A stretch of 64,000 bases of DNA, from contig DF237447.1 in assembly GCA_000708835.1 (NCBI GenBank), forward strand, positions 1 to 64,000, read 5' to 3'. The notes beneath the pieces are model-generated. The model ran no database searches and was not told the origin of the DNA. It worked only from the letters and a program-made list of their open reading frames with translations. Shown one piece after another: positions 1 to 64,000 of this stretch; the first letter of the stretch is position 1; each line of letters begins with the position of its first letter. The translations under genes and the position numbers were made by a program. The stretch is from Klebsormidium nitens. Taxonomy: Eukaryota; Plantae; Klebsormidiophyceae.

Positions 1-3000
1 TTTATCCGATGGAGGTCAAAGAGCAAGCATGGCAGTCGAGAGAGGTCCTTTGGAGGGACGTCTGCAAGAATGTATATACGAGGAATGTACCACCCCGCCG
101 GCGACTGCGGCGAAGTTAGAAAGTCGGCCAGGCCGGGGATGTTGAGTCTGACGACACTCTAGAACTGGACTTCAGCTGTCTTTGTGCAATATACAGCCAG
201 GTCCGAGCGGGAATGGAGCGGATCCCAGGACATCAGACCGCCGAGACAAGACAGGATTCAAAGCGGTTTGCCGGACTGCGTGATGAGTACCCCCCGCGCA
301 CAGCTCCGAGAACGAACGGACCGTCGCTCGGTCTCATTGTAAGATAAGAACGAAGACTTAATTGGATCAAAGTGAGGTGGCTTTAATGATCCGATATGGT
401 GCAGACGCCAATTACTTCCGGCAGGGACTGCTGGACTGACGCAAGACAAACGAGAGGGACCTGCTCCTATTTGGGCCGTTTCGAAGCTTGGAGAAGCGGA
501 GAGTCTTACGCCTCGATCACATTAGACCTGTGCCCAACAAAGAAGTCCAAATACACCCTGACAGCCCAAACATATACAAACAACAATGTGTCCAACAAAC
601 TCATCTGATAAAGATCGATCAGACACGCTTCCTTCTGTCATTAAACACACGAGTGTGTTTTGATTGCAGCAACTCTCATCATGAAAAGAGCCATTAGAGA
701 CGCTTCGACTCGTCGTGACAGAGGTAACGAAGCTCCATCACTTGTGCAACGCTTGTTTTCTTCATCCGCTCTCTATCAGTTCTGGACAAAACGCGCTGGA
801 CTGTTAGCAAGGGAAAGCCGCCTCTTCTATGTTTTGCTTCAGGTTTCCGAAGACGAACAGCCATTTTGGCTACTGGTCTTTGGGCTGAATATATTTCATC
901 GTGCCTCTTTTAGTTGACGGCCGACGTGCGTGTGACCTTCAGCGACGGAGCGAGCCGCCTTCTTTACGTCTGGCTTCAGAGCCGGAGTTGCGCAAGCCAA
1001 AACGTCAGCTAGCTGGCGACTTCCTCAAGTGGGCTGATTGGTGAAACTAGTAAGGGCGTTCATTTTTACGTTTGTCTACATGTTGAAGCATTGAACACGA
1101 GAGTTTCCTGAAGTAACAAGTCTTGTAGCTAGAGTTCAACCGCGTAGCACATGGTGAACAGTATTTCAAGCAGCCTTCCTGACAAGGAGACGGCCCGTCC
1201 GAAGAATATTGAAGAAAGGTACAGATCGATCATATTGAACTCCTGGCGGCTCTGGATCCCAAGCAAGTACTGCAAGTTGGGCACGCATCTACGCGGCCAA
1301 CAACACCCGCGTATCGTCACAGCCCAACGGCAAACGTTCCTCGAGCGCCCACGTACGGCCAGGTCACATGAACAAGAGGGCAATCGAACTTAGAAAGTGT
1401 TCAGATAATTGACACAATATGGTTGGTTGAAGGGGCAGCTGAGAAAGGTCAGGATATAAGATGCACAAAAGCTCCGTGGCGTGCCTGTGCTGGATGCCGC
1501 AATAGCAACTGGATCCCAATCGCAACACGCACGGCACAGAAAATTCTACGAGACGTTTGCCTTAAGGGGCAAAGCTAGCTGATATTCATTTCTCTCTGAT
1601 TTGCACAGGGAACCTTGGTTGGCCTTCCAAAGCCTGCATACATTGAACGCGCGCACTGGGGTTGTTGATAGGGTTACGTCTGACGGAAGCGGAAGGATCT
1701 AAAGTTTATTTGGGCCACTCCTCGTGTATAACTCTCTAAGGTGAAAGAGTAGTAGCTCCTCCTTTGCAGCTTCAGTGTCCTGAGAACACCCGTGAAAACT
1801 TTGAGCAAAGAAGCTCATAATCACATGAGTCTACTCACGGCCGTCCGGTCCTTAGTGAGGTGCGGACAGCCGCTGATGTCTTTCTGAAACGGTTGTACAA
1901 GCTCATGCAGGGACACGATATCAGAAAGAGAGAGCGAAGGCAAGAGCGCTTCGCGGACAAGACTTGCATTCTGGTAAGCCCGAGGTCCTCATGACGTCAC
2001 AATTAGTACTGATTATCGGCTCGCGGTCGGGCGCGAGGTCCTTTCCATCAACTTGACCGTATGATTTCGAGAACTAGCATGCACAAAGAAAAACCGACCC
2101 TTTTGAAGCGCATTGATCCTTCTCGGAGCGGAGGCAAGAAACCATTTACGAGAGAGTCTCATGTCGTCATGTCAGGCATACGTTTCTTCCAAACAGGCGG
2201 CATCAACGGTTGGTGTCGCACCAGCGAGACTGAGCCTGAGCCTGGAAGCTCAAGACGTGATCTTCTTTCCCTGTCGCCAGAGAAAGATTGCACACACTGT
2301 TTATCCGCTGCTTCAAGACCCGAGTAGTCACTACAAAAAGGCCACCCAACTTTGCGCAGCCGCATATCAAATGCTTTTCCAAGAGAGGGCCTCGTACGAG
2401 CCCTCCACGAGGCGGGCCTTCCATGTAATACAAAGTCCAAACGCAACTCGAGCACACAGTCCCGTATTTCAAAGTTGGATCTTGTGTGGGCTTGTGCGAC
2501 CATAATTGCCCAGGTTGGTCAGTGAAAACAAGCTCCCGTCAGCTGCTTATTTGGGCTAGACTGAAAACTTGTTTTCCATCAAAGCCCGAAGAGAAGAATC
2601 GAGGAGGTATCTTGGGCCTGAATCTCAATCTCTGGCGTCAGGTTTATGGCAAGCAGCGGTTGATACCGAGCAAACTCAAGATCGCCATTCCTTGCCAGGG
2701 ACAAGACAGAACTGACGATGACTGAGCATGCCGGACGCAAAATGGGAGCATCTTTTTGTGCTTGAGGTTCCCCATACGACCATACCCAATCGCCATACGG
2801 TCTTGCAATCGTTCAAGTTGTGGAACTCGAGATTCCTTCGTACTCGCAGCTTCAGAAGACGCTACTACCAAGTGCCGTAGATTAGACGTCAAGTCAAGGG
2901 CTGGGTCTTCATCGCTGCATCTTACGTGCATGTACCTGATCGATCGCTCAAGTACCGCTGTACTACCTAACTGAACGATTCGCCAGAGAAACTTTCAGGT

Positions 3001-6000
3001 GCTTATCCCGGAATGAGACTGAAAGAATCACGTTCCAGAATCGCGTCTTCATCGCACAACAGCCGCGGACCGGGAGCAGACTTCAACAGGACAACCACCG
3101 CCTCATTCTCACTGGATCGCCCTCGGCTTATACGACTTACGGAGGGGGATCCCCCCTCGGGCGATATTCTCACGGAGGTCGCCACTGAGGGCCCGCCGAT
3201 TCACTTGGGACTTACGAGAATATTTGCAGCTTTACTCAAGCATGCAGTGGTGCAAGTGAACTTGGTCGTAGTAATTGCTACATCATGCTCGGGGTTATAT
3301 ATGAAGGCAGTCCCAATGTCTTCGCACACTACTCACCAGAATGCAGGACAAAAAGAATACGCCATGCATGCTCCGCGATGGCTTTAATAGACCAGTCGAA
3401 AACAACTTGAAAGCGGAGGCATCGTTTGGAATCATGCAAGCCACCGCAATCTAAGAAGAGTGATGCCGCACCACAATGACGATGACATGCGAGCCAGAAC
3501 CCAATATGCATATTTGACGGCAGGCTCATTCCAGCGGGCTTCAGTACCAATGACCTGGAAATTTCACTGGGTTTGACAAGCCCAACTTGTCAACACGTCC
3601 TGGCCCGCAACTGCCCGCAACTAACAAACATACGACTGAAGGGACTGACTAGAAATAGGCTTCCGCTGGACGCATCCCCAAGTGCTCGTCAGTCAGTATC
3701 GACCACGTGGGGGCATCGTAAAGCCCCTCAGATCATGCCCACTTCTGCACTTCTTGTTAATGCTTGAGAGGATTGAATGCAACACCACTGATGCAAGAAA
3801 GTGCTGTGCACGCCTGTAGCGGCCCTCAATTTTGTCGCACACTCCATTTACGAAAAATTAGCGGTTAATCCTTGCCACGTCACCGCAAGACAACAAAGCC
3901 GCCTCACAAAATTGAGTGAGAAAACCCAATTTCTTTCTTGCAGATTTGGCAAAACCGACACGCGAAGCGGCACGATCAAGCGGCAGCTACATCGTGCCGC
4001 CGGAAAGGTACGAACCGGCAGATACTTCAATCCCTTGTGACTCCAAACTCCATCTCGGCGTTCTGGGTACTAATCTATCAAAAGGGGCACGAGAAGAGAG
4101 GACACGGTTGTAGGAAGGCAGCCAGAAAGGGGTTAGCCAGCCAGGCCGTAAGTAGGCGCCAACCGCCCACAAGTAGGAACGTTCTCATGTTGCTGGCAAC
4201 TCTGGAGAAGCTACTTCTCCGGATTTAGGCAAGATTGGACAAACTTGCGGTCGAAGAAAGTCGGGGCAAGCGCCCCTTCGATCAGTCTTCATCTTTACCG
4301 CTCCATGATAATGTAGAACCCAGAAAAGCGTTGCCGCAAGATTGTAGCATGCACGCATCCGGCATTTTAGAGCAGGGGAAGACTTATGATCGATTGGCCT
4401 GAAATGGCCTTAGCATAAGTGAAACCGGCTTTCAAGCCAGAACTCGAATGAATGTGTGTGGGAAGCGTTTTGGTGGGCCCCTCGGATCAAGTCACAGCAC
4501 AAGTATGGGCACCCGAAAATGTCGCACGTCCTGGCCCGCGGTAAGATCAGGAGCTCCAATATGGAAAGTTGGGAGTGCGTCGAAACAAAAGAACGGTTAC
4601 CAGTGCTTAGCTTCCAATAGCGGCTTTAGTAGTTAAGACTTGCGCAGGGGTTGAAGCAGCCCAGGAGACTACTTGTCCTCGCTGATCGAACAGAGAATTG
4701 ATACGGACTTGCAGCATAATCTCATTCTGCCCTCCCCTGTGCAAGCTTCGAGTCGACAGCATTGGATACGTAACCACTGACAGATCTTTTGATACAAAAA
4801 ACTACGTACTCCGTTATTGTTGCTAGATGTATCTAAGAGGAGAATGAAACATTTTCAGTAAATATAGACGTATTGATCGAGAGGCGCCCGTTTAAAGCAA
4901 GGGATGTTTCATCAAACAGCAATATGGTAGATACAAAAGCAGTAACAGATCACAGATGCACTTCGCCTCGCCGGGTCCCCAGCTCGCGCCCTAATCAGAA
5001 TGTACTCGTCTTGCGATGACCATGGAACCTTTGTACATGATTATTTTCTCGTGCATTAACGTGCAAGGATCGATTTACTTTCGAACGGAACCTTTAAACC
5101 AAACTTGAACTTATTATAACTGTATAGGCAGCCAATTGCTTTCAGAGGCGTAGATAGACTGTAAATCACGTCAAAGTACGAGGGGCCGCGAGCTAGCTGT
5201 CTACTAGACCGGTGAGCAGATGACGATCAATATTCTGCGGCATCAAGGTGTATGTTCTGGCGTTCTGAGGCCGCAACAAACCCCTCTCAAAACATGGATC
5301 AATCTTTGCCACATCAATACGGAGTCGCGCTCCAGTGCGAATGCGGTTGCTAGTAGGCAATTTCCCCTTCCGAGTTCTAGCAAGGCAAATTGAAAAGGAC
5401 GGCTAGACGTATCAGAAAGTATGCTGAAACTATCATGGATCTTGGGCAGTCCCATGCCGGCATACGGTCATTCCGTACAATTAGAGAATCGAGGCTGCTT
5501 TCGAAAGCTCCCTACCTGGCACAAATGCACATGTGGTGCTAGTTGACGGATAAGCAGGAAGGGTTCACCTATACAGTCAAGCTGTAGCGTGATCGATGGC
5601 AGAGAATGCTTTCGGAGCTTGGAGAGGTTAAAGGGTTTGGTTTGAAAAAAACCTGAACCTGCACAAAAGGTTGGACTTGTGTGCTCCGGCACAATCTTAC
5701 CGTCTCATTTTGCTTCCAGCCAAACGCTTGCCCCTGTGCCATGTCAATTCTGAGTCGCCTAGGTCCCATCTTCTGGGAGCTACTTGCACCACGCAAGCAT
5801 GCGAGGGCCACAAAGAGAGTCACCAGGAAAAGGCAAGAACCACAACGGACGCCCTCTTGTATTTACTATGTAAGACCCGGACGTGCTATGAGAGGATTAT
5901 GAGTTCAACGGCCGGCATAACATAGCGGTCGAGCGACATGTTAGGCAGTGTTTCGTGTCGCCTCAGCTAGCAGCATGCCAGGGAGCTAAGCCAATAGGGC

Positions 6001-9000
6001 AGATTGGTAAGAGACGTCTCAAAGAAGGCAGGTGCAAAAAAACTGCTCACGAAACAGGTGACGTCATTCTTTCGAGAATGCGGCAGCATATGCAGTTTAG
6101 TGAGTTTGTGGACTCGGACCGCCAACGTGCTCAAGCCTCGACGCTGTCCTAGCTTCTTCTCAAGAGGACCAGAATCCACAAGGCTGATAAAGATTGCAAA
6201 TATTTCGAGCGATCCGATATTATTTTTCCAATCAATGCTATTTCGTACCAAAACTGGCGGCTACGAATTTCCAGAATGGGCGCATTCAGGGCCCAGGTCG
6301 TCAGCTCGTTCTGGCCCGCAATCCAGTCAAACGTTACTGACAACAAGAGTCAGGCCAGGCGACACGGAAATAAGGGCCGCGTACAGGCCACCTGCAGGTC
6401 ACATGAATATGGAGCTTCCCTAGTCAAACTGTTCACTAATCTTTGATCCTGGATTGCAGAGTAAAGATGTAGGGCTAAACATGAAGTCCCATCAAACTTC
6501 ACTCGGCGGTTCCCGGTGCAGACTTGAGGCTGCCCAGTGGAACCCCTTCGCCGGTGTAGCTGATAGGCTCACCTGCCAAAAATCAGAGCTGCCTATCAAC
6601 GAAAGAAGTAACAGAGGCGGACGACCTCCCATCACTTAAAGCGTTGACGCCGCCCATGCAAAGCAGGAACGACTGCACGCCTCTTCCGAATGAAAAGCCG
6701 CACGTGATTGTACTGCGGGCTTGCAAAACGCGCTCAAGGACGGACGATTTTCCCGTGTCATGTTTCCAGCTACCAGACGGCTTCTGAGACCACTGAGGCT
6801 CACAAACCCTGCAGTATGGTAACCACCCAAAGCTAGCAACTCAGGACGTGCAACAGATTCACGATTTGGGCTCTACTAGTGGCCGCTACGAAGAGTTTAG
6901 TCGGGAAAGGCAAGCACCTTTGTCAAGCTGCGGTTTTCGCGTTGGAAAGATCCAAGCTTTATAACAGGCAGTATAATATCCTCGAGGGTCTCGAGGGAAC
7001 AGCTTTGCTATATTTCATAAAACAGAGCCGCTTCTTTCGAAGTGGTGAAAAAGGATACAAGCCCCGGTGTGTTTTCGTGTGGACTTGCAGCTCCGAGTCA
7101 GAGCGAACAGCGCTGTGGATGAGATCGAATCATAAACCTGATCATCATCGCCGCGCTAAGGGTTTGAAAGTGAGTACTAGGTGATACCGCTTGAATGTAC
7201 TCAAGAATCAGCTCCCACGAACGGGGGACCAGGCGGCGCAAAGGACTCGGACCATGGACTCCACATGTGTGCGAGGTTAGGCAAACCCGCCCAGTAGACT
7301 AGAATCTTCTTCTTTATCCTCACAGAGTTGTTAAAGGAAGTCTCTAAATCTCGGCGTGGCCAAATGACATAAAAAACCCCAGCATTGCGAGGAGAAAAAA
7401 GCCTTCGCGAGCTAAACGACGCGAAGGTACGGGTTTATATGAGGTTGATTCGGCCCCTATCCACAGGCAACCACTCGTGTCACCATTAGTGGGAGAGAAG
7501 GTAGCTCCCCTATGACGTCAAACAAGAACTGTGATGAGGGTTGTCAACCCCGAGCTCAGAAGACGATCTTTTCACGGCCAACCGAAGGTAACAGGCTAAA
7601 ATTCTCGTTCGGATCACGCTTCGGAAACGCATTGATCTCAGCCTTCAATCAAAGAAAGGAACTCACGATACGCTGATGCACTAGAATCAGTACCAAAGAG
7701 ACTACTCAGTAAGTACAGGACTCTGAATGACTCGGTGCACAAAGAAGTGGGCTCTTGCAAAAGGAAGAAGGCCGTTGGGCACCATTTGGACGGCCCAACT
7801 TCTCGACACGTCGATCCTGGCCCGCATTCAGACAAATCAGGAAGGTTACAAGATGGGCAGAATTGGTGGACACAAGTCTTTGGAAGCATCCGCTGGTGTC
7901 AGCTCTCGTCCAAATCAGGATCCGCCATGAAGCCGCCCGATAGACCGCCTCGTCATTGCTGCCGTTTCAGAAAACATCGTAGAAAGCCGTTCATCGAGAA
8001 GTCAGTCACTCTCCAGAAAACACGACTTGATAATCTCGCAAACGCAGCTGGCTAAGCGCAAGTAAAGCGTGACCCAGATGAACAAGTACGTAAAAGTTCA
8101 CCACCCAGTACATGCGATCAAACGACGTACGGTTAAATAATAAAAGGGTTCAGGCAACGATCCTTGGGTTCCGGCTGAACTTGACAGATGCAGTGGTACC
8201 ATGCACAGATGCGCAAAAGCTGGCAGGTATGTTGTCAAGAGTAACTCCCTCATAAAACAACGTCCCGACCCGATTTTGCGCAGGGGTCGAAGATTCAAAG
8301 GGGTGCTATCATGGACACGAAACCAGGAACCTCCCTAGCTGCGCCGAGACCGCAGCCACAATTTGCCTTACTAAGGTAAAAGCGAGCTCCGGGTCAGAGA
8401 GAGAGAAGGTTGGGCTCGTCTTGAATGATTGCCCGTACTACTGTGCACGACGTCCTGGCCCGTCGATTTAAGGGAAGAGCGAGAAACGCGAACTCAGGAT
8501 TGTTTGGAAATTAAACCCGCATCTCCACCTCTTACAAGCAAGAAAAGAAAAAGGCATCGAGCCCCCTGAGGAGGAAAGTTCGGTAAGGTAGGACCCTCGA
8601 CCCAACGTCTCAAGCGTTGATACGCTTATGCGAAGCCCGGAATGAGACAGCAACAACAGCCCTACCAAGCAGAGCACGTCTTTATGAAGTGATCAAAATT
8701 GCCGTTTTTCCGACGCCTGTGCAACTGAGCTCAAAGCAAAAGCGCTGATAGGGACACTTGCAGTTTATCCGGATATTTTTTGTGCACAGCTCCCAAGGTC
8801 CATCGGGCGTTGGCATCAATTACCTACTCGAGTCAGCATTGGAGTTTGAGCGGCACCGACAAGCCCTAGTATGTATGCACGATATTCTCGTCTGGACCGT
8901 CCATGCAGCTTCCGAGTCCGCTCACCGCATAATGCTCATGAGGTAGACCTCATCATCTTGATCGATCGTCATTGCTACTTTTGACGTAAGCTTTTGTAGG

Positions 9001-11479
9001 GTTGATCGATCATCCACTAGAGCCTAGGCGGCGACCAAGCAACGGAACAGGAACGGAAAAACTAGCGCTTAGCCAAAGGGACAGTGAACTGGTGCCTTAC
9101 CTCAAAGGTTGGAGTGCGCTCTCTTGTCAAAATCTGAAATAGGTTACATGACATCTAGGAAGCCCGAACTGATAAGTCAATTTATGCAAGAGCAGCCGGA
9201 GCAACAATGTGCCAATTCTTTGGCCGGCTACGACGCCAAGACGACAAAGCGGTCGACAGGGCCCGACGCACGAAATCCATTTGGGACCAGGAAGGAAAGG
9301 CAAAAAGCATGCGCAGTCACTTGAGAATGATGGAAACGCACAAAAACGAATCGGGATAAGTGTATTGAGCATCACTGGTCGTTTTCCTCGAGGCGCTGGC
9401 TCTCTCCACCACTGACCATGCCGGCCAAGAACAGACGAATTGAAAGACATTTGAACAACGAAAGACAGGAGCAACGTTTTGAAACCGCACGGCGCGCTTT
9501 TCAAAACGACATCTATGCAGGGGAGAGAAGTCATAGGGCTTGTCTTGTGGCAGACAGATGAAAGGCCGAGCTAGAGCGACCTTCAACTTGATCCCGCGCA
9601 AACGGCGAGCGCCTTGGGCAGCTTTTGAGTTAAACTCTGGAGCGGGCAACTTTTCGACAAAGGAATTGCGTAAGGACCGGGCTGGAAGGTAAAGCACATG
9701 GATCCAGCATCCACGAGAAGGAGCTCGAATGACCTCTATGAGCAGAAATTTAATCGCTCAGTAGGTCAACGGTCCGTCATCGCTGCAAGTCTGCGGTACA
9801 AAGAAGTAACCATCAAATTCTTGCGGTTGAAAAGTAAGCAACTTGGCATGGCTGCTGAGAAACGCACCTACCTGTAAGTAGCACGCGTAGACTTAGGGCT
9901 AGCGCTCGAAAGGATGCGCTTGCGGAATTACAAAATGCTTCAGACTCTTGCAAAGCAACGCTGACATGTTCCGTCCTGCCATGATATCAATCACCCCTAT
10001 ATTCAAGTTTGCCCCTAGTATGGCTTCAAACAGAATTTGGAGCCTTTCGTCCTGATGCGCCAGGCCAACTTGAAGTGTCGAAGGTTGCCCACATGAGCGT
10101 CGGTTGCGAACGAAGTCCAAAAGTACGCACGCAAACAGAAAAAGCCATTTTGTGGCAGTTGCATTTGAGACGCAATGGTGATGACGCAATGGCAATGGCA
10201 CGTTCCCAGTGCTCAGGCCTCTAGCTAGCAGAAACTCGACAAGTTGGGTAGATTTCCGTTTGCCCGGTTGGGTCGATGTGAACTACTCATGCCCGACACT
10301 CATGTTGGAAAAATGCGGTCAACCAAGATGGTTGGCGAAGGTGGGCTGGCCGCATCGTCACTTGAGGTACGTGCAAAGAATAACGCCACCCAGTTGACAA
10401 ACAGTATTGCTGCGTAAAAAATGGGTTCATAGTGCAAGCAAGCCCAGGCTTGCAGCGGCCCAACGGAAGACCCCGACTTTGATGGAAAGGTCGAGATTCC
10501 GAACAAATCAAAGTGCACTTACAAGAGAAATAGGTTAAAGTAGGAGTGAAAGCAGGCAGTAGACCGTATCCCAAAAGATATAGCGCGAAAAAGGCAGGAC
10601 CGATGCCCCTGGCCCGCGCTTAGCTAGCCAATATTGCGCAACCTGGACAAAGCAGCCACCAGATTTGATGGTGGACTTTGGCCGGCGATTGTCGAGCCCT
10701 AGACGCCCTTGACAAACAGTGGCCATGTTCTGAGCTTGAAAATGAAATCGGAGATTCAGCGAACCAAAGATATTGATCTTGACTCTCTATCAGATTTGGG
10801 CTGACAGGTACACGAGGGCATGCAGTCCGAGACGAGCTCAGATCGTGTTCTCTGTAAGGTGGCATCAGGAAAACCCGCATCATGGCCGGGAGTCGCTGCG
10901 GTTGTTACCCGAGAATAGAGAAGACAATCGTGTACGACGCCAGGTTCTAGATCTCCCTCTCTGCATGCCCGCATCTACGTCTGTTTACCGTGCTATAGAG
11001 GCTAGTAGCTCGCAAAGGGCCGGGGACGCAACAACTAGAGAAAAGATGCGGTAACAATTTTTGTACGTATGTTGTCGAGAAGGAGCAAATGACAACTTTG
11101 ACTAGACGCCTCAAAGGCGTACACTGTCTGGGAAGTAGGCGTGACGTAAGACAAGCCCCGGTCGCTTTTTTATCCTCAAGCCTGAAAATGAGGCAACATA
11201 CAAAACAACGCTCTGCCTGGTTTTCATTGTTGGGAAGTTGTAGCTTTCCAAGTTGAGCCATCGCCTTAGTGTCAAGCAAACCGGAGGAGCTGATTATCGT
11301 TGCCACGGTTTCGGGCGAGGAAGCCACTAAAATATTTGTTAAGTACCAGCCATTGGGCGATCAGAGCCGGTGATTCACTGCCTTCCTAAAGTTGATAGAT
11401 CGTCATCTCCAAACCAAGAAACAGCACATTTCCACCTTAGTATGTAACAAAGTTTTCGAAAGAAGTTTGAAAGGAGAGC

Positions 11480-14400
11480 CTACAAATGGCATCTGAAAAG
11501 GTAAGGCTCAAGCCTGGGGCAAAAGCCTTCAAATGATGAGACCAAAGACAAAAAGTAGCAGATCAACGAGGCAGCCGGATGGTTACTACGTCTGAAGCGC
11601 TTCTTGACAGCAAAGACACCTTCAACGTCGACTCGACATGCGAGCGTCTTGTCTAGTCATTCGGCATGTAGAAGCTTGGGGTCGGCTCCTTCTAAGAAAC
11701 AGAAACAAACATAGGCGGGTGCTACAAGCCCACGTGTTGCGTCGTCCTGGCCGGCAGAAATGTTTCGAGCTAATTCAGTACATGGCGGCTCTGAAACCAA
11801 AAACACCAAGAATGGGCTTCGGGGAGATTGCCCATGTTCTGGTTTGCATCGTCTTGGCCTGCAGTGGCTTCTGAGGCTACAAAAGCTCAACAAGCTTTTG
11901 CGCCTGTGAAGGAAACTTTGTGGTTTGATCCGTTCAAGAGGATCCGAGAAAGTATAATCGATGCATTGTCAAGCTGCGCATGAACGAGGTGTTAAGGTTC
12001 ACATCAGGCTAGCTGCCTGATGAGGCACGTCAAATGTTCGCAGGCACAAGAGCAAGATGGGGGTTGAAGCTCAGGGGAAAAACGTTTTGGCTTCAATCGC
12101 CGGGAAAGGGCCGAGTGAGCCCAAATGTCTTAAAGGAGCTCTCTCGTTCTGGCCATAAAAGGAGCAGACGAAGGAAGTGCACACCGCGTAAGTGCTCAAA
12201 AGACAATCCAGTCAACGCACACAGAAGGCGGCGATCCAAAACGACAACCAAAAAATGAGACGATCGTAGTTCGACACACCATCAAGTCCTCGAGCAGGAC
12301 AAAATGGGCCAGCTTGGACTCTCAATCGCTCATGACGACTACGTCGTACGCCTAAGATATTCTGTGACTGCTTACAAGGCTGATGTCACGGCCGTATGTG
12401 CCACCGTTTGCATCACGTGCTTTGAAACGCCCAGCGCGTTCACCGTTGTTCTATCCGTTGACGTCACCACTGCGGGTCTTTCTGAGGTACCACTCCGTAA
12501 GGGTCGAAGCCACAGCCGTCGCAGGCCAACGGACGTACGTTGTCCGATTCTAGCAGCAGCTGGATAAGGAACGACGCAACCATGTTCCACCAATCTCAAG
12601 GTCAGTCCGGACGTTCAGAAGATACGTTGCGTTTCGCCAAAACAGCTGGCAGCATAAGCAAGTTCGAAGGCAGTATACTTGGCAGGCCGACCGGTGCCAA
12701 GTCGCTTGTCGCTCAAATCATCCTCGCCGCTAGCTCGGGAGCAAAAACGAGTGAAAGCACCGGATTAACACATTGGTCAACAAACGTCGGAAATAAACTG
12801 AGAGCAGACAACCAGATAAGACAGTGGGGTACGTAGGATCCAAATGGCGGCTTCGATAACCTGGCGCTTACCTGCGAGCTAAGCTCTGTAGATGTGGAGC
12901 TCATCATGGCCACCGGCTAGCAAGCACTACTGTGAATTTGACGTAAAAATCAGATGAAACAGACGTGTACGACGTTAGGTGCCATGCATGCTGAATCTAG
13001 GTCTTGCTTTCCCTGCGTCCAAGGCTAGGCCGTTCAAGAAGCCTAGAAGGGACGCAAAACACTAGGCAAAGGCGTTGCAATGCTTCATATATGTATGCAA
13101 ATCAAGAAGGCCCAAGAACATGAACGGGATCGATGGAGGGGCGTCAGCGGCGTACCTGGTCCGCGATCAGCATGACAGGCCCTAAACCCTTTAGTCCTGG
13201 CCAGTGCAAAATCAGCCATTATCAGACCAAAGAAGATAACAAGGATAACCTTCTGCCTTATTCTCATTGTTGAGAAACTGCAGCTTCAAACAGAAAATCT
13301 CGGGGGTTTGTTCAATCAAATCTAGCCGGCGGCCGGATTTGATCATTGCCACGTTTCGCGCTTCCTGGTAAGTCATGTGATTGGTTTGTCGCGTTCGGCA
13401 AAGATGCGAGGGGCCGGAAGCCTTCAACTGTCACTTCACAAACCGTCAGAGCCGAATGCATCTAAGAATTCAGACAACGGAGGCGGCGTTCCAACTTTGG
13501 CATGTGAGAAGAGGTCCTAAGGGATTCATGCGTACGAAAGAGCGCCCAGAAGCGGCTTGAAAGAAAGACCCTACTGGTCATACACAGAATACGACCAGCC
13601 AAAGAGCGAAGGTCACTAGGACCGGAGAGAAACGCGGTCATAGAGATGTTGATTGTAGTAAGGCGGACTGAATTCTGTCCATTCCAAGCAAAGCTCCTTT
13701 TACGCGACGAAGAAGGAAGAGGGATTCACTGGACGAACTCGAGAGGGTTCTCCGAGCAGGACAGAAGACATTTGTTGAACAACGGAAACCCGTAACGCAA
13801 GACTCTGACCAAGTTGGCAAACGCTCGAGGCAGGGACGAAGCAACTAGACGAGAAGCGGCTGGCATTTGCCCCGCAGCTGGACGGTTTCGTCTGAAGCGC
13901 TTGACAGCAAACACACAGTCGACAAACAAACCAGTTTTTTTTGTCAGTGATTCAGCATGGCAAAAAGCTTTGGGGCCGGTTCTGTGTGGAAACAGCTTTG
14001 GGCCTGGTACGTAATTGCCCGGGTGTTATGTCGTCCTGGCCGACAGAGACTTTAAGGACTATAGAGTATAGGGGCGGCTCTGTAACCAAAAAGCAAACCA
14101 AAAAAATGGGCTTCGGGGGAAATCCGCCCAGTTTCTGGTTTGCATCGTCTTGGCCGGAAGTGAGCTCTTAGTACAAAGCTTCACCAAGCAGCTGAGAAGA
14201 AAATCTTTGTGGTTCGAAAGGATGCGACGAAAGGAATAATTTGACTGTCGATTGCGCATGAACGAGGTAAAAGGTTCGAATGGAGCTACCTGCCCGATTC
14301 CGCAATTTGGTAGTTGGGAAGCGGAGTCAAGGTAGGCCCGTCTAAGATTTGCATCAGAGCAAGATGGACGTCGAAGCTTCGGGAGGGCGTTTGGCTTCAG

Positions 14401-16150
14401 GTAGAGGACTCGAAGCAAAAGGGAGACCGATGTCTTCGTTCCTGTCACGGAAGGAGCAGACAGAGCGCAGACGAAGGGGGAATCACGCCGCAAGTGTTCC
14501 AAAGCGATCCATTTCCACGCACACAAAAGGAGGTGCTTTTAAACATGAAAACGCAAAGACGAGGACTTTATGAACAGCATTCGCAGACGGGATCAACGTC
14601 TCGACTACGCAAATTAGATTGTGGCAGCAAGGTGGCAGCTTGACTTCCCGATTGCTCGTGCACGGAACGAATATGCGGTAGGTCTTTGATACTTTTCGAC
14701 CTCTTACAAGTTTCCCGCTACTTATGTCTGTTCATGTGAACGTTTGCATCAAGTACTTCGAACCGCTTCGCCGCTCCGCGCGTTCATTGTTGCTCTAGCC
14801 TTTTACGGCACCACTCCAAACTTTTCTGCTCATATGGCGCCACCTCCTGATGGTCGTAGCCACTACTTCCGCGAAGCAAACAGATAATCAATGCAGCACA
14901 AGTTCGACGCAGGTACTAGGTCTGACAGTCCAAAACAGAAACGCAAAACAGAAACGCACTGAGCTGGACAAGTGGCAGCATCCGGCTGAAGACCTTTGCA
15001 AGAGCTGGGCATACCAACCGGTGCTCACTCGCTCTTTTCATCCTTCGGGGTAAGGATGAAAATGAGGGAACAATTCAGAAGCACAGGACTTTCAGACTAA
15101 TGGACGACTTTTACAATCACATCGGTGTTGCCACCAGATGCACACATTCAATAGGAGGACTGGGCAAGAACACGAGTGTAAAACAGAACGGGTGGTCAAT
15201 GCCCTAAACTCATGACAAATTACATGCTCAAGAGAACGTCTGATGACATTGTCCAGGACAATAGGAATGGCCTTCGCTTGCAGAGACTTTGCATCTTAAA
15301 AGCATTTCACACTTCAGAAGGCGAGTATGCGCCGTCACGTGCGGCAGCAAACTAATCGCTGCCAAGACGGCAATCACCGGGCGGTACTGGAAGCGACCCC
15401 AAGACTTGGTTTGCATTTGCCGCAAGCAGAAGTGGGAGCTGGAAAGCGGACTGCATTTAAGACCTGAATATAAGCTGGGACGCGCAATCACGTACCATAA
15501 TCTGACAGCTGCGTTGGCTGACAGCTGCGTTTGCAGGCAAACAGACAATGACGGCCGATCGCGAGTTAGAGCCTGTTTCTAATCAGTATGCAGTGACGTT
15601 TCTCGCGCCGTCAACAAGCCCCCGGGACCTTCGAGTAGTGGCTTCCGCAAGCGGATCTCAGGTGCACAAAGCGCAGCTGCAGGAAGTGACCTTACGTCAT
15701 AGCCAGATCATCCCAAGGTATGTACACGTTAGACAGATCTTTCTATAACAGCAGTCCGTTCGAAAACTTTCTAGCATATCGATTTTCTAGCATCGGCAGA
15801 CACCGACGGGTTTTTCTGAGCGAAGCTCAAGGTGGACCTCATCATGGCCGTGAAATAGTGTACTTTTTTTTATAAACTTGGAAGCATTGGGGTCCGCCTT
15901 TCGAAAACTCGTAAAAGGGAGAAGGCCTCCGGAAGGAGACACCACGTCGCTATATGTGAAAAGGCAAGACAGTGTGGGAATTACGTGCGCGGCGCCCAGG
16001 AAACCCAGCGATTGGATAAAGGCCAACAGATGCAGACAACTGAAAGGCTGAAGCCTTAGTGTTTCGTAAAAGCTCTGAAGCCGCAACAGGAAGATTGCTG
16101 ATTAAGGAAGAAATTCAATCAGCGGCATCGGGACTGTTCCAACAAATCGT
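11480..16150 (+). repeat. Segmental duplication, copy 1 (modules M1-M2-M1-M3)
   Basis: Collinear with ~20850-25350. Anchors: AAAATGGGCCAGCTTG ~12301/~21617, CTGGCAGCATAAGC 12646/21972, CTCTGACCAAGTTGG ~13803/~23170, GAGCTGGGCA ~15002/~24310. Offset ~9.3 kb. Confidence 0.85.
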
Positions 16151-17289
16151 TGAGCTCCTTCAAGTTCGACTCAAAGCGTTATCTTCCTCGCCACCAACCG
16201 CTTAGTTTGTAGGAGCCCGACGCGTCCAAACGGTAGGGTCAAAACGTTCAACAAGAACTTTTGCAGCTTTGGTGATCGAAACGACTCGACTGGCAGGGGG
16301 CAATCTGCAACCTGATGATCATTCACGCCTCTCATGCCAACATATGCGACGAACCAAAAAAACTGTAAACACAATGAGCACCATTTGACAAAGAAAGCCC
16401 TGGCAATCATTGGCAAATTCCCGGCTAGAGATTTGTCGTCGGGACGGAGGCCTCTTCGATCAGCGCATTCACCAGCAGATCGAGACGTACAACGAGGAAC
16501 GAAGAATCGATCGATGATAGGGCATGATGGATGCTTGTAATCGGCTCTGAAGTTTCACGCAAATGTCATTGGGCCCGGTGTTGTGCGCCCGAGCGTAAAT
16601 GCGTCCTGGCCGACAAGAAACCTCAGAGGCTGTGGGAAGGTTCTTGCGCACAGATTGAAGATGTAAACGTTCAAGAAACTCGTAGTCTAATTAAGCAAAG
16701 CCGTTGGGCACACAAGCACGTAAAGGGTTTTGCATCTAAGCAACAAGCGGGTCCGAGCTCCACACATCTTGTTGGCATCGGAGGATTCGAGACCTCGTGA
16801 TTGAGGTGGGAAATCTCAGGTCAGGTGCTCTCATCACGGCCATTTTCCAAGGAGGATTTCTTCTGGACTTCTCCCGGCTGGAAGGAGATCTGATGTTTTT
16901 CGCTAGATAGTATGCCGAACCGCCAGACTGACGCGACCGCGACCGGCTTCCTCCTTGTTCGATGTCGAGGGGCTGACGGACTGACCAAACACCACCAAAC
17001 GGACAAAGGAAATGCATGGAGAGAAGCTTTTGGGACAGAACGGTATCACGTCTCGACGTCTTCAAGTTGCGGCGTCAGGAGAGTCGGACAAAAGGCACAC
17101 TTTTGAGTCTTTTGTCCGCGAGTAAAGAGCGGCCGGAGTTCAATAAGACCGGAGAGAGAGGCTTCAAGAATTACAGGAATTGCCCGGTCAAAGGAATATT
17201 GATTTTACGGGGACTCAAGTTTTGCCACTTCAGGCAAAGCTCCGTCTACGTTACCGAGAAAATGAGGAGGAACTCACGATTCGACGACT

Positions 17290-18140
17290 TTGAGCGGAAT
17301 CCCTCGAGCAGGACCGAGGACCATTTTTCTACAACGGGAATACGTAGCGCAGTCCACCAACTTTGGCAAACGCTCAAGGCAGGGACGAAGCAACTAGAGA
17401 AAAGCGGCTGGTTAGCCAGCTGGCAGTTGGACGCTCTCGTCTGAAGCGCTTGGTAGCAAAAATTCTGTCAGCAAACACGCAAGCTTCTATGTCAGTAGTT
17501 CAGCAGAATTAGAAAGCTTGGGGCCGGCTCTATGTAAAGAAGAGAAAGTGCGTTGGGCCAGGAGTTACCTGCCCCAGTCGTTGACCTTCCTGACCGGCAG
17601 AGACTAATAGAGTATAGGGGCGGCTCTGAAACCAAAAAACAAACCAAAAAATGGGCTTCGGGGAGATCCGCCCAGTATCTCGTTTGCATCGTCTTGGCCG
17701 CGAGTGAGCTTTTCAGTACGAAAGCTTCACCAAGCAGCTGAAAAGAAACGCTTTTTGGTTCGAAAGGATGCGAAGAAAGGAATAATTTGAATGTCGATTG
17801 CGCATGAACGAGGTACAAGGTTCAAATGGAGCAACCTGCCTGATTGCGCAATTTGGTAGTCGAGAAGCGGAGTCAAGCTAGGCACGTCAAATGCATTAGA
17901 GCAAGATGGGGGCCAAAGCTGCTCCAAAAAAAGCGGTTGTCTTCAGCAAATACGATTTGGGTGAGGAGGATTTCCCACGGTGTTCTCGTCCCGGCCAGGC
18001 CCGGAAGGAGCGGAAGATGGATAAACACAGTAGCTGCCCCGAAAAACAGTCCGGCCAGTTCCACGCACACAATGGCGGACGCTCCTAAACCACAATCCAA
18101 AGGTGCGAAGAGCATAATTTGAAACATGATCAACGCCTCG
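17290..18140 (+). repeat. Additional copy of the ~0.85-kb M1 module (five copies: ~11480, ~13740, ~17290, ~20860, ~23090)
   Basis: Shares GGCAAACGCTC, CGTCTGAAGCGCTT, ATGGGCTTCGGGGAGAT, TTTGCATCGTCTTGGCC, GCGCATGAACGAGGT and GAGCAAGATGG with the other copies; most similar to the 13740 copy. Confidence 0.85.
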
Positions 18141-20849
18141 CCTTGACAAAATGAGGGTCCTTGGATCTCAGTCGCTCATGCACAATAACGACCATGTGGT
18201 CGGTAGGCCTATAACACAGCATCCGACTACAGGCCGGGTATTCAAGAGCTGGGCATGTCCCAAGGTGCCCAGACGCCCTTCTTATCCTTGCCGCCTGAGA
18301 ACGGGAAACGACCCAGAAGCACTGGGCTAACAGGTCAAGAGAGACTTTTGCAATCACATTGGTGTCAGCAGACGCACAAATGCTCAATAGCAGGAAGGCG
18401 CAAGGACGCAGGGGCGACAGAAGGCGGGTCGTTGACCTGAAACCATCGTGCAAACATGTTCAAGACCTTATATATGCTGGCTTCCCTCAGGACGAGGAAT
18501 TTGGCCTTCCTTCTGTAGAGTCTCTGCATCAGGATAACGACGTTGCATCATGATAACTACGTGTGACACTTTGGAAATGCAAGTGTGCACCGCGCGTCAC
18601 GACCGTCCAGCGCACAAACCACTGCCACGACGGCGAGTTCCGCCCGATGCTGGCGGCAGCCGCAATGTTCTGCAGTAAGCAGAAGTGGGCGCTGGAAAGT
18701 TGAATGGAGTCAGGCCAAAGAAGCTGGAGCGCCACACGCATTTTCACAGATCCGCTGGGGCGCCTACAGCCACGGCCAGCTGAACTTGGCAGCCCATATC
18801 TGGCCATTTTGTATTGCCGTTTCTCGTGCCGTCAACAAACTCCCATTACCTTCGAGTTTCGGCTCTGAGCAAGCGGACTCTAAGTTCGAAATGCGGAGGA
18901 ATTGGACCGACGTCATGGCCTGATCATGCAGCTCACGTACAGCTTCACCAAATACAAAACGATCCGCTTGAATGCCCTTTCGAACCTGTCAAGCACAGGA
19001 TTCAAAACATTGTGACAAGTGTTCCTGAGCGATCAAGGTTGACCTGATTATGGCCATGAAAAACAATGGACATCTTGAAGAATCGAGGGGTCCCCCTTTC
19101 GAGAACTTGTAATGGAGGAGAAAGGTGTCCGCAGGACGACCCCGCAACGAATTGCCACAGAAGATAATCTGGAAAGACACCACGTTGTGGGCATCCGGGC
19201 ATCCCGTGCGACGCCCAAAAACTCAGCGCGGGGAGGAGGCCAAACTCCAACAAAATATGCAAGCTCCGAAACCGAAGTCGTTTGTACTCAAGGCGCACAT
19301 GGGAATTGCGGGGATCCGCGGCACCAGAGCGTCTCACAGGTGGTTGAGTCGATCCCTTAAGGCGCTATCCTCCTTGTCACCAACTACCTGATTTGTAGCA
19401 GGTAACCAAAGAGAAACAAGTTCGTACACTTGGGATTGTCAACCGACTTTCCTCAGATTCGGTTATCCGTCGAGAACAACTTGAGCTAAGCCCACGATTC
19501 CTTGGAATCTCCACATCGCCCTCAGAACCGGAGCCTTTTAACGGTGCCAACTTGAATTGATTGAAGATTTGACGGCAACGACAAGCAAAAGGCCGACATT
19601 AGCGGGACTCGACTGTTTGAAAACATGCTGAAACCTGAAAGACGCTTTAAGCACTCCCATGCCAGCATACGTGAGGATCTTGGTGAATCTTCAATGACCG
19701 GAATCCGGTAGATTTGGAGCACCAAGAATGTGTAAGGAAAGAAAAACTTACCTAAGCGGCCAAATTATCTAGAACAAACTTCAGTTTGTCACTGCTTTCG
19801 AGCCTATTTGAGAGTCCCTGCATCTAGACAGTTTTTCGTTTGTGACCTGTAGACGGACAACCGACCTCCGAAGAGCTCATAAACGAGCAGCTATAGCTAG
19901 ATGGGCCTTTCTCCGAATGACGAGTTTCAACAAAGACGAGCTGATCATTTTACGGTGAGACTCCAAACGTGGACTTTTCAAAGAGCATTAGCAAAACAGA
20001 CTCTTAACGGGACGCTTTCGAAACGCGACGTCGGCGAACGAATAATCGGTAGAAGGCAAAAGACCAGGGCTTATGTTGTCGCACTAGGACAGAGGCCTCT
20101 TCAGCGATTCCGCAAAGACGCGGGCAAATTGACGAGCGGAGTTTTCATCGATGAACTGTCAGGGTTGAAGGTTTGAGACGTACGGGCTCGGATATTCGGC
20201 ACAAACCACCTTGGGCCCGGTGTTGTCTTGCCCAGGTGTACGAGCGTCCTGGCCGGCAAGGAGTTACCTTTGAGGCTGCGGGAATATTCTTCCGCACTTG
20301 TTGACTATGTAAAGATTCTTGTTGACCTTTTAAAGGTCCAAGAAACTCGCAGTCCAGGCAAAGCCGATGGAAAAAGGGAAGTCGCAGGCGCGTGTCCTGT
20401 ATGGAGTCAGCAATTAGTAGCAAGTATAAATGCGGCGCTAGTGATTCCCTAAGCCTCAGACTAGTTACTATGCATCATCTATATGCGGGTCTGCATTAGA
20501 TGCGCCTTGATTGTTGCTTCGGCTGATGACAAGCCGACCGCTGCAAACGGTTTAGACACGGCACCAAACGGACGCGGGAACGTCGAGGACAGCAACGCAA
20601 GAGGGACAGGGGCGACAAGAAGAATCTTTGACCTAGTAATGGGCAGGCCGGTGAGCAAGCGAATGATGGAGAAGAAATATCCTACCGGTCATAATGAAAG
20701 TGGCCAGCCAAAGAGCGGACTTTAATGAGACTAGAGAGAAAAGCTTAAGGTTCAGATAAGGCCATGTCAGAATAAGGATGTTGATTGTGAGGGGGACTCA
20801 AGTGTGTCCATTTCATGCAAAGTTTATCACGTCACCGATAAAAGGAGGA

Positions 20850-23800
20850 GGGCAACTCGACGAACTTGAGCAGAGGACAGCTGTTCAGCGACGGATTACG
20901 CAAGACTCTGACCAAGTCGGCAAACGCTCTAAGGCGGGGTCAAAGCAACTGAATGATATGCGGCGGAGTAGCCGGCTGGCAGGTGGACGGCCTCGTCTCA
21001 AGGGCTTGATAGCAAACACACTGTCAACGAACGTGCACAATCTTCTTTGTGAAGAAGAGAAACGGGTTTGGTGCCCTGCCAGGTGTGGGGGGATCCGCCC
21101 AAGCTCTGGTTTGCACCGTCTTGGCCGGCTGGGAAGTATTGGGGCCATGAGAGCTTCAACAAGCTTTTGCAGCTTTGAAGGAAAGCCTTGTGGTCTAAAT
21201 CGCCTGAGAGGATGCAGGTAAAGTGGTCAATACAATGTCAAGCTGCGCATGCATGAACGAGGTGTAAATGTACGTGAGGTTCAGATCAAGCTACCTGCCT
21301 GATTGGGCCAACGAGTCGGTTCTCAAGAAGCGGAGTTAGAACGTCGAATATTTCATGCATAAGAATGAAGACGGAGGTCGGAGCTCCGGAAAAAGCGGTT
21401 GGCTTCAGTGGAAAAAGAGCGAGAATGAGACTCAATATCTCACGATGTTTCTGTCCCGGCCAAGAAAGAAGCAGACGACGGAGTTCAAAACACATCGTAG
21501 GTGCCTCAAACGACGATCCAGTCCCACGCACACAAATGACGAGATCCTATACCACAACAGAAGATTGAGAAGATCGTAGTTGAAAACCAAATTAATGCCT
21601 TGATTGGCGTGACCGCAAAATGGGCCAGCTTGAATCCTCAAATCGCTCATGCACATAACGACTAGCTACATGGTAGGCATGGTAGGCCTTCGACGTTATC
21701 CGACAACTTAAGAGGCTGATGCCACACACGTCTGTTGCCATCGTTTGCATCAAGTGGCTTGAAACGCCCAGTGCGTTCACCATTGCAACCGTTGGCGTCA
21801 CCACTACGATTTTTTTCTGCGTAGGTGCCAATCCATTTAAGATTCAAAGCCACAGCCGTCTCGAGCAAACCGCTGTTTGATTCTAGCAGCAGCACAAGCT
21901 TACGGGGGAACGACTCATCCAGTTTACCAATCTGAAGATCGATTCGTTCAGATGACCTTGCGAAGGAAGAGCTGGCAGCATAAGCAAAAGGATAGAGAAC
22001 TGGGCAGGCCAAATGGTGCTCAGTCGCTTGTCGCTCGTTTTTTCCTTGTCGCTCGGAAGCAGAACGGTGAAAGCACCGGTACAGATCAACGGGTCGGTCA
22101 AACGAACGTCGGTACGAATGTAAGCGCAGACAACCAGATACGACAACCAGATACGACAGTGGGGTACACTCCAAATGGCAGCTCCGATAAGCTGGCGCTT
22201 GCCTCGGAGCTAAGCTTTGCAACATGTGGAGCTTATCGTGGCCACCGGCTAGTGAGCACTACCGTGAAGTTGACCCGAAAAATAGATAAAACAGATTACT
22301 AGGACGTTAGGTGCCATATCCGTTTACCTGCATGGTGAACCTAGGTCTTCCTGTCCTTGCGTCTAAGGCTAGGCCGATAAACAAGCCGAGAATGGACGCA
22401 CCAACGTTAGGCAATGGTATTGTAAGAATATACGTATGCATATCAAGACGGCGCAAGAAAATGAACCGGATGGAGGGGCGTCAGTGGCGTAGCGGCTACG
22501 GTTAGCCTGCCATAAGACAGGCTCCGCTGTAACCCTGTCCAATGAAAGCAGCCTTTATCAGACCAATGGTCATAACAAAGATAACGTTCTGCTTCGTTCT
22601 CATTGATGACAAACCTGCAGCTTCAGCCTGCAAATCTCTTGGGTGCGGGCAATTCAATCTTAGCCGGCGGCCGCATCGCTAGTCGTTGCCGCGCTCCGCG
22701 CTTCCTGGAAAGTCCTGGATCGATCCGTTGCGTTCCAGCCAGTATGCGAGGGGCCGGAAGATTTTGTCTCTTCACTACCCGTCGAAGCCGGATGCATCGA
22801 AGAACTCAGAAACCGTAGACGAGGCGTTCCCACCCTGGCATGTGAAACGAGGTCGGAGGGGATTCAGGCCGCTACGAAAGAGCGCCCAGAAGATGCTCCG
22901 TAGAGAGTCAACCCCGGCCACCAGTTTTACGAAAATGGCCAGCCGATGAGAAAAGGTCGATGCGACCGGAGAGAAAGACTCGAAGTATAGTTAAAGACCA
23001 GGTCACAGGGATGTTGATCAGCAACGCGGACTCAATTCTGTCCAACCAAGCAAAGCTTTCTTTCAGGTTACCCACACAGAGACGATTCAAGACTCGACGA
23101 AGTTGAGCGGGCTCCCTCGAGCAGGACAGAGGACAGCTGTCCAACAAGAGAGATGTACATAACACGAGACTCTGACCAAGTTGGTAAACGATCAAGGCAG
23201 GGACATACTTGCGCAACTGGACAAAATGCGGCCGACTAGGCAGCTGGCAGCTGAACTCTCATCTGAAGCGCTCGACAGCAAGCACACTTCATGCTCAACG
23301 TCGAACACACAAGCTTCTTTTTCAACAATCTCGGCATGGTGAAGAGCTTGGGGCCGGCTCGTTGTCAAGAAGAAAAGCAGCGTTGGGCCTGCCCAGGTGT
23401 TGCGTCGTCCTGGCCGACAGAGAGCTTAAGGGCTATATCACAGTATAGGGGTGGCTCTGAAACCGATAAAAAGGGCCGAAAATGGGCTTCGGGGAGATCG
23501 CCCAGGTTCTGGTTTGCATCGTCTTGGCCGGCAGTGGGCTTTTGGGGCCACAAAAGCTGTAACAAGCAGCTGTGAAAGAAACCTTTGTGGTAAGCAGTTT
23601 CAGAGGGCGCGAGGGAAGCAATCAATACAATGTCAAGCTGCGCATGAAAAAAACACAAGGTTCAAAGCGTGATTGGGGCAACCCATAGTCTAAAAAGCGG
23701 CGGAGTCAGGCACGACAGACATTTTGCATTGGAGCAAGATGGGGGTCGAAGCTGCTCCAGAGAAAAGCGGTTGGCGTCATGGACGAAGAGCAAGTGAGAC

Positions 23801-25350
23801 TGAATATCTCACGATGTTTTCGCCCCGGCCACGGAAGAAGCAGACGAAGAAGAATACACACCGTAATTGCTCTACAAGAGGACCAAGTTCCACGCACTTA
23901 AACAAGGGGCGATTTCAAAGGACAACCTAACGATGAGACGAGCATGATTCGAAACATGAGATCAACGTTTCAAATAGACACGTACGTACCATGTTGACGT
24001 AGACCTGTAACACTCTCTACTGATTACTCACGAAGATCTTGCCACCCATAATTGTTGCCACCTTTTTCATCCAGTACTAGGAAAGGTTCCGCGTGTTCAC
24101 CGTTGCTTCAGCTGGCACCACTGACTTTTCCCCCGATATATGGCTCCACCGCAAGATGATCGAAGCGACTCTTGCCGGGAAGCAAAAAGATACTCAAAGC
24201 AGGACAAGCTCGACTCGGGATACAGATGGGCGCTATTCTGAAAGTCCAAACCAGAAGCGCACAAAGATGGACAAGTGGCAGCATCCGACTATACAGAATA
24301 TGCAAACCAGAGCTGGGCACGTTTAACGGTGCCCATACGCCTTTCTTATCCTTGCCGCTTGAGAATGAGGGAGACATCCAAAGCACGAAACAATCAAGTT
24401 GATGGACGTCTTCTGCATTCAAATCAGGGTCACCAGACGCAAAAATGCTCGTAGCAGGGCTGGGCGAGACGTTAGTGGAAAATAGAGGGTCAATATCTTA
24501 AGATCGTCACAAACATGCCCAGACGATCTCCGTTAACATTACCTAGTACGAATAAACTGACCTTCGCTTGCAAAGACTCTGCATCAATCAGAACATGCGA
24601 CACTTTCAAAGGCAAGTATGTGCCATCACGTCGCGGGTAGCCTTTCTCTAAGCATTAGTATCTGTTGAATGTTCGTGTGCCGTCCACAAGCTCTCGGTAC
24701 GTTCGAGTATCGGCTCCGCCACTCATACTTCCATGCACTGCACAAAGCGCAGGAAGTGGCTTTAAGTCATGGCCGGATCATCCCAAGTCGAGTACACTCT
24801 AACCACTTTCTCACAAAACAGTCCGTTCAAATGCTTTCTGTATCTTGTTAAGCACCGGCTGCGACAGATACCGACGGTTTTCTATGAGCAAAGCTCAAGA
24901 TGACCTCGTCCTGGCCGAGCGACAATAGACATCCTATAGCCCTTCGAAAGTTGGGCTCCCCTCTCGGGAACTCGTATAGGTGGATGAAGTGCTCCGCAGA
25001 AAGACTCCGCAAGGAGGCGCCACAGAAAAGTTGTGAGAAGGCGCACATTTAATTTCTTAATCTGCGGCGTCAGATCGTCTCGACCGGTCTTTGAGCTCCC
25101 TCAGAGTCAAGGCGCTGTACTCCTCGCCACCAATCGACTGGAGTGTAGGAGGCATTCGAAAGGAACCCAAGTGTACGGTCAAGAAAATGTTCAAGGACCT
25201 TGCAGCTTTGAAATCACCACTCGCCTCCTGAGCTGGCCCAAGTATTCATTATTGCAGTGACACTTCATAGGAACTACAAGAAGCTGTTCCGCTGAACATC
25301 TTAATGGTGCTAGTGACAAAGCAGACGACCGGATATCGAAGGGACTCGAA
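20850..25350 (+). repeat. Segmental duplication, copy 2 (modules M1-M2-M1-M3)
   Basis: Collinear, diverged paralog of ~11480-16150; same anchors as copy 1. Confidence 0.85.
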
Positions 25351-28300
25351 AGGCTGAGGGCATTCTGAACCTATCTAAGCACTCCCGTGAAGGATAGGCG
25401 AGGAACCTTGTGAACCTTAAACGGCGTGGGTCCGGTTATTCTGGGGCACCAAGACATCTGACAGACATGCGCGTCTTTAATTAATTGCCCGGGCTAAAGT
25501 GCCGAGAGATTGGATTCTATTAAGCCCTTTTAAACTTGTACTCGCATGGTCAAGGCGCCCAGCCTCAAAAAAGCACTCAACCTCCACGGAGAATCGACCT
25601 TAAAATAAGTTCAGAGAAACGGGTGGCTTCAACTCAGCCATACTTCAGGTAGTTCGCTCAAACGAAAATGATCTGGTTGTCCCTCCAACTTAAGATCTGG
25701 AAAATGGAGAGTTAAATGCATTCGCAGAAGTTTCTGGTTTCTGACGCGACGTTTTTCAAACGTGACGTCAGTGAACGTACTCACAGAAGCATGCAAACGC
25801 GAGGGCAGTAGCTTGTGCTGTTGAATTGGGACGGAAGCGTCTTCAGCGCATTTATCAGCAAAGACTCGAGCAAAGAGAAGAACGGATCTCCTTTCGTGAT
25901 TGGACACAGTTGACATTCTGAATCGGGCTCTGAACTCTTGAGACCACAATCGTTGGGCTCGGCTTTAGCTGCCCAGGAGTCGAATCGTCCCGGCCGGCAA
26001 GAAACTCAGGGTCTCCGAAGGGTTGTTGCTAATACTTTTAATGTACGTCGACCTTCAAGAGTTCCGGAGTTAGGGACAGCCGATGGATAGACGGATGTAC
26101 TTTTACGAGTCAATAGAGGCAAGAATAGTGCAGCGCTACGATTCCTCAAACTTCAAGTGCGTCACGAGCACGGACCTTCATTAGACTCGCCTTGCGAAAC
26201 TTAAAAGACGCGAAAGACTGATTTCCAGAAGGTGCCGTGAATATGAAACCAAGCTTTACTGGCGAAGTTGCCCTCCCCAGGTTAGTAGGTTACAAGGGAA
26301 ACCCACTTGTACGTTAAGAAGTTCTGCATTTCGGTTTCACGGGGTTCCGGCTTCAGAAACATTGCTGGCGCTTCGGAGCAGTTGACAACTCGAGTGATTG
26401 ATTTTGAACATCTCAAGAAAGATGCTTTTGTCACGGCCATGTCCGGAGGAGGAACACAATTTCAATGCAACTGCTTAGAAGCACGACTGTCATGGGCACG
26501 TACACGTGATACGCGGCGCTCTTAAACTCGAAACTTTCAAACCAGGAGAGCATTGCCTAAAATTTTCAGCGCTCGAGCAGCTCGGGGGTTCAGGCCCGCT
26601 CGTGGCTAACAGCGCGTGCTCCTTTGCATATGTGTGGACGACTTCTGAATCTGTTTACGAACCAACCATAGCCCGCACCTCACCTTTGCGACTTTGCAAA
26701 GGCGCAAGAAAAGGCAGCGCATCCAAAACGTGTAAGGTCGGACGGCCGCGCTTCTGGACGACACTCGCGCTTTTACTTTTGGAGCGCCCCGCATGAGATA
26801 CAATACAGGCGCCGTCACATACTTCAGCAGTCTCTACACTGTCGCGATATCAGCAATCAAATGCAGGGTGGCCGTGCTGGCAGCAACCGCATAAATCAAG
26901 ATATGGATCCGTCACAATCTGCCACGTAAGCTGGTACCGTGGGAGTTCGAAGTTCCAGTCTCCCACGATTGTCGCATAAAGCAGAAGCAAGCTGAGCCCG
27001 GTCGCAGCTCCACGTAGAGAACCAAAGTTTGCGCAAAGCGCAAGACGTAAACTTACATCATGGCCGGGCGATGCGAAATCTACGAAATAGCACGAGACAT
27101 GATAACTTCCGGCTTTGAAAGGGTAGCAGCTTCTAGGTGCGCGGCATCAGCGATTTCACCGAGCTTTTGAGCAGCCCCGAGGCGCCCATTGTTTCGTCAC
27201 CAAAAAAGTGAGGTGCAACTACTCGTGCATCTCGTCAAGGCCGTGCTGCGGTGACGGCGGGTGCGTCTCCAAACGTGTAAGAAATCGATTGGTACGTCAT
27301 CCAAGGCAAAGAAGAAAAGCACAAACGGAGTGGAAAGACCTTGTTTGGGCGGTCTGTAGCCGAAAGCGCGGTTCTTCTATCAACAACATTACCGCCAGGG
27401 TACAAGGGTCTACAGCCAATGATCAAACATATGGATTTCAGGCATGGACGATCTCTAGACAGTAAAGTGCCGGAAATGCCAGACTGACCCGCGACGCGAC
27501 CGCTCGCCTCCTGTGTTGGGGGTGAAGGGCCTGCCGGACGACTGACCAAACACGACCAACCGGAAGAAGAAAATCCTGGAGGGCAGCTTTTAGGACAAGA
27601 CGGTAGAACGTCTAGACGGCTTGAGGCATCAGAGGGTCAGACGACTATAACTGGGTAATAATTGTGTACCCGACATGAGCTCCCTCCGCATCCTTGCCAC
27701 TTTACATCAAACAAGGATTTCAAGCCGTCTTTCTCGCGACGAAGGTGGCCGCAGAGCAGATGAAAATTGCGGTGTGGAACGGCGGAGCCAGACTCGTGCA
27801 AGCAAGGCGAGGGGACTTGGGATCAACCAAGGGATGAACGCCCCCCGTAAATTTGACGAAGTCGACGACAAAAAGGAGACTTGAACGAGAAACAGATTGT
27901 TCGGTGCAGAACTCAAAGTAGGTCGTGAAAGCACGCATGGTGTGGCTGCGTGTCTCAAAGAGCGAGCTATCAAAACTTGTAACCAGGCAACTGTCTCGGG
28001 GCGTTGCATGCTTGGCATCTGGGCATTAATCAACACGGGTTCTAGCAATGGTTTGGACCGGAAAACGGACAGCCGCCATCAAATGGAAGAAAATTGGCTG
28101 TAGCGCTCGCCAAAGTCTCTATCGACAGGTGAGCACAAAATGTACTTCCAAGAGTGGCGCGCTTTTGAACACACGCAAAACTACCGTACCTGATACTTGA
28201 TCTGCAGTAACACTTTCACGTGCGACTGTGTCTTAGCAGCCACTTCATCGTACGTACTCTCAGTGGGGTGAATCCCGCTCAAAACCCGTCACCTCATCAG

Positions 28301-28739
28301 TCGTGATCCAACCGAGCTTTGTGATATCTCTTGAGAAGGTATGCCTCAAGACAAGAGGCGAACCTTGGACCTACAAAAGGCCCGTGGCTTACCTTAGCGG
28401 TGATGGCACGCCGTCCTAATAAGAGGCCCGGCCGCCCGCACAGAACCCTATAGCGCAATGGCTCGGGACAGGTCCGTTGAGTGGATTGTGGAGAACGCAA
28501 CTGACAACAAAGAAAAGTGCGGCAGAATATTACTTTGACATTATTGCTGTTGACAATCATTAATGGATCAGCATGGACTGGCGTCGTACTCCCGCGTGTG
28601 AAATGCGCGCGCTCTCTTTTCCGTCTTGATAGAGCTGATGAAAAAGCGCAGGAGTTGCTCTGCCGATGCGAACACCCAAAAACACGAGAGCCTGAGATGC
28701 TACGACGTTTGCCCCAAGATTCAGATTTTGCCCGGATTC

Positions 28740-29200
28740 GGACTTGCGACATGGCCAATGGACATTTCCGTGTCATTTCGAAGCCACGTGGCACCACGAG
28801 AGCTCGACTTTCCGCACGTGGCGACCCGATACCGAGGTTTTCACATAAATCGTCATCAGATATTAAAGCTTGGTGATTTTGTGCATCGGCTTCGGTACGT
28901 CCACCTGCAATCGCCTATGAGCAGGTTCCTTGAGCAGGCAGCTCAAGGAACGGACCTCATCATGGCCTTGCAAATTTTAGCATGCACTAGCGTGTAATAA
29001 GCACACAATTATATCCATCTTCCTGTCCAAAGCATCGAGTTTACGGACCCGCCAAAAGACGTCTGAGAAACAAGTTGAATTAACAATTGGCTATGTCAGA
29101 CCCCCAGACCTGGGCAAGCCAATCGCTGCCCATAAGCCCATCTCATCCTTGCCACTCGGCGATTTACACCAAAAGCACGGGGTCCATTTGATGTCCTGGT
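28740..29200 (+). repeat. Array module duplicated at ~38190-38640 (related copy near 47990-48180)
   Basis: Anchors CGTGGCGACCCGAT 28817/38269, GCATCGGCTTC ~28883/~38336, GCTCAAGGAA 28941/38379, type-II unit 29111/38554. Offset ~9.45 kb. Confidence 0.75.
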
Positions 29201-32200
29201 AATCCCTGTAACAACAGCGCTGAAAGCTAAATCAGGAAGTATCTGACCAATGGTGACTTGCAGCAAATATCCGGTGGGTTTTGAAGGGCGGACACGGCAC
29301 AAGAGGGGATGATACTCGCGCACTTCACCAGCTGACCGCAAAAATCAAAAATCAAAAGTAAAATGGATCCAAGCCGACGTGTTCATGACGGCAAGCAAGG
29401 ATTCCTTTGCCTTGAATCACGAACCTGTAAATGCTACTTGTCACCAGGCATTGGCTTCGCCAAGAATAAATCTCGTCATGAGCAAAGTTCAAGGAGATCA
29501 TCATCATGGCCGTGCAAAATTCTGCATCCCCGACAAATTGCTAACCAGGACTACTTATACTTCAACGCGTGTCTGACTGGATTCAAGTGGAGACTTCACC
29601 GAATTCTGAGTGACTCGCTTGTTGGAGGAATAATTTACCGAGCTGATTGCATGTGAGTCGAACAAGCTCCTAGCGAGATACGAATGGTCGGTCGCAGTTC
29701 CGCAAAAAGTAGTGTGTTTTGCGATCAACGAACAGGGATGAGGCGTGCAAGGGAGGGTGAATCCACTTAGTACAGTCCAATAAAGACGGTATACTGACTC
29801 TCGCGGGTTCAAAACGACCGCATCATGGGCCAAGCCGACTAGCTCGGAGATTATGACCATCCACGCGAAGGTGCCTGTTCATTCTACATCTCGATCAGTT
29901 ACAAAGTAAAAGGCGGGCCATCAAAGCGCCTCCGTAACTGGAATACTAGAAAACCTGGGCAACGAGTTCAAGATCTTGGCATCTCAGCTAGCTTACGGCT
30001 GCTCTGTAAACCTACTCATGCAAAGCACCCCTGCGCCAGCAACATACTACTTACTCATCTGATGGGTTGAGATCAATGAACCAGCTCTGAAGAGGAATCG
30101 GCAACATGAGCAACACACGTCAGCCGAAACCTAAGGTGATAGTATCCTGAACGAACATCCGCTGGTCGTCCAGTGACAAGAGCTCCAGACACGGAGATTA
30201 GAAAGAGCATCTTAAGACCTCTACAAGCAAAAGGCCGAAACTCATGCGGTGCTGGACGGATGTTTCCCGTGTTTTACATCAAAAACACCGAAGATATAGG
30301 GGACGAGAAAATAAATAGTCGGTGATCCAGGATGCCCCCCATGTACTCATTACGCTGTCGCAAAGCAAACGGGTACTCAATCAAACAAGACGCGGTCCAC
30401 GACTGTACACCCATCTTTTCAACCATCTGAAGGTTGATCGTCTCGAGAGGCAGAAGTAGACTGGGTGAAGGCAGCTAGCACCATGAGAAGGAAAGCAAGG
30501 AGATGGGGAAGCAGAACGGCTCCAGTCACGAGTCGCTCCGAGTTTTCCGGCCGCCTGCCAACGACGGAGTCAACATGATTCGATAAACGGATATTCGAAT
30601 TGAAGGGATCTCCAAACGTACGTGATTCCCGCTGAATGATTTTAGCTTCACGTGACCGTGCATCTAATGGTTTTGGAGACGTGAAAGTCGAGGCCAGAAA
30701 GCGCATGATATACACGGACAATGCAAGCGAAGCGGACTCATCAAAGCGACCAGCATGTAGGGTGGAGATACCCCACTAAATGGTGACAACGGGTAAGGAA
30801 TTGAGCTTGGACATGCAACACGGCATTGCATCGTCACCTCAGGCTTTCCAGCGTCGGTTCGAGCAGAAGTCCGAAGTTGACTAAATTAACGGACTCATGT
30901 TGCTCAATAAAGTGCTGTTGATGATCATCTTGATCCTTGCACGTTCGTTTGATGGACACAAACAACCACTTGGCTGAAGCCAAGTCTTTGGTCATCCGTG
31001 CCGTCCACAAAATCGAGGCTCTGAAAAATCATAATGTCCAAACCACTTGATTGAGATTGACAAAATGGCCTCAACGTTTTTCCGACAAATTTGTAGAAAA
31101 TGAAAGCGAATTGCCTCAGGTGACCTTGGAGGGACGCGCGTTCGAGGTAGCCAAGCACGTCACTGAGACCTAAGCTCATCGCGACGGGCACTCACATGTG
31201 CATCGACCCGTTGACGTAGGGTAGGTACGTATGTGGATGCCAGTTAGCAGTGTGGACTTGCGATTGTAGCTGCTTGTGAATTCTGGATGTGACGAGGGGA
31301 TAATCGAGGCCACAACAGCCGCAAGTGAACATACGATCAGTGCCTACGGTCCCGAAAGCTACATCACGCAGGGAACGACTTCCACCAGGCTGATACGAAG
31401 TTCACGATCAACCAAGTGAGGTGCAAACGGACTGAGACAAAAAAACAGCTGGCGGCATATGCTAACTGGAGAATCAACTTGTTGGGCAAACTAACGTGTG
31501 CCAGTCGCCCACATCATCCGATCATCCTTGCCGCTTGGTAATGGGGAAAGAAACAGAAGCAGGAGAACACCGAGACTGCACTGGCTACATACCGTCCGCA
31601 CGACGGTGCGTACCAGATGCATAATTTCTTGTGACTTGAAAACGGCAAAGGAGCCAAGACGAAGCATGGTCAACAGATGTCGCGAGGATGTTACAAGGAG
31701 GCTCCGGAACATCAATAGTAGATTGTGTAATCGACCTTCCGGCAACGACGTGTTCGAAACTCACCTTCCCCTCTACGGAGCTTTTGTCGCTGAAAACACG
31801 ACACGCTTCCCAGCCCAAGTAGCCACTGCCACATTGCAGCACCCAATCAAATGGCGCAAGGGCAGTGTTAGTACTTCCAAAGTAATGGTGGCAAGCTGCA
31901 ATGTTTTGGGATGGGTTGCGGCAGTTCCGACGGGCCCGCGCAAACAGTGCGCAGCGTTACAGTCGAAAAAGCTGGAGGACGCTAAAAACTGACTCCTACG
32001 TGGCAGTTGCCAGCTTGTATCCAATAATGTGAATCATCCAGGAATCAGACTCCAGGTATATCTACGGCGTCGACTCCGAAAAGTTCACAATCAAGTGCGC
32101 GATGCGCAGGGAGCGTAAACGACTCTTCATGACCGAACTCATTGAGCAGGTAGGTGGCCAGGGACAGTCTCCACATCCACTCCAAGACATCATTTCTTCC

Positions 32201-35200
32201 AAGGTCTAAGATCAATCTGAAACACAGACGAGAAACTACCCAAGCGAACGAACATGGGTTGAAAAGGAGCAATTGCAGACCACGGTCTTCCAAGCAAAGA
32301 TTGAAAAGTAGCGCGCAAATGCGCGCGGCATCAGGTCCTAAGAAAAGCTGCCAGTGAGCAGCCAGAAGGGCGCCAATCCTCACCGAACACATAGCTTACG
32401 ATTCGGCCAACTGCTGTTGTGAGCATTCTTAGAGAAGCATACATGTGATTCCGGAGCAGCCCAGTGAAACAAATGTGATTCTTGTGATCGACGGAATGTG
32501 GCGACCCCATCAAGCATTGAGTCGAGCAGCTTGGACGTGCCTGCGGCTTAATGTGCAGGTTTGGAATCGTCTCAACCTCCAACATCCTTGTGATTGTATG
32601 CCCTAAGGAATTGCGTATACATCGATCAGATTGTTTAGCAATCCCAAGATTTATCACTTGGAAGGTAGAAACGCACAACACCATCCATGCATGTGTGCGC
32701 GGCTAGGGGCATGTGTGAATAGGGAACTCCAGTGGGCAGAACAACAGATGCCCGAATGCCCCTTTCATCCTTGCCGCTTGGTAACGAGGACAGACACAGA
32801 AGCCCGGCATCATCAGATAGGTAGTGAAAAACTTTCAGGAACAGTGCGGGCTACAATTGCTGAATTGTAGCCCGCACTCAGTTGAACTCGGCGAGAACAC
32901 TTATGCAGAAGAACGCGTTCATTGCCTGAAGCATTCACAAGCTGGCCCGAAACACCTACTCGGATGCAAGACAGCCCCCAAAGACCTTAATCGCCTCTAT
33001 GAAGCTTCCGCATCGATGACAAATTCAGACACTTCTAGCTGAATTCTAGTGTAGTAAGCGCCGTCGCACCCATGCCGCGACGGCAACCGGACATTCACGC
33101 GGTGCTGGCGGCGACCCCAAAATCTGACCTGAATCTGCAGATTTCATTGTAACCCAGTGCCAAGCGAAGGGAAGGTATTCGAACAATTATGACAACGTAG
33201 CGGCAGGCCGATGGGCCACTGCTAAGTGGCAGGCTCTACAAGCTATGGGCTTTTCGTTCCGCAATATTTCATCCGAAAGAAGCAAGCTCCCACTGGTTCG
33301 GCTCTGACCACGGATCAACATCCAGTGCGCGGATCGCAGGGGTTGGACTTACATCATTGCCGAAGTCCGCCAAATCAAGCAAGATAGCCCAAAACCTGAT
33401 CAAATGGCGCTCTTACAACGGCGCTTTCCAACTTACTGTGGCGCAAGGGCAAGGTAACAAGTTCCACTGCCAGTTGTAAGCGGTTTCAGGGCTTTCATGA
33501 AAAAGACGGTAACAAAGTGGTAAAAGCATCTCTCGTTAGTGAATCAGCTTCATAAGAAGGCTGAAGCGGGCTCAAAACTCCACGACAATTACCCTTGGGG
33601 GCAGGTGCTTCCTGCCAAGGTCTTGCATCGTCATGGCCCACAAGAAAACTGTGGCTGCAAGAGGCCCGCAAGAGGGCTCTTGTGAACTTGTTCAGATCGT
33701 CGACGTTTGCTAAGCTCGGTCAGTACACGGATACCTTGCAAACAATTGTAAACGGCGATTCTCCAAAACAGCTGGTCTCCATCAAGCCGGTAATTAAAGG
33801 GCCAGCTTGCACTGCAAAGAGTTGTATCTCTCTTATCCCAAATATGTGGATGCCACTCCCAACCTAACCACCATCAGAATGGCGCAATGAGGAGAACATC
33901 CAGGCAGACCAAACGGCAGAAAATGAAAGCTTGGCGATGACAACCCAAGCTTTACGCTTGAGCCGAGTGCCATCTTGAGATGACTCATTTTTGTAGAAAG
34001 GGACTCGAGCGCGTCCAAAGGCTTAATCCACATCATATGAAGGTATAAGCTCCAGAACGTTGGATGGCATCCCCAGAGAGGGAAAGCTGGTGTGAGACGA
34101 AACAGCTCACCAATTTCATTATCATCATGGCCACGGAAAAAGCGGAGATGGACTTTCCACTACAACTGCTCCGAAAGCCGACCGTAAATGCGCGAATGCA
34201 AAACCTATTTCAAAGTAACCTCAGCGACGGAACTGGAAGAGGAGGGAAGCGGATCAGAATCAAAGGCGCATGCCCGCTTCCGACCGTGCCGGACTCCGAT
34301 CAGGCGTTCTAAGAACGACAGACTGTGAGCAATCATGAGCCCATGTCCGCAAAAAGCCGGTTGAAACAACGACGTGTATGAAAGTCCCCACGTTCTGAAT
34401 ATATACCTGTTGCTCTAACCGTTGATGGAACCGCCGCAAATCTTTCCCGCACACATTGCCATTGGGTGATGTTGACGCCCCAGCCGTTATGAGGCACATA
34501 AACTCGTTGCCAAAAGCAGCACACGCTAGACGCGTTTAGCGGAAAGAAGACATAACTTCGTAGGCTAGGCGGTGTCAATTGCCCGTTTCGGATCTGCCGC
34601 TTGGGCGATTAAGACCGAAAGCACGGGGTCAGCCGGTTAATTGCCGACCTTTTGCAGCTGTTTTCGATCCCCCGGAGTTCCCGCAACTGTATTTGGACAA
34701 CTTGAAGCATCTGGAAATTCTGAAGCGTGGTCATCAGTGCAAACGAGGGGCCCTTATAAGCAGAAAAAAGAAACGGGCGGGCTCTACAGATCGCCAACGT
34801 GTGAGACGCCTTCAACCCTTGAAAGATGAAAGCAAGCGAGTGCCTTGAACTTCAACCTACGTGGCGACACCCTTAAAAGTGCGCGCTTCGATGCTACTTG
34901 TAACTCAAGGCACCGGCTTAGGCGGGAGTACCCAACGACCCGTTGAGCTACACTCATCAAGGAGGACCTTCCTCATTGCCCTGTAATATTTTTCGAAGCA
35001 TTCAAGCATGGGGAGTGAGGACGCCTGAAGCCAAAAATTTGCATATCGACTCCAGGGAGGTCATGCAGCCCGTGGCAGACGTCAGAAGTTTCCAGACATA
35101 GTAAAGCAAGAACAACGTAGAGCAAGAAGAGCTAGCAGGATGAATTGGAAGACCTATATATCTAACGAGGCGGCCGACCATTAGCCCAGTCGCCCGTTTC

Positions 35201-36559
35201 TTTCTCGGTTGGTACTGGTATTAGAATGAAAGCACAGCCGGCCGGACTCCTTGTTGAACGACTTCGCGCGACGACAACATTATCACCAGATGCATAACGA
35301 AGTGTTGTTGGAATTGACGAGGAGGCGATTGCGAAAGAAGACGTGTTGATACCCTGTCAATCTCGCAAGCAGACTGAGAAATTTAAGGTGGCAGACTACA
35401 GCTTCCTATGACGACGTCTAAAACAACAACTATAAAAGAGCCTTCGTGTCGACGACTACACGACACGCTCTGGATTAAGTGAGCACCTTGGAAATGCTGC
35501 AGCAGCCGATCCACTTCCTCCAAGGTAAGCTGATCGTTGCCCCGGTGCTGGCAGCAAATAGTAAGATTTAGCCGGCACTTACAACAAGGCGCTAGCAAAA
35601 GCTGCTCAGAGATCAGAGCGAAGCTCGAGGCGGGATTCAAACACAATTGCGGGCAGGCGCACCACCGCGGCCAATTGGCAGCCGGATTCCAAAACTAAGG
35701 TTTGAAGGTTCTTGTTTTGATTGAGAAGCTCCCCTTGCCTTTGGGTATCGGCTCCGACAGGAGAGTTTCTGCGCAAAGCAATTGAACACACAGCATCAAC
35801 GATGTCATGCCGTCTCATCCCCGACAGCAAGTGGTAGTCTCCATGCCAAGACATAGTGTTCTGCAATTTAAATTTATTGGTTGGCAAGCGTTGCGGGACT
35901 AGCCTACGAGAACCACACATCAGGGTTGAACCGGAGCGGTTTTTCACCTAAGCTATGCCAAGTTGTGATGGATCAAAAGCAACCGTCTGCAATTGCGTGG
36001 CGTCAGAATCAAAGATGGAGCGTGTGAACAGCCTTTAGGCAGACATATCTCTGCCACTCAACACTTTCAGTCATTTTTGCAACTAGAAAATGCTACGCCT
36101 GCTTGCTAGCAATCTTGCCGCCTCAAAAAGCCCCCTTGATCATCGACGAGCCGGAGCGTGATTTGAAGAGCTGGTCGCTGGAGTGATATCGCAGCACGGA
36201 AACAAAATTTGGAAAGCCAGTGTCGTTGCAAGGATCCGTAACGGTTGTCCCGAGTAGCTTAGATGCCTACGGCTAATAGTGTGCCGGGTCACGAGTCTTG
36301 CAGTTGGTACAGCAACCAGTGGGCTAGCTGATTGCGCATTCACAAGGGTCACAAAATCGTCACATACACGGAAACCTGACAGATTCAAAAGCAGAGACGC
36401 TTGCAGACGTGATAAAAGTCCAATGCCTACGCAGGGAACAATCATAGTGTCAAGTTCGGCCAGTGATCCAAGACAATTAGTTTGTGAGCAGTTGTAGTTG
36501 TCTTTTTAAACGTGCAACTACTAGGCGGCCAGCTTTCGACGCTGCTTGGCTCCACAAAC

Positions 36560-37680
36560 AACGGTGGAGCCACCGGAAGGGGGGCCTAGCTCCTAATAAG
36601 AGAGGTTGAGTCTGGACATGGTTGCAAGCAATCAGCTAAGGCCAGTTGTCTCATACATCACTTTGCGGCATCACACAATTGAAGATCGGAGAAGGTTCGG
36701 GTAGCACAAGTACATGCCCGACAAGTCCATCCGCTCATTGCCACTTTGGACAAAACAGCCCAATCAAAGTTACCCGCCCACTTGAGAAACATACCCCGTC
36801 TTTTTGCGAATTGCCCGCAGGGCAGATACGGCGACAGGTGTCATGAACATGCAGCCAGACTGATGCAAGGGCCAGGCAGGGGAAGTCGGTGTCGCAAACA
36901 GGTGTAAGTGGTCTTGTCTGATCAATTTCACGACCAGGACGACCTAGCAAACACAAATAGATGAATCGGTACAATGGCACACCTTCATAGAGCATATTGT
37001 AGACGATGGTGAGAATGGACAAAGCTACCTGTAATGACACCTTACAAGCGGCGGTTTTTGGTCCAAAAATGCAGTGTTGTCGCCACAGAAACGGGTCATC
37101 AGCAAAATCATCTGGCGACGGATGTCTGAATCGTGGAAGCAGAATAATCATGTGTTTTGCTAGGCTGTCATCAAACAAAACAAGCGAAGTACACGAACGT
37201 TTTGCGCGGCAAACTTCCTGCTGACGAAAAAGTTAGTCAGCACTGCTCAACACATACCGAGTCTCTAAACTGGCCGCCAGTGCTTGCAAAAAGTCGGAAA
37301 CTTCCAAATCTGCGGTGCTTGTCCGTGTATGACTGTGTCTTAACGATCTGTCTATCATAGCCCTCCAGGTTAGTGTTTCCGACGCACGAATGGGACCCCA
37401 CAACTATAAGCCACCCGCGTGCCTCACTTGCTTAGTAGAACCCCTCTCCAGGTGGGCTAACGCAGACCGCCAGCAACATACAGGCTCGCGGGCAGTGATT
37501 GGCGGGGAACACACCTGGCAGAGAGAGGGGATAAATGAGGGAGATATGACTACATCAGCACGTTGTTCTGCACATCAACAAGACTGCTGCTTCCCCGAAA
37601 TGCGATGGAAGGCTGATGATAAACATACGCCGACAAGCGCATTGCGCTTCTTTTCTATGTCATCAATTGCAAGGCTTCAA
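36560..37680 (+). repeat. ~1.1-kb duplication, copy 1
   Basis: Collinear with ~41170-42290. Anchors: CAGCTAAGGCC 36633/41250, CTTTGCGGCATCACACAA 36661/41278, GTCGGTGTCGCAAACAGGTGTA 36885/41505, CCCTCTCCAGGT ~37442/~42045. Offset ~4.6 kb. Confidence 0.85.
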
Positions 37681-40600
37681 GAAACGTGCACAAAGTAGAG
37701 CGAGTAGAATGGAAGATGCGCAAAGAATAGCTTGGGCGCCGATTTTTCCAACAACTTCAGCCCAATTGTCCGCATGCCAAGTCTAAGCGAGACGAGTTGC
37801 AGCCAAATATGCCGCCCGTTTCTCACCTTCGCAACCAGGTTAGCCCTCCTACGAACGCCCGCCCAGACCGCTAAGCGTCCTGGCTCCTAATGCAGGTTGA
37901 TCCGCTCAGGTGATTGCAAGAGGACGCAACTGAGAAAATAGAAAAGGGCGTCAGAAAATGTTGCATCAGCCTTTGTTTGCAAGGATTGGACACGTCCTTC
38001 CCGCAGCTAGATGAGTGTGAGATTAGCGTAGACATTGTCAAAGCTGAATCGTAGCATACTTGCGAGCTATCTTTTGTATGGTAATACCCAAGACGTGAAA
38101 TCGCATCAACCCGCTCTCCAAACGAACAGTGACAGTCATTACACGCCTTAATCCCTCGACGGTATGCGAGGTTAACCTCGTAGAATTCAACAAGGAGTTG
38201 CGAGATGGCCATAAGGCAGTTTCCGCGCCTGTCATGCCCACGTGGTAGCCACACGTGGAGTTTACGCGCGTGGCGACCCGATGCCGAGTTTTCGCATGAT
38301 TGAACACTGGTTCGAATGTTCAGATTGTGAATTGAGCATCGGCTTCAGTACGTACCCCAAATCGACTATTGAGCGGAAGCTCAAGGAAGGGACCTCATCA
38401 TAGCCTCGTCGTACACTCGATGTACATGACCATGTAACCGGTGAGGCAGGCCCTAAATCCGTACCCTTTGCTCGAGTATATCGGGTGTGCAGAAGTTACT
38501 GCTATTCAAGTCTACAAGACAGTTGAAGCAGCTTTCAGCTAAACATTCAAACATGGGCAGGCAAACCGGTGTCGAGAGAACATCTCATCCTTGCCACCTG
38601 GCAAAGAGAAGGAAAGCGCGGGGTCGACTCTTCGCCCAAATTGAAAAAGGTTCCGCACCGACAGCAATGTCGCTGAATAACACGTAAACTGGCCAAGTGC
38701 AAAATGGACTGGACAGATTTCTTGTAAGCTATAAAGAACGGACATCCGGACAAGAAAGGGGATGAGCCAAACGTTGACGAGCAAACCGGCCGGCTCGTCG
38801 AGATTGACATTAAGTGGATTGCCCATGATAACAACGGTACGCAAGCACTCTTGCCTTAGACACGTGGCCACAGGACGCCTAGTTAGTCGCCTCTCGACAA
38901 GAATATAAGATGCTAAGACGTGTATCGGGAGCATTGGCTTAATTAAGCGGGTTGTCAAACAATCTCACGTGAGCGCAGCACAAGGGATGAACCTCATCAT
39001 GGCCATGTACTTCTGAAAATGCATACCGGGCGAGACATCCAGATTACTAAACCTGTATTCAAGTACTCTTATATAGGGACTTCAATAGTCAACTCCTGAA
39101 AAACCACTCGTGGCTGCGCGCAAAGGAGCCCCGGAGACACTTGGTAACTTTATGGCTAACAACATCCATTTGCACAGCCAGAGACGAGAGTCGAGAACTA
39201 GTGCGAATAAACGGCGTCGGATCGAGCAAGGATCTGTTGGCTGGGGTGCCTTACGGCGCTCGGGCTGTCACTTGCCACAAACGAAAGGGAGACTGCTTGA
39301 AGAGTGAAGGTACGTTTGGTAGTGTTCACCTATGCTGGCGGCTTCAGACAAATGTTGAAGAGATGATTTTGCGCTGAAGCCCTAAAAACACACTCGTCAT
39401 TGCCGTTTATCTGACACATCCTTTGTAAAAAGTCTTCAAACGACTTCCAAAAGAGTCACTAAATGGGGCGGCTTTGAGTTCACGTTTAGCGAACACACAA
39501 AGCCCTAATCTCGCCACAGATGACGGGCGCTCACACAGATCTGTAGACATGAGAGGTTTCATATACTGGAAAAGAAATTGTACACATCCAGACCAACTTG
39601 GCAAGGAATTACTAATCAGACTCGTGGGCTGATTGTTTCAAGAATCGCTGCTTTCAATATCCGCTTTTTGCAATCCACATATGGTGATCGGGGGATATGG
39701 TGGAAGCCACAGCCACCGCAGGCAGATTCAAATGTCACGGCCGCGCAAGCTAAGTGCATGAAACGTCTTTGATCAGGTCGATACCCATCTCAAAGTTCAG
39801 TCTCATACATGCAACCGCAATGGGCGAAAGTACCTGGCGGCATATGCTAAAGGCAAAACCTGAAGCGGCCTGGGTGAACTCGCGGGTGCGGCCCAGTCGC
39901 CCACATCATCCTTGCCGCTTGGTCCCAAGAACAAACTTGAAACCGTTTTCCCAAATTTTCTAGATCAAGGAGTCTCTCAAAAAAGAAGCAAGTGTCTCAG
40001 GGTTCGAAAACAATCAGGTTTTTGAAAGCTCTGGACCCCAAAATAAACCATTGCAAGCATTAACCAGGCACGATAGGTGAGTTGCGGATTCGCTGCATTC
40101 CAACGACTCTCAAAAGTTCACAGAGCAATGCTCTCAACGGATGGCTCCTTTGGACCTGACCAAACGACGAGTCACAGTTGTGCGGTGAAGCAGTGACGGT
40201 ACAAACGGTGATCGCATGCTCACTTGTGCAACAAAGACGGATGAGAGCAAAACGGAACCGCTTGTCCGAATGACAGGGTAAACAACTTGAAATTGGAGCT
40301 GGCTTCGAAGTCTGAGGGACAAGAGATTGATGGGCCCGGTGTTCCCTGCCCCGTCCCCTTGTCGTCCTGGTCGACAAACGCCTGTAACGCTACGAGAGGA
40401 CTCATGCGCCTGTGTTCCAGAAATCGACGAGTCGACAAACTTGTGCTTGAATGAGCTTTAGCACCCGCTAAAAGGAAGAGAAAGGCGCACGTTTGCATGG
40501 CCAAAGTAGAGGTTTGCAGCACTTCTTCTAATCTTGTTGTTATACTAAGGGCCCGACCCCTTAACCAGGGTCGAAGCTGCCTTTAGAGAATTTAAGAACG

Positions 40601-41169
40601 CGACAAAATGCGCTCTAGCACAAAGGCGGCTGATATCTGGTACTACAGATTTTGCGAGCAATTTGCCAACTTTTGATAACTCGAACGGGTTGAAGCGCTC
40701 TTAGAGTAGTTCCATCTCAAGAAGATGGGGGTCAAACTTACGCAAAGACGAATTGGCTTCTGTGACACTGGTACAAGTGAGTTTGAACACCTCACCAAAT
40801 TTGTTCTCATCATTGCCACGGAAGAACCCAATGAGCGAAGACTGCGGATTGCACGTGCTATGAACTGCGCACACTACATGATTAGAGACGAATTTTCAAG
40901 AGAAAGGCTCATTCAGCGCCTTAAAACTCAGAGGAGAACGAATGCAATTCAAACTTTAAAAGCGCATGGACGCTTCGGCCCAGGCTGGACAATATCATGT
41001 TATTATGCAGATGACTACTAAATCAGGAGCGCTTGAGCAAGTGACAAATCGTCCCGTGTCCTTGCAAGGGACGGTTATTTACGTCGCCGGCAATCAAGAA
41101 CCCGTCTGTGAGCACACTGCCCCCGTTAATTGCGCGCAACCGTTGACCAGCATCCAACGTTGCTTAGCT

Positions 41170-42290
41170 TCACGGTGGTAGCCACCGGAAGGAGGTGCTC
41201 AATGCGAAGATGGTTGCAGCTTCAATGGACATGCATGGTGGCAGGAGACCAGCTAAGGCCAACTCTCTGATAGAATGCTTTGCGGCATCACACAAAGGAA
41301 AGAAGGGAGCTTTGGGTAGCACAAGTGGGCCCCGACGGCTCCCTTTGCATCATCGCCACTTTGGTCAAAAAGAAGAGCGCCCAATGGAAGCTACCCCCCA
41401 AATCGACAACAAACCCCGTCCTTTTGGCGGATTCCCGCAAAGCAGACGCGGCGTCGGGAGTGAGAACGTGCAGCCAAACCGATACAGAGGCAAGGCCAGG
41501 AAGTGTCGGTGTCGCAAACAGGTGTATTTGGTCCCGTCAAGTTCGAATTCACGACTTGAATAACATGCGTACACAAAAGGATCAAGTGTCAAACGGCACG
41601 TTTTAAGAAGCAGGCTGAAGACAATGGTTTGCAGTCAAATAGAAGCGAACTGTATTGACACGTCACAAGCGGCATCACTGTGACGGAGCATGCTTTGCTG
41701 TTGGTATACAAATGGTTATCAGCAGATAATCTGGGGACAATCTCACTCGGGAACGTGAAATGAGTTTGTGTCAAACAGGCTGCCATTGATAGAACGGGTG
41801 AACTACATGGCTGTTGCACACGCAATCTTCTTCCGAACCAGGAAATACACCCCTCAGCACAAATAACCTTCCTCGCTTGGCCTTTTCTTGCGAAAATAGT
41901 GTAATCCCTAACTTACGGTGGTGTTACCTGTATGACCGTGACTCGGCAATCTCTGAATCTTGAACCTCTGATCAGCATTTGCGACGTACAGATGTCTACG
42001 GCCCGATTTATGTGCGACCTGTGGCTTACTTGCTTGGTAGAAAGCCCTCTCCAGGTAGGCCGTCGCCGACCGCCAGCAATGTGTTGGCTCGCAAGGCGAA
42101 ACGTGAGCAGTAGTTGGCACACAACTGGCAAGAGAGAACGAGTTGAGTGAGAAATGACAACATCAGCACATAGATCCGCACATGAACAAGACTACTGCAA
42201 CTCAAATCTCCAATTTAAAGATCATTCAAGGTAGACAAATGCGTTCCGCTCTTTTTGAGTGTTCAAAATCAGGAAGGGAAAAGAGCAAAA
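41170..42290 (+). repeat. ~1.1-kb duplication, copy 2
   Basis: Paralog of ~36560-37680; same anchors. Confidence 0.85.
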
Positions 42291-43669
42291 GTGAAACACA
42301 ATGTGAAAACGTCCAAGAAGTATGGTGGACAGACAGTCCCAGCTCCCTAAACGCTCATATGTGCGCGGAGCTGAAGCATCGCAACAACGGACTTCCGCAT
42401 GCCTCATGAGGCATGGCCCTGAATTTGAGTGTCCGATTTGCAGGGCACGGCAAGCACGAGGACTTAGGCTCCGCCAGGTGGCAATAGGTTCAAGTTACTT
42501 AACCTTCGCATGAAAATCCCTTGCTCTTCAAGCATAGGCATCAGCTTCGGCAAATCCACACAGAATTCTCCTGAGCTGCGCTCAAGAATTGGACCTCATC
42601 ATGGCCGTGCAAGATCCAGCCTCCGCTAACCATGAAAGCTTTGAGGACCGCATGTTAGCAAAAACTTTCTCCGTTGGTCTGTCATATCTCTTGTAGGGAG
42701 TATGTACGCCAAGAAACCGTGCAGGTAGCCAAGACAAACCGAACAGCGCTTGACCGCAAAGTCGTACAAATTTGACACCAAACACACCAGGTTGGTTGCG
42801 GACATGCGGCATCAGATGGTTCCCAGCAATCGGTGAGCTCCCTCAAGGCACTCCATTCCTTGCCACCAACTAGTGGGTTGCAGCGGATGACGGAAAGAAA
42901 ACCAGTGGTACAGTCGACAAATGATCGTGGACGCTGGCGCGTTTAAGAAACCATCACTCGTCCTTGCAACAAGCGCAAGAGTCTGATCACCATCTCGTCA
43001 TATAGTCGCAGACATCAAGACGTCATATCAGGATGCGATTTGAAAGAACAAACGGGGAGTCACGAAGCAAAAGGCCGGTGATCAAAAGCTCCCAAGGCGA
43101 AAAACGCAGCCCAAAACCCAAAAGAGAATCTACGCATTACCGCACCCCGAGGTTTGCGGGAGAAATGAAGCCCCCAAGGGTAAACGGTAAGCGGTTTGTT
43201 TGCAGCACTTGATGAAAAAACTTCTTTGTTGAGCAGGAGTGTTGGACCGTCCGGCTGATTTGTATCCTAAACAAAGCCCCCTTATTCGTCTGATAGACTG
43301 CAAAAGAGTCATCCGACTCTGAAGGCAGCGAGACGAGGAGCTACAATTCAGATTTGATTCGAATGAGTCAGCTCAAACGGCGGTGACCTGATCGCGCAAC
43401 GTTAGCGAGGTCCGCAACACGGAGATGTCAAGTGCCCTTTCTGAAGCCCTTGCCGAACACGTCACTTCTGGACATCAAACCGCATCCTTGAGAAGCGAAT
43501 CTAGTAGCGAAAAGCTAATGTTGATAGTGCGGCACTGAAGAGATGCGTTTCAGCCCTTGTAATTCAATAATGCACTCTCAGACGGAGGAAGGGGTTCCGA
43601 TTAGGGAACTCCGCACGTTGGAAAGCTTGGGGCAGGCTCAGAATTGTTGGCAACAGACTGTTCATTGAG

Positions 43670-44485
43670 CTCAGTGCCGGGGGTGTGGCATCGTCCTTGC
43701 TGGCAAAAATGCTTTTCTAAGCCTGCAATAGGGACAAGCTCTGAATTGCCTGGTTACGACTACTGGACCTGGTGCTACCTGCCCATGTGTAACATCGTCC
43801 TGCCCTGCCGAGGCTTTCCAAACTACAGCAAAGACGGCTTCAAGTTTTTTGACAAAATACTGGGCCCGCTTTACCGACCCAGATGCTAAATCGTCCTGGC
43901 CGGCAGAGATTTCTAAGCTGATGTACAAATGGCTCCGAACGCGCACTGAAGGCAATTGGGCCCGGTTCACTGGCCCAGGATTTCGCATCGTCTTGGCCGG
44001 CAAAGAGAAGTAGGGACGGCTCTGAACGTCGTCAGACACAGCATTGGGCCCAGTTCAAATTCACCGGCCCAGATGTTTCATCGTCTTGGCCGGCAGAAAC
44101 TTTTTACCTAAGTAGGGAGGGCTTTAAGAGCTTGTAGAAGGACAGCACCGGGCCCGGTTCACCAGTTCAGATTCCGCGTGGGTTGGGCCGGCAGAAAACC
44201 TTCAAGCTAAATGCGGACGGCTCTGAGCGCTCTTAGAAGGATCACATTGGGGCAAGGTCATGGGACCATATGTTGCATTGTCCGGGCCCACATAAAACAT
44301 CGAAGCTCAAGTAGAAACGGCTCACAACGCTCTCCGAATGACACCACTGGGCCCAACTATTGAACCGTCCTGGCCGGCAGACAACTTTTCAGGTAAGATA
44401 CAGACTGCCCTAAACGCTTCTTGAGGAACGGCGTTAGACCCTGTTCATCGGCCCAGGTGTTGCATCGTCCTGGCTGGTACGAAGT
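43670..44485 (+). repeat. Tandem array of nine ~97-bp monomers (basic unit of the large array)
   Basis: Box GTCYTGGCC or variants at 43693, 43797, 43893, 43990, 44083, 44181, 44280, 44367, 44467 (spacings 104, 96, 97, 93, 98, 99, 87, 100). By-eye consensus: GCCCAGRTGTTGCATCGTCCTGGCCGGCAGAAAACTTTTCAAGCTAAAGTAGGGACGGCTCTGAACGCTCTTAGAAGGACAGCATTGGGCCCGGTTCACCG. Confidence 0.9.
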
Positions 44486-47400
44486 TTTAGAGATCGGAAG
44501 AGAGCTTCTGTCCATCTCTTCACTATGTCGACTAAGCAGAATCTCAAACATGCACGAAGACACAAACGACAGCACAAAATGAACGACAAAACGGTTCATA
44601 TCCCAGCACTGCTCAATTGTTTAAATTACTTTAAAGACACGAGCATTGCCATACTGGCCAACTATGAGGACGCGAGCAAAGTACACTTCTTACACAAGAT
44701 CATGCACTCAAATTGGAAGCAGAGAAGTCACGTGCTACTTAGCTTCCTCAAAGAATTGGGATTAAGCAGGCTTTAGGTTCTGCATTTCGACCCCATACGG
44801 GGTCCAACAAGCATCAGGAGAGTTGGATACGTTAGACGAAAAAGGGCTCATTTCAATATGAACCTACATGCAAAGCTCCACAACCTTGGAAAGGTCTGAA
44901 AACCCAAGACCGCTCAGCTAAGTGGTCGGACGGCTGAAAGCGGGCGCACGCCACAAACGCGCCACTGAACTCGACTCGCTCAACAGAAAGAGACCATCCT
45001 AACGCCTCTCAACGCTTTAATTGAATGGGGACGAAGCAGCTCCGACACTCAAATTGCCCACGCATGTACTGGATACTAGGGGCCAGGCGTACTGGCAGCG
45101 ATGCGTCAACCCACGAATCTTGAATCCACACTCACAGTTCCCGCCAGCAAACACATGCCTGATGCCTCTAGCTGTCACCGTTATCGACGCTGCCCATTTA
45201 GATATTACCAGTCCTAAGCATGAACACACTGGAAGGGTAAGGAGTGTATTAAGCTGAAACGGCTGGCAGCATATGTGAACAGCAGGGAAGCTGGGCTGGG
45301 CAGATAGGTTGATGCCCACTCGCTCCCATCATCCTTGCTGCTTGGCAACAGAGGTTTGAAAGCACGGGACAATGAGTCAACCAATGGACCTCTGCAAGTG
45401 CAACGCCGTTGACAGATCAACAGACTGTCGTGTCCGGACCGGGTAAATGGTCCTTGAAGCGCGGATGTAAGGAGAAGAGGGATGTCGCACAGAAAACTCA
45501 CAAGCAGGCCGGGCGCATCTGATTTACTTAGGACGAAGCAAACACTTCCTTCAAGGACAACAGGCCAGTATTCGGGCTTGGACACGTGGCAACACTATGC
45601 CTTGACGCTTCAAGTGATGGAGATTTGAATACCACTTGGCACTCTAGGCATCGGCTTGGATCAATTGAGACAGCCCGTCCTAAGCGAAGCTCGAAAGTGG
45701 ATCTCATGAAAGTCGTACGCAGAAGAACTCTCCGCATACATTTTCGCATACGAAACAAAAGATTCCGAGGAGCATCACAGCTAAGACGTGGATCAGCCTA
45801 AGGAGAAAACCAAACGGCACTGGAACGGAGAGGGTGGAACTGCGGTGAACCGCCAATGAAACACTTGCGAAGCCGCGGCGGCGAGTTGCGCAAACAACGT
45901 CCGTTCCACTGAGCTGCCTCAAAAGGATCCAGTCTTCGCTATATGAGATGGTACAAAAAGAAGATTGCGACTACTAAGAAATCACAAGTGCTTTGCTTGG
46001 TTATGCTCGAGTTTCCCGCGGCTTCAACTAGAGGAGTCGATCGTTCTTGCGCTCAGCCACAAAATCGTCATCATTGCGGTATTTTTAACAGACTCTCGGA
46101 CAGTCACAATGTTGCTTTTCCGATAAAGCAATCAGGGCGGAACCAGATAGTAACCGGAGACGAGTGAGGAAAACATTTTTCGACCTCAGAAATGCCTACA
46201 AAACACGGGAAGCAACTCATTCTGAATCGTGCAAGCAGATTCTATTCAAAGATAACCAGTCAGTAAGACCGTTCCAGGCCCGTGAGATGAGCCCGTTTTT
46301 CGTAAACAACAATCTCGGCCTCCCGACATCCTCTGACCTTGCACGTTCCGAACTGGGTCACAGCTTCACGATCTCAGCACTTTTTTCCGGTGACTAGTTA
46401 GAAAGAGAGATGACGTACTACTGAGGGGAGGAAACACGAGCTTTAACGTAAATTTCCCGACCTGAATATAGCCGAAAGATTCGTCCGACAAACTCGCAGC
46501 ACGTGAACGCCAAGTGCGTACAATAACTCCACCCCAAACGTACCTCGAAGGACCAGATAAACTTGGACACCTCATCCGCCGAACCGCGCCATAAAGGGGC
46601 TGAACCCCGTTTGATCAGTACGTTGACCAATCTTGACCACAATCTCAGTTCAAATCACGGGATGAACCAAGACTCCTTCCAAGTTTCACTAGGGAATGGA
46701 GCAGAATGGGCCCAGATTATTGAGTGCCTACCAGCAGTGTGCCAGGGAACTAGTAGGCGCTTTGCAGTCTGCTTTACTTTCATGGCGGTGTGAACGCGTC
46801 CAATCGGTGCTTCGACCCCGCCAACAATAGGCGAGCTTGCAAGGACGATTACTTTTTGTGGGCGACATTAGCTGCAGAAGAAAAAGGTACGTCGACATTA
46901 AAACAGCAACAGCTTCATGATTGTTTCGCATTATAAGGTTCTAGGAAAAAATATTCCGCGTGCAATGCGCTCCTTTTTTAAACATTGGAGAACGGAAGGA
47001 AAGAGGCAATCAAGTAGCTCGGAAAACTGTTTCAGCGAGTTCCCGCTAGTGAAGAATGGTGAGCACAGCTAGAGCGTGAGGCACAGGTCGCCCGCCGGTA
47101 TCCGCAAACACTAGCTCCTGATTCCCCAGATTTCTAAGAAAAGGTGTTGCTGCAACACGACGTGTGTAGAGACGTGATGAGCACTTTGACCACGTGTCCA
47201 CACCGTGCCTGGTCGTCCGTGACCGCATGTCCTCTTCGTCAGCCTATGCATCAGCTCAGAAAATCAGCGGAACAGTACTTTAGCTTGCCCAACAAGTGGA
47301 CCTTCTCATGGCCGTGTTACAAAATGAGGCCCATAAGGAGGTAACAACCAAGAAGCCCGAACCCGCATTCCAGCGGTGAGGTATACGGACTCGTTGCACC

Positions 47401-50400
47401 ACATTTTAAAAACTAAGCCCGTGGAAAAGTCCTAAAAACACCAGCGAACGCAGAGCATGGAACCGCAGTCTTCCGCCCAAAGAACAACAGGGAACACCTT
47501 AAGGTCCATAATGGCAGCGTCAGACCATGCCACCACATGTACTTGCGCTCCCTCAAGGCGCTCTATTCTTGCCACCAGCCAATCTAAGTGCAAGCAGGCG
47601 ATGAGATATATCTAGTAGCATGATCAAATCTGTCCCGTGACCCTTGCATCTTCGGGTCTCCAACCATCCCTCCTTGCGCGCACCTGAGACCTTGACCATC
47701 ATTGCCGGAAATTATATCCGAGTTACTCACTTCGCCGTCAATGGAGATTCCGGTCGTCAAAGTGAAGTTGAACGTACGGTCTGCCAGAATGAGCAGCAAA
47801 CTCTGCGAAGCGCTTTGAAAGCCGCTACCGCTTGATGTTTTTGGCAGCGCAATGGCAAGCGCTGCGGCAATCGGGCTGAACTAACCTATATGGTAACATG
47901 ATTGCACACGCCTAGGCAGACAAGGGGCTCCTGCTAGGACGTAGTACCAGCGGGCCAGACTCACGGAAACTACCACCATAAGGCCGCAAACAGTCTCTTG
48001 CATGCCATTGGTTTGACCTTGAACACGTGGCAACACGTTGCCCCGTCGCTTTAAATATTCTCTTCATGTTTGTTTGGTTGCTGCCAGTTGTACCTGGAGA
48101 CATTGGCTCAAGGAATCACAGACGGTATTTGAGCAAAGCTTAAGGAGTGGACCTCGTCATGGCCATGTGACATGTGGAATGCATGACCGTCTGAATTCTA
48201 ACAACCCAAATTCATAAACCTGCATGGCAATTTTAGGGACTCGGTCATAAGGAACATAAGAGACCAGCCCGTGCACACAGTTCGCCGACAACGGGTGGAC
48301 TTGCAGTAGCCTACTATCAACGAGGCGCGACAAGCAAATAGCGGAATGTGCAGCGTCAGAGTTGCGCAAGAAACATATTGAGCTCCCTCAAGAGTTTTCG
48401 TTCCTCGCCGCCCACCCACTGAACCGAAGATTGCCAGAAACAACGCCGGTAATGCGTGGACTTCAAATCGACCACCAGCCGTTCTTGCGTAGAACCGAGA
48501 CGGTAAGTTCGCAAACCAATTGTCCAGTTCAAAATCCAGTTTAAGAGTGCCAGTCTGCTGAAGATTTGACATCAGTCACAAGAACAGAAGCTCAGACGAG
48601 GGATGGACTTTGGTGGCTAAGAGCATTTTATAAGAGCCGGAAGGATACCGAAGTTCTCGTGTCGACACCTGAAAGGCGATACTCAACACTTCAGATTCTG
48701 GGCTAGCTCGCACTTGGCAAATGTGGGCATATTTTGAATTTTTTTGATACAGCACGGAAACGCTACGAAGTCGAAACTCGGGACTTCACTTTACGGCAAA
48801 GTGCTTCGACGGCGCTCTCCACTCTTCCACAGCGCGACCAAGGAAAACTATGCACTGACATGGAGCTCTTGGACAGGCGACTGATAAATTGACAAAGTCA
48901 CAGCACGTAAAAGTCAAGTCAAAAAGGGAGCAGAAGCTTTGTGGTTACTCGGCTACGCACACACAGTTGCGTCATCAGAACTTGGACAGCAAGGACGATA
49001 CGACAGACAAACCGCCTGTCCGGATCCGCACGAGGAGCAAGTTGAACGCGAAGCCGGCTCCAGATTCTCAAGGAAAGGAAATCCGCTGGGCCCAGTGTTA
49101 CCTGCCCAGATGTTTCGTCGTCCTGGCCAGCAGAAAGTTCCGAGGCTGTAATTGGGCTACTGTCCACTTGTTCGCCGCGTCGAGAACTCAGGTATTGACA
49201 AAACCAGGAACACATTGAACCATATAGAAGAAGCCTGGGAGCGGAGCGCAAGTTTTCAATGGCCGGTGAAGACAGCCCGTAGCACTGGTCGTTCTCTGAT
49301 AGTCAAGCTCAATGTCAATAGGCCAAGTCAGGGCGACAATCGCCTTCAAGGTCTACGATCCCGTTAAACCTAGGTTGATGCTATCAAGGCCGCAGAATTG
49401 AAGCTCAAGCATCACAAGCTACATGCTTCTTAGGATGACCCGTCACTGAACAAAGCGGATGTGGCAAGGATTCGTATTTTGAATAATGTGGGTCCCATAT
49501 CCAGAAAGGTTGGATGGCCTCAAAGACACAGGGGATCATGAGAATCGATACCTCAGTTTGATGTCGTCGTCACGGCCATAGGAGGGTCAGCCAAAAGGAC
49601 TCGTCTCATTGCAAGTTCTCCAACACGCGAATTACAAATGCATGTACATGAAAGCGGCAAGTTTGAACCCAAGGCTCCCAAGACGAAGCCAGATCCCCAA
49701 ACGTTTTCAAAGCCTAGAGTAGATGAGAAAGCATGAGGCCGCTTAAGAAGTCCTAGATTGTGCAAGCACATCTCGGCTTGCGGCAAACGTGCAAGGTCAT
49801 CTTGTGAACCACTGACGAGACTAGTTACTGCTGTGAAAATCTGGCATTGGTTATGTCGATCAGGATTTTGCAATGTGGATGTTGCTCTTTCTTTGATGGC
49901 ACTGCTGCAAACACTTTCTGCATATTGTGCTCATGCTAAAGCCGTCGGAAGCAACTTGATCAGGCATGTACAATTAAGACGCAAAAGACGGCTTCGACCA
50001 ACTTGTTACCTATCTGAAGGTCAGCAGATTATGGAGATAGAGAAACAATGAGCTGAAACAGCGGGCAGCGTATGCAAAATTACACCGAATCTGATTGGGC
50101 AACGACGCCCGGTTCTCCGTCATCATCCTTGCTACCTAGCAACAAAATCAGTAAAGGAGCAGATTTAACGGGCGAACAGGCAAACTCTGGGACGACAGCG
50201 CTGTCCTGACAACATCTTGTCGTAAGAGTGATTGGACAGATAAGGGGAAGATCTGAAGGCCAAACATTAAAGCTGAACAATGAAATACACATATCTTTGA
50301 AGCGGAGCGGGCTCATCCACATCACCAACAAGTAATACGAGATTGCCCCTTTCATAATAACGTATGAAGAATCATGTCACACTTCCTTTGAGACCGCGCA

Positions 50401-53400
50401 TGGGAGAGACTTCCCTAAAGGTGCTCCGCATATCAGATCTAGAGATCTCCTAACGACACGCCCAAAAGCCGAGTCCCTTGGGGAAGACGGACAAGTCAGC
50501 ACGTGAAACCGCAGCAATCCGCACAAATGTCGTCAAGGCGCAACACGGAAGTCGACGATCTACGGCGTCAGAACACCGAACTACATCCAATGAGCTGCCT
50601 CAAGAGGCTCTCTTCCTCGCCACAGATCAGCATACTACGGATCTGAACGAAAAAGCAATAGAGGCGTGGTTGACAATGGCCACACAGGCTGCCCCTTGCA
50701 GGTAGACAAAATAGTCCCTCCTTCCGCTGCAGCAGCCTAAGAATTCAATCATCATCGCTGAAATTCTAGTTCAGAGGTCCGTCGTCGAATGATTTGAGAC
50801 TCGGCCACTAAATCGGAGGGCGCCGGACAGTCACGGATTCCTGCAGCTGCAAGCATCCTGACAACTGGGAGATATAAACGCATTTTTCCATCCCGAGAAG
50901 TCGGGACCCAACTCAAGCGGAGCCATGTGAAAAGGTTGGGTCCGACGTGTACAAGCCAGAATGAGATTCACGCATTGCGAGCTGCGGGCCTTTTTCGTTT
51001 TGCAAGACTCGAAGTTCCGAGGTTGCAAGTGCCTAATGGGCTCGCCACGGATTTTGGTGTTCGTCCATCCGTTCTTAGAAAAAGACGGACTTCCAAAGGA
51101 AAGATAAGAAGGTTCGTGCGATTAAGTTCAGCGCTAACATAGAATGCATCGACTGAAAGGACGACTGCACGTGGGCGGAAGCGCCTCTACACACAATAAA
51201 AATGCATGTTACGAGTTGAGCGTTCCTGACGCTTTCGACGTACCGGGGAAGGATGGGGCAGCAGGAGCTCCTGATCGTACATGCACAAAGACGCGGCAGG
51301 CGTACTGAAGTATCAGTGGACGCATACTAGAACACGAGAACCCTCAAACTAGTATGCTTGTCAGACTCCCAAACCTTTTCTTGCTTCGGTTCAAGACGGG
51401 CAGCGCGCCAACATGCCCTCTATGTTGCGGTATCACCTGGTGGATAGACAATCGGAAGCACGGCCGCTGTGGACAAAAGATATGCCTGGTGCTTACAGAA
51501 GTGAGCACATAGACGCCTTCCATCAGGCTTTTGGAAAGATTTGATGTCATTCATTCCGAAGAGCAGAAATGCAGTGAGCTTGAACAAGTAGCAGCATATG
51601 GAAAAGGTCTACATTGGGGCAGGCAGTCAACACCCCAGTCTCCCATTTCATCCTTGCTGCTTCGTATGACAAAATTAGAAGCACAGGAGTATCAGACTGA
51701 TGGGGGACTCTTCGCAACAGTAGCGCTGTCGACAGACGGACAACAAGTCTTAATTTGAGCGAAAGCAACACAGCAATCTTGATCATGCGCTCATTTGCCG
51801 GGACAGAACCGGACAGTGACGAGACGAATTGAGAACTTGCACGACCTTGTTGAGCTCGGAAGTGGGCGCGCTTGCAAACCTTCTCGAGCAACATATACTT
51901 TGGGAGCAGGAACAACTCCGAAGAGTCATAGCATTTTGGGTTGTTGAGCGGCCGATTGTCGTGAACAATCGCGTTTCAATCTAGGTAGAGATGAAACGAG
52001 TGAAGCGTACGGGACTACATGGACGGCCTCAGCCTCGGTGTCCTCTTGCTCTCTTAGCCAGGTTGGCTTACCTAGGAGAGGTGTACAGAGCATCATGACC
52101 ACCAACATGACAGAAACTGTGCACTTGGGAGAGCTGAAGCGGCTTTAAGCCAAAACGAGCCAGTAAGCATTTGCCGATTGAAATGGGCGGGCTGCAACTG
52201 ACTCTATTGCATTGCAGGCACCGAAAACATTGTCATCTCCAAGAGTATTCGCGGGTCATGACAAAGTCATTCAATTCATTCGGTTCGTGGAAACCTGGCA
52301 ATCTACAGACCGCGAATTTGTGAGTTTGACCGCGAAGCTGCGCTTGTCCTTGCATACCATCTCAATTGATACCCGAAAACCGACACAGCGGCCGCTGCAT
52401 TCAGTGACGCAGCAATGACGACGAGGCTTCTACGCTGGTGAAACTCTGAAGCAGAGCACTCGGAACACCAAAGAGATTCTCTCGAGTGACCAAGAACCTG
52501 GTAGGTTGGAGTGGTTAGGACTTGGGACGGGCTGCCCACTTTTCACCCATCTCCATTTTAAAAGCATCTCAACATCTGGTCCTGCAAAAAGCTCACCCGC
52601 TGAGGTTGTCAAGCCGGACGGTGCTCGTACGCGATCGGATTGCAGCGCCTTGTGCCCCTTCCACGAGTTGAGCTGCACCTCCTCGCCAGTTTCTTCGCAT
52701 TCCTGGAACAGTTCCAAGCGGATGACGTCAGCGAAGGTAGGGAGGCATGAAATGCTGACGCAAATCAAATCAAGCTGACGCGGTGCCAATGGCGTGCCCG
52801 CCAGCTTCTCCGCGATTTTGCATGAGCAGGGACCGCTGACGTCAGCGAAGGAAAGGGGTAAGGAAAGCGGACGTCATCAGAGCAGGTTAGACTGTGGTGC
52901 ATGTTTTGTTAAGCGTCCCCGCTAGCAGTCACTTTCCTTGGGGGGAACTTGAACCACATGAAGAGGGACTGTGGCAGGTCACCGTCGCCGTTGACGAAAC
53001 TAAGAAGAGCGGGACGGAGTCTCTTTATACGGCATACCGTCGACTCAGGGCTCGCTTTAGCACGGATTTCGACAAAAAGAAGAACAAAACTGAGCAGCTT
53101 TCAAGGAAGGCAGAAACGTATCGAATGGAGTCTGCAGCCGTTCCGAAGCTTCGGACAGTACCGAAGAAGGGGCACTGGGGGATGCCAGATTCGGACGAAT
53201 AAATTCGCCTGCGTGAATCTGGGAGCTGCCGACCAGGCAAACTTTGAGATAGACGCCGGCTTTGACGCCCAGATTTTGATCCCTGTCTGGTTATGCACCT
53301 TAACTACCACTACTAGACCAATTAACCAAGTCAATCTAGCAGCTCCGGTACTCTCAGCAAACTCTTTGTGGAAAGCGTGATCTGGGCCCACAAAAAATTG

Positions 53401-54040
53401 CATCGTCCTGGCCACAGATTACCGATTTGAAACGGGATGCAAAACTTAAGACGGCAGAATAGATCATTTGCGTGAGGATCGGGGGAGGTGCTGGATGAAA
53501 GCAGAAGTACCGAAGGGCACGCAAGGGCTGACAACGATGAATACACGTTCCGAGTTCAGCTAGGCAGACCGTGCTGATCGCTGAACTCCGTTCGTTTGAT
53601 TTCACAAAGTCTCTGGCCACAGCAGATACTCCACTAAGTACCACAGCGGAAGGAAAGGATTTCTGGACAGCAAACCGACTGGAACGTTTCTCAAATTAAG
53701 CAGCTTCAGGGACTGGGACCACCCTCTGGGTCACAACCAGCCAGCTAGTGCCACATCACAGCTCCAGGTCAAACAGATGAAACGATCGCTGACGTGATCC
53801 TCGGCAAATGGAGGAAACGGCGAAACAGAGCGGAACACCGATAGGACTCTGATGAGGCCATGCGGAACTCGCAGCCAAACACGATGATTTTGGGTGTATG
53901 CAGGGCTCTGGGTGTTTCTTTCTTGCTTGCGGCTCTGTCCGAACGCGTTCACTTTGTGCTTGAGCTACGCTCGTCAATGAAGCACGTCATAGCCGAAAGT
54001 TAAATACCAACAAAAAAGAAAGTAAGAGTGTGAGTTATAC

Positions 54041-56957
54041 CCTCCGATTCTACAGTAATATACAACGATGGGCAGAGCTTGAAAACCAACACCATCGTCT
54101 TCGTCGCCGGCTTCCGTTTTGAAATGATGCAGAAACCCCTTCTACCAATCGGAAAGAGGGTAGATATCCTGTCGAAAGGTTTGCTCAACCCGGGTAGTTC
54201 TCATTTGAAAAATGTCTTCGTGGCCTGCCAGCGTCAGGTGGAGGCCAAATAAAAGTCGATGCAGCCTTATGCTGAGTGGAGCCTCAAAAGAGGCTGAGCC
54301 CTCGAAAGAGGCCCGTTGACTTTTGACTGACGCTTGGCTGACTGCGTCTTCAAACCCGACTGGTCGTAACAGCTCTGACATTCAACAAACCCTGGGCAAG
54401 GTTCAGCCTTACTCAAGCAAAGTTGTTATCATTGCTGCTTAGCCATAGATGCAATCTTGCAAGCAAAGAACTCGAATCCAGCAAGGGTGAGGGTGAAGCA
54501 CGGATTGCACAATGGCATCGCTGTAAACAGTGAACGTAGATCTGCATACCCAGTACTTCTTCTCGTCCTGGAGCAATGAAACAAGGCGCTACAACTTGAC
54601 TTTCATTTGCAAGTGCAAATGAGCTTGAAGGCACAAAGGCACCATCAAAACTTCTGCTGAAGAAAGAGACCGTTTCGTAAGCGACTCGGACCAAATCGGA
54701 CACATACACAACGGTGTCGAGATCAGGCACGAGATACAAAGCTTTAGTGCGTCAAAGCAGTATGCTAATTCAGGGGACAGAGAGTTCAGATTCCAGTGTC
54801 TTTGCAGCCACCGTTGTGTTTGTGGCAGAATGACACACATGCAACACAGTCGCTTGATATGAAGCACGCACCTTTGTCAAACATCGAGTCGTGACGCCGA
54901 CATGCGAAACAGATCCGATGAAATCACTCGCCACCGAGGTCACTCATTAGTGGTTGCAATGGCCATCAGAAATGCGGATCGTTGGTCAGGCTTCATAAGA
55001 CCTGAGGATGAGCGCAAACATCTTCGCCGTTTTGGCTGTTCTCTTACTTTAGCAAGCCTTCTTGCAACAGAGCGGACATTTAGGCAGCAAGAGGAGAACA
55101 TTAAAAGCTCCAAACCAAGTGTCCGGTAAAAATAAGCTGAAAAGCTATGACGTGTGATTTTCCTTCTCAAAAAGTCTTCAATGCACAGTCCTCTTTTGGT
55201 CTTCGCCAGGAACATGAAGGAACAAGAAGCAGGGAATGTGAAGAATCTGGGCAAAGCACGATGAATTGAACATTGATAAGCTGGGAAGACGAAAGTTGCT
55301 TTAAGATTGCAGCTGGGATAGCCAGCAGAGGTTCAATCTTAGAAATGAAATAAGCAATGAAACCAGACAGGGGACCAGGCTCCTCTTACTTGTGATCACT
55401 TTCAACCTCGTAACGCTCTTCTCGGACAGTGTCCCATCAGAATCAACCACCAGGACCTCGTGTTGGTCTGGAAACCCAGGTTGGCTGCCCGATATGCTCT
55501 TGTCCATCAGCACTTTAGAAATCCTGCAGTATATGTAGAGAGCTTACTCTTTTTCCAGTCCACAGGTTCTCATTTGTTGGCCAGCCTTAAACCCCGTCCT
55601 TAAGAGCTGAACCGACTCTGGCAAGACCTTGCAAGCTGCCCGTTGCCATATGCTGCAGGTTTCAGAGAGCAATCGATTCAATCTAACAATCTAGTTTTAG
55701 TTGTGAGACCAAAATTCTAGCAACATCTGACTTCACCTGTGACCTTCCAACAAATCATTCTAGAAACGATCTGTGTTCCCTGCTGGGGAAGCTAAGTTCG
55801 GTGGCGGTCTCAAATCTGAGGAACTCCCTTTCGAAGCTAATCTGCTTGAAGATATTGCCTTTTCCAGCGCTTTATCTTTAGACCTATTTTCCTGTGGTGT
55901 GCCTTGAACGGACCCGAATCATGTCCAGCGATCCATTCTCCAACAGCCTCTGAATTCTTCTAACTACCAGTCGCACATTAGTGCGCCAGCCACAGAAGCA
56001 GCACTTTCTTTCCAATGTGCCTCAAGAGCAGTCACGTTTGTGTGCCCTACTCACCTTTCCACTGCAAAACAGAAAGTAAAGACCTGGGCTCTAATGACAC
56101 CTGAGGTTGACTTCATGCGAGACTAACGTTAGGCCCCGGCAGCCGCTTGACGCAAAAAGACAGATACACAGAGGAAGGTGGCATAAGCCCCTGACTTCGT
56201 TGTCCTCCAGATGTTTCCACCAAGCCTCGCAAAGGAGAGCTTTGGCAAGAGCGCAGTGCTCACCGTTTTGACGGCCTGAAGGCACTTCTCTTGTGTCGTC
56301 ATGATACATGGTACGCCTAGAACGCCATGCCATGTGCCCGCCTCGGTGGCTGCCATGCGCTAGCCAGCTGCGACTGCACCAAAGCAAGGCGGATGTCGCT
56401 TGATTGTCACAAATAGCCAGAATTCTTGACAATCAAAAAGTACAGCCTTCTCTCAGCTCCAAGGCCGCAGTCCTGACTGACTGTTTGTTGCTGTTGACGT
56501 TTGAGCTACAAATGAAAGGCTGATTGACAAAGTATGGGGTGACAGGTGACTATTGATAGGCTGTGGGGCTGCAAGCAGCGACTGAGACTGAATCTGTGCA
56601 GATTGTTGCTGAAAGGTGGAAAGAACAAAGCGAACAAAAAAAGAACAGAAGGCTATAGATGCAGAATGCACGAGCGCTGTGAACCAACTTTCTTGCCATC
56701 TGAAACCCCAGTGTCAGCATGGTGTGCTCGCCTCTTCATCCCAGATGTTGCTGCAGCCTGACTGAGACTTTGTGGCCGGCATTGCTCTCAGCACTCTGAG
56801 ACCTCCTGGGAATCTCTTCTGCCCCCTTTTAATTTTCTCCAAGCTGATTGAAGATGCAGCAATGGTCATCCCAGATGCATTGCTTGTTCTCATGGCTTTC
56901 AAAGAAGCAGTAGGAGCTGGGACTTACAAGGCTGCCAATGCATTGCTCCTTCCCCTT
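54041..56957 (-). CDS. Multi-exon protein-coding gene of unknown function (5' and 3' ends unresolved)
   Basis: Phase-compatible exon chain with AG acceptors and GT/GC donors: 56957-56928, 56843-56732 (GC donor), 56359-56264, 56061-56055, 55963-55914, 55759-55737, 55652-55548, 55484-55390, (probable extra exon ending 55152), 54741-54550, 54374-54343, 54141-54041. It reads open as RGRSNALAAFLEKIKRGQKRFPGGLRVL...GTWHGVLGVPCIMTTQEKCLQAVKTWKVRRIQRLLENGSLDMIRNDLLEGHSIWQRAACKVLPESVQLLRTGFKAG...HEVLVVDSDGTLSEKSVTRLKVIT...LYLVPDLDTVVYVSDLVRVAYETVSFF...EEVLELLRPVGFEDAKGFLHHFKTEAGDEDDGVGFQALPIVVYYCRIG. I do not recognise the family. A further candidate exon starts near 57257. Confidence 0.7.
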
Positions 56958-57378
56958 CTGCAGTATGCCCTCCCCAGCCTCGGCGGCGTCAGCACCCAAA
57001 GCATGATCAAACCGCATTCGCAGACTTGTGCTCCTAATGACCGTAGCATCTGCATAAATGTGCACCAATGCAGCTGCTACCAACACAATGCTGTTCAGCT
57101 GCTTCCGCCAGCTGTAAGAGTTTCTGGAAGCTTCTTTTGACCACCCCTTAGCTCCAAGGCACTCAGAACTGAGCAGACAGATGCAATTGGTTTCCTGGGC
57201 CGAGGAGAGCGGAAGGATAGCAACGAGTGTATCTCGATCATGCTGCCCTTAAAAGTGAAAAGAGCTGCAGCCTCAGCAGCTGCAGCTCTCCGATAGTCAC
57301 TAGCTGGCAGGCCCAGCCTGAGGGGGGTGCGGGGGGGCTGCTTTCCAAGTTTCGACAGCTGTGAGTTTTCTGTTTTGC

Positions 57379-57416
57379 TTTATATATTATAGAAAGAATA
57401 ATGGTGAAACCAAATC
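57379..57416 (+). promoter_or_regulatory. Plant-type Pol III upstream elements of the tRNA (TATA-like tract about -35 to -25, CAA near the start)
   Basis: TTTATATATTATA at ~57379-57391 and CCAAATC immediately upstream of G1; typical of plant nuclear tRNA genes. Confidence 0.6.
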
Positions 57417-57513
57417 GGGGATGTAGCTCAGATGGTAGAGCGCTCGCTTAGCACGAAGTCACCACGACGTCAGCACCTGCGAGAGGTATTGGGATCGATA
57501 CCCAACTTCTCCA
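57417..57513 (+). tRNA. trnA-AGC: tRNA-Ala(AGC) with a 24-nt intron at the canonical 37/38 position (57454-57477)
   Basis: Exons GGGGATGTAGCTCAGATGGTAGAGCGCTCGCTTAGCA and TGCGAGAGGTATTGGGATCGATACCCAACTTCTCCA fold into a cloverleaf. G3:U70 alanine identity pair, A73, anticodon stem CTCGC/GCGAG, T-stem TTGGG/CCCAA, A54-type T-loop ATCGATA, A and B boxes present. One U6:U67 mismatch. Confidence 0.93.
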
Positions 57514-57515
57514 CA

Positions 57516-57519
57516 TTTT
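57516..57519 (+). terminator. Pol III oligo-T terminator of tRNA-Ala
   Basis: TTTT begins 3 nt after A73. Confidence 0.6.
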
Positions 57520-60500
57520 GGCCCAGGAACCTTTTTCGCCCGGTTACTTCAACGATAAAACGGCGGGGCTGCCGCCCCCCCGCACCCCCCTTTATCCTTT
57601 AATGGGGCCCTGGCCCTGTAAAAGGAGTGCTGCTGTGCGGCCCCCGAAGTGGGTAAGAATCCGTGGTGGTTATGTCACTTATCTGAGTTCCGTTCCTTTC
57701 AGTGCATTGTCCAAAATTAAGCGTCTTTGGCAGGTTCGTGTGACAGGTGTGAGGCAGCCTTCATTGAACTCCATGTGGGCTTTCCCTTTCACCTTCGGCT
57801 ACTGCCGATTTGAGTTCGGATACCATGCTTTCTGTGGCGCCGGCCCCAAAGAAGCATCGATGAAGGACAAACCGGGCCCACTGTCAGCCAGAGCTTCATC
57901 GCCTGTGGACCCCGCATGCGTGACGTCAAGTTTGGTGGACTGCTAACAGCGATAATACCTCGTTGACATACATTTGCGAAACGTGCTTCATGCAATGTTT
58001 GTGTGTTTGTGTATGGGCGTGGAGGGCCCAATGATGTACAATCAATGCTTTCCTGTTGCCAAGGCCAATACTAAGGACAGCAGTCGTTCATACATGACTT
58101 TCTCCGATGGACCGTTCTACGTTGTGAGCCATCTATTGAGATATTAATTGATGCATTCCGAGCTCTGATTTGTTGGACGCCGCATCTTTTACGAGGTTCA
58201 TAAGATACAGAAATATGCTTGTATCTGGATCGAAGTGCCTTGCTTTCAAGTGGGCGCTGGTCAATCGTCCTTCCCCGTATTATATCCATTGGTTAGTGTG
58301 GCCCAGAAGCCAAGGAGATGACCCGGTTCCCAAGGCCAGACCCCGGTCGGCTCGATCGCATGAGTCTGCTTTTCAAGTTTGATCCTGCACTTGCAATCAG
58401 ATATGCGTAGTCCGTCTGCTGATCCGGCACAAAAATGAGGCCTTGCAAATGATTTTGTAATGAGCGTTCCGCAGTTCTAAGGATACTTTATAAGTTCTGA
58501 AATGAGAAGACCCTCTCGCAGAAAATTTTCTTGAGCCCGCCGCCCGATCGCCGAACCGAACCCACGACAGGCGGCCCGTCTATGCGACGGGCGTACTTCA
58601 TCCAGTCATCATTCGGTCATCCACGCGGCATCCACAAGTCATGCCTCAATCCTTCGAATCTTAGCGGAAAACCAAGACTTTAAAACAGGGTCGAGTACTA
58701 AGGCACGCAACGGACCTGGTCCTCAGGACGACGTATAGTAAAAATTCAGGCCGACGTGATTGACTTCGCACATATGCAAATGGGACTGTGGTATGACAAA
58801 GCTGAAGCGAATGACCCTGATCGAATCCGTAGCGCTCGGACGAGGTGCTATTCTACATCGTGAGCCTCAAGCCCTGCTAAAGGAGGGCCTGTTCGCTGAA
58901 AGAAGAATCTCGCACCCTCCCATCTAACTGCGCGCCGGGATCTTTAAATTTTTAACCAGAAGCTGTTAACAGCATCTAAGGCAGGCTCTAAGCGGCTTCA
59001 GCAGCTGCTAACGCAGAATTGACCAGCCCCGGGTTTGTGCCAGCAGCTTCCCGGAGGACTATGGGCCCTGCCTCATGAGTTCGACGGCTGCACAGACGAG
59101 AGAAACGCTTGAGGCCGACGAAAGAAAAAAGATGCTGTCTCGGGGCAGAGCAACGTCCGGGGCGGTATGCAGATCACCAAACGGTCTGCATACCGCGTTA
59201 CGGTGTGCAAATGACATCGCGGCTGCATGCGGCTCGACTTTACTGGTTGCTTCGAAGTCAGAAAGCCCGCGTCAAACGTGCTTCCAAAGAACAGTGACCC
59301 CTCATCTGTGTTCATTTGCCCCAGGCAGAATCTGCTTCGCTCACGGTGAAGTCTTCCCCATGCAAGTCAATGTGCTTTGCAGATTCCTCCGCTTTAATTT
59401 ATGGGAAAAAGTTATTAGCAGCTTCAACCGGTAACGAGCGGGATAAAGAAACCTTCTTTGACTGACATCTCAACAGATAAGGTGAACAATCTCTTACGTT
59501 TCGAAGTTTCAGTCACGAAGGCACTGAAAACTCGACATCACGCTTCGTACAGTTCCTTGAAATTTCCTGCAGATTTAAGCAAAGCTCCTCGAAAGTCAGG
59601 AAGCTAGAGCGTCAGGAAGAGCGGCCGCCATGGCAGGCTCAGTGAGCGGAAGGGATTTGTTGTATGCGGCCGGAGGCTGCCAGTACGAACCGTAAGTTTG
59701 GCACTGGTCGGCGGGGCTCCGACCACGATCGATCCGGGGCCCGGCGCACTCAGGTATGAGCGATCGGATGCGCGCGGCCGCCCCGCGGCCCTTACAATAT
59801 AAGGCTCCGCGAAGCACGGCTGCGCCGCCCCGGCAATCGGATCGGATATTTCATTGTACTGTTCTATACGGCTACCGGCTAGTGCGACGGAATCCTCGCG
59901 TCACGCATACGGAGTCGAAGCAACGGACTGGGATCGGACGCGCCGGGTGCAGTATAATTCAAAAATGCAGCGCTTCATGAAAGTGGGTGCATGTCAGTCA
60001 GTGCCGGATCGAATCATTGAGTGTCGGATTGAATCATTCAAAGCACTACTAGGCTATGCATGATGATGCAGAATACATCTGTACATAGCGCTTCTAGCCT
60101 GCAAAACTTTAAGATAGTAGAATACAATAAGAGTACAATACAAGTGGGCCGTGACGGTCCAATTGAAGCTCTATTGGAGACTCAATCCGATCGAGTCCGT
60201 TCCTCAATCAAGACTTTGAAATGAACAAACTTGCGCAGCTCAACCAATTCGTCCAACCTGGAACTTGCAAATGTACGTTGAATTGCTACATACTCCTAGC
60301 TTAACTCACTAAACGCGTGCGACAGCTGGTTTTTGGAAGTATTAAAGCGGGGGCCGGCTCCAATAGGCTGCCGCAACCCCCTTCCTCCGTTGGGAAAACC
60401 CAGAGGTCGGTGACTTGCAACGGGGCAGTCAGAGTCAATTCAGGGAAAGACATCGTACCTCACTTCGGTGGCGCAGTTGCCGGTCTGGTTTCTATCTTCG

Positions 60501-60572
60501 CAAGCAAGCCGGAGCAGTTTTCTGTGTTCAGGGAAGAACAAAAGCTCGGTCGTTTGTAAACGCTGGTCAGCG

Positions 60573-63500
60573 TCAACTAAAGCCATCGTATCCCACTGCC
60601 GCGAGTGTCAGCCCCTCAGGAGGTGCGGGCGGCGCAGTCGCCCGCCTGCTTTCTAAGGAGGCAAGACGCAGAAGTGCGTCTTCTGAAGAACCAGCAGCCG
60701 CTTCTCGAATGGCTGTCGCCACGACGACCCGGACCATCTGCGAGTAGGATAGAGTAAACGTCAGCAAAAGCTTGCATTCTAACGACGCTAGACACAGTAC
60801 TGCACTTTCTGCTGAGTCACCGGCGGCTTCTTGGATGGCTGTCGTCAAGATAAAGCAGACAATCTGCGAGAAGGACACGTAGACGTCAGCAAACGCCTGA
60901 ATCCTGACAAGGCACGACGTGGGAGTGCGTCATCTTACGACCCCGCGGCGGCTTCTCGAAAGGCTGTCGCAACGACGACCCGAACCATCTGCGAAAGGAG
61001 AGTGAACACGTCAGCAACGCCTGAAATCTGACAAGGCAAGACGTAGAAGAACGTCATCTGATGAGCTAGCGGCGGCCTCTCTGACGGCTGCCGCAACGAC
61101 AACGGGACCATCTGCGAGAGGGAATGGGACACGTCAGCAGCCTGTAATTCCGCCGTTTGCGGGTCTAGAGGGTCGTCGCAAGAAACAAACACGAAGCGCA
61201 GAGTAACCTGAGCCAGCAGCAATTTCCGCGTCGCCTCTGTCCGGTTTGCGGACACATTTTGGTACAAGATCGACATGTGTGGTTCTTACTCAAGCTTTGA
61301 AGGAGACACGAAAAGGCATGTTCAACCGACAAAAACTTCCGGCAGCCACTCCTCTGACTTCTGTGCGCAAGTCGGTTTGGACTCCATGCTCAGGTGGAAG
61401 CAGGTTTGGACCGGTCTGACATGAAATAAAGAACTCGGAAGCAATAGTAACATCGTAAAAGCAGGACCGAATGAAGAAAAGTGTCCTTCATCAACGTCGT
61501 GACCTCACCCTGTGGAGGAAGCGATTGCCGATGAGAGTGAACCGCAACGCGTGGTGCAGCGCGCGTGGACTGTGTGAGGGTGACGTCACAGTGACGACGT
61601 CGGCACGTGCCTTGTACAGGTGGCAGACCACGTGCTGGCCGCTGCAGAATTAGGAAGGCGCGCTCGATCAGAAGTCAGAAACAACCACCAAGATTGAGAG
61701 GTTATACTAGGATGCGGTGGTCCAAACCTCTGCTGACCAATGAACACAAATTAGCGAAGGGGAAATTCACAAAAGCACTTTGGGAGTGTTTGCTTGCGGT
61801 TGTGGAAAACCCAGTTAGGAACCTGTCGACGTGCTGTCCAAATGACGATCTTCGCCTCAAACTTTTGTAGTAAGTCGAGACAAAGCGGAACAAAGGGAAG
61901 TCTTGTCCAAAAACAAACATGAATTTCCATTTGCAGAAAACAAAGCATTGAAGGGAATGACGAAGCGCACGCATATGAATCGCACTCGCCGGAAAACATG
62001 CCCTCTTGGCGGCTGTCTCCAAGGAAAGAAACGATCGACGTTGGGTCAAGACGCAAGTGGGCAACCATTGCAGGAATACGATACCGCTCTTCTTCTCCTA
62101 CAATCGCCCAACTCAGATGAAGCTGACGCCGTCTTGCTACAAGGTCGTCTCGGCGCAAAGGCTGAAAGGCACAGTTGCAACAGCGCCGAAGCCGTCTGGC
62201 AAAAATAGTAACGGAGAGCGTCAACCGCAACCCTTTCTTGCCTGCTCCGTTCCGCATCCGCAGTAGCTTAGCCCCCAGAGCTTACGAGAACCCCCGCATC
62301 GCAAGGACTATGACCTGCTTCTATCTGCCCTCGTATCCCGCGCAAAGCTCCCATAGCTTATGCTCCGTCCCTCCAATCGCCGCATCATCCCGCCCAGTGC
62401 TTGCACACTAAACACCAACGGCGGGATCGTATTCACAGTGTCACGTGGTTGGTGCGGCGCCGCCGCTCCGGGGGGCTGCATCCTTATGCGGCCGTCAGCC
62501 TGGAGCTCCCCCCCCTTGAGCGGAAACAGGTACACGTAGTGGCGCCACTTGGCGGAGAACTGCGCGTGGAAGCTGCGGCTCACCTGTGAAAAGGAGCAGC
62601 GCAAGCGCTGACGTCAGCATGACGTCATGAGCGATGACGCCATCACGACGTCAAGCTCTTGCAAGTAGAGTACGTCCTGGAATTGTCTGGTCGCTGTGCG
62701 GGCTGAGGTCCATAAAAGAGTCTGATGTATCTCTTTACGTGAAAGAGAGCCAGACTTGATGAAACATTGAGAACTCAGACGATGCGGACTATCATCCAGC
62801 AAGGCCAGGGAGCAAAACAAAAGCGAAAACTTAAATGAGCAGCCTAGGGCTTGAGGAACAGAGACTCACATGTGGAAAAATTCTTACTCTCTGAGCAGAA
62901 TGCGATCACCCATTTTGAGATACTGACGTCAGCAATATACCTAAGCCGCTCTAAGTTTCCGTGCTCAGGCTGTTGCTCGAGAGATAGAGGCCACAATGGC
63001 AACTCAAAAGTCTCGAGGGAGACCCGGTGCGGAAACTAGAGCAACGGCAGTCAGTCCTGAAAGGATACGACATTGGCCGAGTACGCAAAAGGATTCGAGG
63101 AAGGTGAAAGGAGAAGGCGAGAAAGTGACAGGGAAGAACGAGGACGAAAGAACGGCGGCTTTGGTTCGAAATAACGAGACGCGCAATTAGCTTACCTGAG
63201 ACACGTCTACCGCCCGCAACCGCGCTGGCGCTTCGCGGCTGATGGCCTCCGCAATCACCTCACAGTTGACGTCTGGACAGCGGGTATCTGCATAGAAAGT
63301 GAAGAAAAGGAGTCTGTAATCAAAGTGCTGCCTGCCAAGAGACGTGTACGTAGAGTATCACATGACTTCTTGCTAACTCGCGTTGCTACCGGAGAAAAGA
63401 AAACAGGTGCAGCTTGTGGAGCTCTGTCTCAGTAACCTGGGGTCAGCGTCGAACGCGTTGCATCTGAGCCGGTTGTATCACATCCGGGCAAGCTGCAGGG

Positions 63501-64000
63501 TCGGACATTTGATTAAAATGACGTGAGAAGCTTTGTCTGAGCGGACCCGGATGTTCACATGCGCAGCATAGAATTGGGATGACAACCTGCTTCTCGTAAG
63601 GAGAGAAAGTGAACGAGCTTGTAAACACCAGACCGACTGATTTCTGAGTAGTAGTAAGCCGTTGATTGTAGATAGAGATTCACAAACGACAGGGCATTTC
63701 CAAAATGCATTCGACACAGCCGCACCACACAGCCATTGTGTCAACCTTTGTTCCAAGAACCAAAGTGCCAGCAAGTCATCCCGTTCAGAACCACAAAAGG
63801 TTTTGATTTGGCGAAAGCACCTCCAGGTGCTTATGGGGATGTGAGTAGTATTTTTCGATAGCTTGCTAAACAAGGGAAGCCATTGCTTGACCAGAAAAGC
63901 GGACACAGTTTGGGGAGCAGGAAAGAGCGTGGTGCAATCAAGTTTGGCGGGCCACTCTGTTCCGACATACAAACTCACACCAGGAGACCACCTGTCCGGC
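60573..64000 (-). CDS. truA: TruA-family tRNA pseudouridine synthase (3' five exons; gene continues beyond the window)
   Basis: Exons 64000-63979 (AGQVVSW), 63287-63196 (YTRCPDVNCEVIAEAISREAPARLRAVDVSQ), 62583-62315 (VSRSFHAQFSAKWRHYVYLFPL...RRLEGRSISYGSFARDTRA), 61641-61509 (GQHVVCHLYKARA...FTLIGNRFLHR), 60737-60573 (MVRVVVATAIREAAAG...RRATAPPAPPEGLTLAAVGYDGFS*). All phases are compatible. Motifs GQVV, FHA.FSA..R.Y.Y, GNRFL.RMVR and APP..L.L..V.Y are hallmarks of the TruA/Pus family. Confidence 0.93.
60650..61145 (-). repeat. Four tandem ~125-bp copies of branch point + 3' splice site + 5' part of the last truA exon
   Basis: CTGACG...TCGCAG|ATGGT/ATTGT units, with exon-start positions 60737, 60863, 60988, 61111 (periods 126, 125, 123). 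Confidence 0.9.

Follow-up and report, generated by a model that had tools for sequence, protein, structure and literature searches.

A 50-kb, single-orientation array in Klebsormidium nitens that probably comprises orphan box C/D-type small-RNA genes

Box C/D snoRNAs are stable small RNAs bound by fibrillarin, NOP56/58 and Snu13. In their canonical form they carry a box C (RUGAUGA) a few nucleotides from the 5' end and a box D (CUGA) a few nucleotides from the 3' end, while their guides consist of 10-21 nt that are complementary to rRNA or snRNA and end beside box D or D'. The orphan C/D arrays of mammals are imprinted, fairly regular and homogeneous, with one snoRNA per host intron, and large tandem arrays of this kind have, to our knowledge, so far been treated as a placental-mammal speciality whose function is unsettled. 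Mammalian SNORD115/SNORD116 (and SNORD113/114) comprise tens of co-oriented orphan C/D units within a long non-coding transcription unit and show birth-and-death evolution (PMC12429941, PMC8789076), and such arrays have been described as eutherian-specific (PMC12429941). Box C/D clusters of plants and green algae (Arabidopsis, rice, Chlamydomonas) are polycistronic or intronic, the snoRNA cluster examples given for these lineages containing 2-4 genes each (PMC5122169).

The locus described here lies in a window of 64,000 nt, the whole stretch of K. nitens DNA that was analysed, for which the original prediction had proposed an array of short inverted repeats, each followed by the box TCRTCMTKGCC. 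We consider it rather probable that this locus consists of orphan small-RNA genes of the box C/D (kink-turn) type in a giant array, which segmental duplication enlarged and whose transcript probably comes from the minus strand. Like the plant and green-algal clusters, it is composed of same-strand candidate C/D-type units of 60-100 nt with short spacers, and it presumably shares with them local duplication as origin and processing from one precursor. Those clusters hold a handful of genes, most of them with rRNA or snRNA targets, whereas the array extends over 50 kb with ~80 units, has non-canonical boxes and no Rfam match, and yielded no target with land-plant rRNA as a proxy. Its likeness to SNORD115/116 resides in the tens of co-oriented, putatively orphan units, in birth-and-death evolution and, presumably, in a long non-coding transcription unit; it differs from the mammalian arrays in that its copies are only 64-77% alike, are irregularly spaced and belong to at least four subfamilies.

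Exact matches to TCRTCMTKGCC in the window were found 23 times on the plus strand and never on the minus strand, against 0.23 expected from shuffles, and with one mismatch allowed the counts were 70 and 10, respectively. A covariance model of the unit (R1) returned 46 units on the minus strand and none on the plus strand at E ≤ 0.01, and 73 versus five at E ≤ 1. The merged list contains ~83 candidates for box C/D-like units, spread from 3.5 to 53.4 kb (3531..53419, minus strand), with a median spacing of 473 nt and a range of 93-2289 nt, which sort into classes A, B, C and D at least. The predicted one-orientation array of boxes is therefore real, given that all 23 exact matches lie on the plus strand and that the adjoining hairpin is strongly enriched; its end, at ~53.4 kb, had been placed correctly, while its start had been put at base 1 and the first unit actually lies at ~3.6 kb. 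A generic scan for a stem plus GA...GA was only weakly above chance (24 versus ~11) and was therefore dropped and excluded from the unit counts. The proposed lack of coding capacity is likewise borne out: six ORFs of at least 150 aa occur in the whole window, four of them inside the array, and no Pfam match was obtained for these four, for ten ORFs at 1-3.6 kb or for ten at 54-57 kb, while no record identical to the protein of a 187-aa ORF from the array was retrieved.

Read on the minus strand, the motif can be explained as the terminus of a small RNA gene whose general type is already known. The box becomes the closing-stem triplet GGC followed by a box C-like element (AUGAUGA, AGGACGA, AAGACGA or AGGAUGA), and a second conserved end, absent from the original prediction, is situated across the hairpin 57-90 nt away, where a box D-like YNGA is followed by GCC. 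These D-like ends concentrate 40-89 nt past the box in 37 of 72 units, compared to ~2 per 10-nt bin elsewhere. The order of elements is a closing stem of 3-6 bp (GGC...GCC plus covarying neighbours), the box C-like element, a spacer of 7-12 nt, a short hairpin, ~20 nt of variable sequence and the box D-like YNGA, and the stem-to-stem length of 57-90 nt falls within the ~60-100 nt expected of a box C/D snoRNA.

Both paired elements are supported by comparison with controls. In 27 of 72 units, versus 7.2% of control positions, a perfect hairpin of at least 5 bp begins at a distance of 7-12 nt from the box (p ~2e-13), and under a looser definition a hairpin is present in 48 of 72 units versus 35% of controls; its sequence differs among subfamilies with pairing retained. 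The original prediction had allowed 11-19 nt between inverted repeat and box: such a gap does exist, although it mostly measures 7-12 nt. The GGC/GCC closing stem is found in 34 of 35 units, together with one to three covarying pairs, and is predicted by RNAalifold unaided. Its covariation score is 0.246 versus 0.178 in shuffles, of which four in 500 reach the observed value, and it contains 22 G.U pairs versus 12 A.C pairs. Furthermore, minus-strand units fold better than shuffled sequences (mean z -0.47, p 0.008), which is the case neither for the plus strand (z -0.12) nor for the spacers (z +0.13).

The boxes themselves are degenerate. Box C reads AUGAUGA or AUGACGA in ~25 units and AGGACGA, AAGACGA or AGGAUGA in the remainder, so that both GA steps are kept while positions 2 and 5 vary; it is non-canonical in most units, with AGGACGA and AAGACGA differing from RUGAUGA at two positions. 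At the box D position, YNGA is present in 34 of 40 units and exact CUGA in five of 40, and an extra nucleotide separates the GA of box D from the stem in 13 of 40. Boxes C and D together can form a putative kink-turn, the motif to which Snu13/L7Ae-type proteins bind. The sequence of classes A and B fits a predicted kink-turn at the canonical stem, the 3-nt bulge, the tandem G.A/A.G and the 4b.4n pair, the last being G-C in 23 and G.U in 11 of 40 units (34 of 40 overall) at a position that lay outside the pattern used to select the units. In the majority of class A and class B units, the inferred element resembles the kink-turn of box C/D RNAs and of the U4 snRNA 5' stem-loop in its stem, 3-nt bulge, tandem G.A/A.G and G-C at 4b.4n; it differs from that kink-turn in the extra nucleotide that many units carry on the non-bulged strand and in the replacement of the 2n G in class C. 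No C'/D' boxes are evident: inside the units there is no recurrent UGAUGA/CUGA pair, the internal element being a fully Watson-Crick hairpin. Searching the window against Rfam 15 (gathering score and E ≤ 5) yielded one tRNA and chance matches, with no family for the units.

The best-scoring class A unit (49050..49134, minus strand; R1 56.8 bits, E 3e-12) combines a GGC stem and AGGACGA with the hairpin CUGGGC/GCCCAG, CUGGA plus GCC, and 6-nt flanks, and it folds with the closing stem. Eight class A units form a tight minus-strand run at 43629..44481, in which they follow one another at 93-104 nt save for one 284-nt gap that contains a weak ninth match; the spacers of this run measure just 25-30 nt and therefore leave no room for an exon plus an intron. 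Class B, which was aligned and consensus-folded, is exemplified by the unit at 42537..42612 (minus strand, R1 41.7 bits), with a canonical box C (AUGAUGA), the hairpin UGAGC/GCUCA, a box D-like CCGA/CUGA and a closing stem. The 13 class C units wholly lack the box D GA; in the unit at 45266..45341 (minus strand), the closing stem (GCAGCA/UGCUGC) spans 6 bp and is followed by AGGAUGA, with AUAU in place of a GA-type box D. Class D numbers ~8-10 units, most of which have a U.G wobble in the closing stem, and its representative at 42806..42866 (minus strand) reads GUGGC, AAGGA, the hairpin UUGAG/CUCA(A), CUGA, one extra nucleotide and GCCGC.

Self-BLAST of the window returned same-strand matches only, at 64-77% identity, with no inverted matches, which upholds the earlier view that modules recur in reshuffled order. 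One case is a multi-unit block at 11500..15900 (minus strand), which is 69.5% identical over 3956 aligned columns to its paralogous copy at 20700..24980 (minus strand); several units of the latter have decayed boxes, and roughly one in two paralogous unit pairs between the two blocks includes a decayed copy with a broken box. We infer that blocks of several units were duplicated as the array grew and that birth-and-death decay then set in. Between paralogues, identity amounts to 94.7% in the closing stem and 88.6% in box C (285 and 315 compared positions, respectively) and to 79% in the hairpin arms, while it is 72-74% in the guide-like parts, 67% in the loops and 72.3% in the spacers; the figures for the box are biased upward, as the units were picked by motif, and the block alignment also shows many further patches within spacers that are kept equally well. 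The original interpretation of arms and box as a kept folding or protein-binding signal is supported by this profile: conservation is sharply peaked on the box, and the flat conservation that the prediction had set as its own refutation is therefore not what is observed.

Guide-like stretches drift at the rate of the spacers, and since the frame is kept while these stretches are not, the units would, on the favoured reading, count as orphans and not as guides of ordinary rRNA methylation. With land-plant SSU, 5.8S and LSU rRNA, a proxy used in place of the alga's own rRNA and without a positive control, anchored complementarity averaged 8.24 versus 8.0 in shuffles, i.e., no excess, and unanchored complementarity to the same proxy likewise showed none.

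Upstream of the array, the closest protein-coding gene in its orientation encodes a TruA-type tRNA pseudouridine synthase (60576..64000, minus strand), with its exons on the minus strand and its stop just below 60576; its last-exon ORF matches Pfam PF01416 (E 0.0023) and has homologues named TruA (E ~1e-14). The AT skew of the plus strand is +0.139 in the array spacers, +0.161 in the minus-strand TruA gene and +0.012 in the intergenic region at 56-60.5 kb, and the resemblance of the spacers to TruA is a hint of minus-strand transcription. A transcription start site for the array would be expected within the stretch between array and tRNA (53420..57416), which displays no coding signal and two weak unit-like matches (53925-54000 and 54365-54442). 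The tRNA gene, outside the array at 57417..57513 on the plus strand, has a 29-nt insertion in its anticodon loop (Rfam RF00005, 47.3 bits). In one related alga, whose locus was located through the TruA last exon (79% identity), no array units were found beside TruA in the 19.5 kb downstream, up to the contig end.

The kink-turn and hairpin elements of the units might instead act in cis within a single very long transcript of non-coding or intron-like character, as punctuation for protein binding, as barriers to exonucleases or as the ends of sno-lncRNA-like products, and not as freely released guide snoRNPs. Constraint on the frame alone, with guide-like stretches drifting like spacers, a spacer strand skew like that of a transcribed gene, the lack of an rRNA target in the land-plant proxy and the irregular spacing of 93-2289 nt would all suit such a role; however, unit size, closing stem and box layout are those of released snoRNAs, and the sub-array at 43.6-44.5 kb, with its steps of mostly 93-104 nt, resembles a classic polycistronic snoRNA cluster, and we regard a cis-acting role as unlikely. 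We are more sceptical of a mostly dead array, in which repeated segmental duplication multiplied a small number of ancestral snoRNA genes, most copies are decaying pseudogenes, and box conservation results from the choice of units by box combined with local gene conversion. Stems that are 95% and box C elements that are 89% identical in copies otherwise ~30% diverged speak against it, as do compensatory changes in closing stem and hairpin, which decay would not lead one to expect, and the C or U found at the unselected position 4n in 34 of 40 units, even though the broken box in roughly every second paralogous pair, the neutral drift of unit middles, the equally well kept spacer patches and the one relative without an array beside TruA are what such a graveyard would leave.

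Readings at the level of DNA fare worse. The original prediction favoured either an old satellite with a protein-binding box or an array of recombination or processing sites, and a strict single orientation, a short conserved box adjoining a dyad and a gene-poor 50 kb are indeed reminiscent of these. The CENP-B box of alpha satellite similarly persists among otherwise diverging repeats, but it belongs to a tandem satellite of regular period and is bound as DNA, whereas the array has no period, its box pairs with a distant partner and its features are those of one RNA strand. A satellite is contradicted by the absence of any array call from Tandem Repeats Finder and by irregularly spaced copies only 64-77% alike. 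Recombination sites also fit poorly, with no sign of a site that acts as DNA: what is kept are strand-specific RNA features of the opposite strand, namely the GA dinucleotides in kink-turn positions, the compensatory stem changes and the G.U wobbles, which would read as A.C mismatches on the plus strand. Neither a recombinase nor a transposase turned up among the tested ORFs. A DNA-level signal is hence highly improbable, while the suggestion of processing sites came close, albeit at the level of RNA and not of DNA. Scarcely credible is a local pile-up of a small mobile element (SINE, MITE or snoRNA-derived retrocopy): the units are many, short, related and structured, as such copies would be, but every one has the same orientation, flanks were duplicated with them as multi-kb blocks, and the unit flanks that were read showed neither poly(A) tails nor target-site duplications nor terminal inverted repeats.

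Several other identities were considered and rejected. A CRISPR or integron-type cassette array is contradicted by degenerate repeats and paralogous spacers, and no nuclease or integrase family was matched among the 30 ORFs scanned, in agreement with the original statement that this is not CRISPR. Relict dinoflagellate spliced leaders were suggested by TTGGCTCAAG-like strings, which correspond to box D and the closing stem in reverse complement, and this reading was therefore discarded. A coding repeat or start codons (GCC ATG ATG) would not account for boxes that mostly lack ATG, a period that is not a multiple of three and the lack of a Pfam match. For a hammerhead or other self-cleaving ribozyme satellite, no Rfam ribozyme was detected at E ≤ 5, and the element is AUGAUGA, not a CUGAUGA...GAAA core. 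Finally, tRNA- or SINE-type internal promoter boxes gave no match, and ARAGORN found nothing.

Under the favoured reading of orphan box C/D-type genes, one long minus-strand transcript, or a few, would span the array, core snoRNP proteins would bind each predicted kink-turn, and exonucleases would trim back to the closing stems, releasing stable small RNAs, with selection presumably acting on the protein-binding frame and not on the guide-like stretches. More tentatively, and with some doubt on our part, the genome as a whole may encode 'frame-only' box C/D-like RNAs by the hundred, grouped in giant arrays of uniform orientation, a plant-lineage counterpart of SNORD115/116 with a role other than rRNA methylation; possible roles include mRNA targeting, capping of long non-coding RNAs and buffering of snoRNP core proteins. 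If not expressed, the array would represent a striking snoRNA-gene graveyard. If expressed, its ~80 units would constitute an independent and much more diverged example of a giant orphan C/D array, and would offer a second system in which to study the role of frame-only snoRNA-like RNAs and the growth of arrays of this sort. K. nitens is a simple alga placed near the base of the land plants, and we assume that it may lend itself to knock-outs and RNA profiling more readily than mammals do.

The window has a G+C content of 50%, and its + strand is steadily richer in A than in T. Exact matches to the 11-nt box TCRTCMTKGCC number 23 and are confined to the + strand (0.23 matches expected from shuffles), while allowing one mismatch yields 70 matches on the + strand and 10 on the - strand. 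In 27 of 72 units, a perfect hairpin stem of at least 5 bp begins at a distance of 7-12 nt from the box, as compared to 7.2% of control positions (p ~2e-13). Self-comparison of the window returned same-strand matches of 64-77% identity and no inverted matches, and Tandem Repeats Finder reported nothing in the array, the units of which are spaced 93-2289 nt apart (median 473). On these grounds, the single-orientation array of hairpin and box units described in the original prediction is real, and its interpretation was right in part. The whole window contains only six ORFs of at least 150 aa, for which Pfam returned no match except a negligible one (0.064). The proposed start at base 1 had to be moved, with the first units actually located at ~3.6 kb.

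Read on the minus strand, the box becomes GGC, one nucleotide, and then AUGAUGA, AUGACGA, AGGACGA, AAGACGA or AGGAUGA, i.e., a putative stem that precedes a box C-like element in which both GA steps are kept. NGA(N)GCC endings cluster 40-89 nt downstream of the box in 37 of the 72 units, against a background of about two per 10-nt bin, and each unit thus possesses a second conserved end, which the original prediction had overlooked. Unit order is closing stem, box C-like element, 7-12 nt spacer, hairpin, ~20 variable nt, YNGA and closing stem, with an overall length of 57-90 nt.

A covariance model built from 35 units, with the closing stem as its sole structure and run unfiltered, returned 46 matches in the window at E<=0.01, exclusively on the minus strand, and 73 minus versus 5 plus strand matches at E<=1; these extend from 3531 to 53419, with two weak ones reaching 54.4 kb. 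Two further minus-strand subfamilies share the common plan and are mostly not detected by this model: class C (13 units) has a 6-bp closing stem, GCRGCA/UGCYGC, with A-U, G.U and G-C alternatives and no GA at the box D position, while class D (~8-10 units) has the form GUGGC...CUGA-N-GCCGC. Merging all unit lists gives ~83 candidate units. In one paralogous minus-strand pair (starts 15849 and 24916), an AUGAUGA box C in one member corresponds to AGGACGA in the second, with hairpin and flanks remaining similar, and subfamilies can therefore interconvert through two substitutions. Positions 1-3500 contain no covariance model matches and no ORFs matching Pfam, and their AT skew is weaker (+0.08). 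A class D-like 3' end at ~2205 (UGAUGCCGC) hints that diverged units may run on to the window edge.

Several lines of evidence argue that the units may be RNA structures carried by the minus strand. RNAalifold predicted the closing stem unaided from alignments of two subfamilies, and the closing-stem covariation score for all 35 units (0.246, versus 0.178 in shuffles) was matched by 4 of 500 shuffles. The pair adjoining GGC/GCC takes five standard pair types among these 35 units. Closing-stem alignment cells hold 22 G.U versus 12 A.C, and most class D closing stems contain a U.G wobble; such wobbles count in favor of a minus-strand RNA, since the same positions would be mismatches on the + strand. 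The GA of box C and that of box D are placed at the tandem sheared pair positions of kink-turn numbering, and the kink-turn pair position 4b.4n, which was left out of the pattern that picked the units, is G-C in 23 of 40 units and G.U in 11. The hairpin is fixed in position and varies in sequence by subfamily with pairing kept (arms UGGGC/GCCCA, UGAGC/GCUCA, GUGAG/CUCAC, UGCGC/GCGCA and UUGGC/GCCAA). Measured against dinucleotide shuffles, folding is also more stable for the minus-strand units (mean z of -0.47, p 0.008) but not for the complementary sequences (z -0.12) or for segments of spacer (z +0.13).

The identity profile of all paralogous alignments inside the window is not flat, whereas a flat one would have spoken against the original prediction: the closing stem (94.7%) and box C (88.6%) stand above the hairpin arms (79%), the stretch after box C (73.5%), spacers (72.3%), the stretch before box D (72.2%) and hairpin loops (66.7%), the box identities being somewhat inflated because boxes served to pick the query copy in each pair. 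Conservation is thus centered on the frame, while the guide-like parts drift like spacer. The array grew by multi-unit block duplication, as illustrated by the blocks at 11.5-15.9 kb and at 20.7-25.0 kb, which share 69.5% identity across 3956 columns. About half of the unit pairs in these blocks have one copy with a broken box, indicating birth-and-death turnover. Outside recognized units, over 20 patches, each 25-60 nt long, reach 80-86% identity (11500-15900 versus 20700-24980) where the background is 70%; host-transcript exons, other kinds of small-RNA unit, or chance could account for them.

By architecture, the units would work like box C/D (kink-turn) RNAs. Terminal stem, length and kink-turn positions agree with such membership, the box C-like element is AUGAUGA or AUGACGA in ~25 units and AGGACGA, AAGACGA or AGGAUGA in the rest, and the box D-like end is YNGA in 34 of 40 units and exactly CUGA in 5 of 40, without GA in class C. 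C'/D' boxes, a guide to the proxy rRNA and a curated family match were not found; Rfam returned no family for the units with either the gathering score or E<=5 as cutoff. The proxy was plant-type rDNA from metagenome contigs, picked via a 5.8S motif and Rfam-annotated, with a long ITS1 that suggests conifer origin. Its 5.8S and LSU came from contig L019 and its SSU from contig L015, because the L019 SSU copy is deleted or misassembled. On L019, the full-length SSU model covers just 1265 nt (632-1896), 2.8 kb upstream of the 5.8S. In 41 units, anchored complementarity of the 20 nt preceding box D to this land-plant proxy, which is not the alga's own rRNA, averaged 8.24 versus 7.99 in shuffles, and reached 11 in 2 of 41 units (~0.7 expected); unanchored complementarity of 72 unit interiors to the same non-algal rRNA was at chance level.

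The nearest gene to the array, encoding a TruA-type pseudouridine synthase (60.6-64 kb), is also on the minus strand. AT skew on the + strand is +0.161 in TruA, +0.139 in array spacers and +0.012 in the intervening 56-60.5 kb, a pattern consistent with minus-strand transcription of the entire array, in which the spacers would be U-rich and intron-like. In the tight sub-array at 43.6-44.5 kb only 25-30 nt are left between units, so that here they must be polycistronic and cannot each occupy an intron of their own. A tRNA gene (57417-57513, +; Rfam 47.3 bits, missed by ARAGORN) lies in the interval from TruA to the array and is oriented opposite to both; it has an alanine-like G3.U70 acceptor pair and an anticodon loop enlarged by a 29-nt insertion. 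The last TruA intron (60659-61139, minus) holds 3.9 copies of a 125-nt unit (71% matches), each duplicating the start of the last exon, with recurring ORF pieces ...SQMVRVVVATA(I/F)REAAAG...

The best explanation, and one we consider probable, is that the array is a giant minus-strand set of orphan small-RNA genes of the box C/D type. Among the closest systems are the SNORD115/116 arrays of eutherians, which consist of orphan C/D snoRNAs and show birth-and-death evolution like that seen here (PMC12429941, PMC8789076), and the snoRNA gene clusters of plants and algae, which are small and have targets for most members (PMC5122169). Full-text literature on Klebsormidium and snoRNA yielded no description of such arrays. 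That the kink-turns instead act in cis as punctuation in a long transcript is unlikely, and somewhat more doubtful is a largely dead graveyard of duplications. A signal at the DNA level, as in a satellite or at recombination sites, is highly improbable, and we give least credence to the units being a mobile element.

A search with the last TruA exon identified a fragment of 79% identity within an 88-kb metagenome contig, and the TruA orthologue is present on two near-identical 88-kb JGI contigs from different samples, Ga0590115_0001197 and Ga0590114_0001487, probably from a related streptophyte alga. The relative's TruA exons are 73-83% identical to the window in DNA, while non-coding DNA is unalignable. 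No unit occurs in the 19.5 kb downstream of its TruA, up to the contig end, and the array is thus not kept beside TruA in the relative, being either lineage-specific or sited elsewhere. Both contigs may serve as comparison material for other loci of the K. nitens genome.
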